Shown here piece after piece: positions 1-62,000 of a stretch of DNA of 62,000 nucleotides. The notes beneath the pieces were generated by a model. It had not been told where the DNA came from. It made no database searches and worked only from the letters and a program-made list of their open reading frames with translations. The DNA comes from Rhynchopus sp. YZ270_cl-10 (Eukaryota). The stretch is taken from the NCBI GenBank assembly GCA_964035575.1, contig OZ037833.1, positions 2,914,001 through 2,976,000 of the forward strand. The letters are read 5' to 3'. A program made the translations under genes and the position numbers. Position 1 is the stretch's first letter. Each line of letters begins with the position of its first letter.

Positions 1-2214
1 ACAGTGGGTGTGGTGCCGTCTGCTGCGAACCCTGCCTACTCTGAGTTCCGTGCACAGGCTGTGGTGTACAACACGGCGACTGGGGAGCGGCGCTACGTGC
101 GGCTCCCTGCAGCAGTGGCAGGGACGGGCGGCAAGGCTGTGACGGCAACGGTGCGTGTGGGTGCCGGGGAGACGCTGTACTTGGTGGTGGCAAACACGCC
201 TGCAACGCAGTTCACAGACTTCCTCGCGTACTCGTACGACTACCTCATCCAGGCCGGGGGTGCGCCTCCCGTGCCGGTGCCAGTGACAGCAGCACCAACT
301 CCGCTGCCGACACCAATCCCCAGCACCACTGCACCAGCGACACGTGCGCCTGCAACACAGCCGCCCGCAACTGAGGCACCGCGCACAGCTGTGCCGTCGA
401 CGGGTGCGCCTGTTGTTGCGACAAGTGTGCCGGCCACGGAAACACCACCAACAACACCTCCCACACCACCAACAAGAAGCCCACCACGCGTCTTCCTGAT
501 GGCAGGCCAGTCGAACATGGTTGGCCACGGGAAGACGGCGGACCTGAAGAACTACCTGTCCCTGCGCACGGAGCTGCTTGAGACACGCAGCGACGTGTTT
601 GCAAAGTCGATCATTGAGCGCTCACGCGGGACAGGCGGGCTTGGGCCCTTCTATGGTGCGTCGTTCGGACCGGAGCTGGGCTTCGGGCACCTGCTGGGGG
701 ACGCACTGACGGAGGACGTGTACCTGTTCAAGGCGTCGAAGGGGGGCACGCAGATTGCACGGACAGACCACTGGTCGCCGACAGGGGACGCAGACAACCT
801 GTACGCGCAGATGGTGGCCGGGTTTGCGGCGTTCCGTGCGACGCTGCCTGCGGACCACGTTGTGTCTGGGTTTGTGTGGTCGCAGGGCTACAACGACGCC
901 TTCTCGGACGAAGACGCGAACGGCTACAAGGCTGCACTCACAAGGCTGATTGCTGCTGTGCGGGAGGAGGTGGGTGTGCCGGCCCTCCCTGTGGTGGTGG
1001 TGCAGGGGAACGACAACCAGGGGGTGCGTGGGGGCGTGATCCGCCGTGCGCAGGCGGCAGTGGCGACGGCGGACGCACACGCGGACTGGGTTCCCTCGGA
1101 CGACCTGTACCACTACTACCACTACGACGGGGGGTCGATGGTCGCGATCGGGGAGCGTGCGGGGCGTGCGATGCTGCCCCTCCTGGGTGTGTCTGCGGCG
1201 GGGGCGTTCCCAGACGTGTATGTGGCTGTGTCGGGTGCGGTGCTGCAGGTGGGCGCTGCGGAGGGTGTGCTTGCAAACGACCGTGGCGTGGCGGCACAGG
1301 GCGCACAGGCTGTTGTGACTTCCACCCCGGCACACGGGACACTGCGCCTTGGCGCCAGCGGGGGCTTTGTGTACACACCGGCGCCTGCGTTTGTTGGGCG
1401 CGACACGTTCTCGTACACGGTGGTGCAGAACGGCGTGGCCGGGGGCGCTGCGGAGGTGGAGGTGTGGGTCGAGACACAGGACGCGGCTGCAGAGCACCTC
1501 ATCCTGCACTACGCGTTTGAGTCTGCAGGTGTGCCTGTGTCGGCGTCGGCGTCAGCGTCAGCACCGTCGGTTGTGCATGACACCACGAAGCACGTGCAGG
1601 CGTACGTGGACCCCACAGGCGTGTCTGTGGGTGTGCCCGGCGGTGTGTCTGGGAACTGTGCAGAGCTGTCGGGCACGAAGGGTGCGTGGAACAACGGCCA
1701 CATGAAGGTGCAGATGTCTCCGATGCCGGCCTTCCTGCTGCTGCGCGAGGACGACGTCACCGTGAGCACGTGGGTCAAGATCGCTGCAGGAGGGGACGTA
1801 GGCGACATGCCCATTTTCTCCAACGCAGGGCGCCCGACCTCGCCTGGGCTCACGCTCCTGACGGCAGGGACTGGGAAGTCGTTCAAGACTGTTGTGTACG
1901 CACGCGACGGGAAGAAAGTGACGGTTGCGGGTAACGCTGCACACCCAATCGACGACGGCGAGTGGCACCACGTGGCTGCTGTGGTGTCGCGTGCGACGGA
2001 CACTGCGACGAACTACGTGGACGGGGTGGCAGTGGCAACAGCAAGCATCGCAGGGGTGGTGGGGCTGTTCGAGGAGGGCTACTACACGCGCTTTGGGGGT
2101 GTTGCCTGGCTTGGGAAGTACAACAAGTTTGTGGGGCACATGGACGAGATGCGGGTGTACCGTGCTGCACTGTCTGCGTCGCAGGTTGCCCAGTTGTATG
2201 CAGACCGGATGTGA
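1..2214 (+). CDS. 5'-partial multidomain protein: Pro/Thr linker, SASA (CE6-like SGNH acetylesterase), Ig-like Big_9 repeat, C-terminal LamG/concanavalin-like domain
   Basis: Long GC-rich ORF open from the window edge; motifs VFLMAGQSNMVG, KGGT, WSQGYND, HYD; GVLAND...GGFVYTP...DTFSY (Big_9); DGEWHHVAAV...GHMDEMRVYRAALS (LamG). Confidence 0.85.
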   Translation, partial: TVGVVPSAANPAYSEFRAQAVVYNTATGERRYVRLPAAVAGTGGKAVTATVRVGAGETLYLVVANTPATQFTDFLAYSYDYLIQAGGAPPVPVPVTAAPTPLPTPIPSTTAPATRAPATQPPATEAPRTAVPSTGAPVVATSVPATETPPTTPPTPPTRSPPRVFLMAGQSNMVGHGKTADLKNYLSLRTELLETRSDVFAKSIIERSRGTGGLGPFYGASFGPELGFGHLLGDALTEDVYLFKASKGGTQIARTDHWSPTGDADNLYAQMVAGFAAFRATLPADHVVSGFVWSQGYNDAFSDEDANGYKAALTRLIAAVREEVGVPALPVVVVQGNDNQGVRGGVIRRAQAAVATADAHADWVPSDDLYHYYHYDGGSMVAIGERAGRAMLPLLGVSAAGAFPDVYVAVSGAVLQVGAAEGVLANDRGVAAQGAQAVVTSTPAHGTLRLGASGGFVYTPAPAFVGRDTFSYTVVQNGVAGGAAEVEVWVETQDAAAEHLILHYAFESAGVPVSASASASAPSVVHDTTKHVQAYVDPTGVSVGVPGGVSGNCAELSGTKGAWNNGHMKVQMSPMPAFLLLREDDVTVSTWVKIAAGGDVGDMPIFSNAGRPTSPGLTLLTAGTGKSFKTVVYARDGKKVTVAGNAAHPIDDGEWHHVAAVVSRATDTATNYVDGVAVATASIAGVVGLFEEGYYTRFGGVAWLGKYNKFVGHMDEMRVYRAALSASQVAQLYADRM

Positions 2215-3989
2215 GAGAGGAGGAATGGCTCTGTGTGGAAAGGGAACGGGGTCTTTGAGGTCAAGACAAAGATAGGCAAAGAGAATCACCAATTTTATAG
2301 CAACATACACCCCCACCGCCTATCGATGTCTTTACCTTTGCCCCTTTTCCTTCCTTTTTCCTTTTCTTCTATCAAAATTCAGTCCGGTTTCAACCTTTAT
2401 CAATCATCAGAAGAAAAATATGGGAAAGTTAACAGCTTATATTTCACTCTCGTCTTCATCGCATTTTTAATATTGCAAAGCGTTCGCCACACACATACTT
2501 CTTTTCCAGTCCTGCGTCCCCTGTTGTCCGGTGAGGCGTTTGCACATTCAACTTATCACTGTGTGTGTTTTATTATTGTTCTCTGTTGTGAAAGCAGAGA
2601 ACGCTTGTTTCGATTTTTAATTCATGAGCAACAGTCGTGAAACACGAGGCATCACAGCGCATACACAGGATCCCACCTGATCTCTGGTGCTGCAATGGCA
2701 GTGTGTCGAGGTGCACTCCCTTGCACGCTTCGTCTTCGTGTGTGTCTCGATGTGTTGCAACAGGTCCACCGGTTGTTTGCTTCAATAGGTTGATCTTCAC
2801 CCTTTGTTTTATCCCCTGTTCTTCCAATAGATTTACGTGCCTTTGAGGTGCATTCATATTTCAAGCGTTTTTTATTCCCTTTCCATTTTCCCTTTCCACT
2901 AATATACTTTTTACATACTTTCAAGCGCAAAAAACGGTTGCTTTTTTTTGCTTTCGACTTCACGTTTGTTTGGGACGTTCTTGTGCAGAACCGTATGCAC
3001 CGTGCGGAGTCCAGGTAGTCCCTCACTTTTTCCTTTTCCCTTCTCTTCTCAAAGCTTTTTCATCCCACTCCACGGGTTTCATGTTTTGGCTCGATCCCTT
3101 CAATGGGAGTACAATTTACAATGTTGCTGTTATTTTCTTTGGTTTTGTTATTTTTTTGTCCCAATAACTATGTAGGGAATCGTATTCACTGCATGTGAAT
3201 GCGGAACAAAATAAAGCACAACAAACAGCAGCGTGCTTGTCTTTTTGTACGTACCACCTTGCCTTGTGCACAGGGCGCGTTTATTTTTATAGAAAACACA
3301 GAGCCTTCTTTGTGGGCAGCACAACATTTGCTCAGTTCTGACCTTCTCCTCTTCCGTTGAGAGGAGAGTGTCGACCACGTTGTGCCACAGAAGGTCACAG
3401 GAAGCGTCGGTGCCGCCTGACACACAACGCTTTCTGACTGTTTATCTCCACCTTTCCTGTTCCCTCCATTCCATCATTTATTTTCCAAAAGGAATAAAAG
3501 AATACGCACTGTCAGGTCGGGTTTTTTGTACACTGTTTCCCCACCACCCCAGATATTAAACACATTTTGCACTCCCAAACAGATTATTTATACACTTAGA
3601 AGCAAAGTTTTGTTAGAACTGAGCCAAGGCAAGTTAAGCCAGCGAGACACACCCATACACCGAGACGTACCCGGAGACAGGCTGCATGGTGACACACAGG
3701 AGGGTGTTGCTGCCTTTGCTGGTCACGCTGTGTGCAGCAGGTGCGCGAGGTGAAGAGACAGCGACCACAGGTGAGCCGCTGACGCTGAACGTGCTTGCGG
3801 AGAACCTGGAGGAACACCTGGACTGGAAGACCTGTTATCGCGAGCTCAACCTTCCAGACCACTTGCGACACAGACACGACAGCAATGCCAACAGCAGCGC
3901 CAACAGCACCGACATCAGCACCAACAAGCGCCCCTTCGTGCACAGAGTAGGACACGATGTCAATGATGTGCTCACGTAGACTGCCTCTT

Positions 3990-4180
3990 CAAGGTGCAGG
4001 ATGCTCTCTGTTGCGAGACGGCACGCACTTTGCCACTGGCAGCGACGACGGAACAGGCACGCAGACGCTTGTGCAGATATGGGACGTTGCGAGGGCGAAG
4101 GTGGGCACTGTTGCTTCTGAGGGTGCGCGCGTGGTGTCTGTGGCGTTCTTGTCTGGCGGTGACCTGGGATGGATAGTGGT
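3990..4180 (+). pseudogene. WD40-like repeat fragment
   Basis: Translation LLRDGTHFATGSDDGT...VQIWDV...VVSVAF resembles a WD40 blade; no intact ORF context. Confidence 0.4.
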
Positions 4181-4394
4181 GCCTCGTCCTTGTGACTCGC
4201 TGGGCAAGCGGGACTGTCGGTGTGGGTGTCGCGACAGTGGCAGCAGCAGTGTCGATGCCCTCTCACGTGCTGCACCATGCCAAGCTGAGCCGCTGACACT
4301 GAACGTGCGGAGAACGAAGAAAGAGAACAGGGGCGCAGGTAACAGCAAGAGAACGGGCCACTGCACTGGATGGGAGCGTTGCAATGAAGGATTA

Positions 4395-4873
4395 CACAGC
4401 ATCCTTGCACAGCATCCTTGCACAGCATCCTTGCACAGCATCCTTGCACAGCATCCTTGCACAGCATCCTTGCACAGCATCCTTGCACAGCATCCTTGCA
4501 CAGCATCCTTGCACAGCATCCTTGCACAGCATCCTTGCACAGCATCCTTGCACAGCATCCTTGCACAGCATCCTTGCACAGCATCCTTGCACAGCATCCT
4601 TGCACAGCATCCTTGCACAGCATCCTTGCACAGCATCCTTGCACAGCATCCTTGCACAGCATCCTTGCACAGCATCCTTGCACAGCATCCTTGCACAGCA
4701 TCCTTGCACAGCATCCTTGCACAGCATCCTTGCACAGCATCCTTGCACAGCATCCTTGCACAGCATCCTTGCACAGCATCCTTGCACAGCATCCTTGCAC
4801 AGCATCCTTGCACAGCATCCTTGCACAGCATCCTTGCACAGCATCCTTGCACAGCATCCTTGCACAGCATCCT
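4395..4873. repeat. 13-bp tandem satellite (CATCCTTGCACAG)n, about 37 copies
   Basis: Perfect tandem repeat read directly. Confidence 0.98.
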
Positions 4874-4933
4874 GGTATCTAAGGTGCACAGGGTGCCTGA
4901 AAACCCACTGCAGAGTGGCTGTGTGATGATGCG

Positions 4934-4958
4934 GGTGTGGCAAAAGGGGTGTGTACAG
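4934..4958 (+). repeat. Left 25-bp target-site duplication GGTGTGGCAAAAGGGGTGTGTACAG
   Basis: Identical copy directly after poly(A) at 25153-25177; uninterrupted form of the site at 8290-8413. Confidence 0.9.
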
Positions 4959-5133
4959 GGGACCATTTTTTACAGGGGACCATTTTTTTACAGGGGACCA
5001 TTTTTTTACAGGGGACCATTTTTTTACAGGGGACCATTTTTTTACAGGGGACCATTTTTTTACACATTACAACACACTTGTCCTTTCTTTTTACCCTCCC
5101 TCCCTCCCCCTTTCCTTTGTTTTATTGTGAGCC

Positions 5134-8100
5134 TTGTACGCCTCCACGGGGCGGTCCCTGGGCAACACGCGGGTTTGCAGCAGCAGCAGGTGCTACACCA
5201 ACAGCAGCAGCAACAGCAGCAACAGCAGCAACAGCAGCAACAGCAGCAACAGCAGCAACAGCAGCAACAGCAGCAACAGCAGCAACAGCAGCAACAGCAG
5301 CAACAGCAGCATATGCTACACCAGCTGCAACTGCAGCAGAAACAACAACGGTAGCAACAAGAGCAGCAACAGCAGCAACAGCAGCAACAGCAGCAACAGC
5401 AGCAACAGCAGCAACAGCAGCAACAGCAGCAACAGCAGCAACAGCAGCAACAGCAGCAACAGCAGCAACAGCAGCAACAGCAGCATATGCTACACCAGCT
5501 GCAACTGCAGCAGAAACAACAACGGTAGCAACAAGAGCAGCAACAGCAGCAACAGCAGCAACAGCAGCAACAGCAGCAACAGCAGCAACAGCAGCAACAG
5601 CAGCAACAGCAGCAACAGCAGCAACAGCAGCAACAGCAGCAACAGCAGCAACAGCAGCAACAGCAGCAACAGCAGCAACAGCAGCAACAGCAGCAACAGC
5701 AGCAACAGCAGCAACAGCAGCAACAGCAGCAACAGCAGCAACAGCAGCAACAGCAGCAACAGCAGCAACAGCAGCAACAGCAGCAACAGCAGCAACAGCA
5801 GCAACAGCAGCAACAGCAGCAACAGCAGCAACAGCAGCAACAGCAGCAACAGCAGCAACAGCAGCAACAGCAGCATATGCTACACCAGCTGCAACTGCAG
5901 CAGAAACAACAACGGTAGCAACAAGAGCAGCAACAGCAGCAACAGCAGCAACAGCAGCAACAGCAGCAACAGCAGCAACAGCAGCATATGCTACACCAGC
6001 TGCAACTGCAGCAGAAACAACAACGGTAGCAACAAGAGCAGCAACAGCAGCAACAGCAGCAACAGCAGCAACAGCAGCAACAGCAGCAACAGCAGCAACA
6101 GCAGCAACAGCAGCAACAGCAGCAACAGCAGCATATGCTACACCAGCTGCAACTGCAGCAGAAACAACAACGGTAGCAACAAGAGCAGCAACAGCAGCAA
6201 CAGCAGCAACAGCAGCAACAGCAGCAACAGCAGCAACAGCAGCATATGCTACACCAGCTGCAACTGCAGCAGAAACAACAACGGTAGCAACAAGAGCAGC
6301 AACAGCAGCAACAGCAGCAACAGCAGCAACAGCAGCAACAGCAGCAACAGCAGCAACAACATAAGCTGCATCAACAGCAGTAGCAGGAGCACCAACAGCA
6401 GGAGCGGCAGCTTCCTATGCTACAACAGCTTCCTCATCAGTGGCAGGAGCCCCATTCCCCCCCTTTTTTACCCCAAAAAGAGGCCTCTTGAGCCCAACAA
6501 CCCAAGCAGCTGCAGCTTTGATAGCAGCAACAAAAACGTGTGTGGAGGCAACAAAGTAAAGAACTGTTGTCATAACAACCCACACCCCCCTTCCCCCCAT
6601 GATATCCCCAAAAAGAGGCAATGTATGCCCAACCACATCAGTGGCTGCAACTGTGATAGCAGCAAAAACGAAATCTTCGGAGTCCTGGGTGGGGTCCCAG
6701 TATCACCCCTGGTGTGCAGCAGCAGTTCCAAAGGCCTTTACAGCAGCAGTTCCAACAGCAGGCTCTACAGCTTTTTCACCAGCAGTTCCAAAGGCTTCAG
6801 CAGCAGCGGTTCCAACAGCAGGTCCAACAGCAGGCACAACAGCAGTTTAAACAGCAGTTCCAACGGCTTCTGCAGCAGCAAGAGCGTTTCCAAAAGCAGT
6901 TCCAGCAGCAGTTCCAACAGCAGGCACAACAGCAGTTTCAACTGCAGTTCCAAAGACTTCTGCAGCAGCAGCTCCAACAGCAGGTCCAACAGCAGGCACA
7001 ACAGCAGTTTCAACAGCAGTTCCAATGGCTTCTGCGGCAGCAGCTCCAACGGCGGGTCCAGCAGCGTCTCCAACAGCAGTTCCAGCAGCAGTTCCAACAG
7101 CGTTTCCAAAAGCAGTTCCAGCAGCAGTTCCAACAGCAGGCACAACAGCAGTTTAAACAGCAGTTCCAATGGCTTCTGCAGCAGCAGTTCCAACAGCGTT
7201 TCCAAAAGCAGTTCCAGCAACAGGCACAACAGCAGTTTCATCAGCAGTTCCAAGGACTTCTGCGGCAGCAGCTCTAACGGCAGGTCCAACAGCAGTTCCA
7301 ACAGCAGGCTTAACAGCAGTTTTAACAGCAGTTCCAAAGACTTCTGCAGCAGCGGTTCCAACAGCAGGTCCAACAGCGTCTCCAAAAGCAGTTCCAGCAG
7401 CAGTTCCAACAGCAGGCACAACAGCAGTTTCAACTGCAGTTCCAAAGACTTCGGCAGCAGCAGCTCCAACAGCAGGTCCAACAGCAGGCTTAGCAGCAGT
7501 TTCAACAGCAGTTCCAAAGACTTCTGCAGCAGCGTTTCCAACAGCCGTTCCAGCAGCAGTTCCAACAGCAGGCACAACAGCAGTTTAAACAGCAGTTCCA
7601 ATGGCTTCTGCAGCAGCAGTTCCAACAGCGTTTCCAAAAGCAGTTCCAGCAACAGGCACAACAGCAGGCACAACAGCAGTTTCATCAGCAGTTCCAAGGA
7701 CTTCTGCGGCAGCAGCTCTAACGGCAGGTCCAACAGCAGTTCCAACAGCAGGCTTAACAGCAGTTTTAACAGCAGTTCCAAAGACTTCTGCAGCAGCGGT
7801 TCCAACAGCGTTTCCAAAAGCAGTTCCAGCAGCAGGCACAACAGCAGTTTAAACAGCAGTTCCAATGGCTTCTGCAGCAGCAGTTCCAACAGCGTTTCCA
7901 AAAGCAGTTCCAGCAACAGGCACAACAGCAGGCACAACAGCAGTTTCATCAGCAGTTCCAAGGACTTCTGCGGCAGCAGCTCTAACGGCAGGTCCAACAG
8001 CAGTTCCAACAGCAGGCTTAACAGCAGTTTTAACAGCAGTTCCAAAGACTTCTGCAGCAGCGGTTCCAACAGCAGGTCCAACAGCGTCTCCAAAAGCAGT

Positions 8101-11100
8101 TCCAGCAGCAGTTCCAACAGCAGGCACAACAGCAGTTTCAACTGCAGTTCCATAGACTTCTGCAGCAGCAGTTCCAACAGCAGGTCCAACAGCAGCACCA
8201 ACATCAACAGCAGACGCAGCAACAACAACTTAGGGGGTGGTGAGCGAGGTATGCTGGTGTTCGGGGTCAGCCTTGAGGGGCGAGAAGGACAGAGTGGCTG
8301 TGTGATGATGCGGGTGTGGCAAAAGGGGTGTGTACAGATAGAGTTTTGGTTCGACTGGTGGTGCAACCTCTGGGAGGTCTTCACCTCCTTGCGTCAACCT
8401 GACCCCTGCTGGGTAGTCGAGGCACCTGAGTGGGGAGTGTTTGTGTCGTTCGCGGTCCTGGATCTGTGGAAGGACAGACGCGCCCCTACCCTCAGTCATC
8501 TCATTTTGTGGCTAGTGGGCAGGAGGACCAGGAGGACGCGACGAGGACACCGGTCCTTGAACTGGACCAAGTCACAGGCGGGCAGGCTCCGTCGGCGCAA
8601 GGCGCCCTGCAATCGTCCGCCCTCTCCGGCAGCGCACCCAGTTTTCCGCAGGATCAGGGTCGCCGATGCGTTGAGAGGTGCTTTGCAGTGTGTGGCCATC
8701 TGGGTTCTGGTTTTTGTGGGGTCTGAGCTTGGGAGGTCAGTGCCACATGTTTTGGGTTGCGCGCTTTTTCGGGACGCGGAGGTGCTGGGGGTGGGTGTGC
8801 TGCGGGGACTGTGCCGCGTTCGGAGAGGATGGCGGTGGCTGGAAGGGGCGAGCGAGCGAGTGCGCCGATGGACCGGAGGGATCCGAGTGGCTGCCAGCTT
8901 GGTGAGGGCCAGTGTGATGGGGGTGGGTCAGTTGTCGGTGTGTGCAGCCGAGTGGGTGTGGGTTGCATGGTCCGCAGGTGGTTGTTTGGCGGGTTTTGTG
9001 GCACTGGTCGGCGTCGCGCGCCCACTTGGCTGGGTTCTTCTCTTGGAGGTGCGCCGTGTGGCAGCACGCAGGTGGACTCGTAGGATCGGGATGGCATTTG
9101 GCATGCTGGTGGTGTCCCTACTGGTCTTGCTGTCGCTGTTGTGGCGAGCGGTGACGCCCTGGGACCTGCGCCCTGCCCCTGCGGATCCGGAGCACCCGAT
9201 CAGCTTGTCCCCGTTTGCGTTGACCGGTGGGTGCGCAAACGTGAACGCTCCTGCGTATACAGAGCAAGCGGTGTCTGTGGACGCGACTCTGGCGAAGTTT
9301 GGAGCTAAACGCATCCCCAATGTGTCCACAAATGATTGTGGTTATGTGGCACTACACCTCTGGGACCACGACACGCAGCCGGACGTGAGGGCAATGCGCA
9401 AGCAGCTGTATGACACAGCAGTGGAGGTGTCGAACCGCCTGGTGCAGGTGCTGGGGTCGCAGGAGGCCATGACGGAGTTTGCCAATGGTGTGACCGGCGA
9501 GGCCCACCTCAACCACTTGGGGCTTCAGCTCACCGCGACAGCATCCCGCATCAACATCGTGGTGGTGCAGGCGTCGGAAGAGAACCCCCTCGTGCGCATC
9601 ACCCCTGGTAGCAAAAGAGTCGCCAAGTCGTACGCGGAGAGCTTCCAAGCGAAACTTCCCACGGTCGTCATCGCTCTCTGTGACTCTCACTTTGAGGCAG
9701 TGGAGCTTGTCCCGGAGGTGGGGAAGACCAAGGAGGGGATGGCAGAGAAGATGAGGAAGGAGGCTCGGCAGGCAGTGCTGGACACAGCGCATTTGGATGG
9801 CATCATCCCCACCAACACCACCACCACCGCCCCCCTGGCTACCAAGCTGGGGCACATCAATGCGGATCGGGTGTTCTGCCCCTTTGATGGATGCAGAGCG
9901 GGAATTTTGTCTTCGAGTGATGCGGTCGGGGGCCTGTCTCGTAAGGGCTTGCTGCAGCATATGCGTCGCCACCAGGCGGATGGAGCGTACATCCCCGACG
10001 AGCTGTTGGGCCACTTGGGCATGTCGCGCTGTGCGAACGATCAGTGCGACATGCTATTGCCGCAGAGCAAGGAGGTCTGCAACACCTGTACGGTGCACTT
10101 TGGCGAAGAAGGCTTCACCGCTCCGTCTCCCTCCAGTCGAGGAATGCTGACAGATCAGGATGACCTCCCCTCCTTTGAAGTCATGGGGACCACCAGGATC
10201 CAGCTGAAGGGCGGGTGCCCAGACAAACACCTGCAGCTGTACAGCGAGCTCTTCCTGAGGGTTCTTATGGACATCCTTGAGTACCAAGACGAGGTGGCAT
10301 GGAAGCGCCTTGCACTGTTCTTCACTGTGTTGCACCGGACACGGACAGAACGAGGGGGCAAGGACCAGGAGCGACGTTTGACGAGCACCTGGGGGAAGGA
10401 CTTGGAGGCTTGGAAGGCTGGCCAGTATGTCGCCCTGTGGGAGCAAACGGTAGAGGAGCGGAAGCCAAGGCCCTCTGGGTGGTCGGATGAGGACACTGAC
10501 GAAGGGAGACGGAAGCGCACCATCGCCAAAGCGAGAGCAGGACTCCCGAGCCAGGCCATGTCTTGCGCTACCAGCGACGGCCTCGCCCCACAGACACCGG
10601 CGACGCTGGAAAAGCTTCAGACGAAGCACCCAGCCGCTGCCGACTCCAAGGCCCTGGAGCAGGCGGATTGGCCCCAGCCTCAGGAGGTCCCACCGGTGAC
10701 AGTGGTGGAGGTGATGAAGGCCCTGCGGAGCATGCCGAAGTCATCGGCGGCGGGTCCCTCGAACGTGACGGGCGCGCACCTTCGTACACTTTGCCTACAG
10801 AGGCGGGCTAAGGGCACTTTGGCAGCGCTGGCCGCAGTGTTGACGTCTTTGGCACGAGGAAATGCTCCAGTGGAGGTGGCTGAGTTCTTCGCCGGCGCTA
10901 ACTTGGTGGCTCTCCGGAAGCCTGCAAAGGGGCCGGGCCTGGAGGAGGACGTGCGTCCGATTGCGGTTGGGGACACTCTCCGCAGACTGGTGGGAAAGAT
11001 TCTGTCGGCGCGAGTGCGGGTGCCTGCTAGGACGCTTCTTCTTCGAGGGAACCAGGTGGGGGTGGCAACGGCAAGGGGGGCGGCAGTGGCGACTGATGTT

Positions 11101-14100
11101 ATCTCGCAGTACGCCGTGCGCAACCGCGGAAAAGGTAAAGTCATTTTGAAAATTGACTACCGTAACGCGTTCAACTGCGTAGACCGCCTGTCGATGCTAA
11201 GAGCGGTCGACGCCAACCTCCCCGAGCTGGCCCCATGGGTGCGATGGTGTTACCTGGAGCCCTCCAGCCTGTTTTATGGTGGAGATACCATAAGGTCACA
11301 GCGCGGAGCTCAACAAGGAGATCCCTTGGGCCCGCTTCTCTTCTCCCTGACCATCCACCAGATGGCGCTAGAGCTGAAGGGGCACCCAGGCCTGGATGGG
11401 ACTTTGTGGTACCTCGATGACGGCTCTCTGCGGGGGTCCCCTAAGGCGGTTTTTGAGGCGTACCAGGTTCTGTGCACTCGTAGCTCCGAACTGGGGTTGG
11501 AGGTGAACGCGAACAAGTGTGAGCTCATCTCCACTGGTGGCGTCTCCAAGGAGGATCTCGAGGCCGTGGGGTTCACGTTGAACGAGGGTGGACAGGACGC
11601 CATGGGTGAAGGCGGGTTCCGGCTGTTGGATGTGGATGGGTTCGACTTCTTGGGCATCCCCATTGGGTCTGCGGCTTTCTGCGAGGAGTACATGGCCCAG
11701 AAGGTGGACGATTCCCGCCGCAACCTGGAAGCCCTTGTGGACCTCGGGGACTCCCAGGCAGCCTTCTACGTACTGAGATACTGCGAAGGCTACTGCCGCA
11801 TGGTGTTCTACATGCGGGGGATCCCACAGTGCGCGGAGTACCTGACGGCCTTTGACGACCTGATCGACAGGTGCCTGGCTGCGCTTCTGCATGACCCGGA
11901 TGGGGCGCTGCCGGAGTTGGCAAGGGCGCAGGCGGCGCTTCCTGTGGCGCTTGGGGGGCTGGGTATCCGTCGCACCGTGGACCATCGGACAGCTGCGTCC
12001 CTCGCCTCTCAGTCAGGGAACCTGCAACTGTCGCAGGCCTTGGACCCGGCCTTCACCTGGGATGAGGAGAGATGGAACAGCGCGGCTGAGGAGTACAACT
12101 CCAGGGTACCGGTGGCGTTTCACGTGGACAGGGCCCAGCCGAAGAAGATCCTGGAGCAGCAGAGTCTGTCATCTGCGGTGATTGACGCCCAGGCAGACAA
12201 GTTGATGCAACAGCTCTGCATGCGAGACCGAGCACGGATGAAGTCCCTTCTCCTGCCGCTTTCCGGGACGTACCTCACGGCGACACCCTCAGCAAGGAAC
12301 CAGATGTCTTCAGCGGATTTTGCGGTTGTGACCCGTTTCCGACTAGGGGTGGCCATCCATGCGGAGGGAACGACTTGCTCGGCATGTCAGGGGGGGCAGA
12401 AAAGGGTTGTCATGGACTCCTTTGGCGACCACACCTTTGGCTGCCCCTACTCCAAACACCGCGTCGCCCGCCACAACGCCTTGCGGGATTCGGTGTACCG
12501 AGCTGCTCAAGGGGCGGGCTTGGACCCTGCTTTGGAGGAGACCGTGCGAGTGGAGTTGGAGTCGAAGAAGCGGCCAGGCGACGTCTACCTCCCAGTAGGA
12601 GTGGCGGAAAATGGACCTCGTTGTTTGGACATCACCCACGTGTGCCCCACCTTGCCTTCCTACAGAACAGGGGCCTCGAAGTTTGTGGGCTGGTCGGCGA
12701 AGAACCAGGGCCAGGTCAAACGGGAGAAGCACGAGCGGGATTTGAACAAGATCAATACCAAGTTCTCCCCTATTGTGTTTGAAGCCTTCGGGGGTGCAGG
12801 CGACGAGGCGAACCTCTTGATTGCGCAGCTTGGAGGCCTGACGACGGGACAGACGTCGCACCTGACAGGGTCGGCAGAGTTGCGCATCCGGGAGAGCATT
12901 GCGGTGGCGTACCAGAAAAAGGTCGCATCTTCCTTTCTGGAGCGGGGTGCTATGTGTGTAGGGATTGCCACCCTGAAGCGGGAGCCGTGTGTGGAGGTAG
13001 ATGTGGCACCGTCTGCAGAGGACATGGACCGGTTTGGACGCCGCAGTGCAGGGGCCGTGGAACCTCTCTGTGACGATGCGAACCCTGACGACGATATGAG
13101 TCGTCCTGCAGACCGAACGGAGGAGCAGCAGGGGAAGCGCAAGAGGGACGTGAAGCCGGACCACGTGGAGCCACCGAGGAAGCGGACCGGGAGGTTCGAT
13201 TCGGCCACCGTGATTCCGGAAGGGCCTGGTCTCGATGTGGTGCGTGAGTGGGAGTTTTTGCGTGAGTGCCCGGCAGCGCAGAGGCCTCGGGCGACGGAGC
13301 AGGCGGCCAAGCTGGGAGCCTCGAAGGTGACTTGGTCGTTTGTGGCGGGGGACTGTGCTTTTGAGGCTTTGCTCTTCGCCACCGGGCGCACGGATTTGAC
13401 GGTGGAGGGTCTGCGCCAGGCGGCAGTGAAGAAGGTCCAGGGCCGCGCTGATCTGTCGAGTGCGGCTGTCCCTAATTTTGGGGTCTGGCAGCGGCTGATG
13501 ACGAGTGGGGACAGAGGAGACGAGCGTACGTGGGCGGATGCCATTGCAGTGGCGGGGGCAGGGGAGGCTCTTGAGGTATCTGTGGTCATCCTCAACGAGT
13601 TCGCCCGCCCTTCTCTGATGGTGCCAAGAAAACGGCCTAAGGCAGTGGTCCTTCTCCTCCACTCGGGTGACCAGGATGCGGCAGATGGATCCGGCAGTAT
13701 CCCGGGACACTACGAGCCCCTCACCATGGACCCGGCTCTGCAGCAGCACATCCTGTCTTTTGAGGCCACAGGTGGTAAGGGGGAGTGCCAGTCAGAGCGC
13801 CCCATGGCTTTTGTGGGAGCGAGGGAGGCGGAGGCGTCGAACACTTTCCTGCAGTGCGAACAATGCAGCAAGCTCTTCGATGCGTCGGACGCACACTTCT
13901 GCTGTCACACGTGTGGTGGCTTGGCATGTCTGCACTGCGCTCAGGGGTCCAAGCACTGCCCTCTGTCGCAAATTGGCAGGGCGGAATATTTCAGTGCCCT
14001 GTCTTTTTTGCACTCGAATGTTCCGGCTCAGGCTGCCTCTGCGGAGGGGAGCGGAGACCCACCACCTAAACGGGCTCCTTCTCCAGCAGTGCCAGCTCCC

Positions 14101-15966
14101 GAGGGCGAGGACGTCGAGGAGGTAGACATGCCAATGGCGGGCGAAGAGGGGCAGCAGGCAGAACAGAAGCAGCAGAAGCACGAGAAGCAACGGAAACAGC
14201 AGAAGCAGCAACAACAAAAGGCGGACCAGGAGAAGAAGGAAGCGTTGCAGCGTGCGTCGGACGCGTGGCAGCAAGCCCTGGAGGTACGGCGGGAGCATCG
14301 TCGGTCGTGGGGACCGGATTTGGCCGCGCTTCGGGGCACTTTTGGCGACCGCCAGCAGGAGTTGAGTCGTTTCCTGGAGGAACAGAATGTGCGTCTGGAC
14401 CAGGCGAAGGCGGCGGACAGGCATCGTGTGGAGGAGCTGACCGCCAGGCACAAGCGGGAACTCGCAGAGGACGCGAAGAAGATGCATGCGCAGTACTTGG
14501 AAGACTGCGATCGGCACCCCGAAGCAGGAGAGTCGCTCCGGGCGGAGTATGACAGGCAACGCTGCGAGAGGCATTACGCCATCGCAGCTAAGCATGAGTC
14601 GGAGCAGAAGGCGACCACTCTGTTGTTGACGGCGGTGAACCTCTCCCGACAGCTGGAGGCAGAACGCATGGTGGCATACGGGCGGTGCTTTGGGGTGGTG
14701 TGCGAAGGGCGGCTATTCCTCCCCTGCCATGCGGTGCGGAGAGCGGTGGGCGACGACCCTGAAGGACTCGAACCTGACTGTGTCGGCGACTGGATGGCTC
14801 TCTTTGGTCCTCAAGGTGCTTCTCCGTGCCCGGGCGAGTTCCTGTACTGCTGGGCGACACAGCAGCCGTGGAGTGGGAACGGGGAGGGGGACGGTGATTG
14901 CCCGGAGTCGGTGGTCGCCCGTCAGGCGGTTAGGAAGATAGCAGGGGAGGCCGGATACTGCGACACCTGGGGCAAGACCAGCGCGGTCATCGTCGTTCGG
15001 GAAGGCAGGGTCAGCTGGGGAACCCCTTCTCGGGATCAGCTGGAGGAGGAGGTGGGGCGACAGGCCGAGGCGGCAGACACCGAGGTGCGTGTGAAGGTGG
15101 AGGAGATGGATGATGATGAGCAGGAGCAGGAGGAGGACCTCGACACCGCGATGGAGGGGGCGGATCGCTCGCATTCTCTGTCAGTGGAAGGCATCCCTGA
15201 CCAGAAGAAGCAAGCGAGGGTGAGGGAATTGCTGAGGGCGCAGAGCGAGGCTTGGATGTGGACGGAGGAGGAGCGGACGGAGAGGGGGGGTCTTTTCCCG
15301 TGCCTCACCATGGGGTCGCCGGTGCCTTCTTCTGTGACGAAGTGGATCTCCCTGTTCCACTACCGTCAGGGAGAGAAACAGGATGGCAGACCCTTGTTGT
15401 CACTCCCCCTCTCTACCGCTACTTTCACTCAGTGGTATGAGGTGATGAAGGTGGTGGGTTTGCATGAGTGGTCGGTTCAGGAAAAGTGCAAGGCAAAGTC
15501 GACGTTGCATGCCCTGACGGACAACCGGAGCAGTAGGGGGCAGGCCTTTGCAGCGGAGAGTACAAGGAGGGAGAATGAGGCACGAGCGGCTCGAGAGGGA
15601 ATAGGCCGACAACCTCAAGCCTCCTCTTCTTCTTCTTCTTCTTCCTCCACCTCTGCAGGCCGTGGCACTACAACCTCCATCGCCCAACCTGCAGTCTCCA
15701 CTTCTTCCTCCTCCTCATCGGCAGGCCGTGGCAATGCAACCTCCTCCGCCCAACCTGCTCCTTCCCCAGCTCCCAAAGGACCCCAGCGCCATGCAGCTCA
15801 GGGTAGGTCCAACACGTCGAACGTGTTCACCGACGCAGTGGCACAAGCGACGCAGCATGTGCTCTCGCCCCAGGAGGTGCAGAGAGGGCGCAATGGTCGC
15901 GGTGGTGGACAGAAGGGGAGACAGAGCGGAGGAAGGAAGGGGAAAAAGGGGAATAAAAAGAATTAG
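5134..15966 (+). CDS. Retrotransposon polyprotein: Ser/Asn repeat leader, hydrophobic region, OTU-1, C2H2 finger, RT, CCHC knuckle, RLE, OTU-2, Cys-rich finger, coiled coil (true start uncertain, possibly ATG 8251)
   Basis: RPIAVG, KIDYRNAFN, QQGDPLGP, YLDD (~11410), CSAC..HTFGC, RHNALRD, RPGD..CLDIT; OTU motifs NDCGYVAL..SHFE and GDCAFEAL..WAD..GHYE. Confidence 0.9.
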   Translation: MYASTGRSLGNTRVCSSSRCYTNSSSNSSNSSNSSNSSNSSNSSNSSNSSNSSNSSNSSICYTSCNCSRNNNGSNKSSNSSNSSNSSNSSNSSNSSNSSNSSNSSNSSNSSNSSNSSICYTSCNCSRNNNGSNKSSNSSNSSNSSNSSNSSNSSNSSNSSNSSNSSNSSNSSNSSNSSNSSNSSNSSNSSNSSNSSNSSNSSNSSNSSNSSNSSNSSNSSNSSNSSNSSNSSNSSNSSNSSNSSNSSICYTSCNCSRNNNGSNKSSNSSNSSNSSNSSNSSNSSICYTSCNCSRNNNGSNKSSNSSNSSNSSNSSNSSNSSNSSNSSNSSNSSICYTSCNCSRNNNGSNKSSNSSNSSNSSNSSNSSNSSICYTSCNCSRNNNGSNKSSNSSNSSNSSNSSNSSNSSNNISCINSSSRSTNSRSGSFLCYNSFLISGRSPIPPLFYPKKRPLEPNNPSSCSFDSSNKNVCGGNKVKNCCHNNPHPPSPHDIPKKRQCMPNHISGCNCDSSKNEIFGVLGGVPVSPLVCSSSSKGLYSSSSNSRLYSFFTSSSKGFSSSGSNSRSNSRHNSSLNSSSNGFCSSKSVSKSSSSSSSNSRHNSSFNCSSKDFCSSSSNSRSNSRHNSSFNSSSNGFCGSSSNGGSSSVSNSSSSSSSNSVSKSSSSSSSNSRHNSSLNSSSNGFCSSSSNSVSKSSSSNRHNSSFISSSKDFCGSSSNGRSNSSSNSRLNSSFNSSSKDFCSSGSNSRSNSVSKSSSSSSSNSRHNSSFNCSSKDFGSSSSNSRSNSRLSSSFNSSSKDFCSSVSNSRSSSSSNSRHNSSLNSSSNGFCSSSSNSVSKSSSSNRHNSRHNSSFISSSKDFCGSSSNGRSNSSSNSRLNSSFNSSSKDFCSSGSNSVSKSSSSSRHNSSLNSSSNGFCSSSSNSVSKSSSSNRHNSRHNSSFISSSKDFCGSSSNGRSNSSSNSRLNSSFNSSSKDFCSSGSNSRSNSVSKSSSSSSSNSRHNSSFNCSSIDFCSSSSNSRSNSSTNINSRRSNNNLGGGERGMLVFGVSLEGREGQSGCVMMRVWQKGCVQIEFWFDWWCNLWEVFTSLRQPDPCWVVEAPEWGVFVSFAVLDLWKDRRAPTLSHLILWLVGRRTRRTRRGHRSLNWTKSQAGRLRRRKAPCNRPPSPAAHPVFRRIRVADALRGALQCVAIWVLVFVGSELGRSVPHVLGCALFRDAEVLGVGVLRGLCRVRRGWRWLEGASERVRRWTGGIRVAASLVRASVMGVGQLSVCAAEWVWVAWSAGGCLAGFVALVGVARPLGWVLLLEVRRVAARRWTRRIGMAFGMLVVSLLVLLSLLWRAVTPWDLRPAPADPEHPISLSPFALTGGCANVNAPAYTEQAVSVDATLAKFGAKRIPNVSTNDCGYVALHLWDHDTQPDVRAMRKQLYDTAVEVSNRLVQVLGSQEAMTEFANGVTGEAHLNHLGLQLTATASRINIVVVQASEENPLVRITPGSKRVAKSYAESFQAKLPTVVIALCDSHFEAVELVPEVGKTKEGMAEKMRKEARQAVLDTAHLDGIIPTNTTTTAPLATKLGHINADRVFCPFDGCRAGILSSSDAVGGLSRKGLLQHMRRHQADGAYIPDELLGHLGMSRCANDQCDMLLPQSKEVCNTCTVHFGEEGFTAPSPSSRGMLTDQDDLPSFEVMGTTRIQLKGGCPDKHLQLYSELFLRVLMDILEYQDEVAWKRLALFFTVLHRTRTERGGKDQERRLTSTWGKDLEAWKAGQYVALWEQTVEERKPRPSGWSDEDTDEGRRKRTIAKARAGLPSQAMSCATSDGLAPQTPATLEKLQTKHPAAADSKALEQADWPQPQEVPPVTVVEVMKALRSMPKSSAAGPSNVTGAHLRTLCLQRRAKGTLAALAAVLTSLARGNAPVEVAEFFAGANLVALRKPAKGPGLEEDVRPIAVGDTLRRLVGKILSARVRVPARTLLLRGNQVGVATARGAAVATDVISQYAVRNRGKGKVILKIDYRNAFNCVDRLSMLRAVDANLPELAPWVRWCYLEPSSLFYGGDTIRSQRGAQQGDPLGPLLFSLTIHQMALELKGHPGLDGTLWYLDDGSLRGSPKAVFEAYQVLCTRSSELGLEVNANKCELISTGGVSKEDLEAVGFTLNEGGQDAMGEGGFRLLDVDGFDFLGIPIGSAAFCEEYMAQKVDDSRRNLEALVDLGDSQAAFYVLRYCEGYCRMVFYMRGIPQCAEYLTAFDDLIDRCLAALLHDPDGALPELARAQAALPVALGGLGIRRTVDHRTAASLASQSGNLQLSQALDPAFTWDEERWNSAAEEYNSRVPVAFHVDRAQPKKILEQQSLSSAVIDAQADKLMQQLCMRDRARMKSLLLPLSGTYLTATPSARNQMSSADFAVVTRFRLGVAIHAEGTTCSACQGGQKRVVMDSFGDHTFGCPYSKHRVARHNALRDSVYRAAQGAGLDPALEETVRVELESKKRPGDVYLPVGVAENGPRCLDITHVCPTLPSYRTGASKFVGWSAKNQGQVKREKHERDLNKINTKFSPIVFEAFGGAGDEANLLIAQLGGLTTGQTSHLTGSAELRIRESIAVAYQKKVASSFLERGAMCVGIATLKREPCVEVDVAPSAEDMDRFGRRSAGAVEPLCDDANPDDDMSRPADRTEEQQGKRKRDVKPDHVEPPRKRTGRFDSATVIPEGPGLDVVREWEFLRECPAAQRPRATEQAAKLGASKVTWSFVAGDCAFEALLFATGRTDLTVEGLRQAAVKKVQGRADLSSAAVPNFGVWQRLMTSGDRGDERTWADAIAVAGAGEALEVSVVILNEFARPSLMVPRKRPKAVVLLLHSGDQDAADGSGSIPGHYEPLTMDPALQQHILSFEATGGKGECQSERPMAFVGAREAEASNTFLQCEQCSKLFDASDAHFCCHTCGGLACLHCAQGSKHCPLSQIGRAEYFSALSFLHSNVPAQAASAEGSGDPPPKRAPSPAVPAPEGEDVEEVDMPMAGEEGQQAEQKQQKHEKQRKQQKQQQQKADQEKKEALQRASDAWQQALEVRREHRRSWGPDLAALRGTFGDRQQELSRFLEEQNVRLDQAKAADRHRVEELTARHKRELAEDAKKMHAQYLEDCDRHPEAGESLRAEYDRQRCERHYAIAAKHESEQKATTLLLTAVNLSRQLEAERMVAYGRCFGVVCEGRLFLPCHAVRRAVGDDPEGLEPDCVGDWMALFGPQGASPCPGEFLYCWATQQPWSGNGEGDGDCPESVVARQAVRKIAGEAGYCDTWGKTSAVIVVREGRVSWGTPSRDQLEEEVGRQAEAADTEVRVKVEEMDDDEQEQEEDLDTAMEGADRSHSLSVEGIPDQKKQARVRELLRAQSEAWMWTEEERTERGGLFPCLTMGSPVPSSVTKWISLFHYRQGEKQDGRPLLSLPLSTATFTQWYEVMKVVGLHEWSVQEKCKAKSTLHALTDNRSSRGQAFAAESTRRENEARAAREGIGRQPQASSSSSSSSSTSAGRGTTTSIAQPAVSTSSSSSSAGRGNATSSAQPAPSPAPKGPQRHAAQGRSNTSNVFTDAVAQATQHVLSPQEVQRGRNGRGGGQKGRQSGGRKGKKGNKKN
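5177..8228. repeat. CAG/CAA-derived micro/minisatellite leader: (CAGCAGCAA)n blocks, then degenerate AGCAGTTCCAAC-type higher-order repeats
   Basis: Direct reading. Confidence 0.95.
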
Positions 15967-16966
15967 AGAGTTAGAGAGTTAGAGGGTGAGAGTGTGTGTG
16001 TAGAAGCGTGTAGAGAATGACAGTTTGCCCCATGTTTATTTTTAACCCTTTTTATTTTGTGTTTTTGGTTCTTTTCATCCTTTGGGGTTTGCCCCCCCCT
16101 TTCCCCCCTTTCCGCCCCCCTTCCTATTTGTTAATATTTTTGGTTGGCTGCTGGCTAGGACGGGTCTACCCCAGCGACGGCCCTTACCCCTTGGACGAGG
16201 CTCTGAGGGTAGAGGGCAGTCTCGGAGTAAGACCTGTCTAAGAGCCAGGCCAGTGGCATCAGGAGCCATTGGGCCACTTTTATAGATTGTGCAGTAGAGT
16301 AGAGTTTGTACAGAACTCTTGTCCTTTGAGTTCCTTTTTTCACTCCTTTAGTTTTTCATTTTTACCTTGTGAAGGTCAATTTAAATTTTTCATTTTTCAA
16401 AACCACCACAGGTAAGCACGAGACCCACCATTGTTGTTGTTGATTTTGTTGTGCGTTATTGTTGTTTTCCCCTTTGGGTGTCAGTCAGTCGGGTCAGGTC
16501 ACACTTACAGAAGTTCTCAAAAATTTTCACCAAAAAGAAAACTACTAAAAAGATTATGGAACTTCCTTTTTATTTGTTTGTGTGTTACAGAGGAAACGGC
16601 TCACTCAATCCCCTCCTTCTCCTCCCCTCCCCTCCCCAAGACAAAGCAAAATAAAACTACACCGGTAGACAGAGCAACCCTCCCGTCCCATCCCCTCCCC
16701 TTTTCCTTTTGGGAAAAATTGCACTCACATACTACCCTTTTGCTTATTTGCAGGGAAGTGTTGGTTGTAGTTGTCCCACATGCTTTCTATTTTAGTGCCA
16801 CTAACTGTGTTTTCAGGCACTGTCTTGCCAGTACAATAGTAAAGTGCCCTTGTCTGGACATCTAGCTGTTTACATACTCGCTTGACTAGTAAGTACCCCC
16901 TCTGTCACTGGATGTAGATAAAAAAAGCGAGCCTAGGGCTAAGTTGAACAACACCAAAAAAAAAAA

Positions 16967-17014
<48 letters not shown>

Positions 17015-17021
17015 TGTGGCA

Positions 17022-20000
17022 CACACGGGGGCACACACAGGGGCACACACGTTTTGCTACACACTACCCCATCTTGTCCTTTGCTTCTCCCCTTATCCCC
17101 TTTCCCCCACTTGTTTTCCCCCTTGTGTGGGTCCTACCTGTCGCCTCCTAGTGGCGTGTCCTGGGCAGAGAGAAGGCCGTTGAGTAGTTCCTCTCTGGCG
17201 AAGTGCAGGTAGAGACGTGTATTTTGTCTTCCTTGTCCTTTTGTTTTTTACTGTTTTGACTTTTTTGTTTTCTTGGTGGTGAAGATGTGCAGGTGGAGTG
17301 CCCAGCTTTGGGCTATGGTGCTCCTGTGTGGAGCCATGGATGATGGCGGGGGTGACAGCCGAAGCTGGTGCAGCAACATGAGCAACATGCGCAGCAGCAG
17401 CAGCATGAGCAGGAGCAGCATGAGCAGCAGCATGAGCAGCAGCAGCATGTGCAGCAGCAGCATGAGCAGCAGCATCGTGAGCAGGAGCACTGCCATCAAC
17501 ATCAGTACCTCCCACGGTTGCGGCAGGCACGTATCGCGAGTGGGCTCCTCAACACCAACTCAGCACTCTCAGGTACCACGTTCTCGCTGCAGCAACATGA
17601 GCAGCCATGACTGGAGTGATGGCCTCTATGGCAGCGTCTACTGCAACAATAGCGGCTCCAACAACCACACCAGCAACATCTACACCTGCAGCAATGGCCG
17701 CAAGGGCTTCATGTGCAGCGGCTACAGAAGCTGCAGGTGCACCCCCATTCCCCCCCATTATTACCCCAAAAAGAGGCCTGTGCCCAACAACCCAAGCGGC
17801 TGCAGCTTTGATAGCAGCAACAACAACAACAACTACAACAACGGTGGCAGACACTGGATGCGTGGGCGGACACTAGATGTGCGGGCGGACAGCATCAGCA
17901 GCAACAACAGCAACTACAACAACAGTGGCAGACAGTGGATGCGCGGGCGGACACTAGATGTGCGGGCGGGCAGCATCAGCAGCAACAACAACAACAACTA
18001 CAACAACAGTGGCAGACAGTGGATGCGCGGGTGGACACTAGATGTGCGGGCGGACAGCATCAGCAGCAACAACAGCAACTACAACAACGGTGGCAGACAG
18101 CGGATGCGCGAGCGGACACAGGATGTGCGGGCGGACAGTATCAGCAGCAACAACAGCAACTACAACAACAACCGTAACACCAGCAACAACAACAGCATCA
18201 GCAGCACCTGCAGCAGCACCGACAGCAACAGCAACAGCAGCAGCAGCAACTGCAGCAACAACACTGTAGGTGGGGGTGAGCGAGGTATGCTGGTGTTCGG
18301 GGCCAGCCTTGCGGGGCGAGAAGGACAGAGTTACTGTGTGACGTTACGGGTGTGGGGGACCTTTATCACCCCCAATGTTCACATGGGGCGTGCAGAACAT
18401 GGGCTTGGGTTTGACTGGTGGAGCATCCTTTGGGAACGCCTTTCTTCTCTGCGCCGACCAGACCCCCGCTGGGTAGCCGAGGCACCTGAGTGGGGTGTGT
18501 TTGTGTCTTTCGCGGTCCTGGACATGTGGAAGGACAGACGCGCCCCTACCCTCAGTCACCTCATATTGTGGCTGGTGGGTAGGAGGGGGACCAGGAGGAC
18601 GCGCCGAGGTCACAGGTCCTTGAACTGGACCAAGGCACAGGCGAGCAGGTTCCGTCGGCGCAAGGCGCCATGCAAGCGTCCGCCCTCTCAACTTTTCCGC
18701 AGGATAAGGGCAGCCGTTGTGAGAGTGGCTTTGCAGTGGGTGGCCATCTGGGCTCTGGTTTGCGTGGGGTATGAGCTTGGGAGATCGGCGCCACGGGCTT
18801 TGGGTTGTGCACTGATCCGGGACGCAGAGCTGCTGAGTGTGCTGCTGAGGAAGGGGCTCCTACAGGGCCGATACAGAGCACGTAGCGGGAGGCTGTGGTT
18901 GCGAGTACTTGCCAGCAGGGTGTGGGTTTTCATGCAGAGGTTGAGGCGACCGGCGGGGACAGGGGACGGGTGGGAGCTGTCACCTCAGAGCATAAGCCTG
19001 GGGCCCGGGGCGCTGGCAGGTGGAGCAGACGGGGACATCAACCCGGAGGAGGCGGCAAACCTTGACGCATTCCTCGAGGTGCATGGGGGGAAGAGGGTGC
19101 CGAACGCAGCCAACGGCGAGTGCATGTACGTGGCCTTACTGGGTAAGAAGAACGCGCTGTACTTGGATGTCAGCAAAGCACGCACTGAGCTGGCTGACAG
19201 AGCGCGGGTCACGAAGGTGAAGACCGGTCTCAGACGCTACTTCGAGACCGAGGCACAGCTGTCAAGCTTCATTGACGGCCTCACCAACCCTGAGGTGTGG
19301 GGCAACCACCTCACCCTACACCTGGCAGCAAATGCATGGTCCACCACGATAGCGGTAGTGCAGCCTGGGCCGAATCCAGTGGTGACGATCAACCCCGCAG
19401 CCTCATCGAAAGACTTGCGGACGCAGAAAGACCGCCGCGTCAGGGTAGTTTCACTCCTCAATAATCACTATGAGGAAGTGCAAATGGACCCAAAGAACGC
19501 CCTGGCAATGGTCCAGTCGGCCCCCTTCGCAGAGCTTGACCCGAAAGGCCTAACAGCAACACCCATCCCTGCCATGACGAAGGAGTCGCCTTCTCCTCTG
19601 GGGGCTGATGCACCGAGGCTCTTCTGCCCTGTTCCGTGTTGCAACGGAAGCAGTCTACACCGTCCCCAGCCCTTCTCTGTTCCCGGCCTGCGCACACACA
19701 TCGGTGCACACCTGTCTTCCGGCGACCACATCCCCCACGACACCCTCAACAAGTTGGGGTTAGGACAGTGTGAAGCGTGTGGGGGGATACGGTCGGCATC
19801 GAAGGAGACATGTCTTCAGTGTGCGAAACTGGTAAAGGCGATCGCAAAGCCCACACCCAGGGAACGCACCGCAGTGGAAAAGGCAGACGACGTTGACTTG
19901 CCGGAGTGGTGGGAGATAGCTCAAATCCCCATCAGGACAACAGATGCGATCCCCACGAGCATCGACCGTCCAGCCGCTGTGGAGTTCACCCAGGCACTTG

Positions 20001-23000
20001 AGGATGTGGCCGCAGTTGGCGATGAGGCAAGCTGGAAACGTTTGTGCATGTTCGCGAAGCTGGTCCTACCGGCGAAGCGAGGTGGGAAGCACCTCAAGAC
20101 GAAGGTGGCAGTCTTGCGGCAGAAGGATGTGGATGAGTGGAGAGAAGGTGAGATCGCAGCAATGTGGCGAGCAGCTGCGAATCGCACAGGCGGTACGAAG
20201 AAGGAGAAGGAGCGGAAGGAACCAACGTGGGAAGAAAGGGAGAAGGCGATGGTCCGGGAGGTGCGGAATGGGAGGATGGCAGCAGGGATGAGCCGCCTCC
20301 ACAAGGGTGGGCTGGCAGAGCGTACTGAGGAATCCACAGACATCCTCCGCAGAAAGCACCCCCATGAGGAACCCCAACCTGCCACTTCTCTGCCGGAAAT
20401 TGCTTCCGAGCCGCTGAAGCCGATCGCCGCCCTCAAAGCCATAAATAGCATGGCAAAGGGCTCTGCTCCAGGTCCCTTTGGTCTGCGCGGGGATCACCTC
20501 AAGGGGTGGATGGTCAAACACCCGGACCTGAACATCTTGCCACTGATGACGCAAGTCCTGGACCTGCTGCGACGCGGGAAAGCCCCCTCCGAGACAGCTA
20601 TGTTCATGGCAGGAGCTACTCTGGTGGCGTTAAAGAAGGGTGACCAAGGCGACGTCCGCCCCATCTCTGCAGGCAACACACTTCGGCGAGTCGTGAGCAA
20701 GATCGAGGTGGCGTCTGTGAGGGAAAAGGCACGAGGAGTGCTGCTGCCAGGGAGACAAGTTGGGGTGGCGGTGGACGGTGGACTGGAAGCGGCGACAATG
20801 GTTGTGGCAGCATACGCAAAACGACACCAGGGGAGCGACAAAGTGATCGTACAGATTGACTACGAGAACGCATTCAACAGCATCTTTCGCAAGACTTTTC
20901 TGGAAGCCACAAGGAAATATCTCCCGTCCATTTCACCGTGGGTCGAATGGTGCTACAACTCCCACACCGGGCTAGTGTATGGTGACGAGATGATCCCATC
21001 CACCAGAGGCGCGCAGCAAGGCGACCCCGCAGGGCCCCTACTCTTCTCCCTGGGGATCAAAGCACTGACAGACGAAGTGCGTGCAGTCCAGGGCATCGAC
21101 TGTAGCATCTGGTACCTCGATGATGGGACGATCATGGGGAACCCAGAGGCGGTGGCTCGAGCGCTGGAGTTAGTGAGGACACGCAGTGCGGAGCTGGGGC
21201 TGAAGGTGAAGCTGTCAAAGTGTGAAGTCATCGCCCTAGGACAGCAGACTCCGTTGGACCTGGACAGAGCTGGCCTCCCCGTGTGCAGCCACACCACTGA
21301 CTTGGCGGAGACTTGCTCAGCCTGTGAAGGAAAAGTGATGAGCGTGAAGTATGGAGGCTTTGCGTTCCTGGGGGCGCCAATCGGGGACGACGAGTACTGC
21401 GAAGCGTACATGGAGAAGAAGGTGGAGGAATTCGCGGTGCAACTGCGTCTGCTGCAGAAGGTGTCTGACTCGCAGGCTGGACTGACATTACTCCGTCAGT
21501 GCGAGGGGTTTGCACGCATGGTTTTCTACATGAGAGCCATTGGTCACGCGTGCACCCACAAGTACCTCAGCCAGTACGACAAGGAGGTAGACGCTGCCCT
21601 GGCCGCGCTTTTTGGTGATGAGGATGGAGGCCTGCCGGAAGAAGCACGGAGACAGGCCGCACTGCCATGTAGGGTAGGGGGCATGGGCGTGCGCCGCATC
21701 CGCGACCACTGGACTGCAGCAGCCATGGGAGCAAGGAGCGGCCTGCACCAACTGTGCACCGAACTGGACCCCAGCTTCACCTGGGACGCCGAAGGATGGG
21801 AACGGACGGCAACGCTGTACAACGAGCAAGTGGCTGAAGGTGCTAGGATTGACCCCAAGCTGCAGCCAGCCGTCCCCCTGCGTCAACGTGATCTGTCTGC
21901 AGGGATCCTGGAGGAACAATTGCGGGACCTCTTCGTCAAGGGTGATGCGTACGACAAGGCGCGTCTCAATTCTCTGGCCCTCCCCCAAGCAGGGTCCTGG
22001 CTTACTGCACCCCCCACCTGGGAGCACTACATCCCTCCGATTGCATTCAAGGCCGCAGCCAGACTCCGCCTCCACCTCCCCATATACGCGGAGGGTGTCT
22101 CATGCAGGCAATGCAACCAGCCCATGGACACCAGGGGGGACCACATCTTCGCCTGCAGAATGGGTGGGCATCGTATACTGCGACATAACTCAGTACGCGA
22201 TTATGTGTATGGAGCAGCAAATGAGGCAGGTCTGAGCCCCATCCTGGAACCCAACCACCTCATCCTGGGCAACAACAAGCCCGCTGACATTCTGCTGTCC
22301 ACAGGGGTCGGGGAGTCGAGAGGACGAGCTATCGATGTGACTGTGTGGACGCCGACGTCAGCGTCGATGGTGCAGGGTGCCGCAGTCGCGAAGGGGTACG
22401 CGGCGACGAAGGCGGAAACTGCCAAGAGGAAGAAGCATGGTGACGCGTGTGCGGCGGAGCGGCTGGCGTTCACACCCTTCGCCCTGGAGACCACAGGAGG
22501 TCTGGGACCCGCGGCGGCGTCGATATGGCAGCAGATGCTCCGTTTCGCAGCGGACAGGAAGCTTGGGAACAGAGTGGAGATGTCACAGAGGTGGAATTGG
22601 GGGCTAGGGACGACGCTGCAGCGACAGATCGGGAAGGCCGCGACGGATCGAGGGTCTCTGACTGGTTGCCTGAGGGGTCCTCTGCGAGAGCGTGTGGACT
22701 TAGATCCCACCGTCGACCCGGAAGAGGGGGACTTGATACGCTTGCCCCCCGACCATCTACCTAACCTGGAAGTGACAGACGACCACCAGGGAGACATCAG
22801 GGTGTGTGCGGAGGAGGAGCCAGAGACAGGCAACGAGAAGGAAACGGCGCCAGAGACAGCAGCACAGGACCCAACCCCCCACAGCGAACTGGAGGCCAAC
22901 TTGGTGAAGTGGGGGCTGTCCCGACCGCAGGTGCCCGTGCCGTTCCGAGTAGGAGACTGTGCGTTCGACGCAGTGTGCTGGTCAGTGCGGAGCTGGAAGG

Positions 23001-25100
23001 TGGTGACATCGTCGACCCTTCGGTCCCTGGCGGTGGAGAGAGTGAAGAGAGATGCTGACCTGGCGAGAAATGCGATGCCCGACCTCGCGACCTGGGTGCG
23101 ATGGATGAGCCTGGCAGGGAACAGGGATCGCAGGTCGTGGGCGGACCAGACAGCACTGGCGGGTCTGGCACGGGCTTTGCAGGTAGTCATTGTGGCGGTC
23201 GTGTCATCGGACTCTAAGGTGCACATCCATAGACCAGCCAGCAAGTCGAACGGGGCCGTAGCAGTGCTGCACACAGGAGCTCACGAGGCTGGCCACTTCT
23301 CGCCGTTATGCATGACAGACAACACGTTTGCATATCTGCGAAGCCTTGCCCCCGACACCCCCCTTCCAGAGATGCAGTGCCACAGCACCGGAGCGCTGTC
23401 ACGGATGGAGGAGCGCCCGGGGAGACAGGGGGAATTGCTCACGTGCGAAAACTGCGCACTCATCACCGAATGTAGTGTCCCCCACTGGTTTTGTAGTTCC
23501 TGCGAGCGCACATGGTGTGAGGGATGTGGGAGCGCCAACGCAAAGTGTGTGCTGAGGGCAAAGCCAGTTCAGCCAGTTCAGCCAGTTCAGCCAGTTCAGC
23601 CGACAACATCGCAGACAGTGGGAGGTAGCTACTACAACAGCAACCCAGCTCCCCCACAGGACGCGGCAACGGAGGTGAAGGAGGAGGTTATGGATGAGGA
23701 GGATTCCGCCGACTGCGCCGACCACGACACCACCATGGACAACAACACCGCAACCGCAGCAGAATCCTTCGTCTGGGGGCCATCAGAGCAGAGCTACAAC
23801 ACCACACCAACAGCTCTGACTGGTGACCACCACTTGGGTTCAGCGAAGACTGGTGGATGGACGGCTAAGTCCCACGCGGAAAGAAGGACGAAGCTGACCA
23901 CCCTTGGGACTTCGCGGCGGGCGCAGGGGAACCACACTCGTCGCTCCGGTGTAGTGGAGGACAGGTCTGCGGAGACCACAGCAAGGCGGCCTTCTCCCCC
24001 TATCTCGCGAGGGTCGGATGTGGAGGCGAAAGGGTTAGTCCCACACAGCCAGAAGGAAGGGGACAGGGTGCCGAGAAATGTCGAAGAGTGGGCGGACTGC
24101 TTCTTCCCCAGGGGAGGGACCAGGCGAGAGGGAATGACTCCCTTGGCACCGGAGGTGGCGTACGAGGCGCTGGACGCGTGGTGGGATCAGCGGGAGGAGC
24201 TGGGGCGCGTCGGAGGACGGCAGACGAGTCAGTACGGGGCGCTTAGGGCGGTCCTGGTGCTGATGATGGAGGCGACCTTCAAATAGAAGGGCCTCGCGAT
24301 TGGTTGTGATTGTGGTTTATGTGGGCACTGTTGCCCTTCCCTTCTCTGTTATTTTCCCCCACCCCAACTTTTGTGTGTAGCAACACCTGTTTAGTTCCCT
24401 GTTTCCTTTTTACCCCCAACCCCTCCCATTAGATACATGTGTGTAATCCCCCTGGTGTCAAGCCCCTTGTATGTAAATTCCAAATCTTCCCCCTCACAGA
24501 AAACGTCAGGAGTAAGCCAAGGAGGCGGTTTGTCTGTGGGCGTCGGCCTAGGAGTAAGCGACGGAGATTTTTTCCCCCACCCCATCCCCTACGAGTTCCA
24601 TGGGGGGTCGCTACTGGCGTTAATCATCCAAACAAAAAAGACTACAAGAGACAAAACAAAAGTAACAAGAAAGGAACTTCGTATTGTAAAAAGAAAGCCC
24701 CATCCCGCCCCTTCCTCCCCTCCAGAACCAGCTGGGCACCAATACTGGAAATACAGCAAAACCACACAGACTGGACAGTCTATATTCACCCCTGCCTCTC
24801 CCGTGTTAATGTTCACCCCTCCTTTATCCCAAATTGTCATAGAGCTAAATATAGTTGTATGCCTCGCTTCGCTCGGCAAACAACGATACATAATAGGGCG
24901 ACATGCTGATGACAAATATCTCCCTCGTTTAATTCACTTTTGTGCCTCGTTCTAACTAAACCGGCACATGTACTGATTGTAAGACTTTTGGCCCTCGCTT
25001 CGCTCGGACCAAGCGCCTTTCATGTGCATTATAAACGTACCCCCCTTGCCCTGTCCAGTTTGATGTGGAACAAAAAAAAGTCGAGCCTAGGGCTAAGTTG

Positions 25101-25152
<52 letters not shown>
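17022..25152 (+). mobile_element. Non-LTR retrotransposon 2, RLE type (CRE/SLACS-like), about 8.1 kb
   Basis: Single RT-RLE ORF, 3' UTR, poly(A) 25101-25152; preceded by GGTGTGGCA and followed by the 25-bp target. Confidence 0.92.
17285..24286 (+). CDS. Retrotransposon polyprotein: low-complexity leader, OTU-1, C2H2 finger, RT, CCHC, RLE, OTU-2, Cys-rich finger
   Basis: RPISAG, QIDYENAFN, QQGDPAGP, YLDD (~21113), CRQC..HIFAC, RHNSVRD, KPAD..IDVT; NGECMYVAL..WGN..NHYE and GDCAFDAV..WAD..GHFS; ATG 17285 follows a polypyrimidine tract and AG. Confidence 0.9.
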   Translation: MCRWSAQLWAMVLLCGAMDDGGGDSRSWCSNMSNMRSSSSMSRSSMSSSMSSSSMCSSSMSSSIVSRSTAINISTSHGCGRHVSRVGSSTPTQHSQVPRSRCSNMSSHDWSDGLYGSVYCNNSGSNNHTSNIYTCSNGRKGFMCSGYRSCRCTPIPPHYYPKKRPVPNNPSGCSFDSSNNNNNYNNGGRHWMRGRTLDVRADSISSNNSNYNNSGRQWMRGRTLDVRAGSISSNNNNNYNNSGRQWMRGWTLDVRADSISSNNSNYNNGGRQRMRERTQDVRADSISSNNSNYNNNRNTSNNNSISSTCSSTDSNSNSSSSNCSNNTVGGGERGMLVFGASLAGREGQSYCVTLRVWGTFITPNVHMGRAEHGLGFDWWSILWERLSSLRRPDPRWVAEAPEWGVFVSFAVLDMWKDRRAPTLSHLILWLVGRRGTRRTRRGHRSLNWTKAQASRFRRRKAPCKRPPSQLFRRIRAAVVRVALQWVAIWALVCVGYELGRSAPRALGCALIRDAELLSVLLRKGLLQGRYRARSGRLWLRVLASRVWVFMQRLRRPAGTGDGWELSPQSISLGPGALAGGADGDINPEEAANLDAFLEVHGGKRVPNAANGECMYVALLGKKNALYLDVSKARTELADRARVTKVKTGLRRYFETEAQLSSFIDGLTNPEVWGNHLTLHLAANAWSTTIAVVQPGPNPVVTINPAASSKDLRTQKDRRVRVVSLLNNHYEEVQMDPKNALAMVQSAPFAELDPKGLTATPIPAMTKESPSPLGADAPRLFCPVPCCNGSSLHRPQPFSVPGLRTHIGAHLSSGDHIPHDTLNKLGLGQCEACGGIRSASKETCLQCAKLVKAIAKPTPRERTAVEKADDVDLPEWWEIAQIPIRTTDAIPTSIDRPAAVEFTQALEDVAAVGDEASWKRLCMFAKLVLPAKRGGKHLKTKVAVLRQKDVDEWREGEIAAMWRAAANRTGGTKKEKERKEPTWEEREKAMVREVRNGRMAAGMSRLHKGGLAERTEESTDILRRKHPHEEPQPATSLPEIASEPLKPIAALKAINSMAKGSAPGPFGLRGDHLKGWMVKHPDLNILPLMTQVLDLLRRGKAPSETAMFMAGATLVALKKGDQGDVRPISAGNTLRRVVSKIEVASVREKARGVLLPGRQVGVAVDGGLEAATMVVAAYAKRHQGSDKVIVQIDYENAFNSIFRKTFLEATRKYLPSISPWVEWCYNSHTGLVYGDEMIPSTRGAQQGDPAGPLLFSLGIKALTDEVRAVQGIDCSIWYLDDGTIMGNPEAVARALELVRTRSAELGLKVKLSKCEVIALGQQTPLDLDRAGLPVCSHTTDLAETCSACEGKVMSVKYGGFAFLGAPIGDDEYCEAYMEKKVEEFAVQLRLLQKVSDSQAGLTLLRQCEGFARMVFYMRAIGHACTHKYLSQYDKEVDAALAALFGDEDGGLPEEARRQAALPCRVGGMGVRRIRDHWTAAAMGARSGLHQLCTELDPSFTWDAEGWERTATLYNEQVAEGARIDPKLQPAVPLRQRDLSAGILEEQLRDLFVKGDAYDKARLNSLALPQAGSWLTAPPTWEHYIPPIAFKAAARLRLHLPIYAEGVSCRQCNQPMDTRGDHIFACRMGGHRILRHNSVRDYVYGAANEAGLSPILEPNHLILGNNKPADILLSTGVGESRGRAIDVTVWTPTSASMVQGAAVAKGYAATKAETAKRKKHGDACAAERLAFTPFALETTGGLGPAAASIWQQMLRFAADRKLGNRVEMSQRWNWGLGTTLQRQIGKAATDRGSLTGCLRGPLRERVDLDPTVDPEEGDLIRLPPDHLPNLEVTDDHQGDIRVCAEEEPETGNEKETAPETAAQDPTPHSELEANLVKWGLSRPQVPVPFRVGDCAFDAVCWSVRSWKVVTSSTLRSLAVERVKRDADLARNAMPDLATWVRWMSLAGNRDRRSWADQTALAGLARALQVVIVAVVSSDSKVHIHRPASKSNGAVAVLHTGAHEAGHFSPLCMTDNTFAYLRSLAPDTPLPEMQCHSTGALSRMEERPGRQGELLTCENCALITECSVPHWFCSSCERTWCEGCGSANAKCVLRAKPVQPVQPVQPVQPTTSQTVGGSYYNSNPAPPQDAATEVKEEVMDEEDSADCADHDTTMDNNTATAAESFVWGPSEQSYNTTPTALTGDHHLGSAKTGGWTAKSHAERRTKLTTLGTSRRAQGNHTRRSGVVEDRSAETTARRPSPPISRGSDVEAKGLVPHSQKEGDRVPRNVEEWADCFFPRGGTRREGMTPLAPEVAYEALDAWWDQREELGRVGGRQTSQYGALRAVLVLMMEATFK

Positions 25153-25154
<2 letters not shown>

Positions 25155-25253
25155 TGTGGCAAAAGGGGTGTGTACAGATAGAGTTTTGGTTCGACTGGTG
25201 GTGCAACCTCTGGGAGGTCTTCACCTCCTTGCGTCAACCTGACCCCTGCTGGG
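25153..25253 (+). repeat. Right TSD and continuation of the interrupted copy of element-1 5' region (=8313-8413)
   Basis: Sequence identity with 8313-8413. Confidence 0.92.
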
Positions 25254-26377
25254 GTTCATTTTTTTTTACAGGGGTTCATTTTTTTTTACAGGGGTTCATT
25301 TTTTTTTACAGGGGTTCATTTTTTTTTACAGGGGTTCATTTTTTTTTACAAAAGGGGTTCATTTTTTTTTACAAAGGGGTTCATTTTTTTTTACAAAGGG
25401 GTTCATTTTTTTTTACAGGGGTTCATTTTTTTTTACACAAAAAACTATGTTAAGACGAAATCCTACCGATGTGCCTACATGGGGCGTCCCCCGTTAGTAG
25501 TGCGCCAGATGAGGGGCATGAAGCGAAAAGCGGCTAAAGGTGCAGGCCTGTGTTGCAGCACAGGTCTGGAGAGTTGAGGCAACTCGCCTGCTGAGCGTGA
25601 GAGGAATCAAGGCAGAGGTTCGCTGTCCAAGTAAAACCTACCCTGGTCATCCTCTGCCTGTTTTGTTTTCTGTCGTGATTGTTTGTGTTTGTGGGCGGGA
25701 TCAGATGGGTGGAGGGTGTTTGCTTTTTGTTTAGCTTGGAGAAGGGCCACTCTCGCACACTCCTTGTTATCTATCATCTAGTTTCATTTTTTCATGCATC
25801 CCCAAAGTATGTAGACAGAGAGTCAAGACCACCTTGGCCAAAAGGGTTTTTTTACCACACTTTTCTTTTGCTTCCATTCGTGGAAGCGTTTGCTTTTCTT
25901 CTGTTCCTGGCCTGACGTGTGTTCAACAGGTGTGCTATTTTTACTGAGTGGAATCCATTTTTCTTTTTCCAGGTGAGGCACTAAAACAAGACATCCTGCA
26001 GACAACGAAACAATGGGCACGTGTGTTTTTTATTCTCCCTTCCCTTCTTTTAAGTAAGGAGGATTAGGTCTTCTTTTTTTCCTTTTTTTGCCCCATAAGT
26101 GTGACGCCTGTGTATTCAAATTGATTAAAAAGAATAAAAAACAAACACACGATGCAGTTTCTTGTTTTGTTTAGGAGGAAGTGGCCACTTACTTTACTTT
26201 ACCGCCCACCTTTTATACTAAAACTTGAAACACCGACCTTTTTTGGTCATCATTTTTTCATTTCCTTTTTCCTTTTCCATTTTCCTGTTCATTTTATTGT
26301 CTTTATTGTTTACTCCATTCTTCCTTTTTCCTTTCTTCTATTCTCACATACAAAAAAAGACCAAGTACATAAAAGAG

Positions 26378-26412
<35 letters not shown>
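25254..26412 (+). mobile_element. Non-autonomous poly(A) retroposon, copy A
   Basis: 5' (ACAGGGGTTCATn) repeats, no credible ORF, ends AGACCAAGTACATAAAAGAG-poly(A); diverged second copy at 26748-27733. Confidence 0.7.
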
Positions 26413-26418
<6 letters not shown>

Positions 26419-26747
26419 CAGTCCACGTTGGGCCAGAACCGGTTCTAAGGAAGCCGTGTTCTGGGGCAACGTGGGGCGCAAAGTTTTACAATTTTCATGC
26501 ACGGGTGCTCCACAAATTACCAAGTATTCCTTCTTTGTTGAATTGAGAGAGAGTCGTGTTTAGCTGCCACGCGGGTGTGCTTAGAATTCCTTTGCGGGTT
26601 TGCAATTCCTTCGCGCTCGGACCAAGCGCCTTTCATGTGCATTATAAACGTACCCCCCTTGCCCTGTCCAGTTTGATGTGGAACAAAAAAAAGTCGAGCC
26701 TAGGGCTAAGTTGAACAACACCAAAAAAAAAAAAAAAAAAAAAAAAA
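26413..26747 (+). mobile_element. Short SINE-like or truncated element ending in the element-2-type 3' end plus poly(A)
   Basis: About 26614-26713 matches the last ~100 nt of element 2; 5' part forms a long hairpin (26422-26474). Confidence 0.6.
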
Positions 26748-27733
26748 TACAGGGGTTCATTTTTTTTTACAAGGGGTTCATTTTTTTTTACACAAAAAAC
26801 TATGTTAAGACGAAATCCTACCGATGTGCCTACATGGGGCGTCCCCCGTTAGTAGTGCGCCAGATGAGGGGCATGAAGCGAAAAGCGGTGAAAGGTGCAG
26901 GCCTGTTCGCAGCAGGTCTGGAGAGTTGTGGCAACTCGTCTGCTGAGCGTGTGAAGTATCAAGGCAGAGGTTCGCTGTCCAAGTAAAACCTACCCTGGTC
27001 ATCCTCTGCCTGTCTTGTTCTCTGTTGTGATTGTTTGTGTTTGTGGGCGGGATCAGATGGGTGGAGGGTGTTTACTTTGTGTTTAGCTCGGAGAAGTGGC
27101 TTACCCGCCCACTCTCTGTTATTTATTCAGTGTCATATTTTCATTCATCCCCAAAGTTTGTAGACAGAGTCAAGGCCACCTTGGCCAAAAGGGTTTTTTC
27201 ACCACACTTTTCTTTTGCTTCCATTCGTGGAAGTCTTGTTTTTCTTCTGTTCCTGGCCTGACGTGTGTTCAACAGGTGTGCTATTTTTACCAAGTGGAAT
27301 CCATTTTTCTTTTTCCAGGAGAGGCACTAAAACAAACCATTCTGCAGACAACAAAGCAAAGGCAATGTGTTTTTTATTCTCCCTTCCCTTCTTTTAAGTA
27401 AGGAGGATTAGGTCTTCTTTTTTTTCCTTTTTTTGCCCCAGAAGTGTGACGCCTGTGTATTCAAATTGATTAAAAAGAATAAAAAACAAACACATAATGC
27501 AGTTTCTTGTTTTGTATAAAATTCTGTTGGCTCTTCCGTACTCTTCGCCCGCCTTTTATACAAAACTTGAAACACCGACCATTTTTGGTCATCATTTTTT
27601 CCTTTTCCTTTTTCCATTTCCTTTTTCCTTTTCCATTTCCTGTTCATTTTATTGTCTTTATTGTCTTCTCCATTTCTTCCTTTTTCCTTTCTAATCTCAT
27701 AAAAAACTAGACCAAGTACAAAAGAGAAAAAAA
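26748..27733 (+). mobile_element. Non-autonomous poly(A) retroposon, copy B
   Basis: Colinear with 25254-26412; A-tail joined to GGGTAG target. Confidence 0.7.
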
Positions 27734-27905
27734 GGGTAGTCGAGGCACCTGAGTGGGGAGTGTTTGTGTCGTTCGCGGTCCTGGATCTGTGGAAGGACAG
27801 ACGCGCCCCTACCCTCAGTCATCTCATTTTGTGGCTAGTGGGCAGGAGGACCAGGAGGACGCGACGAGGACACCGGTCCTTGAACTGGACCAAGTCACAG
27901 GCGGG
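27734..27905 (+). repeat. Third piece of the interrupted element-1 5' region (=8411-8582)
   Basis: Sequence identity with 8411-8582. Confidence 0.92.
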
Positions 27906-27908
27906 GGT

Positions 27909-28161
27909 CCGCAAACCCGCAAACCCGCAAACCCGCAAACCCGCAAACCCGCAAACCCGCAAACCCGCAAACCCGCAAACCCGCAAACCCGCAAACCCGC
28001 AAACCCGCAAACCCGCAAACCCGCAAACCCGCAAACCCGCAAACCCGCAAACCCGCAAACCCGCAAACCCGCAAACCCGCAAACCCGCAAACCCGCAAAC
28101 CCGCAAACCCGCAAACCCGCAAACCCGCAAACCCGCAAACCCGCAAACCCGCAAACCCGCA
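27909..28161. repeat. Telomere-like 8-bp tandem repeat (AAACCCGC)n, about 31 copies
   Basis: Perfect tandem repeat; G-rich strand TTTGCGGG. Confidence 0.95.
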
Positions 28162-28650
28162 CGAGAAGTGAGCAACCATATGAGGCAGGCTGGTGTGATG
28201 TGTAACGGGCTGGTGTATCGAAAATGTTCTGTTGTAACTACAGTAAGCCATTTGAAAAAGTATTTTTGGCCATTTTGGGATTTATGGACAGAAATGTCGA
28301 CAAATCTGTCCATAAATTACGTTCTGTCCATAAGAGCTAAGATCCCGACCAAAAATCCCTGTATTGAAAATACAGGGATTTTTGGCTGCATAAGGCAAAA
28401 CCCCTCGCATGTACGTGGCTGGTAAAATTCTCTATATTGAGGGACATATTGTGGCTACTCTGTGGGGGTGTGTGTGGGTGTGTGTGGGGGGTTTGAGGAA
28501 AAATTGAAATATAAAATGTTCCTTTGTTTTTGTTCTCATATTTCATGCTTCATTTGTATTCACAAAACTAATAGTATCCCCAAACCCACAATCCCAAAAA
28601 ATACCCACCAAACCCTCCCGCATTCTTTTTTTATTACTTTTTTTGTATGT

Positions 28651-29352
28651 TCACAACTCCCAATCAACTTGATATAGAATCTCATTGGGAAATCCCCTAT
28701 GCAATTGTTCCAAACCATTTTTGTGTGTTTCCAATTCATGTTCAGGAGACCCTGTACCTATATTAAAATGATCAGGGTTTGCAGTATGCAATAAAATAAT
28801 CCTGTCTTTTGCAGGAATATTAGCAAGAACTTGTTCAGTAGACAAGTTGTTCCCCAAAAAGTGAAAAGATGAGGGCTTGTTATCTTGGTTCATTTTGACA
28901 ATAGTTATTAGAACACGTTTTAAGAGACTCACCAAGGCAAACTCAATCTGTTCTGCATAGTCTGATGTTGCGTATGTCCCATCAATCCTGCCAGTTATCC
29001 TGTTCATAAGGGCGTTGTAGGTGCCTACAATCGAGGATACGGTGTTAGCGTTTTCAGGTACAATAAGAGGATGATGTTTTATTGTAGTGCTGTTCTGCAT
29101 AACAAACAATTCTAATTCTCTTCTGAGTTGATTCCCTTGTCCTATCCTCTTTGTAATAGACTGGTCTACGGCATGGTAAAAGCAAGTACCATCCCCCAAA
29201 ACCCTGGTAATGAAGAGCTTCGGCTTTGGTGCTGTTGTTGTTTCTGCTGATGTAGGGTTATTCTTCTTCCGCTTCTTAGGAGACTTATCTTCTGGGTCTC
29301 TCTTCCTCTTTTTGGCTACATATACAAGATCTTCAGCATCTTCAAATTGAAT
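28651..29352 (-). pseudogene. 5'-truncated ORF with NLS-like basic patches and an OTU-like cysteine protease domain
   Basis: Frame open upstream of the listed ORF (KKRKR..PKKRKK..VLGDGTCFYHAV..YAEQIE..ILLH..DHFN); no upstream ATG. Confidence 0.65.
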
Positions 29353-29373
29353 GCAAACCCGTAAACCCGCAAA

Positions 29374-29429
29374 GTTAAGGCACAGGTCTTATGAGCCTGG
29401 GATCGCGGGTTCAAACCCCGCCGGGAGCA
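29374..29429 (+). pseudogene. 5'-truncated tRNA-Ile(TAT)
   Basis: Identical to the 3' part of 52678-52750. Confidence 0.9.
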
Positions 29430-29509
29430 AAGCCTTTTTTTGTTCTGTGATTCATGTTCATTCCTCCTGTTCTTTCGATGACTCCTCCAGAAGTTGCAAA
29501 GGAACAGTA

Positions 29510-29591
29510 GCGGACGTATCCAAGTGGTTACGGAGGTGCACTCGAAATGCATTGGGCTCTGCCCGCGCAGGTTCAAATCCTGCCGTCCGCG
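29510..29591 (+). tRNA. tRNA-Ser(CGA)
   Basis: Cloverleaf with long variable arm; loop CT CGA AA. Confidence 0.95.
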
Positions 29592-30397
29592 TTATTGCCT
29601 TTTTGCTGTGCAGGGGGAACCCTGTACATTCCACACATGGTGTTTTTTTTACTGGGGAGTAAGTGATTAGGGTGCGTGTGATGCTCCAATTTGCGATTCT
29701 GACCTCATAATGCATTCAGGAGCATCCAAACATCCCATTTTCCCGTTAGTTTCCCATTTTTGACGATCTGGCTATTGCAGAATAGAGGTGAAAATGACAT
29801 TTTGCTGCCGTCGTACGGTCAGATCCGAGCATCAGACAATGTCTAGAATTTTAGCTATGCAACAAACACCTGTATATTGGGTAAAATGGCTAATAATCAT
29901 ATCTAAATGGCTCATATATGCTCGAAAATGCAAAAATCTTGGGAATGTGGGGTTTTTGGGCATTTTTGAGTCAATTGCGGGGTCGTACGATCAGATTAGA
30001 GCATCACACAATGTCTCAAATTTTACAGGTGCAACAAACACCTGTATTTTGGTGTAACATGCATATAACCATATCTAAATACCTCAAATTTGCACGAAAA
30101 TGAAGAAATCTTGGGTATATAGGGTTTTTGGGCCAATCTGAGTCAATTGCGGGGTCGCACGGTCAATTCCGAGTATCAGGCCCTCTCTACAACTTAGCCG
30201 GTGCTCAAACATAGGGGTTACAGGCAAATAAACCTGTACACAGGCATATGACCTCTGTACGAACCTTCTTTTCACTCGAAAATGCAATTTTCTTGGGTAT
30301 ATGGGGTATTTGAGCACATCTGAGTCAATTGCGGGGTCGTACGCTCAGATCCGAGCATCACACACTGTCTAACTGAGAAATATTTTGAAAAAAGTCG

Positions 30398-31978
30398 ATT
30401 TTTTGGTGAAAATATTTTTCACAGAAAATCGAATTTTACTATTAAGATTGGCTTTGGGCATGACCCAGTAAGGTTACTATGGGCCCCATGGGACATATAC
30501 ACCCGAATACCAGGCCGTATTTTCAAAATGTTGATAATCCCAGTATATGGTATGGCCCTGTGGTACGAAATTTTTGGCCGAAAAAATCGACCAAAAAATC
30601 GTCATTTTTGGGGGTCACGGTGACAAAAAGTTGCATTTTTTCACGAAAAATGGTCGGAATGTGACTTGAATGGGCTCTAATGGGTATATTATGCACATAA
30701 CATACCTAAATTATGTCGATATTTCACCGGCGGAGCCGAAAAAATCGATTTTCAGGGTGTGCAAAACTGTAAAAATGACGAAAATCGGAAAAATGACGAT
30801 TTTTTGGTCAAAATATTTTTCACAGAAAATCGAATTTTACTATTAAGATTGGCTTTGGGCATGACCCAGTAAGGTTACTATGGGCCCCATGGGACATATA
30901 CACCCGAATACCAGGCCGTATTTTCAAAATGTTGATAATCCCAGTATATGGTATGGCCCTGTGGTACGAAATTTTTGGCCGAAAAAATCGACCAAAAAAT
31001 CGTCATTTTTGGGGGTCACGGTGACAAAAAGTTGCATTTTTTCACGAAAAATGGTCGGAATGTGACTTGAATGGGCTCTAATGGGTATATTATGCACATA
31101 ACATACCTAAATTATGTCGATATTTCACCGGCGGAGCCGAAAAAATCGATTTTCAGGGTGTGCAAAACTGTAAAAATGACGAAAATCGGAAAAATGACGA
31201 TTTTTTGGTCAAAATATTTTTCACAGAAAATCGAATTTTACTATTAAGATTGGCTTTGGGCATGACCCAGTAAGGTTACTATGGGCCCCATGGGACATAT
31301 ACACCCGAATACCAGGCCGTATTTTCAAAAAGTTGATAATCCCAGTATATGGTATGGCCCTGTGGTACGAAATTTTTGGCCGAAAAAATCGACCAAAAAA
31401 TCGTCATTTTTGGGGGTCACGGTGACAAAAAGTTGCATTTTTTCACGAAAAATGGTCGGAATGTGACTTGAATGGGCTCTAATGGGTATATTATGCACAT
31501 AACATACCTAAATTATGTCGATATTTCACCGGCGGAGCCGAAAAAATCGATTTTCAGGGTGTGCAAAACTGTAAAAATGACGAAAATCGGAAAAATGACG
31601 ATTTTTTGGTGAAAATATTTTTCACAGAAAATCGAATTTTACTATTAAGATTGGCTTTGGGCATGACCCAGTAAGGTTACTATGGGCCCCATGGGACATA
31701 TACACCCGAATACCAGGCCGTATTTTCAAAAAGTTGATAATCCCAGTATATGGTATGGCCCTGTGGTACGAAATTTTTGGCCGAAAAAATCGACCAAAAA
31801 ATCGTCATTTTTGGGGGTCACGGTGACAAAAAGTTGCATTTTTTCACGAAAAATGGTCGGAATGTGACTTGAATGGGCTCTAATGGGTATATTATGCACA
31901 TAACATACCTAAATTATGTCGATATTTCACCGGCGGAGCCGAAAAAATCGATTTTCAGGGTGTGCAAAACTGTAAAAA
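30398..31978. repeat. 401-bp tandem repeat, about 4 copies
   Basis: Near-identical spurious ORFs at 30479, 30880, 31281, 31682. Confidence 0.95.
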
Positions 31979-34900
31979 TCACCAAAATCCCAAAAATCAC
32001 GATTTTTTTTCAAAAATATTTTTTTCAAAAAAATCGATTTTAAAATATTGGTTTGGCTTGTGCGGGGACCTGAATCTGGGGCAACATACCCTGTGGGACA
32101 TACTGGGCCCGATGCAAGGCCGATTTTTCAAAAATATGGTTGCCCCGGTAGACGGTATGGCCCTGCAGGTCAGTGCATCGGGCCAAAAATCATGAAAAAA
32201 TCATGATTTTGGGGTCTGGCACCCCATGGGCACATATATCTGGGGGTGTGAAATATGCATGGAATCGACCGATTGGGGGTGTTATAGGTCCTGGGGGCCC
32301 ACATGGGCCATATTTCACGCTATTGGGTCACGGGAAAGTGATTTTGACATTTTTTCATCGATTTTAGCTGTGAGAACCCTTCAAAAACACTGATTTTGGG
32401 GTGTTTCTGAGACGGTACGCTATACCCAGGGTCATATTAGGTATTAGTCCGGTCGACTTTTTGAAAAAACGACCCCGCAATGGACTCAGGGGTGCCAGAT
32501 AGTGTATATGCACCAGAATGGATTCACGGGAAAAGTCAAAATTGGGTGTCAGATACATGCTGCCATAAGTGACGAATTTCAAAAGTTGAGATTTTTCGAA
32601 AATCAGGGTTCAGTACACGCTGTACCCAATCCTGGGGGCCAAAATTTTCAACTTTTTGAAAAAACGGGCGGTATATGGCCCTAAAGTGTCAAAATGAGTT
32701 AATTGCGACCTCGGACGGCCTCCGGAGATGAGTAGAAGTTTATTTACTGAAAAAAAAAGTCAAAACACAGGCGAAATCCCACCTTCCACAGGTACAGTCA
32801 AAACTATTATCCAGATCTCATGTTTTTTCAAAAAATTTTAAATTGTTTTTATGACTAACACCTCCGAAATTTTTCCTGATAAGATGGAATATGGTCCTGT
32901 CGTAGTATGCAGTGTGTTTGCAGGCAAAAATTTGCATTTTCTCGCCCCAGACATTTTTTTATACATAAAAGTGCATAAAGGGACCCCTGACCCCAAAATC
33001 CGGGTTCCAGCTTTTTGAAGGGGTCACCCTACAGGCCACCTCAAAAAGTTGGCCCGTAGGGCCAACTTTTTGAAAAAACGGGGTTGCGATGTGTCCTGGG
33101 GGCCCGAAGGGCCCCCAGGACACATCGCTGGGAAAAAAATATTAGGTTTTTGGGGGTCTATATAGGGTTGCTGTGGGGGTCACATGGCCGAAAAATGGCC
33201 ATTTTTGGCCTATTTTTGGCCATTTTTTTAAGGTAAAAAATCCACTTTTTTTTTGTACATCCCCTTGCCCCCGGTAAAATTTACCAAACATATGGCCCTG
33301 TTGGACATACTGGGCCCATGAGTCGGTCGCTGGATCACCAAACTAGTTGCCCTATTTGCTAAAATCATGTTTTCAGGGTCAAAAATAGGGTGTTTTTTAG
33401 GGTCAAAAATAGGGTGTTTTTCAGGGGTATGTTAACCACGTATGTGTCTTAGGGACCAAATTTTCCAGGAATGTGAACCAATCGGGTCGCAATGGGTCCA
33501 GGGGGCCCGGAGGGCCCCCATGCAGGGAAAATTTGCAACAATCCTGGGCAATGCTGGGGGCCGATAGGGTGTGCCTATACACGTGTTTTTACGTGTTTTT
33601 GGGCACTTTTCAGGATTTTCGAAAATTTTTGCAACACCAAAATCAAAAATTTCGGTCTAGGAGGCCCATATCTGGAAAAAATCGATATTCCAATGGCCTC
33701 ATTGGGACATATTGGGCCCAGGACCCTATTTTCAGGTCCCAGGAAAAGCCAAAACAATAAAAAAAATAGCTCAGGCGACCCCCAAAAATAGGCGAAAAAC
33801 AGCCATTTTTAGGGTGTTTTTTAGGGGTATTTTTACACACACAAATTGTTTACCATAGCACACCCCCAGGCTGCCTCAAAATTTTATCTTTATTTGATTT
33901 TTCCAACCCACATAGGGGTATTGGAGGCACAACTTTCACCAAGCCTGGGGAATTCGGCACTGCACACACACAACTGAAAAAGGCAAAAATCACCTGTTTT
34001 TCAAGGTGTCGCAGGGTAAATGTTGTTCCTTAAAAACCAAATTTTTTCTAAAAAATCGGCCCTGCGGGTGAAAAAACGACACTATGGGGGGTATTCCAGG
34101 GTGTGGGGGCCCCAAAAATCCGGTTTAAGACCACGAGAGGGTCCGAATACACACCTGAGAAGGTCCCGGGGAGTAAAAAAATGGCCATTTTTGGGGGGTC
34201 AAAATCTCACTTTTTGGGGGGATGTTTGTATACCCAGTACCGACCCACTAGCTGGGATGCCCAACTTTTCGCGAATATGGGGGCCCGTAGGGCCCCCGGG
34301 GCCCAGGGGGCCCAAAATATCGTGTTGCAGATGCCAGGAGAACATGTTTCAATATTTTGGATACATTTTTCCATAGGGTCATTTTCAAAAGCACTGATTT
34401 TAGGGGTATTGAGCGAGGTACCCATACCCATGGGTTATCCTATATATTAGTTTTCACTCGGATGTGAAAAAACGATGTCGCAATGGATTCAGGGGGCCCA
34501 AATAGGGTATATGGCCCAGGAAATTTTCAAAAAGTTGACCCAACCAGGTATACAGGCATACAAGCCGGTAGGTCAACAGATAGGGTGTTTTCCGCACCCA
34601 AAATATGGGGTCATGACCATGTGGGTCAGACCTGAATTGATAAATGTTTCGCACAGGTTTTCGCGAATACCCCCTCTATTCCGAATGCGCTACAAGAGTT
34701 TTAAATTTTTGGCTATTTAGATTCACTTTTAAAAACAAAATGGGTCTCCAGAACACACATGAGGTTCACATGTACCTCTACAGAAACCTTGGTTTTGGTC
34801 GGATTTTGAGGCCAATTTTTGGGTTCCCACCAATTTCCTAGGGTATACTGGGATATTGCCCGTGTGTCCAAAAGTGATTTTTGGGGCCTTAGGACCCCGG

Positions 34901-35641
34901 AGAATCCATTTAACGGTCGTTTTTGCACCGGAAAGACCTATCTAGTACCCAAAAATCGAATTTTCATATTTTTGAAAAAGTGACCAAAAATCGACTTTTT
35001 TTGGTAACATTGTATGGCATAAATTATTCTACATAATGTGTGATGCTTGAATAAAAACTTACGACCCCATAATGTACTCGGAACTCACCCATGTAATTGT
35101 TGAGAAAAAAAAACTTTCCGAAAAAATGAAATTTCAACCCGAATATGCACATTTGGGTCATTTTACGGCTATGTAGGTCATTTTGTATGTGTTTTTCGAT
35201 TATATAGGTGATTAGGATATGTGTGATGCTCAGATTAAATCGTAAGACCCCGCAATTGACTCAAATGTGCCCAAAAACCCTATATACCCAAGATTATTAA
35301 CTTTTCCAGCATATTGGACATCCTTAGGTATGGTTATAAGCCATGATACGGCTATTGCTGGAAAAATAGCCATAAATTGTGGTTGGTATTGATTTCAGAA
35401 ATTATGTGATGCTTAGATCATGCCATAGACGCTTTTAATGGATTCATATGAGCTCATACTACCCATATACCCCTTCAGAAGCCCCTTTTGACTCTTATGA
35501 ATATCCTTATATAGGCTTCCACTTGTGCAGAACCTTCTCAGTGTACAAGATGTTAGGTACAAAAAAACCATCATATTTTTTACACTACTGGCATGCTTCC
35601 CAGGACACGTCTGTACTCAGAACGTTGTAGAGAAAAAAGGC

Positions 35642-35753
35642 AACCAACGATTTCTAAAGCTACAGTTTCTGTACTTCATTGGTATGGAAGCATGAAGATT
35701 ACTCTTCTCACACAACTTTGTCAAAACATGGCCAGTTTCGAAAGAGACTGGCC
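35642..35753 (+). ncRNA. SL RNA: Spliced-leader RNA gene 1
   Basis: AACCAACGATTTCTAAAGCTACAGTTTCTGTACTTCATTG|GTATG, Sm-like AACTTTG, 3' hairpin, T-tract. Confidence 0.95.
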
Positions 35754-36075
35754 TTTTTTACGTTAGCATGATCGTCTTGTGCACAAGAAGCAAACCCAAA
35801 AACACACACGATTCACACATGACATAACACACAAGTGCTTACTGCACCCCATTTTTATATCGCCTGCAAAACCATATTTGTGACACTTGTTCCCCTTCAG
35901 AAGCCACTGTTGACTCTGTCGAATATCCTTCTGTAGGATCACACTTAAGGATATTTTTATGTAGAACCTTCACAGTGACCAAGATGTCAGGTACGAAAAA
36001 GCAACCGTATTATAGACATTGGCAGAAGGCTTCCCAGAACAAGTGGGTACCTAGAACATTGTAGAGAAAAAGGGC

Positions 36076-36187
36076 AACCAACGATTTCTAAAGCTACAGT
36101 TTCTGTACTTCATTGGTATGGAAGCATGAAGATTATATTCTTCACACAACTTTGTCAAAACATGGCCAGTTTCGAAAGAGACTGGCC
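36076..36187 (+). ncRNA. SL RNA: Spliced-leader RNA gene 2
   Basis: Same exon and intron structure. Confidence 0.95.
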
Positions 36188-36494
36188 TTTTTTACGTTAA
36201 CATCACCTTGTGCAAACCCAAAAAACACACATGATTCCCATGTTCTTCGAATATTTTGGTGATTAGGATATGTGTAATGCTCAGATTAAATTGTACGACC
36301 ACGCAATTGACTCAAATGAGCCCAAATATCCCGTATTCCCAAGATTTTTGGACTTTCGAGCACATTGGGCATCCTTAGGTATGTTTATAAGCCACTCTAC
36401 GGCTATGTTAGAAAAAAAACCCACCATAATAATGATACATATGGCATGATTCCCAGAACATGTTGGCACTTAGAACATTGTAGAGAAAAAGGGC

Positions 36495-36606
36495 AACCAA
36501 CGATTTCTAAAGCTACAGTTTCTGTACTTCATTGGTATGGAAGCATGAAGATTATTCTTCTCACACAACTTTGTCAAAACATGGCCAGTTTCGAAAGAGA
36601 CTGGCC
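36495..36606 (+). ncRNA. SL RNA: Spliced-leader RNA gene 3
   Basis: Same exon and intron structure. Confidence 0.95.
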
Positions 36607-36690
36607 TTTTTTACGTTAACACGATCGTCTTGTGCACAAGAAGCAAAAAAACCCACACAACAACAGCAGAAGTTTAGAACCACATTCAGA

Positions 36691-36726
36691 CCCTGACCCA
36701 ACTCCAACAAGGGGCCCCTGTCTTGT
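36691..36726 (+). promoter_or_regulatory. Class-A upstream element at -59 of U6 (CCCTGACCCA..CCAACAAG....CCCTGTCTTGT)
   Basis: Recurs at 37280, 37991, 40445 and 54916(-) at about -59/-60 from RNA starts. Confidence 0.8.
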
Positions 36727-36749
36727 CAACCACCTTGTGCATATATACT

Positions 36750-36854
36750 GGACCCCAGAAATGGGACATCCGTTAAAATTGGATCGATACAGAGAAGATT
36801 AGCATGGTCCCTGTGCAAGGATGACACGCATTAATCGAGAAAGTATCAACTTTT
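36750..36854 (+). ncRNA. U6: U6 snRNA
   Basis: ACAGAGAAGATTAGCATGG...CAAGGATGACACGCA core, terminal T-run. Confidence 0.97.
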
Positions 36855-37073
36855 TTTTTGTCCCCCGGATCACACGTATTTTTTACACTGGTGTCTTCTT
36901 CATGCTTCCCAGACCAACACATATGTGCAGACATACCCATCACCCACAGGTGGCAAGTGGCAGGCTGCAGTAACCCATTGAAATATTGGTTTCAAAAAAC
37001 GACCATATGGTTTATGCTACTGGCATGCTTCCCTGAGCACATACATGTCGAAAGCTGTGTAGAGAAAAAGAGC

Positions 37074-37185
37074 AACCAACGATTTCTAAAGCTACAGTTT
37101 CTGTACTTCATTGGTATGGAAGCATGAAGATTACTCTTCTCACACAACTTTGTCAAAACATGGCCGGTTTCGAAAGAGACTGGCC
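37074..37185 (+). ncRNA. SL RNA: Spliced-leader RNA gene 4
   Basis: Same exon and intron structure. Confidence 0.95.
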
Positions 37186-37340
37186 TTTTTTACGTTAGCA
37201 TGATTGTCTTTGTGTGTCTTTGTGCAAAGCAAAAAAAAAACACACACAAGAAGTGAGGATCTTCAAAACCACGTTTTTGACCTGACCCACCTCCAACTAG
37301 ACAACCCTGTCTTGTATTCCGACAATATGGTATCTATTGA

Positions 37341-37655
37341 GCCGGGATGTGTTGGCTGCATCCTGAAACCCCTAGCTTCTGGGGGGGCAAGCTTCTCCAG
37401 AACTGGGCACTCTTTGAGGTGGACCAAAGGCACCTTCAACTTCTGTGTTGATGTGTTGTCCGTGTTAGTCTACTGTCCTGTTTGCGGCCTTGGTGTAAAC
37501 CAGGGCAACAATCAGAGTGAAATGGGGTGAACCGGGCCAGGCTGGTCTCACAGAGCAGCTCATAACTCCTGCAGTGGACAGTTCAAGGATCGCAGCACAG
37601 AGCAGAGTGAGGGTGTTTCCAACTCAATGGCTTGAACTGGAGAAGCGTTTCTTTT
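37341..37655 (+). ncRNA. 7SL: 7SL (SRP) RNA
   Basis: GCCGGG start, helix 6 with GTAA loop, helix 8 GCCAGG..AGCAG, closing GCTTCTCCAG/CTGGAGAAGC, T6 terminator. Confidence 0.88.
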
Positions 37656-37815
37656 TTACATTTTTCCATGTGAACATTGTTTCCACATCACCATACACAT
37701 GTGTTGTTGATACACCCCACCACGTTGCCCAGACCATTCCTACCCACATTATTCACCACAAGTGGCATGTTTACCAGTACATGTTGGTGCTTAGAGCAAT
37801 GTTAAGAAAAAGGGC

Positions 37816-37928
37816 AACCAACGATTTCTAAAGCTACAGTTTCTGTACTTCATTGGTATGGAAGCATGAAGATTATATTCTTCTCACACAACTTTGTCAA
37901 ACATGGCCAGCCTCGAAAGAGACTGGCC
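37816..37928 (+). ncRNA. SL RNA: Spliced-leader RNA gene 5 (variant intron)
   Basis: Identical exon, slightly diverged intron. Confidence 0.93.
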
Positions 37929-38049
37929 TTTTTTACGTCACCATGAGAAAAAACATTCACACATATGATGCATGTACAAAGTGTGTGTCACCCTGACCCA
38001 CCTCCAACAAGACAACCCTGTCTTGTTTTCCCATACTCTCCCTATGTTT

Positions 38050-38374
38050 GGGTGCTAAGTTAGTGTGCTACTTCGAAACCAAACAACTCGTTCAGCAACA
38101 GCTAAAACTTGAAAAGACCTTTCTATTTAAGAAAATTCTTTACAATTTTTATGATGCGGTCCTGCTGTTGGGCCTGATATGGCCCAAGGCGGAACTACTT
38201 TCATATGATGTAAATCCCGTACGTTCGTACAGAATATTACCCATGATGATTATTCTTACATTAGCGTGTAACACTAATTCTGACTGCGTTCTATTTCACA
38301 CTTCAAATATTAGAACTGGATGTGGGGCTGCCAGTTTACTGGTGGTCCCGATCCAGCACACAACGCAAGCACCC
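38050..38374 (+). ncRNA. Unidentified ~325-nt structured RNA ('RNA X'), copy 1
   Basis: Class-A element at -59, terminal helix GGGTGCT/AGCACCC, T6, covarying stems with the paralog at 54528-54857. Confidence 0.75.
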
Positions 38375-38490
38375 TTTTTTATATTTTCCCACCCAGCACC
38401 CCCCCTGTGTCTGTGTTGTTGCCTAAGCATCGCCTTTTACAGGCTTCCTTGCAGGGAGTGTTCGGTCAAGTGATAGTGATGAAGAAGGAC

Positions 38491-38556
38491 AGGGGCGAGT
38501 TTTCTCGTGAAATGCTTTGAAGCCTCTGACATTGAGAGGCTCGCTCCGACCTCTGT
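38491..38556 (+). ncRNA. Unidentified ~65-nt structured small RNA
   Basis: CTTCC element at -47, GGGGCGAG/CTCGCTCC closing stem, TGTTTTT end like neighbouring snRNAs. Confidence 0.5.
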
Positions 38557-38636
38557 TTTTAATAACCCACATCACAGTGGTAACCACTGTGTATGTATGG
38601 TATGTATGGTATGTTTGTTTTTGTTTTGTTAAAAAA

Positions 38637-38826
38637 GAGGGTATGCCACTCCTGGATGTTGTGCAGCTCCAGGGCAACATGTGTGAACGGACCAGGTTGC
38701 CCTGGCGACCCGTCACCCCAATGAGAAATTGCGTTAATATCATCAGTGCACAAGGCACTGTATCAGATATTAAGCTGATAAGAACAGATAATACACTTGA
38801 TCTTAGCCAAAAGGCCGAGAAGGTAT
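38637..38826 (-). ncRNA. U2: U2 snRNA
   Basis: ATACCTTCTCGGCCTTTTGGCTAAGATCAAGTGTATTATCTGTTCTTATCAG on the minus strand; ~190 nt. Confidence 0.97.
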
Positions 38827-38859
38827 GACTTCTTTTTAGTCCATACCGAATTCGACACC

Positions 38860-38877
38860 CATGTACAGGGAAGCATG
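38860..38877 (-). promoter_or_regulatory. Class-B upstream element (ATGCTTCCCTG) at -47 of U2
   Basis: Same motif at -46/-47 of the SL genes, U3, U4, U5 and about -50 of U1. Confidence 0.75.
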
Positions 38878-38979
38878 ATTATGATCAATATTACTAGGAA
38901 ACAACAAGGCAAGCAGATTACACACCCATGTCACAGGGAAGTAAGTGAAGGTGATGATCAATCTTATTAGTAAAAACAA

Positions 38980-39121
38980 GGCCGCCGAAGCAGCTACACA
39001 AATTGCCAATGTGGCAACGCCGAAGCGGCCCATGGCGGGAATTGGGTAGTTTTCAACCAGCAATCTCTCCACAGCGTCCCTATTTGGTCATTGCTTATGG
39101 AATTATCCCGAGCGCAAGAAT
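38980..39121 (-). ncRNA. U4: U4 snRNA
   Basis: 5' ATTCTTGCGC complementary to U6 stem II, k-turn stem, TGCTGGTTGAAAACT, Sm site AATTTGTG. Confidence 0.92.
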
Positions 39122-39281
39122 ACCTCCTTTTCTCCCAGTCGTGTCACAAAGCTATGTCCACAGGGAAGTGTGTTGGGGTGGTAACATATAGACACCACGT
39201 AAAGTTAACACACCAAAACTACCACCGCCAATGTGCCTCCCTATAGACATCTGTGCAGCCGATAGGTGGAACAAACAAGGG

Positions 39282-39493
39282 CAAGACTGTACTCTACACA
39301 GGATCTGTTTTTGAGTGCATTCGTGTTGAAGATTGTTTTCTTCGGCACAAGACCAAAGCTGGATGATGACATAGGTTGGGCATGTGCAGCATGAGCACTT
39401 GCGATGATTGTCACATACTTCTTGTATTGTTTTGTCTCTCCCCTGTATGGCGCAGGGAAGAGTACCAGGCACAGCCCTTCCACTTACAGCTTG
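39282..39493 (+). ncRNA. U3: U3 snoRNA
   Basis: AAGACTGTACTCT..GGATC (GAC/A'/A boxes), GATGA boxes, terminal AAGCTG/CAGCTT stem; box D atypical. Confidence 0.8.
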
Positions 39494-39642
39494 TTTTTAA
39501 GAAAAACCTCAAAAAAGGCTTCACATTACTTTTTTCACCTTCAAGGACATCTTGATCAATCAAGAAGTTACCACACTATCCTCGCTCTCAACATGCTTCC
39601 ATGTGTAGCAAAGTGCACACAGCAATAGAACAAAACAGAGCC

Positions 39643-39756
39643 ATATCACGGTTCTTGCCCATATCGAACTCATCTTTCGCCTTTTACTAAAGATGACCGT
39701 GGGTAAGAGCCACTATGTGAAAGCATAATTTTTGAAGGGGCCTTTGTGTCTCATCT
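39643..39756 (+). ncRNA. U5: U5 snRNA
   Basis: Invariant loop I GCCTTTTAC on a long stem, Sm site AATTTTTG. Confidence 0.93.
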
Positions 39757-39833
39757 GTTTTTAAGTCTTGACAACCACTACGCTTCCCTGAAGGTGTTGG
39801 AGTTTCGCATGTTGTTAAACTCAGCTAGAGGTT

Positions 39834-39990
39834 ACATACCTTACTGGTGTCTGACCTGATCAACAAGGGCGTCGACACACCAGTGGCCCTTGCATTGCAC
39901 TGCGCAGGGGATACTGGTGGCACTAGCTTCGGCTGGCTTGCACAGTGAAATTTTTGACAGCGGCGGTGCTGTGCTTTGCACAAACCCGCC
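39834..39990 (+). ncRNA. U1: U1 snRNA
   Basis: 5' ACATACCT, SL1 loop GATCAACAAG, SL2 loop ATTGCAC, Sm site AATTTTTG, SL4. Confidence 0.92.
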
Positions 39991-40279
39991 TTTTTAAACA
40001 AACAAACAAACCAAAACAAATGTGATCACACAAACCATCATGTTACCCAGTAAACCCAGTAAACCCAGCACACTGGTCTAGAGGGATCGACCACTGAGTG
40101 GTGACCTGTGAGCACACAGGCACCTGCTCCGATGCAGTAGTGCAGCGCACTAAGTGCTGTGCTAAGGACTGGCCAAACTTGTTAAACCTGCTGACCCACA
40201 AACCGGTTTTCACAACCGAAGCAAAAACAAGCTCAGAAATAAAAAGCTCTTCAAAGGTTTTCGAACCTGACTCAGTATT

Positions 40280-40398
40280 GGATTCGGCCATACTCTGGTG
40301 AATGCACCTCATCCCGCCTGATTTGAGAAGTTAAGCACCAGCAGGCCTGGATAGTACTGGCGTGGGTGACCAGCTGGGAAGTCCGGGTGCTTGAATCC
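40280..40398 (+). rRNA. 5S: 5S rRNA
   Basis: 119 nt, GGATTC/GAATCC terminal helix, A-box AGTTAAGC, C-box region, T-run. Confidence 0.97.
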
Positions 40399-40515
40399 TT
40401 TTTGCTTTTCTTCCGTGTTGGTGTGTGGTTTTAGGACATCCAGACCCTGACCCACCTCCAACAAGACAACCCTGTCTTGTATCCCTGTGTTTGTTGCACT
40501 ATCCAGAGAGCAGAA

Positions 40516-40910
40516 ATGAGGGGAGACTACACCACCGACGGTGCTTCAGCCTACAGGAGCATGCTGGAATGTGAATGCTGCATGACAGCATTCACAATTT
40601 CACCTTTGGTGAGATGGAGATGAGCGCAAAGGTGCAAAAATGCACAACAAAAACTGAGGAAGAGGCATCCATACTCCCCAGAAGGGACGTGCGCACCTGC
40701 AGCCAAAAATTCTCCTGTGCTTAATATCATGCGCGCTGGGGATGCCGAAATAGCTAAACTGTTGCAAGAAGTGGGACTAATTCCCAGGCAGTTGCCCTGT
40801 ACAACATGCAAGTCCACAATGCCAGAAACACTGTACTGGACACCAAGATACTCCAAGAAGATCGCAAACTGGCCTTATTTTAGGTGAAATGACCTAATGC
40901 AGAGTGCAGC
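40516..40910 (+). pseudogene. Possible decayed Merlin/IS1595-like transposase fragments
   Basis: YTTDGASAYRSML and LLQEVGLIPRQLPCTTCKSTM...YFR* in short broken frames. Confidence 0.35.
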
Positions 40911-41034
40911 GGAACAGGGGAGACAAATAAAGTTTCCTGTACCATGCAACACCCAAGACCTTTTGCACAAGTGAAGCAAAAACAAGCTCAGAAATATAAA
41001 GCTCTTCAAAGGTTTTCCACCCAGACCCATTATT

Positions 41035-41153
41035 GGATTCGGCCATACTCTGGTGAATACACCTCATCCCGCCTGATTTGAGAAGTTAAGCACCAGCAGG
41101 CCTGGATAGTACTGGCGTGGGTGACCAGCTGGGAAGTCCGGGTGCTTGAATCC
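41035..41153 (+). rRNA. 5S: 5S rRNA
   Basis: As 40280-40398. Confidence 0.97.
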
Positions 41154-41236
41154 TTTTTTCCTTATTTGTGGTGTAACACACAGAAGTTGGTTGAAAAGTG
41201 AACTGATAGTATTCAGCGCAAAGCATGATTATTGAA

Positions 41237-41308
41237 GGGTATATAGCTCAGTGGTAGAGCATTCGGCTGCAGTCCGAACGGTCCCTGGTTCGAACCCGGG
41301 TGTGCCCT
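41237..41308 (+). tRNA. tRNA-Cys(GCA)
   Basis: Cloverleaf; loop CT GCA GT. Confidence 0.95.
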
Positions 41309-41409
41309 CTCTTTTTGTTTCAAGACCAGATTTTCTCTTGAGTGTTACTTCTCCCTTTTTGGTTTTGAATTCCATCCCCACCTTGTAAAGATTCGTTTAA
41401 GAAATGTAA

Positions 41410-41482
41410 GGGGGTTTAGCTCAAATGGTAGAGCGCTCGCTCAGCATGCGAGAGGTAGAGGGATCGATACCCTCAATCTCCA
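41410..41482 (+). tRNA. tRNA-Ala(AGC), C33
   Basis: G3:U70; loop TC AGC AT. Confidence 0.95.
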
Positions 41483-41573
41483 AACATTTTTTGGCTTGGA
41501 AACACTGTTGTGATATTTCCAGATCTCGATTCTTTTTGGTACCAAAGAAAAAGAAGGAAGCGACAGAATTGTA

Positions 41574-41645
41574 TCTCCTATGGTGTAGTGGTTAGCACTC
41601 GAGACTCTGAATCTCGCGACCGCGGTTCGAATCCGCGTAGGAGAA
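41574..41645 (+). tRNA. tRNA-Gln(CTG)
   Basis: Loop CT CTG AA. Confidence 0.95.
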
Positions 41646-41738
41646 CTTTCCTTTTTCTCCGTTTCGTCCCTTGTTATTCTCCTCTGTGACTGGTTGAAAC
41701 GCATTCCCACTTCCATATTCTTGTTGGCTTTTATTGAA

Positions 41739-41820
41739 GGCGAGATGGCCGAGTGGTCTAAGGCGCCAGGTTAAGGCCCTGGTCCCTTCGGGGGCGTGGG
41801 TTCAAACCCCACTCTCGTCA
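41739..41820 (+). tRNA. tRNA-Leu(AAG)
   Basis: Loop TT AAG GC, long variable arm. Confidence 0.95.
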
Positions 41821-41909
41821 CTTGTTATTCTTTTTCATTTTCATTTTCAATCTATCCCTTTTGTTTTGTTTTCAAGATTGTGCAAAACACAAAAAGCACA
41901 CTTGTCAGG

Positions 41910-41982
41910 TCCTCCTTGGCGCAGTCGGTAGCGCGTCAGGCTGTTAACCTGCAGGTCGTTGGTTCGAACCCAACAGGAGGAG
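41910..41982 (+). tRNA. tRNA-Asn(GTT)
   Basis: Loop CT GTT AA. Confidence 0.95.
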
Positions 41983-42041
41983 ACTTTTTTCCCTTCTCAA
42001 ACCATTTTCTGTTCTTTGCAAAAGTCATAAAAAACTGGGAA

Positions 42042-43119
42042 GGCGAGATGGCCGAGCGGTCTAAGGCGCCAGGTTTAGGGCCAGTCGGGCGCACAGCGCA
42101 GACCCCATTATGGGCGCACAGCACACCCCCTCATTATGGGCGCACAGCGCACATGTGTGCTGTGCGCCCATAATGAGGGGGTGTGCTGTGCGCCCATAAT
42201 GGGGTCTGCGCTGTGCGCCCATAATAGGGAGGTGTGCTGTGCGCCCATAACGGAGAGCCTGTTCTGTGCGCCCATAATGGACTGGTGTGCTGTGCGCCAA
42301 TAATGGGGGGGGGTACCCTTTGAGCCATACTGGAGACATGTGATATGTGATAGACACTTAACTGGTGGGTGGGTGCGGGTGCACGGGAACCTACAGGTTC
42401 TAGGTTGCGTTATCTGGCTGGTGTGGTTGTGCGGGTGTGCGGGGTTCGGGCAACGTTATCCGGCTGGTGTGGTGGTGCGGGTTTGCGGGGTTCGGCACAC
42501 GTTATCTGGTTCGTGTGGTTAAAAAGCTGGCTGGTGGGTGCGGGTGCGCGGGAACCTGCTGGTTCGAGGTTGCGTTATCCGGCTGGTGGTTGTGCGGGTT
42601 TGCGGGTTGACGGGTGCGCGGGTTTGCGGTCCCTAGCTGGTTCGTGTGGTTGTGCGGGTGCGCGGGGTTCGGGCAACGTTATCCGGCTGGTGTGGTTGTG
42701 CGGGTTTGCGGGGTTCGGGCAACGTTATCTGGTTCGTGTGGTCAATAAGCTGGCTGGTGGGTGCGGGTGCGCGGGAACCTGCTGGTTCTAGGTTGCGTTA
42801 TCTGGCTGGTGGGTGCGGGTGCTCGGGACCTACTAGTTCTAGGTTGCCTAAGCCGGCTGGTGTGTTCTGTGCGCCCATAATGGGGGGGGTGTGCTGTGCG
42901 CCCATATCGGAGGGCCTGTTCTGTGCGCCCATAATGAGGAGGTGTGCTGTGCGCCCATAATGGGGTCTGCGCTGTGCGCCCATATTGGGGGGGTGTGCTG
43001 TGCGCCCATAATGAGGGGGTGTGCTGTGCGCCCATAATGGGGTCTGCGCTGTGCGCCCGACATACCAGGTTTAGGCCCTGGTCTCTTCGGAGGCGTGGGT
43101 TCAAACCCCACTCTCGTCA
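42042..43119 (+). tRNA. tRNA-Leu(TAG) split by a ~1-kb insertion in the anticodon loop
   Basis: 5' half 42042-42079 and 3' half 43076-43119 rejoin to a perfect cloverleaf. Confidence 0.88.
42079..43066. mobile_element. Non-autonomous TIR element (Merlin-like MITE), 988 bp
   Basis: 8-bp TSD AGGTTTAG (42071-42078, 43067-43074); TIRs GG...GTCGGGCGCACAGC; subterminal CTGTGCGCCCATAAT repeats. Confidence 0.88.
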
Positions 43120-43183
43120 CGTTATTACCATTTTTCCGCAGAAAACCCACCTCTTGTGGAAAACAGTTCCGGTCATTATTGTA

Positions 43184-43256
43184 GCAGCTATCGTCTAGTG
43201 GTTAGGACGCTCGCCTCACACGCGAGAGATCGTCGGTTCAATCCCGACTAGCTGTA
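43184..43256 (+). tRNA. tRNA-Val(CAC)
   Basis: Loop CT CAC AC. Confidence 0.95.
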
Positions 43257-43346
43257 ATTTCTTTTTGAACTTTCCTTCACATTTTCGTTCAATGCAACGA
43301 TCGAAAAGATGTCCCCATGCAGATAATAGTTTTGCCTACTATCAGA

Positions 43347-43418
43347 TCCGCTGTAGTATAGTGGTTAGAACAGCCGGCTCTCACCCGGCAGACCGGGGTT
43401 CAATTCCCCGCAGCGGAA
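43347..43418 (+). tRNA. tRNA-Glu(CTC)
   Basis: Loop CT CTC AC. Confidence 0.95.
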
Positions 43419-43512
43419 AATACCTTTTTTTAGACCAAGTTTTGGAGAGAAGAATTTCTGACTTTTGAATATTAACGCCATCATGTAAATCTGGATGAAG
43501 AAAATAATCAGT

Positions 43513-43584
43513 GGCTTAGTGGTCTAGTGGCATGATTCTCGCTTCGGGTGCGAGAGGTCCAGGGTTCGATTCCCTGCTGAGCCC
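43513..43584 (+). tRNA. tRNA-Pro(CGG)
   Basis: Loop TT CGG GT. Confidence 0.95.
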
Positions 43585-43798
43585 CTCTTTTTATTTAGGT
43601 AGTTTCTTGCTTGGGAATTGTTTAGAAAAATTATTTCCACATCTTTTCGACCACCAAAATCCCAAGATGAAGAAGTTTGGAAAAGTGCATTTTTGTGAAA
43701 GTATTTTGCCATATCTTTGTTGTCACCAAAATCCCAAGATGGTGAGAGAATCTTGAAAAATCATTTTCCATATTTTCACTTCCCAGTGAAAAAGAGAA

Positions 43799-43871
43799 TA
43801 CCCATGGTGGGGATCGAACCCACAATCTTTCGCTTAGGAAGCGAACGCCTTATCCATTGGGCTACACGGGC
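43799..43871 (-). tRNA. tRNA-Arg(CCT)
   Basis: Loop TT CCT AA. Confidence 0.95.
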
Positions 43872-43977
43872 CTAATAGTTTTACCTTCTTTCCTTTTCTC
43901 TGGGGTGGTCAAATTTAGGACAAGAGACTTTTCTGCATGACCACCCCACAATGATTCTTTGGTTTAAATGAATGTGA

Positions 43978-44050
43978 GCCTCCCTAGCTCAGTCGGTAGA
44001 GCGCAAGGCCCTTAACCTTGTGGTCGCGGGTTCGAGCCCCGCGGGAGGTG
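43978..44050 (+). tRNA. tRNA-Lys(CTT), C33
   Basis: Loop CC CTT AA. Confidence 0.95.
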
Positions 44051-44369
44051 CTTTTCTTTTTGAATGTTCACGATTTTGCAGGTTTCTGAGATTTTGAGGC
44101 AAATGAAAACCAAAAAATATTTCCTCCACTTGATCTCAGTTCTGTTTCGTTGGCAAGTTGAGAGTGGAATTTGGGTGAAAATATGTGTTTTCCGAACCAA
44201 CACAGGACTCCCACCGACCGGTGTAGGTTTTGCGTTCAACCAGGTGTGAACTGCTTCCACTCGCGAAAAGTGCCAGACCCTTTTGCTGGGGATAGCACGT
44301 TTCAGCCCCACAACTTATCTCCTTTCTGGGCATGTCCAGTGTGCTCAGCTGCCGCTTCTTGGCGACTCA

Positions 44370-44759
44370 CCAGTACAGAATGGTGGAATCCAGCACAGAA
44401 TGGAATGGCTGGGAAATCCTTAGCAATCCATAATTCAGATGGAAAAACTCCTGACCTGGCTATTGAATTTTCGGATCATTTTCTCAGTCACAATGCAAGC
44501 ACAGAATGGAAACCAAAACCAAGCACAGAATGGAACACGGCTATAAGACTCCAGCCATTCCATTCTGTGCTGGTTTTTCGTTTCCATTCTGTGCTTGCAT
44601 TGTGACTGAGAAAATGATCTGAAAATTCAATACCCGGGTCAGGAGTTTTTTTTTCCACTCCTAACAAATCCTTACAGTAAGCCTATAAGTCTCCAGCCAT
44701 TCCATTCTGTGCTGGTTTTTGGAGCCCATTCTGTGAGCACTCGCTCGGGCCTGTACTGG
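44370..44759. repeat. Foldback palindrome built from CACAGAATGG / CCATTCTGTG units (MITE-like)
   Basis: About 44443-44535 is inverted at 44558-44650; ends CCAGTACAG / CTGTACTGG. Confidence 0.75.
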
Positions 44760-44868
44760 AGTATAGCGGCCAGGCCATCTCCCTTCTGCGTTCCTGCCTG
44801 TCACATCCAGTGCTCAGTTGCTGCTTCTTCAGCACAACCGCATCACATCACATCACCAAAAAATAGAA

Positions 44869-44940
44869 AGGCAACTGGGGGGATCGAACCCCCGACCCTT
44901 GGTTTACAAGACCAATGCTCTGCCACTGAGCTAAATCGCC
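44869..44940 (-). tRNA. tRNA-Thr(TGT)
   Basis: Loop CT TGT AA. Confidence 0.95.
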
Positions 44941-45022
44941 GCTGATTAAGATGCTTTTGCTGTTTCTCCTGCGAAGAAGTTTTTCAAGACAACACAGAAA
45001 GGAAAGTGTGTAAAAAAAGAAA

Positions 45023-45093
45023 TGACCCTAGACGGAATCGAACCGCCGTTGATGGATTTGGAATCCATAGTGCTACCGCTACACCATAGGGCC
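45023..45093 (-). tRNA. tRNA-Trp(CCA) with a Gln-like body
   Basis: Loop TT CCA AA. Confidence 0.9.
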
Positions 45094-45178
45094 CATGATT
45101 TAGGGCTTCAATGCGTTTAGCATGAAGGTGGAAATTTTGCTGAAAATCCCACACAAAGGAAAAAGACACACAAAAAAG

Positions 45179-45251
45179 TGCGAGGTGCCAGGATCGAACT
45201 GACGACCTTAGGATTATGGGACCTACGCGCTCCCGACTGCGCCAACCTCGC
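45179..45251 (-). tRNA. Elongator tRNA-Met(CAT), C33
   Basis: Loop CC CAT AA, U31.U39. Confidence 0.93.
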
Positions 45252-45375
45252 CTTGATATTATCGTATCATTAAGAAATACATGGGGTGCAAATTTCTACA
45301 GGTTTGTGTGGCAAAAAAATTTTTTTGAGCCAAAAAATTTTATGGGCTTCTGTGAAAACAATGACAGTTGTAGAA

Positions 45376-45459
45376 CCTCTCGTAGCTCAATTGGTAGAGC
45401 GCTCGACTGTAGAATACTCGGTTATCGAGCGGTCGCTGGTTCGATTCCGGCCGAGAGGA
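45376..45459 (+). tRNA. tRNA-Tyr(GTA) with an 11-nt intron (45413-45423)
   Basis: CT GTA G|AATACTCGGTT|A. Confidence 0.95.
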
Positions 45460-45536
45460 TTTTTTTCATTTTCGTGTTCCAGGTTATATTCTTCAAACAG
45501 ATGACTGCCTAAAAACAAAGAACGGTGAGAATTACA

Positions 45537-45618
45537 GCAGTCGTATCCAAGTGGTTACGGAGGTGGACTAGAAATCCATTGGGCTCTGCCCGCGCAGGTT
45601 CAAGTCCTGCCGACTGCG
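45537..45618 (+). tRNA. tRNA-Ser(AGA)
   Basis: Loop CT AGA AA. Confidence 0.95.
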
Positions 45619-45716
45619 ATTCATTTTTTGTTCACAAATTTTCGTGCATTTTCGTCGTTTCTGTGCTCATTTTAGACCATTTTGATGCGCGAAAATAAAT
45701 CAGAGTGAAGATTGTA

Positions 45717-45788
45717 TCCTCGGTAGTATAGAGGTCAGTATTTCCGCCTGTCACGCGGAAGACCCGGGTTCAATTCCCGGCCGGGGAA
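45717..45788 (+). tRNA. tRNA-Asp(GTC)
   Basis: Loop CT GTC AC. Confidence 0.95.
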
Positions 45789-45850
45789 TTCTTTTTTGTA
45801 CAGGGCTCCCACTCATTGTTTCGTTTCTTTTCTGATGAAAATCAAATCAG

Positions 45851-45923
45851 GCCCCGTTGGCGCAATGGATAGCGCGTTGGACTTCGAATCCAAAGGTTGC
45901 GGGTTCGAGTCCCGCACGGGGTT
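45851..45923 (+). tRNA. tRNA-Arg(TCG)
   Basis: Loop CT TCG AA. Confidence 0.95.
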
Positions 45924-46194
45924 AACTTTTTGAACATTGTTTTTTTTGAACTTTTTTGAAAACACAAAAAAGTGAGGTTGGTGTCAAGTGAAATCACAGT
46001 GGAACAACAGATACAAATTTGGGTCCAGTGGGAAGGGGTCTCCCAGGAATTTTGGATTTTTTGGCAGTCAACCCATCCAGAAGAACCTTAAAAAATCTTG
46101 GGAAAAACTTGAAAACTGGAAATTCTTTGAAAAGCTGACATTTCAGAATTTTTTTCTGAACATGAAAATTTTACTTCCTCCTAAAAAAAAGAAC

Positions 46195-46266
46195 TGCACT
46201 TACCGGGAGTCGAACCCGGGCCGCTCGCTTGGAAGGCGAGAATACTAACCGTTATACCATAAGTGC
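46195..46266 (-). tRNA. tRNA-Gly(TCC)
   Basis: Loop CT TCC AA. Confidence 0.95.
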
Positions 46267-46355
46267 TGTTACTTTCATGCAAAGTGTTTTCTTTGTGGGG
46301 GGCAATTTCAAAATAAAAAAAATTTGAAATTGTTCAAATTGCCCAAAAAAAGAAG

Positions 46356-46427
46356 CAACCGTGGCAGGACTCGAACCTGCAACCGCCTGATCCGTGGTCA
46401 GGCGCTCTTCCATTGAGCCACACGGTC
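46356..46427 (-). tRNA. tRNA-Arg(ACG), C33
   Basis: Loop CC ACG GA. Confidence 0.95.
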
Positions 46428-46514
46428 CATGTCTTTAGGCAATAGTATTTTTTATGTGGCCTGCATATTTTTGGAGTTGGAAAAAATGAAAATGGTTGAT
46501 TGCACAGCTAAAAA

Positions 46515-46586
46515 AGCGGTTACCGAGAATTGAACTCGGGTCTCCCGTGCCACAAACGGGTGTTCTAACCACTAAACCATAACCGC
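46515..46586 (-). tRNA. tRNA-His(GTG)
   Basis: Loop TT GTG GC; U73, no encoded G-1. Confidence 0.95.
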
Positions 46587-46702
46587 TTGAATATTCCCAC
46601 TTATTGGGATCTCAGAAAGGGTTTTATTTCCTGGGATATTGTGAAATATTTTTCAAACATGCAACGAGCGGCAACTCGAGCACAATTTCGACTAATATCG
46701 TA

Positions 46703-46773
46703 GCGTAATTGGTCTAGTGGTAGAATGGCCCCCCGCCACGGGGTCGGCCCGGGTTCGATTCCCGGATTACGCA
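46703..46773 (+). tRNA. tRNA-Gly(GCC), C33
   Basis: Loop CC GCC AC. Confidence 0.95.
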
Positions 46774-47126
46774 CTCTCTTTTTGCGTTTGGCAAAAGCAA
46801 AACAATATGTTTCGGACAGTTTCAGGTCGGTCACAAACTCGTTCAAAACGAAAAAGTGGAAATGATATGTACTCTTTCTTGCGTAAGGATTATTAGTAGA
46901 GAAAAAAATTTCTTGTCTGATGATACGGGTTTTTGCTCGACATAGTTTGCGAGTAAGTCAGTTCGGTCACAACTTCCATCACAATTGCAAAAAAAATTGG
47001 GACTACAACATGTTCATAAACCCAACCTGACTTACATGTTTATTTCTTCACAAAATTCCCAGTAAATAAACATGCACATCAGTATGGCCGGTGCGCTGGT
47101 CAGAGACATCACGTTTGCGGGCCAAC

Positions 47127-47545
47127 CCCTCTGTGCGCCCGATTAGGAACCCCCCTGTGCGCCCGATTAGCTTACCCCCCTGTGCGCCCGATTAGGGACC
47201 CCCCTGTGCGCCCGGTTAGCTTTACCCCCCTGTGCGCCCGATTAGGAATATCCCCCTGTGCGCCCGATTAGGAACCACTCTGTGCACCTACCTAGTCACT
47301 GTGACCAGGTGCCCCTACTAATATGCCTTACCAATATGGCCTGGGCTGTGGTATGTCGGGTGTACTACATGCTGGGACCTAAAGAGGAACCACATGCTGG
47401 AACACGGCTTTAAGCCCCCACCCATTTCAGCTGTGGTTCCTACTGTGCCCAGTCACTGTGACCAGGTGCCTGGTCAGATCTGACCAGGTACCCTTACTAA
47501 TATGCCTGACCAATATGGCCAGGGGTGGTATGTCGGGTGCACAAG
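47127..47545. mobile_element. Remnant of the same TIR family: CTGTGCGCCCGATTAG repeats and GGTATGTCGGG ends
   Basis: Motifs shared with 42079-43066. Confidence 0.6.
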
Positions 47546-47770
47546 GGAGTTTCACGATGGGTTATCTTATGCACAGGTACAGTGGATGTAGAAAACCCAC
47601 AAACCCATTGTGTGTGGGTTTTCTGGCATAGGACTGTATGGAAAGTGCACGGGTCCACCACAGTACAACCAGTCATGCACCAAGGGACACTGGCTGTTTT
47701 ATCACTTTTTGAACTTTTTTAGACACTGCCAAACCTTCTCCATAATCTGAGATCTTGGGAAACAAGATAA

Positions 47771-47842
47771 GCTCGCGTGGCGCAATGGAAGCGCGTCGGT
47801 TCCCGACGCCGGAGGTTGCGGGTTCGATCCCCGCCGCGAGTA
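47771..47842 (+). tRNA. tRNA-Arg(CCG), C33
   Basis: Loop TC CCG AC. Confidence 0.9.
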
Positions 47843-47979
47843 CTTTTTATTCATTCCAAAATATTTTTAGATTTCCTTCTTCTCAGAGATTTCTTGTCAC
47901 AAAACTTTGCCAAATTGAAAATTCAGAAATGCGAAAATATCAAAAAACAGCTCCGAAATTTGAAAGCAATCAAAAAGGA

Positions 47980-48051
47980 TTCCCCCTCCGGGGTTTGAAC
48001 CCGGGTCGCCTGGGTGAAAGCCAGGTATACTAACCACTGTACTAAAGGGGA
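47980..48051 (-). tRNA. tRNA-Glu(TTC)
   Basis: Loop CT TTC AC. Confidence 0.95.
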
Positions 48052-48149
48052 GGTGATACTTAGGCACAATCCAAAAAGGGTACTTTTGTGCAAGCTACAC
48101 GGAGTTTCAAACGAAAAAAAAAATTAAAAATGAAAATCCAAAAAGACAA

Positions 48150-48221
48150 GGGCTCGGCGGGGAATTGAACCCCGGACCTCTCGCACCCTAAGCGAGAATC
48201 ATGCCACTAGACCACCGAGCC
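48150..48221 (-). tRNA. tRNA-Pro(AGG)
   Basis: Loop TT AGG GT. Confidence 0.95.
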
Positions 48222-48335
48222 ACGAATTCTCTCGCATTCTCTTCGTAACGCGGCCATATGTTTCCATCATTCCTTGTGTGTGTTTTCGTTTTGAATAAGG
48301 TCCCCATGTAAATGCTGTCTTCGCTAACAATCAGA

Positions 48336-48408
48336 TCCTCCTTGGCGCAGTCGGTAGCGCGTCAGGCTGTTAACCTGCAGGTCGTTGGTTCGAACCCAAC
48401 AGGAGGAG
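48336..48408 (+). tRNA. tRNA-Asn(GTT), copy 2
   Basis: Identical to 41910-41982. Confidence 0.95.
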
Positions 48409-48664
48409 ATTTTTCATTTTTTTGAGTTTTTGACTCTATTTTTTAATTTTGAGCTAAAAATCCACATTGTGTGTCATCTTGATGTTGGAACTATTTTTCA
48501 GGATTTCCAAGGTTGTCCCACCAAAAAAACCAAACATCTTTGGATGCTGACATAACTTGAAGATTCTTGACCTGAAGATAAAACAGATTTTGTCAGGTTT
48601 TTTTATTGAGTTTGAAAAAGTTCAGAACAGAATGAAAAAAGGGATCGATGCAGTGTATAAAAAA

Positions 48665-48746
48665 CGCGAACGGCAAGGTTCGAACTTGCGCATGCAGAGC
48701 ACACTCGCTTAGCAGGCGAGCCCCGTAACCACTTGGGTACGTCCGC
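48665..48746 (-). tRNA. tRNA-Ser(GCT)
   Basis: Loop CT GCT AA. Confidence 0.95.
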
Positions 48747-48965
48747 TTAATTACCTGTCAGTACTTAGGACGAAGCTTGTACTTTGTTTAACGACACGTT
48801 AGTGATCACTTGCGTGGTCACCAAAAATCATCGCAATTGTGACCACCAAAAAAAATTTTTGGGCACGATTTCGCACGATGGCGGGCTCATTGCACGACGG
48901 CCGACACACCATGTTTTCTCACAAATAAAAAAAATCCAGAAAAATTCAGGTATCAATACAAAAAG

Positions 48966-49038
48966 CACCTCCCGCGGGGCTCGAACCCGCGACCACAAGG
49001 TTAAGGGCCTTGCGCTCTACCGACTGAGCTAGGGAGGC
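48966..49038 (-). tRNA. tRNA-Lys(CTT), copy 2, C33
   Basis: Identical to 43978-44050. Confidence 0.95.
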
Positions 49039-49140
49039 TCATATTAACTTAAATCAAAGAATCAACATGGGGTACTTGTGTGTACCTGCAGCCACCAAAT
49101 TTTCCATCGTTGTTGCGTGAACAAAAGGATCCGGATTATC

Positions 49141-49212
49141 TCTCCTATGGTGTAGTGGTTAGCACCCTGGACTTTGAATCCAGTAGCCGCGGTTCAAACC
49201 CGCGTGGGAGAA
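49141..49212 (+). tRNA. tRNA-Gln(TTG)
   Basis: Loop CT TTG AA. Confidence 0.95.
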
Positions 49213-49327
49213 CTTTTCTTTTTCCAAGTGTTTTCAATATTTTTTGGAGCTTTGTCACACACATCTTCAATCTTTGCATTTGATGGCAAAAACATAAATC
49301 ACAGAAATCAAACGAAAAGGTAAAGAA

Positions 49328-49409
49328 CGCTGACGGCAGGGTTCGAACCTGCGCGGGCAGAGCCCAGTGGATTTCAAGTCCACCTCCGTAACCACTTGGA
49401 TACGTCAGC
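49328..49409 (-). tRNA. tRNA-Ser(TGA)
   Basis: Loop CT TGA AA. Confidence 0.95.
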
Positions 49410-49486
49410 ATAGTTGAGGAAGTACAACGCCCCAGATCCTGAAAATGGGCACAAAAAAGAGAATCCAATCGATCCAAAAAAGTAGG

Positions 49487-49558
49487 CACCCGCCGTGGGG
49501 ATCGAACCCACGACCATTGGATTAAAAGTCCAACGCTCTACCGCTGAGCTAGGCGGGC
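49487..49558 (-). tRNA. tRNA-Lys(TTT)
   Basis: Loop CT TTT AA. Confidence 0.95.
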
Positions 49559-49673
49559 ATTCGTTTTAAAGGAAAGAGTCAATTTCAAGGCTTGTTCAGT
49601 TCTTGAAAAAAAACTGACAAAAAAGACGAACAGAACGTGCCCCAAGTACCTCTCCTTGAGGGACATTTATCAG

Positions 49674-49745
49674 GGGCGTTTAGCTCAGTGGTAGAGCGCC
49701 CGTTCTGCATACGGGAGGCCGAGGGTTCGAACCCCTCAATGTCCA
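49674..49745 (+). tRNA. tRNA-Ala(TGC), C33
   Basis: G3:U70; loop TC TGC AT. Confidence 0.95.
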
Positions 49746-49837
49746 TTTTTTTGCCATATTTTGTTGATTATTTTTTGGTTGGGCCAGTCAAACACACAAA
49801 AATATGAACTGACATCATTGTGCAGTGCCTGCGATGA

Positions 49838-50435
49838 GGATGTGTGTGATGGTCCAATTGGCGAGTCTGACCTCATAATGCGTTCAGGAACATCCAAATG
49901 ACCCATTTTCCCAACGTTTTCACATTTTTGAGCATTTTGCTATTACGCAATAGTGGTACAATAGGCATTTTACTGGGTCATTTTAACCAACTCTATCAGG
50001 ACACTTCTGATGCTCCAATTGGCGATTCTGACCTCATAATGGCTTCATGAGCAGCCGAATAACCCGTTTTCCCAATATTTTCACATTTTTGAACGTTTTG
50101 CCATTCGTGGAATGGTGGCACAAAAGTCATTTTAGTGGGTCATTTTCGCCAACTCGATCAGGGCACTTCTGGTGCTCCAATTTGCGGTTCTGACCTCATA
50201 ATGGATTCAAGAGCACCCAAATAACCCATTTTCCCAACGTTTTCACATTTTAGACTATTTTTGCTATTGCGGAATGGCAGTACAATAGGCAGTTTACTGG
50301 GTCATTTTCGCCAACTCGATCAGGATACTTCTGATGCTCTAATCACATCGTTTAACCTCATAATGCATTCAGGAGCACCCAAATAACCCATTTTCCCAAT
50401 GTTTTCGCATTTTTGACCACTTTGCTGTTGCAGAG
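49838..50435. repeat. Degenerate GATGCTCCAATT..GACCTCATAATG repeat array; related arrays near 29670-30370, 35040-35440, 53010-53590 and, inverted, 55440-56890
   Basis: Recurrent motif with roughly 120-165 bp period. Confidence 0.8.
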
Positions 50436-50530
50436 TATCAGTAAGATGAGGTCATGCAAATACAGTTTTGTGCACAATAGAAAAAAATAGTGTGTACCCC
50501 AGCTTGGCGATTCCTTTCGTCATTATTGTC

Positions 50531-50603
50531 GGTCGTGTAGCTCAGTCGGTAGAGCATTGGTCTAATAAGCCAACGGTCCCAGGTTCGAGCCCTGTCACGA
50601 CCA
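50531..50603 (+). tRNA. tRNA-Ile(AAT)
   Basis: Loop CT AAT AA. Confidence 0.95.
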
Positions 50604-50683
50604 ATACTTTTTCTACTACTTTGACTTTGACCTGTTGTCAAAAAATGTTGGCCGTGTAAAAAATATGCATACCCTAAAACAAG

Positions 50684-50690
50684 GCCTCTT

Positions 50691-50739
<49 letters not shown>

Positions 50740-50756
50740 AATCCCAGGTGGAGGCA
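50684..50756 (+). tRNA. tRNA-Phe(GAA)
   Basis: Loop CT GAA GA. Confidence 0.95.
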
Positions 50757-50867
50757 CTTCTCTTTTTTCCCCTCAACTCTAATAACAATTTTCAAGGTGC
50801 GCTGTGCTACTACATTGGAAAAGTGCGCTGTGCTACTACATCCCAATTTTTTGGACGAAAATTTTTT

Positions 50868-50980
50868 GGTATGTCGGGCGCACAGCTCAGACCCCGATAT
50901 GGGCGCACAGAACACCCCCCCATTGTGGGCGCACAGAACAGGCCCTCCGTTGTGGGCGCACAGCTCACTGTGTGCTGTGC
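50868..50980. mobile_element. Solo end of the Merlin-like MITE family
   Basis: GGTATGTCGGGCGCACAG terminus plus subterminal repeats. Confidence 0.7.
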
Positions 50981-51400
50981 AAGTTTCAGCATATGGCTTC
51001 TGGCAACAAAAACTTAAAAAAAAATTTTGGCCGAAAATTATTTTTTGGCCTGCAATCAAGTTGAGCTGAGATGCTATGTAACATGTAAGTCAGTCTGTTT
51101 CATGTTTCCGCTGATCAAAGTTCGTTCGAGATGGAAAGGACTGAAAAGGAAGCACATGTGGAAAAGGAAGCACATGTGGAAATGTTAAGGAATCCCCACC
51201 CATTTCCGCATGTGCTTCCGGCAACAAAAACTGATTGCTCCGGGATTTGATTTTGGTACCATTTTTCACCAAATCCAAAAAAATTGGCAGAGTAGCACAG
51301 CCGCAAACGTTAGCATTATGACACGTGTTTGCGGATGTGCTCTCACCCCCAAAAAAAATGGGCAATACAAGGCCAAAAAACAAATGCACAAAAAGAAGTG

Positions 51401-51474
51401 TACACCTATCCGGGTTTGAACCGGAGACCTCCTCGGTGTTAACGAGGCGTCATAACCAACTAGACCATAGGTGC
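51401..51474 (-). tRNA. tRNA-Val(AAC)
   Basis: Loop TT AAC AC. Confidence 0.95.
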
Positions 51475-51595
51475 TGACATTTATATGGTTCATAGAAACG
51501 AGATGGTGTGTGCATTCACCGCCCAAAACCGAAAACTGTGTCAAAATAAAAAAAAATTTGGACAGAAGAAAATGGGAATATGGGTACAAAACGAA

Positions 51596-51667
51596 GGCTT
51601 AGTGGTCTAGTGGCATGATTCTCGCTTTGGGTGCGAGAGGTCCAGGGTTCGATTCCCTGCTGAGCCC
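51596..51667 (+). tRNA. tRNA-Pro(TGG)
   Basis: Loop TT TGG GT. Confidence 0.95.
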
Positions 51668-51774
51668 CTCTTTTTTTCAAGTTTTTGTGTCACAGATTTT
51701 TTGTCAGAAAAATAAATTGTGAAAAAAACTGATCCCTTGAAAAATTGATTCTGGACAACAGAAGGAAAAAAGTG

Positions 51775-51856
51775 TGACAGGAGTGGGGTTTGAACCCACG
51801 CCTCCGAAGAGAAAGGAACTTGAGTCCTCCGCCTTAGACCTCTCGGCCATCCTGCC
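51775..51856 (-). tRNA. tRNA-Leu(CAA)
   Basis: Loop CT CAA GT. Confidence 0.95.
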
Positions 51857-51958
51857 TTGCCAACAGATTTATATTAGAAATGAAATGAGAACGATGAGAA
51901 AGGACAACCAAAACGGAGCAAAAGGAAAAACAGAAGAAAACACAACACATAAAAAGAG

Positions 51959-52030
51959 TTCCCCGGCCGGGAATTGAACCCGGGTCTTCCGCGTGACAGG
52001 CGGAAATACTGACCTCTATACTACCGAGGA
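51959..52030 (-). tRNA. tRNA-Asp(GTC), copy 2
   Basis: Identical to 45717-45788. Confidence 0.95.
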
Positions 52031-52118
52031 TACAATGAAGCCTGTTTTTAAAAAGAATGCGTCCAGAGAAAGTCTTCAATCGCACCGGATCTGAAAAATA
52101 AAAAACAAAGAAAAGAAT

Positions 52119-52191
52119 TACCCCATGTGGGACTCGAACCCACAACCTTTGGATTAGAAGTCCAACGCGCTATCCATTGCGCCAATGGGGC
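52119..52191 (-). tRNA. tRNA-Arg(TCT)
   Basis: Loop CT TCT AA. Confidence 0.95.
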
Positions 52192-52283
52192 TTGTTTCAT
52201 ATTCTTTTCTCGTTTTAAGGAAGTGTCCCTTCATGGTCAACAACACCTGTAAAAAATTGTGAAGGAAATTCAAAAATGAAAAG

Positions 52284-52356
52284 TACAACTAGCTGGGATT
52301 GAACCAGCGATCTTCCGCGTGTAAGGCGGACGTCCTAACCACTAGACGATAGCTGC
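52284..52356 (-). tRNA. tRNA-Val(TAC)
   Basis: Loop CT TAC AC. Confidence 0.95.
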
Positions 52357-52457
52357 CCAAACTTAGTGAGATGTTGGCAAGGGTCTGACCAACTTTTTTT
52401 TGGTGTTCAAAAAATTTTTTTCAAGTCAAAAAAATGGGTTCACTGAAAAAGGTTTTC

Positions 52458-52530
52458 TAGCAGAGATAGGTTTCGATCCTATGACCTGTGGGTTATGAGC
52501 CCACCGCGCTGACCACTGCGCCACTCTGCT
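52458..52530 (-). tRNA. Initiator tRNA-Met(CAT)
   Basis: A1:U72, three G-C pairs in the anticodon stem, A54/A60. Confidence 0.95.
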
Positions 52531-52580
52531 TCTAATTACTTCCAACGATGTTTTCTACATGCCCAGCTTAAAAAAGGCTA

Positions 52581-52651
52581 TGCGACCGCCGGGAATCGAA
52601 CCCGGGTCGAACCCTTGGGAGGGGTCCATCATGCCACTAGACCACGGTCGC
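52581..52651 (-). tRNA. tRNA-Gly(CCC)
   Basis: Loop CT CCC AA. Confidence 0.95.
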
Positions 52652-52677
52652 CTTATCAAGGGATAAAAGGGCTCGAC

Positions 52678-52750
52678 GCTCTCGTGGCCTAGTGGTTAAG
52701 GCACAGGTCTTATGAGCCTGGGATCGCGGGTTCAAACCCCGCCGGGAGCA
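52678..52750 (+). tRNA. tRNA-Ile(TAT), intronless
   Basis: Loop CT TAT GA. Confidence 0.93.
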
Positions 52751-52830
52751 AAGCCTTTTTTTGTTCAGTGAATCATGTTCATTCCTCCTGCTCGTTTCAT
52801 GACTCCTCCAGAAGTTGCAAAGGAACAGTA

Positions 52831-52912
52831 GCGGACGTATCCAAGTGGTTACGGAGGTGCACTCGAAATGCATTGGGCTCTGCCCGCGCAGGTTCAAATC
52901 CTGCCGTCCGCG
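52831..52912 (+). tRNA. tRNA-Ser(CGA)
   Basis: Identical to 29510-29591. Confidence 0.95.
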
Positions 52913-53642
52913 TTATTGTCTTTTTGCTGTGTAGGGGGAACCCTGTACATTCCATACATCTCAAATAGCCCAAATAAATTTTCACTGGGAGTAAGTGATT
53001 AGGGCTGATTAGGGATGTGTGATGCTCCAATTTGCGGTTACGACTTCATAATGGATTCAGGAGCATCCAAACATCCCATTTTCCCGTTAGTTTCCCATTT
53101 TTGACGATCTGGCTATTGCAGAATAGAGGTGAAAATGACATTTTGCTGGGTCATTTTCGCGAACTCGATTAGGGCACTTCTGATGCTCTAATTTGCGGTT
53201 ACAACCTCATAATGAATTCAGGAGCATCCGAATGACCCATTATCCCAACGTTTTCACATTTTGGACGATCTTGCTATTGCGGAGTATCCGGTGGAAAATC
53301 GGAAAATTCCATGTGTACCGTGTTTCACTGGGAGTAAGTGATTAGGACATGTGTGATGCTCCAATTTGCGGTTCCGACCTCATGATGGCTTCAGGAGCAT
53401 CCAAATAACCCGTTTTCCCAACGTTTTCGCATTTTTGACCAGTTGGGCTGTTGCGGAATAGCAGGTAAAAACGGTCATTTTGGCCACCTCAATTAGGGCA
53501 CTTCTGATGCTCCAATCAAATCGTCCGACCTCATAATGGGTTCGGGAGCACCCAAATAACACATATTCCCAACGTTTTCGCGTTTTTGATCCTGTGTGAG
53601 CAATCCAGAACAACTTTCTGCTTCAGTAAAAAAAAGTAAAAA

Positions 53643-53761
53643 GGATTCAAGCACCCGGACTTCCCAGCTGGTCACCCACGCCAGTACTATCCAGGCCTGC
53701 TGGTGCTTAACTTCTCAAATCAGGCGGGATGAGGTGTATTCACCAGAGTATGGCCGAATCC
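53643..53761 (-). rRNA. 5S: 5S rRNA
   Basis: Reverse complement of the plus-strand copies. Confidence 0.97.
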
Positions 53762-53845
53762 AATACTGAGTCATGATGGACAACATGTGAACAGGTTGTT
53801 TGTGACCTAACAACGAACCAGAAATAGGACAGCGAACAAAAAACA

Positions 53846-53918
53846 AGGCACTAGAGGGGATCGAACCCTCGACCTCTCGCTTACTGGGCGAGCGCTCTAA
53901 CCACTGAGCTATAGCGCC
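53846..53918 (-). tRNA. tRNA-Thr(AGT), C33
   Basis: Loop CC AGT AA. Confidence 0.95.
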
Positions 53919-54039
53919 ATGCTTTCTCTCCATCTTCTTTTCTTTGAAGGGGGTCTTTTGAAATGTACAGAGCACGCATCAAAAATTTCCTTCATACCTC
54001 CGCGATGGTGAAAAAATTTTTAACGAAGGAGCCTAGTAA

Positions 54040-54121
54040 GGCGAGGTGGCCGAGTGGTCTAAGGCGCTACGTTCAGGTCGTAGTCTCTTCGGGGGCGTGA
54101 GTTCAAACCTCACCCTCGTCA
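54040..54121 (+). tRNA. tRNA-Leu(CAG)
   Basis: Loop TT CAG GT. Confidence 0.95.
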
Positions 54122-54199
54122 CTTTTTCTTCGTTGTGTGATCACTTAAAAGCCTATTTCGGCCCAAAGCTTGTTGTTTTAAAGAAGCATCATAATTGTG

Positions 54200-54271
54200 G
54201 GGCTCTTAGCTCAGTGGAAGAGCGCCCGTTCCGCATACGGGAGGCCGAGAGTTCGAACCTCTCAGGGTCCA
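54200..54271 (+). tRNA. tRNA-Ala(CGC), C33
   Basis: G3:U70; loop TC CGC AT. Confidence 0.95.
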
Positions 54272-54348
54272 CAGTTTTTTTTTCCCCTGTTTTGTTTCTC
54301 CTGTGTAAATTGGTTCTCAGAGCTTTCACACCTTGCTCCCTAAAATGT

Positions 54349-54420
54349 GGCTGTTTAGCTCAGTGGTAGAGCACATCATCCGTAATGATGGGGTCGTGGG
54401 TTCAATCCCCACAGCGGCCT
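54349..54420 (+). tRNA. tRNA-Thr(CGT), C33
   Basis: Loop TC CGT AA. Confidence 0.95.
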
Positions 54421-54527
54421 AGGTTTTTTTCAGAGCTCCCCAAGAATTTCCAACCTAACTTGGGGTTTGTGGGTTTGCGGTCACTGGTGCACACATGGCC
54501 TGTGGACGGGCAGGGACAAAAAAAATT

Positions 54528-54857
54528 GGGTGCTTGCGTTGTGTGCTGGATCGGGACCACCAGTAAACTGGCAATCCCACATCCAGTTCTAATATTTGAA
54601 GTGTGAAATAGAACGCAATCGGAAGATTAGTTTACACGAATGTAAGAATAATATCGTCATGGTAATATTCTGTACAGATTGTACGGGATTTACTATCATA
54701 TGAGAGTAGTCCGTCGCAGGCCACATCGGGCCCGCAACATGACCGGTCTTCACACAAAATTGTAAAAGAATTTTCCTTGGAAAAAATGTCTTTTTCAAGT
54801 TTTTGTTGTTGCTGAACGAGTTGTTTGGTTTCGAAGTAGCACACTAACTTAGCACCC
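54528..54857 (-). ncRNA. Unidentified ~330-nt structured RNA ('RNA X'), copy 2
   Basis: Diverged paralog of 38050-38374; class-A element at 54881-54916, again at -59. Confidence 0.75.
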
Positions 54858-54967
54858 AAACATGCAGCAAACATCGGAATACAAGACAGGGTCGTCTTGT
54901 TGGAGGTGGGTCAGGGTCTGGACATCCTCAAATGTGCACACCTAATACAACAGAAGAAAAGGAAAAA

Positions 54968-55086
54968 GGATTCAAGCACCCGGACTTCCCAGCTGGTCAC
55001 CCACGCCAGTACTATCCAGGCCTGCTGGTGCTTAACTTCTCAAATCAGGCGGGATGAGGTGTATTCACCAGAGTATGGCCGAATCC
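54968..55086 (-). rRNA. 5S: 5S rRNA
   Basis: Reverse complement of the plus-strand copies. Confidence 0.97.
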
Positions 55087-55093
55087 AATAATA

Positions 55094-55232
55094 GGTCTGG
55101 ATAGAAAAGCTGGGAAGACTTATTACCAGTCCGTTTTTACCTGAGAAGTTAGACACCTCCAAGCCTGGATAGTACTGGCGCGGGTGACCAACTGGATAAA
55201 TACACCGAAAAATAGATCTAAATTGTCAGACC
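55094..55232 (+). ncRNA. 5S-derived variant RNA or pseudogene retaining the internal control region
   Basis: TGAGAAGTTAGACACC..GCCTGGATAGTACTGGCGCGGGTGACCA at 55142-55190; new terminal stem GGTCTG/CAGACC. Confidence 0.5.
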
Positions 55233-56915
55233 GGTTCTTAGCTGTGCGCATCCATAAAAAACTAAAAAAATACTTGCGTCAGAAAATCCTAGTGTGTTGT
55301 ACCGTGGTCCGATATTCTTTCGGTCCCGGGTTCAACACCTGAGACAGATAATATATTTTGACTTTTTCAGATTTTTCTCATTTTTTTGTCTCCTCACTCT
55401 TTCTGAGAATCTTCAAAATTGTCAAAAGTGAGAAATTTTTGGGAAAATGGCATATTTAGGGGCTCCTGAATCCATTATGAGGTCAGATGAATCAATCTGA
55501 GCATCACACATATCCTAATAGACAAAATGTCCGTTTATCAAAATACCTGAAAATGCCTCTTTATCCTATCTAAGGATGTCAGAAACCCTTAAAAGTGCAA
55601 AAATCTTGGGAATATAGGGTTTTTGGGCCATTCTGAATCCATTGCGGGGTCGGACGATTTGATTGGAGCATCAGAAGTATCCTAATCGGTAAAATGTCGC
55701 AAAAATATGGGCAAAATGCCTTTATACCCTATCTAAGCAATTAGAATGTGCTCTAAAACGCAAAAATCTTGGGAATATGGGGTTTTTGGGCACATCTGAG
55801 TTCATTGCGGGGTCGTACGATCAGATCTGAGCATCACATAATGTCTAGAATTTTACAGGTGCAACAAACACCTGTATTTTGGTGTAACATGCATATAACC
55901 ATATCTGAATACCTTAAATTTGCACGAAAATGCAAAAATCTTGGGAATATGGGTTTTTTGGGCACATCTGAGTCAATTGCGGGGTCGCACGATCAGATCC
56001 GAGCATCACACAATACCTAGAATTTCAACTATGCAATAAACATGTCTATTTTGGGTAAAATGGCTAATAACCACATGTAAGTAGCTTAAAAATGCTCTAA
56101 AATGCAATAATCTTGGGAATATGGGGTTTTTGGGCACATTTGAGTTCATTGCGGGGTCGCACGATCAGATCCGAGTATCACACAATGTCTAGAATTTCAA
56201 AAAAGCAACAATCACATGTATTTTGGTGTAAAATGCATATAACCATATCTGAATGTCTCAAATACGCATGAAAATGAAGTAATCTTGGGTATATAGGGTT
56301 TTTGGGCACATCTGAGTCAATTGCGGGGTCGTACGGTCAGATCCGAGCATCAGACAATGTCTAGAATTTTAGCTATGCAACAAACACCTGTATATTGGGT
56401 AAAATGGCTAATAATCATATCTAAATGGCTCATATATGCTCGAAAATGCAAAAATCTTGGGAATGTGGGGTTTTTGGGCATTTTTGAGTCAATTGCGGGG
56501 TCGTACGATCAGATTAGAGCATCACACAATGTCTCAAATTTTACAGGTGCAACAAACACCTGTATTTTGGTGTAACATGCAAACAACCATATCTAAATAC
56601 CTCAAATTTGCACGAAAATGAAGAAATCTTGGGTATATAGGGTTTTTGGGCCAATCTGAGTCAATTGCGGGGTCGCACGGTCAATTCCGAGTATCAGGCC
56701 CTCTCTACAACTTAGCCGGTGCTCAAACATAGGGGTTACAGGCAAATATACCTGTACACAGGCATATGACCTCTGTACGTACCTTCTTTTCACTCGAAAA
56801 TGCAATTTTCTTGGGTATATGGGGTATTTGAGCACATCTGAGTCAATTGCGGGGTCGTACGCTCAGATCCGAGCATCACACACTGTCTAACTGAGAAATA
56901 TTTTGAAAAAAGTCG

Positions 56916-57696
56916 ATTTTTTGGTGAAAATATTTTTCACAGAAAATCGAATTTTACTATTAAGATTGGCTTTCGGCATGACCCAGTAAGGTTACTATGG
57001 GCCCCATGGGACATATACACCCGAATACCAGGCCGTATTTTCAAAAAGTTGATAATCCCAGTATATGGTATGGCCCTGTGGTACGAAATTTTTGGCCGAA
57101 AAAATCGACCAAAAAATCGTCATTTTTGGGGGTCACGGTGACAAAAAGTTGCATTTTTTCACGAAAAATGGTCGGAATGTGACTTGAATGGGCTCTAATG
57201 GGTATATTATGCACATAACATACCTAAATTATGTCGATATTTCACCGGCGGAGCCGAAAAAATCGATTTTCAGGGTGTGCAAAACTGTAAAAATGACGAA
57301 AATCGGAAAAATGACGATTTTTTGGTGAAAATATTTTTCACAGAAAATCGAATTTTACTATTAAGATTGGCTTTGGGCATGACCCAGTAAGGTTACTATG
57401 GGCCCCATGGGACATATACACCCGAATACCAGGCCGTATTTTCAAAAAGTTGATAATCCCAGTATATGGTATGGCCCTGTGGTACGAAATTTTTGGCCGA
57501 AAAAATCGACCAAAAAATCGTCATTTTTGGGGGTCACGGTGACAAAAAGTTGCATTTTTTCACGAAAAATGGTCGGAATGTGACTTGAATGGGCTCTAAT
57601 GGGTATATTATGCACATAACATACCTAAATTATGTCGATATTTCACCGGCGGAGCCGAAAAAATCGATTTTCAGGGTGTGCAAAACTGTAAAAATC
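56916..57696. repeat. 401-bp tandem repeat, about 2 copies (next unit)
   Basis: Same unit as 30398-31978. Confidence 0.95.
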
Positions 57697-60600
57697 ACCA
57701 AAATCCCAAAAATCACGATTTTTTTTGAAAAATATTTTTTTCAAAAAAATCGATTTTAAAATATTGGTTTGGCTTGTGCGGGGACCTGAATCTGGGGCAA
57801 CATACCCTGTGGGACATACTGGGCCCTATGCAAGGCCGAATTTTCAAAAATATGGTTGCCCCGGTAGACGGTATGGCCCTGCAGGTCAGTGCATCGGGCC
57901 AAAAATCATGAAAAAATCATGATTTTGGGGTCTGGCACCCCATGGGCACATATATCTGGGGGTGTGAAATATGCATGGAATCGACCGATTGGGGGTGTTA
58001 TAGGTCCTGGGGGCCCACATGGGCCATATTTCACGCTATTGGGTCACGGGAAAGTGATTTTGACATTTTTTCATCGATTTTAGCTGTGAGAACCCTTCAA
58101 AAACACTGATTTTGGGGTGTTTCTGAGACGGTACGCTATACCCAGGGTCATATTAGGTATTAGTCCGGTCGACTTTTTGAAAAAACGACCCCGCAATGGA
58201 CTCAGGGGTGCCAGATAGTGTATATGCACCAGAATGGATTCACGGGAAAAGTCAAAATTGGGTGTCAGATACATGCTGCCATAAGTGACGAATTTCAAAA
58301 GTTGAGATTTTTCGAAAATCAGGGTTCAGTACACGCTGTACCCAATCCTGGGGGCCAAAATTTTCAACTTTTTGAAAAAACGGGCGGTATATGGCCCTAA
58401 ATTGTCAAAATGAGTTAATTGCGACCTCGGACGGCCTCCGGAGATGAGTAGAAGTTTATTTACTGAAAAAAAAAGTCAAAACACAGGCAAAATCCCACCT
58501 TCCACAGGTACAGTCAAAACTTTTATCCAGATCTCATGTTTTTTCAAAAAATTTTAAATTGTTTTTATGACTAACACCTCCGAAATTTTTCCTGATAAGA
58601 TGGAATATGGTCCTGTCGTAGTATGCAGTGTGTTTGCAGGCAAAAATTTGCATTTTCTCGCCCCAGACATTTTTTTATACATAAAAGTGCATAAAGGGAC
58701 CCCTGACCCCAAAATCCGGGTTCCAGCTTTTTGAAGGGGTCACCCTACAGGCCACCTCAAAAAGTTGGCCCGTAGGGCCAACTTTTTGAAAAAACGGGGT
58801 TGCGATGTGTCCTGGGGGCCCGAAGGGCCCCCAGGACACATCGCTGGGAAAAAAATATTAGGTTTTTTGGGGTCTATATAGGGTTGCTGTGGGGGTCACA
58901 TGGCCGAAAAATGGCCATTTTTGGCCTATTTTTGGCCATTTTTTTAAGGTAAAAAATCCACTTTTTTTTTGTACATCCCCTTGCCCCCGGTAAAATTTAC
59001 CAAACATATGGCCCTGTTGGACATACTGGGCCCATGAGTCGGTCGCTGGATCACCAAACTAGTTGCCCTATTTGCTAAAATCATGTTTTCAGGGTCAAAA
59101 ATAGGGTGTTTTTTAGGGTCAAAAATAGGGTGTTTTTCAGGGGTATGTTAACCACGTATGTGTCTTAGGGACCAAATTTTCCAGGAATGTGAACCAATCG
59201 GGTCGCAATGGGTCCAGGGGGCCCGGAGGGCCCCCATGCAGGGAAAATTTGCAATAATCCTGGGCAATGCTGGGGGCCGATAGGGTGTGCCTATACACGT
59301 GTTTTTACGTGTTTTTGGGCACTTTTCAGGATTTTCGAAAATTTTTGCAACACCAAAATCAAAAATTTCGGTCTAGGAGGCCCATATCTGGAAAAAATCG
59401 ATATTCCAATGGCCTCATTGGGACATATTGGGCCCAGGACCCTATTTTCAGGTCCCAGGAAAAGCCAAAACAATAAAAAAAATAGCTCAGGCGACCCCCA
59501 AAAATAGGCGAAAAACAGCCATTTTTAGGGTGTTTTTTAGGGGTATTTTTACACACACAAATTGTTTACCATAGCACACCCCCAGGCTGCCTCAAAATTT
59601 TATCTTTATTTGATTTTTCCAACCCACATAGGGGTATTGGAGGCACAACTTTCACCAAGCCTGGGGAATTCGGCACTGCACACACACAACTGAAAAAGGC
59701 AAAAATCACCTGTTTTTCAAGGTGTCGCAGGGTAAATGTTGTTCCTTAAAAACCAAATTTTTTCTAAAAAATCGGCCCTGCGGGTGAAAAAACGACACTA
59801 TGGGGGGTATTCCAGGGTGTGGGGGCCCCAAAAATCCGGTTTAAGACCACGAGAGGGTCCGAATACACACCTGAGAAGGTCCCGGGGAGTAAAAAAATGG
59901 CCATTTTTGGGGGGTCAAAATCTCACTTTTTGGGGGGATGTTTGTATACCCAGTACCGACCCACTAGCTGGGATGCCCAACTTTTCGCGAATATGGGGGC
60001 CCGTAGGGCCCCCGGGGCCCAGGGGGCCCAAAATATCGTGTTGCAGATGCCAGGAGAACATGTTTCAATATTTTGGATACATTTTTCCATAAGGTCATTT
60101 TCAAAAGCACTGATTTTAGGGGTATTGAGCGAGGTACCCATACCCATGGGTTATCCTATATATTAGTTTTCACTCGGATGTGAAAAAACGATGTCGCAAT
60201 GGATTCAGGGGGCCCAAATAGGGTATATGGCCCAGGAAATTTTCAAAAAGTTGACCCAACCAGGTATACAGGCATACAAGCCGGTAGGTCAACAGATAGG
60301 GTGTTTTCCGCACCCAAAATATGGGGTCATGACCATGTGGGTCAGACCTGAATTGATAAATGTTTCGCACAGGTTTTCGCGAATACCCCCTCTATTCCGA
60401 ATGCGCTACAAGAGTTTTAAATTTTTGGCTATTTAGATTCACTTTTAAAAACAAAATGGGTCTCCAGAACACACATGAGGTTCACATGTACCTCTACAGA
60501 AACCTTGGTTTTGGTCGGATTTTGAGGCCAATTTTTGGGTTCCCACCAATTTCCTAGGGTATACTGGGATATTGCCCGTGTGTCCAAAAGTGATTTTTGG

Positions 60601-61357
60601 GGCCTTAGGACCCCGGAGAATCCATTTAACGGTCGTTTTTGCACCGGAAAGACCTATCTAGTACCCAAAAATCGAATTTTCATATTTTTGAAAAAGTGAC
60701 CAAAAATCGACTTTTTTTGGTAACATTGTATGGCATAAATTATTCTACATAATGTGTGATGCTTGAATAAAAACTTACGACCCCATAATGTACTCGGAAC
60801 TCACCCATGTAATTGTTGAGAAAAAAAAACTTTCCGAAAAAATGAAATTTCAACCCGAATATGCACATTTGGGTCATTTTACGGCTATGTAGGTCATTTT
60901 GTATGTGTTTTTCGATTATATAGGTGATTAGGATATGTGTGATGCTCAGATTAAATCGTAAGACCCCGCAATTGACTCAAATGTGCCCAAAAACCCTATA
61001 TACCCAAGATTATTAACTTTTCCAGCATATTGGACATCCTTAGGTATGGTTATAAGCCATGATACGGCTATTGCTGGAAAAATAGCCATAAATTGTGGTT
61101 GGTATTGATTTCAGAAATTATGTGATGCTTAGATCATGCCATAGACGCTTTTAATGGATTCATATGAGCTCATACTACCCATATACCCCTTCAGAAGCCC
61201 CTTTTGACTCTTATGAATATCCTTATATAGGCTTCCACTTGTGCAGAACCTTCTCAGTGTACAAGATGTTAGGTACAAAAAAACCATCATATTTTTTACA
61301 CTACTGGCATGCTTCCCAGGACACGTCTGTACTCAGAACGTTGTAGAGAAAAAAGGC

Positions 61358-61469
61358 AACCAACGATTTCTAAAGCTACAGTTTCTGTACTTCATTGGTA
61401 TGGAAGCATGAAGATTACTCTTCTCACACAACTTTGTCAAAACATGGCCAGTTTCGAAAGAGACTGGCC
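61358..61469 (+). ncRNA. SL RNA: Spliced-leader RNA gene (next unit, copy 1)
   Basis: Identical to 35642-35753. Confidence 0.95.
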
Positions 61470-61791
61470 TTTTTTACGTTAGCATGATCGTCTTGTGCAC
61501 AAGAAGCAAACCCAAAAACACACACGATTCACACATGACATAACACACAAGTGCTTACTGCACCCCATTTTTATATCGCCTGCAAAACCATATTTGTGAC
61601 ACTTGTTCCCCTTCAGAAGCCACTGTTGACTCTGTCGAATATCCTTCTGTAGGATCACACTTAAGGATATTTTTATGTAGAACCTTCACAGTGACCAAGA
61701 TGTCAGGTACGAAAAAGCAACCGTATTATAGACATTGGCAGAAGGCTTCCCAGAACAAGTGGGTACCTAGAACATTGTAGAGAAAAAGGGC

Positions 61792-61903
61792 AACCAACGA
61801 TTTCTAAAGCTACAGTTTCTGTACTTCATTGGTATGGAAGCATGAAGATTATATTCTTCACACAACTTTGTCAAAACATGGCCAGTTTCGAAAGAGACTG
61901 GCC
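61792..61903 (+). ncRNA. SL RNA: Spliced-leader RNA gene (next unit, copy 2)
   Basis: Identical to 36076-36187. Confidence 0.95.
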
Positions 61904-62000
61904 TTTTTTACGTTAACATCACCTTGTGCAAACCCAAAAAACACACATGATTCCCATGTTCTTCGAATATTTTGGTGATTAGGATATGTGTAATGCTCAG

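Follow-up and report, generated by a model that had tools for sequence, protein, structure and literature searches.

The window analysed here is a 62,000-bp stretch of contig OZ037833.1 of Rhynchopus sp. YZ270_cl-10, a marine unicellular eukaryote and probable diplonemid (positions 2,914,001 to 2,976,000, assembly GCA_964035575.1). It contains a tandem array whose unit holds five SL RNA genes, U1-U6, U3, 7SL, four 5S rRNA genes, 48 tRNA genes and two copies of a structured RNA that we call RNA X, with a total of 68 small-RNA genes, one of them broken (Table 1). Sequence comparison within the window gives one full unit a period of 25,716 bp, or 26,518 bp with two extra 401-bp subrepeats, and the window covers one complete unit plus 5.7 kb of the next copy, i.e. 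spacer and two SL RNA genes only. In agreement with the first-pass annotation, which saw no intact protein gene in the unit, none of the 45 tested ORFs (82-158 aa), picked from the 107 listed as being at least 75 aa and within 28200-56900, reaches the Pfam cut-off.

Table 1. Positions of the repeat units, small-RNA genes and associated elements in the window
Feature	Position	Strand	Remarks
Edge linker, 20 bp	29354..29373	+	AAACCCGC-like units at array edge
Tail of previous unit, diverged and deleted	29374..29807	+	5'-truncated tRNA-Ile(TAT), intact Ser(CGA)
Full repeat unit	29810..56327	.	26,518 bp here; 25,716 bp with two fewer 401-bp subrepeats
172-bp spacer satellite	29810..30371	.	also 55424-56889
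401-bp spacer subrepeat	30387..32042	.	4.1 copies here, 2.1 in next unit
SL RNA gene 1	35642..35755	+	
SL RNA gene 2	36076..36189	+	
SL RNA gene 3	36495..36608	+	
U6 snRNA	36751..36856	+	Rfam; class-B upstream element
SL RNA gene 4	37074..37187	+	
7SL (SRP) RNA	37341..37648	+	Rfam; class-B upstream element
SL RNA gene 5	37816..37930	+	
RNA X copy 1	38050..38374	+	325 nt; bulged 5'/3' helix; class-B upstream element; T-run end; z -6.5
U2 snRNA	38636..38826	-	Rfam
U4 snRNA	38982..39121	-	Rfam
U3 snoRNA	39283..39492	+	below Rfam family cut-off
U5 snRNA	39644..39754	+	Rfam
U1 snRNA	39832..39990	+	Rfam, 68 vs 69.5 bits
5S rRNA 1	40280..40399	+	Rfam
Orphan class-B upstream element	40444..40480	+	no recognisable gene downstream
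5S rRNA 2	41035..41154	+	Rfam
Cys-GCA, Ala-AGC, Gln-CTG, Leu-AAG, Asn-GTT	41237..41982	+	ARAGORN
tRNA-Leu(TAG), split at anticodon	42042..43120	+	985-bp insertion: terminal inverted repeats, 11-bp target duplication
Val-CAC, Glu-CTC, Pro-CGG, Arg-CCT(-), Lys-CTT	43184..44051	.	ARAGORN
Thr-TGT(-), Trp-CCA(-), eMet(-), Tyr-GTA (11-nt intron), Ser-AGA, Asp-GTC, Arg-TCG, Gly-TCC(-), Arg-ACG(-), His-GTG(-), Gly-GCC	44869..46774	.	ARAGORN
Arg-CCG, Glu-TTC(-), Pro-AGG(-), Asn-GTT, Ser-GCT(-), Lys-CTT(-), Gln-TTG, Ser-TGA(-), Lys-TTT(-), Ala-TGC	47771..49745	.	ARAGORN
Ile-AAT, Phe-GAA	50531..50757	+	ARAGORN
Val-AAC(-), Pro-TGG, Leu-CAA(-), Asp-GTC(-), Arg-TCT(-), Val-TAC(-), iMet(-), Gly-CCC(-), Ile-TAT, Ser-CGA	51400..52912	.	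ARAGORN
5S rRNA 3	53642..53761	-	Rfam
Thr-AGT(-), Leu-CAG, Ala-CGC, Thr-CGT	53846..54420	.	ARAGORN
RNA X copy 2	54527..54857	-	92% identity to copy 1; class-B upstream element; z -5.9
5S rRNA 4	54967..55086	-	Rfam
Next unit, start	56328..62000	.	spacer and two SL genes (61358, 61792); 99.3-99.8% identical

SL RNA, snRNA, 7SL and 5S genes

The first-pass annotation assigned to each unit five SL RNAs, U1, U2, U3, U4, U5, U6, 7SL and four 5S genes, and this inventory was recovered by Rfam together with inspection of the sequence. U2, U4, U5, U6, 7SL and the four 5S genes exceed the Rfam gathering score; U1 lies just below its cut-off (68 bits vs 69.5, E 5e-15) and U3 is weak (35 vs 80 bits, E 6e-6), the 5' part of the latter being 92-97% identical to the U3-like genes of two related contigs, L001 and L002. 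The SL RNAs, which Rfam did not call, were recognised by sequence in five copies, each with a 40-nt exon followed by GTATG and measuring about 112 nt up to a T run, where the 40-nt exon was taken by us as a diplonemid mark. The SL RNA layout given for Diplonema papillatum is 39+75 nt (PMC10161547). A decayed 5S fragment is also present at 55142-55195, after the fourth 5S gene.

Transfer RNA genes

Within 41237-54420 ARAGORN found 47 intact tRNA genes (26 on the forward and 21 on the reverse strand), all 47 with a T run at most 25 bases behind, and a 48th gene, Leu-TAG, is disrupted by an insertion. The set comprises 45 of the 46 standard species (44 anticodons, iMet and eMet being counted apart on A1:U72 and T-loop features that we take to be hallmarks) and serves all 20 amino acids. 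The earlier count of 48 genes, 45 species and 20 amino acids thus holds, with the addition that 47 are intact. Since Leu-TAG is broken in this copy, there should be an intact gene in other copies or elsewhere, or else CUA is read otherwise. Only Asn-GTT, Asp-GTC and Lys-CTT are present twice, and at least 45 of 46 tRNA types would be covered by 48 random draws with p=1.7e-14, which bears out the impression of nearly one gene per anticodon. Leu-TAA and Sec tRNA genes were not found in the unit by ARAGORN; the D. papillatum set, as described in PMC10161547, is likewise without tRNA-Leu(UAA). The reading of 45376 as tRNA-Ser was rejected, as ARAGORN gives Tyr-GTA with an 11-nt intron, and the extra long-intron candidates obtained at relaxed score were dismissed as noise, except Leu-TAG and Tyr.

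Upstream elements and transcription

The small-RNA genes lie on both strands, each with separate upstream elements and a T-run end, and therefore the unit is not an operon. Two classes of upstream element can be distinguished. Class A is located about 47 bp before the SL, U1-U5 and U3 genes, and its motif CYTCCMWG, which was defined post hoc, occurs at -46 to -49 in 7 of 10 SL/U genes; class B was aligned upstream of U6, 7SL, both RNA X copies and one orphan site. The L002 contig shows the same division into two classes with other motifs, as homogenisation of promoters inside a unit would predict. We infer that each gene is transcribed separately, in which case Pol III would act on the tRNA and 5S genes through internal promoters and on the class-B genes through a promoter upstream of them, and class A may be a second element of the snRNA type. 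In trypanosomatids U3 relies on the A/B boxes of a neighbouring tRNA gene (PMC2784804); in contrast, the snRNA block of the window has no divergent tRNA gene at ~100 bp, its U1 being more than 1.2 kb from the nearest one, and carries its own upstream elements. These elements are the first promoter leads that we could trace for these genes in diplonemids.

RNA X

RNA X, overlooked by the first-pass annotation, is a structured RNA of ~325 nt with a bulged terminal helix, conserved ends and a variable centre; most of its terminal pairs do not vary, and the outermost one shows a single compensatory change. A profile search found it in the window (two copies), L002 (two), L005 and L007, and found none in L001 or L008, both short contigs. 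Several identities were rejected. A protein gene is contradicted by the 158-aa ORF having no Pfam match and by inter-copy indels that disrupt the frame; RNase P/MRP by the lack of an Rfam match and by there being three bases only between the two 3' helix strands, which on the presumed P4 strand architecture leaves no space for P4; and telomerase RNA by the lack, in all three copies tested, of a template for TTAGGG, which we assumed as telomere repeat, or for the local CCGCAAAC repeat, though the true telomere repeat may differ. An 8-base complement to the SL exon is within chance (~0.26 expected, by hand estimate) and imperfect in L002.

RNA X is a candidate vault-RNA-like molecule. It shares with trypanosomatid vault RNA, as characterised in PMC9326685 and PMC7058938, the bulged 5'/3' terminal helix, the conserved ends with a variable centre and the T-run end, but it measures 273-331 nt against at most ~190 nt for the RNAs covered there. 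Its putative A/B boxes are degenerate matches to the consensus, as judged by eye, and are not kept in L002. The Rfam Vault model gives no match at E up to 10. Its vault-particle partner is putative; MVP and TEP1 are recorded in diplonemids (PMC12547018). The conserved RNA X, residing in a unit that gathers housekeeping RNAs, makes a strong candidate for an additional core RNA.

Architecture and depth of the array

The first-pass annotation described a nearly identical restart of the unit some 26 kb on and a deleted tail of an earlier unit, and both were confirmed. Positions 32043-36284 agree with 57759-62000 at 4234 of 4242 bases (99.8%), and 29810-30386 with 56328-56904 at 573 of 577. The tail, on the other hand, has only 95.6% identity to 52695-53148, plus 24 gap columns, and is joined to 29810 with the equivalent of 53149-56327 lost; at this place the main version in the sequencing runs continues like an intact unit, according to the loose ends of contigs. 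Inverted relatives of the 172-bp satellite are found at 49847-50431 and 53016-53589. The motif of the edge linker is that of (CCGCAAAC)x31.6 at 27909-28161, a repeat type that resembles a telomere repeat and is a candidate for the true one. The array is contiguous with retroelements and one protein gene inside the window, and no matches were obtained in the viral contigs scanned.

Depth was taken from contigs of four independent runs from four studies (X1, X2, X4 and X7), seven further runs with only a 0.05-0.37 share of the stretch being left aside. The unit is deeper than the flank in all four, by 2.4-10 times, and thus is not an assembly duplication. The flank and unit contigs have depths of 8.8-9.6 and 54.6-61.5 in X1, and of 2.8-3.0 and 6.5-7.1 in X2; in the deep and noisy X4 and X7 the summed unit bins reach ~3-10 times the median flank bin. 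Furthermore, in X1 the depth of the Ser-CGA contig (54.6) matches that of two other Ser contigs (104.1 together), and loose ends connect these contigs with Ser-AGA (in X1 and X2) and Ser-TGA (in X2), both well within the unit; the tRNA genes therefore share the amplification. Contig depth, which is not copy number and is measured against a flank that may itself be repeated, gives ~5-7 units for each edge copy, or close to a hundred should the X4 junction contig mark single copy. This contig has a depth of 210 and reaches 30 letters into the unit, one below the bridging rule. The flank depths in the thousands in X4 and X7 suggest that the flank itself is multi-copy, and hence a higher unit count.

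Related contigs and known systems

A comparison with other diplonemids was proposed in the first-pass annotation; related contigs show a tandem kit without tRNAs, and a short contig in which kit genes are mixed with tRNAs. In L002 a unit of 8,587 bp recurs in tandem (2.3 copies, 98-99.9% identity) with six SL, U1-U6, U3, 7SL, RNA X, two 5S and no tRNA genes; L008 combines U5, U6, 7SL, SL and 5S with ten ARAGORN tRNAs, all of different anticodons, in 2.6 kb; and L001 carries 7SL-U3-U5-U1-U2-U4-SL within 2.4 kb. The SL/snRNA/7SL/X/5S core is together in both L002 and the window, though order and strand are reshuffled. The unit design is therefore common to several lineages, with the window as the extreme.

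In D. papillatum, of the same lineage and sharing the absence of Leu(UAA), SL RNA, 5S rRNA and U2 likewise form one tandem unit, called exceptional and apparently absent from other diplonemids in the account of PMC10161547; it has three genes against 68 in the window, and the L002 and window units are far larger. Entamoeba, whose arrays take in nearly every tRNA gene of its genome, also has tRNA genes in tandem, some with 5S or one snRNA-like gene, but its set is divided among 25 distinct array units of 1-5 tRNAs, the largest described having 6 tRNAs and 5S in 2,364 bp (PMC2652664), whereas the window unit unites 48 tRNA genes, nearly the whole set, with splicing RNAs. The largest published units that we found thus have three (Diplonema) or seven (Entamoeba) genes, in line with the statement that known linkages hold subsets only. 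Trypanosomatid Pol III clusters, according to PMC2695483, have 2-10 tRNAs each at 26-31 loci with protein-gene flanks, and single loci gather as many as 13 genes for tRNA, snRNA, 7SL and 5S RNAs, which, as in the window, are interspersed on the two strands at spacings of ~100 bp; unlike them, the window has a tandem repeat deeper than its flank. Near-identical tandem units, variable spacer subrepeats and a decayed edge copy are shared with rDNA arrays; however, rDNA gives one precursor, and in the window dozens of genes, each with its own terminator, are distributed over the two strands.

Discussion

In eukaryotes the number of tRNA genes as a rule follows codon use, and small-RNA genes are dispersed or form groups of two or three. 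In the window we probably see a head-to-tail array of 25.7-kb units, each with 68 individually terminated genes bearing promoter-like elements, likely homogenised like rDNA and likely grown by tRNA absorption. The earlier idea of an rDNA-like, concertedly evolving unit is upheld as to a multi-copy, homogenised array (neighbour identity, variable subrepeats, degenerate edge copy, depth, tandem L002) and fails as to a single transcript. Unequal crossing-over and gene conversion likely keep the array uniform and change its size, as in rDNA, and an ancestral SL/5S/snRNA repeat likely absorbed tRNA genes, capture rather than loss being judged from four species with no tree. Capture and amplification of a gene would render its scattered copies superfluous, and in this way the whole set would be ratcheted into the unit. 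A change in array length would scale all these RNAs together, so that copy number could adjust tRNA supply to codon use only through the three doubled genes. The fixed dosage of splicing, SRP and decoding RNAs is a consequence of linkage; as its purpose it is putative.

Selection of the linkage, for a fixed ratio of these RNAs or for one transcription site, seems rather unlikely. It would explain the far from random anticodon set, the persistence of the core in L002 and the window despite reshuffling, and the doubling of Lys-CTT, the most-copied tRNA in the D. papillatum data of PMC10161547; but the unit content of relatives varies (L002 lacks tRNAs and D. papillatum has just three genes), and non-adaptive hitch-hiking yields the same pattern. 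Such selection is compatible with the homogenised array as an added cause, not as its replacement. We consider it improbable that the locus is an enlarged trypanosomatid-type Pol III cluster with few local duplications, mostly edge debris, and not a maintained array. The single full unit in view, the decayed tail, the broken Leu-TAG, the depth ratios of only 2.4 in X2 and ~6 in X1, and the trypanosomatid loci of up to 13 genes (PMC2695483) fit such an island, yet 99.8% identity extends across non-coding spacer with a changing subrepeat number, the flank depths in X4 and X7 would raise the unit count, and L002 has a sister unit that is clearly repeated in tandem. Still harder to credit is a mainly extrachromosomal circle with the window as its integrated end: Euglena rDNA is kept on circles (PMC2784804), and the very high depths in X4 and X7 and the head-to-tail junction would suit one, but the array runs without a break into DNA with retroelements and a protein gene, neighbour copies differ in their number of subrepeats and at 8 of 4242 bases, and the 2.3 copies in L002 are non-identical. 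An assembly artefact (haplotype or read duplication), to which the near identity of the copies and the end of the window inside the second might point, is largely refuted by the depth in four independent runs, the third, diverged tail copy, the unequal subrepeat counts and the tandem sister unit in another species.

The homogenised array may also be the sole source of tRNAs (bar Sec) and of spliceosomal, SL, SRP and 5S RNAs, a second 'rDNA' that numbers between tens and a hundred copies and arose in steps across diplonemids, with the first and longest diplonemid vault-type RNA; towards this extension we lean slightly to the sceptical side. Block amplification of a unit that has a single gene for each anticodon would remove copy-number tuning, and the unit permits a direct test of whether tRNA pools are set by gene dose or promoter strength, and of whether the linkage is adaptive or hitch-hiking. 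The graded series in relatives, i.e. three genes, a tRNA-free kit and a kit with tRNAs, makes its evolution traceable. Where arrays of this kind are collapsed, assemblies would undercount tRNA and snRNA genes.

Gene content of the unit

The small-RNA inventory proposed for the ~26-kb unit by the first-pass annotation proved real by Rfam, ARAGORN and SL-pattern searches. In the Rfam search of the unit, U2, U4, U5, U6, 7SL and the four 5S genes all exceeded the gathering score, U1 was slightly below it (68 vs 69.5 bits), and U3 gave a weak match (35 vs 80 bits). The five SL RNA genes, in each of which a 40-nt exon is followed by a GTATG donor and a terminal hairpin precedes a T run, received no Rfam call. 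The diplonemid assignment is based partly on the SL exon sequence, which we take to be a mark of the group. Its other basis is the 39+75-nt SL layout of D. papillatum, as given in PMC10161547.

Among the 48 tRNA genes claimed earlier, 47 are intact (ARAGORN), including Tyr-GTA with an 11-nt intron, but the 48th, Leu-TAG, is interrupted at its anticodon by an insert of 985 bp, which bears terminal inverted repeats and has an 11-bp target duplication. The claimed 45 species stand, out of a standard set of 46; two genes are present only for Asn-GTT, Asp-GTC and Lys-CTT, and random draws would attain this coverage with p=1.7e-14. Leu-TAA was not found by ARAGORN among the unit's tRNA genes, and since it is likewise missing from D. 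papillatum (PMC10161547), the tRNA repertoire may be almost complete in the unit. None of the 45 ORFs tested, chosen among 107 listed in the unit, reached the Pfam cut-off, in line with the claimed absence of an intact protein gene.

In 11 of the 47 intact tRNA genes (Ala x3, Lys-CTT x2, Thr x2, Arg x2, Gly-GCC, eMet), C replaces the near-invariant U at position 33, as in 3 of the 10 tRNAs of the related contig L008, Ala-AGC being affected in both; this would be explained either by editing of C33 to U or by a U-turn that is relaxed. The tRNA region also carries a 26-bp minisatellite/inverted-repeat family, one copy of which splits Leu-TAG, and, in a spacer, inverted and direct repeats that are possibly a small transposon remnant.

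Features of the array and its flank (window coordinates)
Feature	Position	Remarks
Esterase/LamG gene	1-2214	GC-rich
First retroelement ORF	5131-15966	3611 aa, stop to stop
Second retroelement ORF	17213-24286	2357 aa, stop to stop
Poly-A runs	16956; 25101	each then GGTGTGGC
Array-edge motif run	27909-28161	(CCGCAAAC)x31.6
Likely satellite	28237-28385	
Array-edge motif, 20-bp copy	29354-29373	exactly at array edge
Tail of previous unit	29374-29807	begins within tRNA-Ile
Full unit	29810-56327	
First repeated stretch	29810-30386; 56328-56904	4 differences/577
Second repeated stretch	32043-36284; 57759-62000	8 differences/4242
SL RNA genes (starts)	35642; 36076; 36495; 37074; 37816	
RNA X	38050-38374; 54527-54857	92% identical, T-run ends
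Intact tRNA genes	41237-54420	
Minisatellite/inverted-repeat family	42080-43064; 47125-47288; 50871-50980	
Degenerate reverse copies of array-edge motif	42408-42820	inside Leu-TAG insertion
Spacer repeats	44381-44740	GCACAGAATGG family

Tandem structure and copy number

Both the near-identical restart ~26 kb on and the remnant of a previous unit, claimed earlier, were confirmed. Copies of the 401-bp spacer subrepeat number 4.1 in one unit and 2.1 in the next, and the tail, 95.6% identical with 24 gap columns, is older. Twenty bases of a AAACCCGC-like motif connect the tail to the flank; this array-edge repeat may be a non-canonical telomere repeat (TTTGCGGG) left where a break healed. The flank left of the array holds the esterase/LamG gene, two long ORFs encoding reverse transcriptase, and a fragment of an OTU protease.

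In eight runs from five studies, among 24 rows listed, 50% or more of the words sampled from 35500-45400 are present. Contig depth at the array edge, compared in four runs from four studies (X1, X2, X4 and X7), was higher in the unit than in the flank in all four: 54.6-61.5 vs 8.8-9.6 in X1, 6.5-7.1 vs 2.8-3.0 in X2, and, for summed non-satellite unit bins, about 3-10x the median flank bin in the noisy, deep X4 and X7, contig depth not being copy number. The main version in the runs reads on beyond 29374 and 29807 exactly like the intact unit. In X1, depth is much the same for the three serine tRNA contigs (54.6 for one, 104.1 for the other two together), and loose ends anchor two of them inside the unit, at 45537 and 49327 (the second position being seen in X2). 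The tRNA genes therefore share the amplification. Assembly duplication, which would make the second copy an artefact, is very unlikely; the repeat is real and multi-copy. Because flank (2,584-5,479) and tail-specific contigs (5,349) are themselves so deep in X4, as in X7 (>1,300), several array ends may carry a copy of this edge. If the X4 junction contig (depth 210, zero differences, reaching 30 letters into the unit, one under the bridging rule) represents a single copy, there would be tens of units, up to about a hundred.

At 28237-28385, depth resembles that of the unit in each of the four runs (56 in X1); this stretch has no second copy within the window and is likely another high-copy satellite.

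Gene arrangement and RNA X

Genes occur in both orientations (26 tRNAs on +, 21 on -), the median distance between them being 100 bp, and a T run closes all 47 intact tRNA genes; the unit is therefore not an operon. Two upstream elements split the non-tRNA genes into two classes: a ~37-bp element ahead of U6, 7SL, both RNA X copies and one orphan site, and CYTCCMWG, a motif defined post hoc, which 7 of the 10 SL/U1-U5/U3 genes carry at -46 to -49 and the remaining three in variant form. The snRNA genes lack an adjoining tRNA, whereas U3 of trypanosomatids relies on a neighbouring one (PMC2784804).

RNA X, a ~325-nt structured RNA gene overlooked by the first-pass annotation, folds with z = -6.5 and -5.9 (vs 100 shuffles), its predicted fold closing with a bulged 5'/3' helix, and has no Rfam match. 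Homologs, whose ends and internal motifs are conserved and whose centre varies, lie between U6 and 5S in the related contigs L002, L005 and L007; there, too, RNA X has an upstream motif in common with U6 and 7SL. The bulged terminal helix and conserved ends resemble vault RNA, identified in trypanosomatids through such a helix and short end motifs (PMC9326685), and MVP and TEP1 are present in diplonemids (PMC12547018). RNA X differs in being far longer than the ~190-nt record and in its poor A/B boxes; we give a vault-type identity somewhat under an even chance and do not place RNA X in that class.

Related and known repeats

The SL pattern retrieved 19 stretches in four contigs filed in bacterial genome bins, called diplonemid-like on the SL exon alone. 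L002 carries a tandem 8,587-bp unit (2.3 copies, 98-99.9% identity) that lacks tRNA genes and comprises 6 SL, two 5S, U1, U2, U3, U4, U5, U6, 7SL and X; L005 and L007 are members of this family. In L008 (58% GC), 2.6 kb accommodate U5, U6, 7SL, SL, a complete 5S gene, a second 5S truncated at the contig end, and 10 tRNAs, every anticodon different (ARAGORN). The sole metagenome match, L001, likewise diplonemid-like by its SL exon, carries 7SL-U3-U5-U1-U2-U4-SL within 2.4 kb. Between species, gene order and strand are reshuffled and upstream motifs differ, and the two-class split is retained. L002, L005, L007 and L008 are eukaryotic contamination in two bacterial bins, whose tRNA and 5S counts they could raise.

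D. papillatum has a three-gene SL-5S-U2 unit termed exceptional by its authors (PMC10161547), Entamoeba divides its tRNAs among 25 units with 1-5 genes apiece, 6 plus 5S being the largest seen (PMC2652664), and trypanosomatid clusters hold 2-10 tRNAs and at most 13 genes (PMC2695483). A 2025 survey records snRNA genes in diplonemid genomes, and its consulted part describes no linkage of them (PMC12621601); a text search of seven supplements of PMC10161547 gave no match for a tRNA cluster, snRNA, 7SL or vault. Searches of the open-access literature listed no repeat combining a near-complete tRNA set with splicing RNAs. Within the literature searched, the unit is the most inclusive small-RNA repeat found, an extreme form of known mixed small-RNA repeats.

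Observed are the gene content, the tandem arrangement, the depth relative to the flank and the elements upstream of the genes; our preferred reading, held with good though not full confidence, is a maintained tandem array. Each gene would be transcribed independently, the polymerases being presumed; unequal exchange, the putative mechanism, would homogenise the units; and the suggested direction of change is from an SL/5S/snRNA repeat that later absorbed tRNA genes. Fixed dosage, proposed earlier, follows from the linkage, but any such benefit is conjectural and unproven as a purpose, because relatives manage with differing unit contents.

Flanking elements

The two retroelement ORFs are of non-LTR type with reverse transcriptase, the second also having an OTU-like protease domain. 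The same sequence trailing both poly-A runs suggests site-specific insertion. The gene at the window's start has sialate O-acetylesterase, bacterial Ig-like and LamG domains and uses 0 TTA/CTA among 44 Leu codons, the tRNAs for both being missing or broken in the unit, a weak, single-gene observation.

Follow-up and report, generated by a model that had tools for sequence, protein, structure and literature searches.

Vault RNAs (vtRNAs) are built on a plan of conserved ends around a variable centre (PMC7058938). Validated examples are few and, according to PMC7058938 and PMC9326685, come from some deuterostomes and the trypanosomatids. The T. brucei vtRNA was itself assigned on the basis of its structure and of short stretches in a bulged terminal helix (PMC9326685), and PMC12547018 reports that it co-purifies with MVP1. 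The protein TEP1 binds vtRNA via its TROVE domain and prefers the single-stranded central loop (PMC7916137). According to PMC12547018, TEP1 occurs in Diplonema, and diplonemids carry a pair of MVP paralogues.

Here, two paralogous RNA genes found in a 62,000-nucleotide stretch of DNA (the window) are compared with these systems. They are read, with a probability of about 0.85, as vault RNA genes of a diplonemid-type euglenozoan whose centre was expanded to give RNAs of 325–330 nt. The RNA is probably not a new kind of molecule but an unusually long vault RNA.

Two gene copies and their predicted fold

The putative vault RNA copy 1 occupies positions 38050..38374 of the plus strand (325 nt) and copy 2 positions 54528..54857 of the minus strand (330 nt), in agreement with an earlier note made from the sequence. 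The near-invariant ends described there were also confirmed, as the copies agreed at 51/51 positions over the first 51 nt and at 88/91 over the last 91 nt. A pairwise comparison of the middle gave 152/194 identical positions, so that a variable centre between conserved ends fits the vtRNA plan. The identity amounted to 50/60 in the promoter region and to 96/218 and 97/216 (about 45%) in the outer flanks.

Both copies folded better than all 100 shuffles generated for each of them, with MFE z-scores of -7.30 (copy 1) and -7.65 (copy 2). The closing stem GGGUGCU/AGCACCC, proposed earlier, was present in the predicted folds of both copies, and so were the other stems quoted in the earlier note. 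Their description as covarying was weakly supported, since among 78 consensus pairs between the two copies three changed on both sides and seven on one, a level reached by 63 of 500 shuffles and therefore not significant. In a variant from sequencing run X20, seven of 10 substitutions fell in unpaired positions of the centroid fold, two kept a pair and one broke it (two broke pairs on the MFE fold), which may be taken as modest support for the predicted structure.

The 5′ strand of the bulged terminal helix (GGGUGCU-AA-GUU-A-GUGUGCU, backed by pairing probabilities) lies at 38050..38069 (+) and its 3′ strand, with a GCA(A) bulge, at 38356..38374 (+). This helix, predicted to pair the 5′ and 3′ ends, is invariant between the copies. 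Directly 3′ of it is the UACUUCGA motif (38069..38076, +), with UACUUC at nt 20, followed by CAAACAAC (38080..38087, +), which is predicted to be single-stranded; pairing probabilities predicted nt 21–40 to be mostly unpaired. The expanded variable central domain (38101..38283, +) forms several hairpins in the predicted fold and contains a T5 run at 38146–38150. It is followed by a near-invariant 3′ subdomain (38289..38357, +) consisting of a 6-bp stem with a 17-nt loop and then a long hairpin. The invariant 17-nt loop and the 3′ hairpin could form a second functional module absent from other vtRNAs, a suggestion that we hold tentatively and consider clearly short of an even chance.

Promoter elements, terminators and internal T-runs

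The element CCTGACCC..CCCTGTCTTGT was found five times in the window: before U6, before 7SL, before both copies and as an orphan at 40446. At copy 1 the element (37992..38026, +) starts 58 nt ahead of the RNA, the same distance as at U6; that of copy 2 (54881..54915, -) lies downstream of a 5S rRNA gene. Measured from the first C of the element, the distance was 58 nt to U6 and both copies and 60 nt to the Rfam-defined 7SL start. The earlier note was right in placing the element upstream of both copies, and its spacing of 59 nt counts from one base earlier. The element is likely an external Pol III promoter.

Two upstream motif classes were seen in the region 35600–40000. The CCTGACCC..CCCTGTCTTGT class is located at -58 to -60 (U6, 7SL, both copies), and a second, CTTCCC-type class at -46 to -53 precedes six of seven SL genes as well as U1, U2, U4 and U5. 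The two classes likely correspond to Pol III and Pol II external promoters, respectively. The orphan element (region 40446–40965, +) is located between two 5S genes, in the same 5S-then-element order as at copy 2. The sequence after it folded no better than shuffles (z -1.14), gave no meaningful Rfam match and contains CGCAAAC, i.e., 7 nt of the CCCGCAAA repeat. This fifth element may be either an orphan promoter or the mark of a further RNA gene.

The claim that both RNAs end at a T-run holds for copy 1, which directly precedes a T6 run (38375..38380, +), the likely Pol III terminator; in copy 2, AA separates the RNA from T7. The caution expressed about internal T-runs proved justified, as copy 1 contains T5 (nt 97–101) and copy 2 contains T6 (nt 72–77) and two T4 runs. 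In length, the internal T5/T6 runs equal the 5S terminators of the window, and U6 and 7SL have no such runs. The genes bear Pol III signs, namely the U6/7SL-type element and the terminal T6/T7, yet carry T5/T6 within the gene.

No tRNA-type B box was detected near the 3′ end of the copies. The nearest B-like match was CTTCGAAAC at nt 22 (one mismatch), and A-like matches with two mismatches were noted at nt 3 and 7. The window RNA has the U6/7SL-type upstream element in place of the composite promoter of internal A and B boxes that PMC7058938 describes for animal vtRNAs.

Terminal arms resemble trypanosome and human vault RNAs

The T. brucei vtRNA sequence was taken from Fig. S10 of PMC12547018 and compared with the window RNA by eye. 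With one inserted base, 16 of the first 24 nt were identical. The two RNAs have in common GGGYGC-AAG-N9-UACUUC with the same 9-nt spacing between AAG and UACUUC, the latter starting at nt 20 in the window RNA and at nt 19 in the T. brucei vtRNA. In the place of CAAACAAC, the trypanosome RNA has CAAACAGC, which gives the common motif CAAACA(G/A)C (CAAACARC, 7/8 identical). Of the last 11 nt, nine were alike in the T. brucei vtRNA and copy 1 (3′ CGCAA-N-CRCCC). Both RNAs have a bulged terminal helix, the fourth pair of which is C-G in T. brucei and U-A in the window RNA, with both sides changed. The AAG, CAAACA and GCAA features were picked after both sequences had been seen, and the match at the 5′ end is not independent of that at the 3′ end, since the two arms pair with each other.

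Beyond the ends, the RNAs differ. The T. brucei vtRNA amplicon is 149 nt long and the L. braziliensis vtRNA about 190 nt (PMC9326685), compared with 325/330 nt here. PMC12547018 describes a single T. brucei gene, as opposed to two paralogues in the window. The centre of the window RNA is A/U-rich with multiple hairpins and has no visible likeness to the G/C-rich centre of the T. brucei RNA. The internal T5/T6 runs are a further difference from trypanosomatid vtRNAs.

In human vault RNAs, the terminal helix is followed by UACUUCG. According to PMC10087102, vtRNA1-1, 1-2 and 1-3 all start with GGG and have UACUUCG at nt 23. These three RNAs and the window RNA share the GGG start, UACUUC after the terminal helix, a variable centre and a U-run end; the human terminal helix contains an internal loop, like the bulged helix of the window RNA. 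In contrast, the window RNA is more than three times longer than the human vtRNAs and lacks their 3′ GUUCGAGAC B box.

The likelihood of a chance match was assessed on 300,000 shuffles of copy 1. UACUUC starting at nt 17–25 occurred in 1,030 of them, and its combination with a GGG start, both features being taken from the human and trypanosome RNAs alone, in three. When the 3′ GCAA, a feature chosen afterwards, was added to GGG and UACUUC, a single shuffle matched. The two published T. brucei vtRNA primers were also placed on the RNA, whose ends had been defined independently: for the start, copy 1 scored within the top 0.43% of positions and copy 2 within the top 0.31%, and for the end the corresponding values were 0.32% and 1.6%. 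When the whole window was scanned blindly with both primers, the copies did not come first, as 133 and 1,834 positions scored as well. The failure of the blind scan and the success of the anchored test indicate that the likeness is short and visible only when anchored.

A short conserved terminal-arm sequence, the criterion by which the T. brucei vtRNA was assigned (PMC9326685), was found at both ends of the window RNA. Because its end motifs are shared with trypanosome and human vault RNAs, the RNA is likely a vault RNA and not a new kind. Weighing against the assignment are the lack of a Vault row in Rfam, the outcome of the blind primer scan, the greater length, the missing 3′ B box and the internal T5/T6 runs. 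The designation as an unknown housekeeping RNA, given in the earlier note, therefore gives way to this match of the terminal arms.

Rfam and homologue searches

The window was scanned against Rfam at gathering scores, and scans at E ≤ 10 were performed for the region 37900–41000, copy 1, its first 60 nt and copy 2. The Vault family, which we take to be RF00006 (human vtRNAs), gave no row over the copies in any of these scans (E up to 10; gathering score for the window), and only weak unrelated rows, all far below gathering scores, were returned there. The Rfam check proposed earlier thus yielded no relevant match to either copy, in accordance with the view that the RNA does not belong to the spliceosomal RNAs, SRP, RNase P or MRP. 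The scan with the Vault model is a detection test and not part of the definition of the vtRNA family, for which variation of the central domain hampers homology search (PMC7058938).

A degenerate pattern of the 5′ arm recovered both copies (2/2) in the window with 0 matches expected; it gives no independent test because it was built after both sequences had been seen. The same pattern matched 20 loci in metagenomes. None of the 20 had a closing NNCCC arm before a T-run and six had only loose wobble-pair closings, so they were rejected as homologues and are read as chance matches. The metagenome scan with this pattern thus provided no homologue from a third species.

An assignment to box C/D snoRNAs or Sm-class snRNAs was rejected as well, as terminal C/D boxes and an Sm site were not found: the copies have no Sm site, CUGA is missing from copy 2 and the C-like box is internal.

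Alternative identities

The stretch AAACCAAAC at nt 27–35 is 1.8 repeats long, invariant, predicted to be single-stranded and located just 3′ of the closing helix, as would suit a telomerase RNA (alone or doubling as a vault RNA) with a template for the 5-nt repeat TTTGG, the only repeat that it fits. In mammals, vault and telomerase RNAs are both ligands of TEP1 (PMC7916137). The stretch, weighed as a telomerase template in the earlier note, nevertheless overlaps the CAAACARC motif shared with the T. brucei vtRNA. The window contains no array of at least three TTTGG/CCAAA units, and the longest match of the RNA to CCCTAA or CCCGCAAA repeats does not exceed 5 nt. The lack of a CCCUAA template reported earlier was confirmed, and the longest matches to templates for TTAGGG, TTTAGGG, TTTGCGGG and ciliate-type repeats were 4–6 nt, in no case more than one unit. 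In T. brucei, telomerase RNA is a distinct Pol II transcript of about 900 nt (PMC9326685). A telomerase RNA is therefore considered very improbable, and the same slim chance is given to one TEP1-bound RNA acting as both vault and telomerase RNA, in which CAAACA would have been extended to the TTTGG template AAACCAAAC and the central gain of about 200 nt would supply TERT-binding domains. A dual RNA of this kind, if real, would link the two TEP1 RNAs evolutionarily.

The terminal helix alone cannot separate a vtRNA from a Y RNA, since Y RNAs also have a bulged 5′/3′ helix around a variable loop domain. Typical Y RNAs are much shorter than the window RNA. They resemble vtRNAs, are transcribed by Pol III and bind the other TROVE protein, Ro (PMC7916137), so that the window RNA could be imagined as a Y-RNA-like partner of a Ro60-type TROVE protein, of the same design and not a vault component. 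Against it, the motif matches are specific to vtRNAs, no Y RNA row appeared in the Rfam scans of the copies and trypanosomatids are described as lacking Ro and Y RNA in PMC9326685; this identity seems highly unlikely. A somewhat less slender chance, though still a small one, is left to a housekeeping RNA that is new and unrelated, or to an RNase P/MRP RNA that has diverged greatly, the likeness to vtRNAs being due to chance. It agrees with the lack of an Rfam Vault match and with most of the length having no counterpart in known vtRNAs, and the POP5 orthogroup of Diplonema (PMC10161547) means that a P/MRP RNA is expected somewhere. Chance, however, produced GGG and UACUUC at the offset in so few shuffles that it is a poor explanation. 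In P/MRP RNAs, the motifs CR-I and CR-V form P4 next to P1. No CR-V-like motif was found in the copies, the segment that separates the closing helix from the last hairpin offers no unpaired stretch for it, and the only CR-I-like match is part of a predicted stem.

Hints of expression

Four public sequencing runs chosen for holding the gene (three recorded as RNA, one guessed; depth 2–7.5) were mapped on the region 37700–38620. All six contigs from these runs fell within 38095–38374 and none of 20 bins outside the gene was covered. Contig ends at 38373 and 38374 were obtained in two studies; the contigs show neither the strand nor transcript ends. One of the six was copy-1-like, two carried copy-2 differences, two a third set of differences and one fell in the common part. 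Two contigs spanned the internal T5 of copy 1. The SL RNA gene within the mapped stretch had zero cover, hence there was no positive control for expression. The confinement of the contigs to the gene is a weak hint of expression; contigs cannot prove transcription. All or part of the window is contained in 20 public runs from 14 studies with many organism labels, nine of these runs having at least half of its words, and this spread suggests that the source organism is an associate of other organisms.

Genomic surroundings

The Rfam gathering scan revealed a dense cluster of small-RNA genes with U6, 7SL, U2, U4, U5 and four 5S genes, and U1 and U3 matched below gathering scores in the scan at E ≤ 10. 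The window contains seven SL RNA genes and 48 tRNA genes, 47 of which are grouped within 13 kb (41237–54420), mostly one per anticodon. The U3 snoRNA gene (39283–39754, +; E 5e-7, below the gathering score) is located directly upstream of U5. U1 and U2 cover their full Rfam models; the T. brucei U1 is 73 nt long. U2 (38636–38826, -) reads GUAUUA, the usual form being GUAGUA, and U1 (39832–39990, +) reads ACAUACCU near its 5′ end, which, judged from the sequence, would be complementary to the splice site GUAUG in the SL RNA. The 39-nt SL consensus used for comparison is presumably that of Diplonema. The 40-nt SL exon has three differences from this one euglenozoan consensus (PMC3795323), and the SL RNA points to a diplonemid-type euglenozoan as the source.

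The segments 57701–62000 and 31985–36284 form a near-exact duplication that includes SL RNA genes (4,291/4,300 identical over the aligned part), and the whole small-RNA cluster may be tandemly repeated. Positions 27909–28161 hold 31.6 perfect copies of the 8-nt unit CCCGCAAA (TTTGCGGG on the other strand), immediately preceded by a fragment in which part of the retroelement at about 8400 recurs. It is the sole telomere-like array in the window and has the appearance of a telomere-type array at an internal site, built from an unusual unit. Two long ORFs (5131–15966, + and 17213–24286, +) encode reverse transcriptase domains, the second also with an OTU-like protease match, and are non-LTR retroelements adjoining the SL RNA cluster. 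The open frame 1–2214 (+) has three close relatives, 92–95% identical, which carry PF03629, PF17963 and PF13385; its named matches are distant, bacterial or unassigned. It is possibly a carbohydrate esterase gained from bacteria.

Proposed mode of action

In the proposed mechanism, Pol III would transcribe the copies from the U6/7SL-type external element and terminate at the T-run that follows the closing stem, having passed the internal T5/T6 in at least a fraction of cases. By analogy with known vtRNAs, the TROVE domain of TEP1 would then recognise the bulged terminal helix together with the single-stranded stretch UACUUC..CAAACA. TEP1 could stabilise the RNA and bring a fraction of it into the MVP vault, as has been described in T. 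brucei. Finally, the RNP might take part in spliced-leader mRNA metabolism, again by analogy with T. brucei; this is the weakest step, and its chances are put slightly below even.

Pairing of vtRNA with the SL 5′ splice site has been proposed (bioRxiv 10.64898/2026.10.18.760011). When three conserved segments of the window RNA were examined for pairing with 10 small RNAs from the window, not one of the 30 duplexes outperformed shuffles, the best one (8%) being formed by the 5′ segment and SL RNA. Tests aimed specifically at the 5′ splice site and the 5′ end of the SL RNA gave values of 0.23–0.83, none of which beat shuffles. Plain shuffles with no accessibility term were used in these tests, and within the limits of such a simple duplex test the result counts against a conserved vtRNA:SL pairing. 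Because no pairing to SL RNA or snRNAs was found, an action in spliced-leader metabolism via proteins would be likelier than one by base pairing.

Meaning for vault RNA biology

As far as the accessible literature on vault RNA in diplonemids and Euglenozoa goes, no diplonemid vtRNA has been described, with a mention in Kolev et al. 2019 being possible. The longest known vtRNA, as stated in PMC9326685, is the L. braziliensis RNA; the window RNA is about 135 nt longer, 1.7 times that stated maximum. The likely novelty of the locus thus lies in a vtRNA from a new lineage, of record length, present in two copies and with an external promoter.

The upper limit of known vtRNA sizes would move from about 190 nt to 330 nt. 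Trans-splicing occurs in diplonemids, one species of which is amenable to genetics (PMC12621601), so that an ancestral link between vtRNA and SL trans-splicing can be tested in this group. A third, distant example of a vtRNA would leave the bulged terminal helix and UACUUC as the conserved core, joined within Euglenozoa by CAAACARC and the 3′ GCAA bulge. Such a narrowed core would show which residues should be mutated in order to map the TEP1 site and would serve as a search key for protist vtRNAs where Rfam fails.

What the first reader, a model, noticed from the sequence alone, without database searches (positions are those of the whole stretch)
41410..54420. Ten tRNA species encode C33 instead of the near-invariant U33
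Seen: Ala AGC/TGC/CGC, Arg ACG/CCG, Gly GCC, Lys CTT (both copies), elongator Met and Thr AGT/CGT have C 5' of the anticodon, while initiator Met keeps U33. These are the only genes for those anticodons in the unit and are otherwise intact. Known: U33 forms the anticodon U-turn; C33 is mostly limited to some eukaryotic initiator tRNAs; kinetoplastids do C-to-U editing at tRNA positions 32 and 34. Inference: a new C33-to-U editing or modification system, or a ribosome tolerant of C33 with tuned decoding.
Basis: partly seen in the sequence, partly recalled or inferred. Interest (0 to 1): 0.8.

Follow-up and report, generated by a model that had tools for sequence, protein, structure and literature searches.

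The report
Diplonemid tRNAs freed from invariant U33
In this protist, likely a diplonemid, and in its relatives, a fifth to a half of the tRNA genes carry C where nearly all tRNAs carry U just before the anticodon, and the letter flips between lineages in otherwise identical genes, likely because an as yet unseen editing enzyme restores the U.

Summary
Real, and wider than reported. 11 of 49 tRNA genes (10 of 45 species) in a 25.7-kb tandem unit of tRNA, snRNA, 5S, SRP and spliced-leader genes carry C33; all are intact. Another study's run keeps C at the three sites laid. A close relative has U33 in two of those three genes. Metagenome contigs found by the same type of spliced-leader gene hold 223 tRNA genes: 93 C33, 130 U33, no purine. 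The C33 set differs by lineage, and 35 of 46 tRNA species carry C33 somewhere. Two lineages that differ at 1.25% of other positions differ at position 33 in 12 of 34 orthologues. Ten other tRNA landmarks stay fixed. C33 occurs in Lys-UUU, Gln-UUG, Glu-UUC, His and Asp, whose modifying enzymes need U33 in other species. Best reading: broad C33-to-U editing, like archaeal C8-to-U8 editing (about 52%). Main rival: C33 is kept and tolerated (36%). No RNA data and no enzyme were found, so editing is not shown. The scan noted C33 earlier in phages and one archaeon.

The parts
41410..41482 (+). tRNA-Ala(AGC), C33 at 41442
43978..44051 (+). tRNA-Lys(CTT) copy 1, C33 at 44010
45178..45251 (-). elongator tRNA-Met(CAT), C33 at 45219
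46355..46427 (-). tRNA-Arg(ACG), C33 at 46396; U33 in a close relative
46703..46774 (+). tRNA-Gly(GCC), C33 at 46734; U33 in a close relative
47771..47843 (+). tRNA-Arg(CCG), C33 at 47802; C33 also in the close relative, which has G37 instead of A37
48965..49038 (-). tRNA-Lys(CTT) copy 2, C33 at 49006
49674..49745 (+). tRNA-Ala(TGC), C33 at 49705; the only U34 species of 13 in the window with C33
53846..53918 (-). tRNA-Thr(AGT), C33 at 53886
54200..54272 (+). tRNA-Ala(CGC), C33 at 54231
54349..54420 (+). tRNA-Thr(CGT), U32 and C33 (54380)
52458..52530 (-). initiator tRNA-Met, U33 (C33 in relative lineage B)
41237..54420 (.). cluster of 48 tRNA genes, 45 species, both strands; 37 of these genes have U33
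35642..37855 (+). five spliced-leader RNA genes (two more at 61358 and 61792, in the next unit)
36751..39990 (.). U6, SRP RNA, U2, U4, U3-like, U5 and U1 genes of the same unit
40280..55086 (.). four 5S rRNA genes (40280, 41035, 53642, 54967)
31189..56904 (.). one period (25,716 bases) of the tandem unit; 31189-36284 recurs at 56905-62000 with 99.7% identity

Best explanation
The tRNA genes of this organism and its relatives encode either C or U at position 33, and a cytidine deaminase likely turns C33 into U33 in the transcripts, which would leave the mature tRNAs with the normal U-turn. Shown: intact genes with C33 in a tandem array; C or U but never a purine; the letter flips in both directions between lineages, often with no other change; the other landmarks stay fixed. 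Inferred: once a broad C33 deaminase exists, U-to-C mutations cost almost nothing, drift, and spread through the array by homogenisation. The cell then depends on the enzyme, as in Methanopyrus C8-to-U8 editing. Inferred and untested: the enzyme is an ADAT2/3-type or CDAT-type deaminase acting in the nucleus or cytosol, before Elongator, the queuine transglycosylase and KEOPS act.
For: (1) Position 33 is the most variable of 62 numbered positions: 41 parsimony changes against a median of 7, on a tree that I assumed. U8, A14, G18, G19, G53, U55, C56, A58 and C61 are fixed in 196 of 196 distinct sequences, and A21 in 195. (2) Lineages A and B differ at 26 of 2,074 other sites but at position 33 in 12 of 34 orthologues (p = 6e-15). 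The switches go 6 each way, and 7 of the 12 show no other difference at the positions compared. Positions 32, 37 and 38 differ in 0 of 34, so there is no compensation in the loop. One contig (L021) holds two Ala AGC copies that differ only at 33. (3) States agree between lineages no better than chance in all six pairs among A, B, C and the window (p 0.17 to 1.0). (4) C33 is in Lys-UUU, Gln-UUG and Glu-UUC in 3 of 3, 3 of 3 and 2 of 3 cases in lineages A, B and C, and in His or Asp in A and B. U33C abolishes Elongator modification in human and yeast assays (PMC11096365). Queuine insertion depends largely on U33-G34-U35 (PMC8136771). C33 blocks yeast and E. coli t6A synthesis (PMC8887486). Kept C33 needs several machines to relax; editing needs one new activity. 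(5) Precedent: 30 of 34 M. kandleri tRNA genes encode C8, restored by CDAT8 (PMC3695527). Trypanosomes edit C32 and C34, and D. papillatum has ADAT2, ADAT3 and a CDAT homologue.
Against: No RNA was seen and no enzyme was identified. C33 can work unedited: yeast tRNA-Leu(GAG) is barely impaired, and human and nematode KEOPS accept C33. In the window itself the U34 and Q34 species nearly all keep U33 (1 of 17 with C33 against 9 of 28, p = 0.064), which is what unedited C33 would predict. Species are not fully interchangeable: heterogeneity p = 0.04, and 8 of 42 well-sampled species never show C against 5.4 expected, p = 0.10. Lineage E has 0 of 8 C33 and lineage D 2 of 16. The gene-family tables of PMC10161547 that I searched name no diplonemid-gained tRNA deaminase among 8 'deaminase' hits; unannotated proteins would be missed.
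Confidence: 0.52

Rival explanations
1. C33 stays in the mature tRNA and is tolerated. The diplonemid cytosolic and mitochondrial ribosomes and the loop-modifying enzymes would have relaxed their need for U33, so U and C drift nearly neutrally.
For: Yeast tRNA-Leu(GAG) with C33 works almost normally. Animal and plant initiator tRNAs carry C33 and their KEOPS accepts it. Sulfolobales tRNA-Cys has C33. In the window the Elongator and queuine substrates are largely spared (1 of 17). Only pyrimidines occur, which also fits a structural limit. Earlier scan notes report C33 in phage tRNAs, where no host editor is expected (not checked by me).
Against: In lineages A-C the U34 species are enriched for C33, not depleted (22 of 31 against 36 of 89; the lineages are related, so the p-value of 0.004 is overstated). 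These include split-box tRNAs that need a modified U34. All mitochondrial tRNAs are presumed imported, so two ribosomes must tolerate C33. No compensating change is seen at 32, 37 or 38.
Confidence: 0.36
2. C33 is kept and positively selected, either to hide tRNAs from anticodon nucleases of bacteria or viruses, or to tune decoding or wobble modification codon by codon.
For: The site changes far faster than the rest of the tRNA. In lineages A-C the share of C33 rises with the length of the T-run that a T33 would make: 15 of 57, 23 of 38, 14 of 20, 5 of 5, so some context-dependent force acts. Scan notes propose nuclease evasion for phage C33 tRNAs (unchecked).
Against: The flips go both ways and follow no amino acid or codon class across lineages. 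Between two very close variants (L021 and L061, spacer transitions 33 of 297) position 33 changed in 0 of 14 genes, against 1.6 expected if neutral, so there is no sign of a faster-than-neutral rate. The T-run trend is absent in the window (rho 0.02). No nuclease was identified.
Confidence: 0.09
3. The C33 genes are sequencing errors or silent copies, and U33 genes elsewhere supply the tRNA pool.
For: No whole genome was available, so unlinked, more divergent copies cannot be excluded. Traces of the U letter exist in run X6, one contig at each of two sites, under 0.1% of depth.
Against: C is fixed at the three sites laid in another study's run. The trait recurs in contigs from many separate metagenomes. 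C33 genes are as intact as U33 genes (16.95 against 16.87 of 17 stem pairs). They are the only copies in units that hold near-complete tRNA sets.
Confidence: 0.03

Closest known systems
CDAT8 C8-to-U8 tRNA editing of Methanopyrus kandleri (PMC3695527)
   Same: A near-universal uridine is encoded as C in many intact tRNA genes of one organism.
   Different: Position 8 in an archaeon, 30 of 34 genes, editing and enzyme proven. Here position 33 in a eukaryotic nucleus, 22-53% of species in the four well-sampled lineages, the set shifts between lineages, and editing is only inferred.
Trypanosoma brucei C32-to-U editing of tRNA-Thr(AGU) by ADAT2/3 with TRM140 (review passage in PMC7694415)
   Same: C-to-U change in the 5' side of the anticodon loop of a nuclear-encoded tRNA, in the sister group; D. 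papillatum has ADAT2 and ADAT3 homologues.
   Different: Position 32, described there for one threonine tRNA, via a methylated intermediate. Here position 32 is conserved between lineages and position 33 varies across 35 of 46 species.
Kinetoplastid mitochondrial C34-to-U editing of tRNA-Trp by mCDAT, with s2U33 (passages in PMC12699882, PMC7694415)
   Same: Anticodon-loop cytidine deaminase of Euglenozoa; a homologue exists in D. papillatum.
   Different: One tRNA, wobble base, inside mitochondria, changes decoding. tRNA-Trp keeps U33 in all three lineages where I saw it.
Natural unedited C33 tRNAs: initiator Met of animals and plants, yeast tRNA-Leu(GAG), Sulfolobales tRNA-Cys, some echinoderm and hemichordate mitochondrial tRNAs (PMC8887486, bioRxiv 10.64898/2026.02.20.707122, PMC7668247, PMC6319601)
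   Same: C at position 33 in a working tRNA.
   Different: One or two fixed species per organism. Here up to half of the set is affected, and the identity of the affected species is unstable.

Membership tests
Functional nuclear tRNA genes | Cloverleaf with intact stems and conserved D- and T-loop landmarks | tested here: met
Functional nuclear tRNA genes | Pol III T-run terminator downstream | tested here: met
   11 of 11 C33 genes and 38 of 38 U33 genes
Functional nuclear tRNA genes | Expressed and charged | not testable with these tools
   no RNA holder listed
CDAT8-type restorative tRNA editing | Invariant U encoded as C in many intact tRNA genes, other landmarks kept | tested here: met
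CDAT8-type restorative tRNA editing | Edited position is 8 | tested here: not met
   U8 in 196 of 196 sequences; it can work like CDAT8 editing but is not a member
CDAT8-type restorative tRNA editing | Mature tRNA carries U where the gene has C | not testable with these tools
   no RNA run was available to lay
CDAT8-type restorative tRNA editing | Dedicated cytidine deaminase acting on tRNA | tested here: inconclusive
   no genome; published gene-family tables name none
Trypanosomatid ADAT2/3-TRM140 C32 editing | Target is C32 of tRNA-Thr | tested here: not met
   the variable site is 33, across most amino acids; 32 differs in 0 of 34 A-B pairs. Separate editing at 32 is not excluded
Trypanosomatid ADAT2/3-TRM140 C32 editing | ADAT2/3 and TRM140 present and active on C | not tested
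   ADAT2 and ADAT3 homologues are reported for D. papillatum; not checked for this organism
Natural unedited C33 tRNAs | C33 persists in the mature tRNA | not testable with these tools
   needs RNA sequencing or mass spectrometry
Natural unedited C33 tRNAs | Confined to one or two fixed tRNA species | tested here: not met
   35 of 46 species carry C33 in some lineage
Diplonemea (source organism) | Diplonemid-type spliced-leader gene linked to 5S and U2; no tRNA-Leu(UAA) gene | tested here: inconclusive
   The leader is three changes from an unnamed 'Euglenozoa 14' consensus; that this type is diplonemid is recalled. The linkage and the missing Leu-UAA match D. papillatum. A protein search gave no taxon name

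The most novel reading that the evidence does not exclude
Diplonemids have a nuclear or cytosolic tRNA deaminase that converts C33 to U33 across most of the tRNA set. This would be the first eukaryotic counterpart of archaeal C8 editing and the first editing system for the U-turn base. It would have turned the most conserved anticodon-loop base into the most variable site of the tRNA genes, and could gate wobble modification.
Probability: 0.5. Interest if true: 0.88.

Novelty: new variant of a known kind. Interest (0 to 1): 0.78.

Why it matters
U33 is the textbook invariant of the anticodon loop and a recognition element for Elongator, queuine insertion and some t6A enzymes. A lineage in which it flips freely is a natural experiment either way. 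If it is edited, there is a new broad tRNA deaminase with single-base precision inside a loop full of cytidines, and a case of editing arising by drift. If it is not edited, diplonemid ribosomes and modifying enzymes have dropped a near-universal requirement, which makes the question of why U33 is conserved directly testable with natural allele pairs that differ at this base alone. One RT-PCR or tRNA-seq experiment on a cultured diplonemid separates the two.

Tried and rejected
(1) My first reading, that C33 is kept and avoids Elongator substrates, came from the window alone (1 of 13 U34 species against 9 of 32, p = 0.24). It fails in lineages A-C, where U34 species are enriched. (2) A register error in loop numbering: rejected by stem pairing and alignment (the last row is a Phe gene that I mislabelled as initiator Met and did not use). 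(3) Faster-than-neutral change at 33: not supported. (4) RNA evidence: no RNA holder listed among 24 runs; this says nothing on expression. (5) No whole genome is held, so no enzyme search or genome-wide tRNA count was possible. (6) Two tRNA patterns found nothing in viral contigs and one found nothing in metagenome contigs. (7) The trypanosomatid tRNA survey PMC2695483 has no occurrence of C33, U33 or 'position 33', and the first part of each of its two supplements holds no tRNA bodies, so I have no kinetoplastid outgroup from a call. (8) Single-strand folding of six C33 genes was only weakly informative (z -1.1 to -2.4). (9) A homologue search with the protein at 499-2214 gave no taxon name. 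(10) Scan notes by place, sequence and diplonemid words were empty. (11) Of the 62 spliced-leader loci, 49 held no tRNA gene and were dropped; two small ones (L026, L062) and the near-duplicates L053 and L061 were left out of the lineage statistics.
Full report
Observation. ARAGORN finds 49 tRNA genes in the window. Initiator Met has U33. The loops are 7 bases on 4-5 pair stems, Rfam scores are 54-67 bits, stem pairing equals that of the U33 genes, and all have T-run terminators. No U33 version of these arms is in the window. Against a 3% background the count has p = 7e-7.

Setting. The cluster lies in a tandem unit of 25,716 bases that also holds spliced-leader genes, U1, U2, U4, U5, U6, a U3-like gene, SRP RNA and four 5S genes. 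The leader is three changes from an unnamed euglenozoan consensus in PMC3795323 (passage); that this type is diplonemid is recalled. The leader-5S-U2 linkage and the lack of tRNA-Leu(UAA) match D. papillatum (PMC10161547, passages). I therefore call the source a likely diplonemid; no tool named it.

Is it an error? I laid 4 of the 24 listed runs on 46150-47900, which holds 3 of the 11 C33 genes. X6, from another study than the best holder and covering all 30 bins, keeps C: the other letter is 44 of 58,908 and 23 of 104,589 depth units at two sites, and no difference is listed at the third. X20, X18 and X16 cover only tRNA bodies and share flanks or contig lengths, so I count them as one related organism. 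It has U33 in Arg ACG and Gly GCC and keeps C33 in Arg CCG. Two of the four differences listed for it fall on position 33. Its contigs run on into flanking sequence, so the U is genomic there, not editing.

Relatives. A scan of metagenome contigs for the spliced-leader gene motif gave 62 loci; 13 hold tRNA genes, 223 in all, with 93 C33, 130 U33 and no purine. Their identity as diplonemids rests on the leader gene on the same contig. I grouped them into lineages A (L021, L013), B (L036, L029, L048), C (L055, L020), D (L046) and E (L010). C33 species number 19 of 43 (plus one with both states), 15 of 34, 23 of 43, 2 of 16 and 0 of 8, against 10 of 45 in the window. Across 196 distinct sequences U8, A14, G18, G19, G53, U55, C56, A58 and C61 never vary, and A21 varies once. 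Position 33 is the most variable of 62 positions, 41 changes against a median of 7, on an assumed tree. A and B differ at 1.25% of other sites but at 33 in 12 of 34 orthologues, 6 each way, 7 with no other difference at the positions compared, which leave out the variable arm. Thirty-five of 46 species carry C33 somewhere. Asn, Phe, Tyr, Trp, Gln CTG, Gly CCC, Ser GCT and Val CAC never did, which is not clearly more than chance (p = 0.10). The rate looks neutral, not faster: A and B have unalignable spacers and shuffled gene order, and two close variants show 0 changes in 14 genes against 1.6 expected.

How it most likely works. The data show that selection on the gene no longer tells U33 from C33. 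Two routes lead there. If C33 stays, several machines must have relaxed. Elongator loses activity on U33C tRNA in vitro and in yeast (PMC11096365, passages), yet Lys-UUU, Gln-UUG and Glu-UUC carry C33 in 8 of 9 cases in A-C. Queuine insertion depends largely on U33-G34-U35 (PMC8136771, passages), yet His and Asp flip. C33 blocks yeast and E. coli t6A synthesis, though not human or nematode (PMC8887486, passages). Cytosolic tRNAs are presumed to serve the mitochondrial ribosome too (PMC12699882, passages). If C33 is deaminated, one new activity explains all of this. The precedent is M. kandleri, where 30 of 34 genes encode C8 and CDAT8 restores U8 (PMC3695527, passages), and Euglenozoa already edit positions 32 and 34 (PMC7694415 and PMC12699882, passages). 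I put editing at 0.52.

Against it. Nothing here shows editing. Yeast tRNA-Leu(GAG) works with C33 (bioRxiv 10.64898/2026.02.20.707122, passages), and older substitution experiments found U33 not essential (recalled). In the window, U34 and Q34 species are nearly all spared (1 of 17 against 9 of 28, p = 0.064), as tolerance with intact enzymes would predict, although lineages A-C show the opposite. In A-C, C33 rises with the T-run that T33 would create. That could be selection against Pol III pausing, a context preference of an editor, or mutation bias, and it is absent in the window. Lineages A-C are related, so pooled p-values are overstated. Tolerance gets 0.36, positive selection for a kept C33 0.09, and artefact 0.03.

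What is known. Reviews treat C33 as a rare exception (PMC9023262, PMC5041475, PMC7668247, PMC6319601; passages). I found no report for diplonemids. One search (Diplonema, tRNA, cytidine, position 33) gave 0 papers. In one search every diplonemid paper among the 40 listed of 3,093 had zero C33, U33 or T33. The listings showed none by title or abstract start. The passages seen from PMC10161547 discuss the tRNA set without position 33; its Additional file 1, with a section on structural RNAs, was too large to read and may bear on this. Subscription journals were not searched. Its gene-family tables list an expansion of a THUMP-domain family in diplonemids but no gained tRNA deaminase. The known diplonemid mitochondrial deaminases are a CDAT homologue and PPRD1 (bioRxiv 10.64898/2026.09.04.749523, passages); neither is tied to position 33. 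PMC2695483 was seen as abstract, passages and the first part of each of its two supplements. Earlier scan notes report C33 in phage tRNA arrays and in one archaeon; I did not check them.

Verdict. It works most like CDAT8 editing but fails membership (position 33, not 8). Novelty: new variant of a known kind. Interest 0.78: surprising whichever mechanism holds, and decided by one RNA experiment.

Noticed in passing
window 42042-43120: The only tRNA-Leu(TAG) gene of the unit is split in its anticodon loop by an element of about 1 kb with 69-base terminal inverted arms and a short duplicated target. No Leu(TAA) gene is present, so how UUA and CUA are read is open.
   Followed up: partly
L021 1-5554 and L055 350-5750: Both near-complete tRNA units have Ile(GAT) in place of Ile(AAT) and lack Leu(TAG), Leu(TAA) and Val(TAC). 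Ile(GAT) is unusual for a eukaryote (recalled).
   Followed up: partly
window 31189-56904; L021, L036, L055: Almost the whole set of tRNA, snRNA, 5S, SRP and spliced-leader genes sits in one unit, 25.7 kb and tandem here and 5-7 kb in relatives, with gene order fully shuffled between lineages whose tRNAs are 99% alike.
   Followed up: partly
window 47806: tRNA-Arg(CCG) has A37 here and G37 in the close relative and in the metagenome lineages.
   Followed up: no
window 54349-54420 and 43799-43871: Thr(CGT) and Arg(CCT) have U32, although C32 is reported as required for t6A37 by eukaryotic KEOPS.
   Followed up: no
window 6625-15966 and 17285-24286: Two long reverse-transcriptase ORFs of non-LTR retroelements, one with an OTU-like domain, just upstream of the array; likely CRE/SLACS-like (recalled).
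   Followed up: no
window 499-2214: ORF with a sialic-acid acetylesterase-type, an Ig-like and a laminin-G domain; close copies at 92-95% identity and distant unnamed hits at about 37%.
   Followed up: partly
window 29510-29591: Isolated tRNA-Ser(CGA) copy at the left edge of the array, matching 52831-52912: a partial unit.
   Followed up: no
L011: Contig with the same spliced leader as the window and U2 at 97.9% identity: a closer relative, but without tRNA genes on the contig.
   Followed up: no
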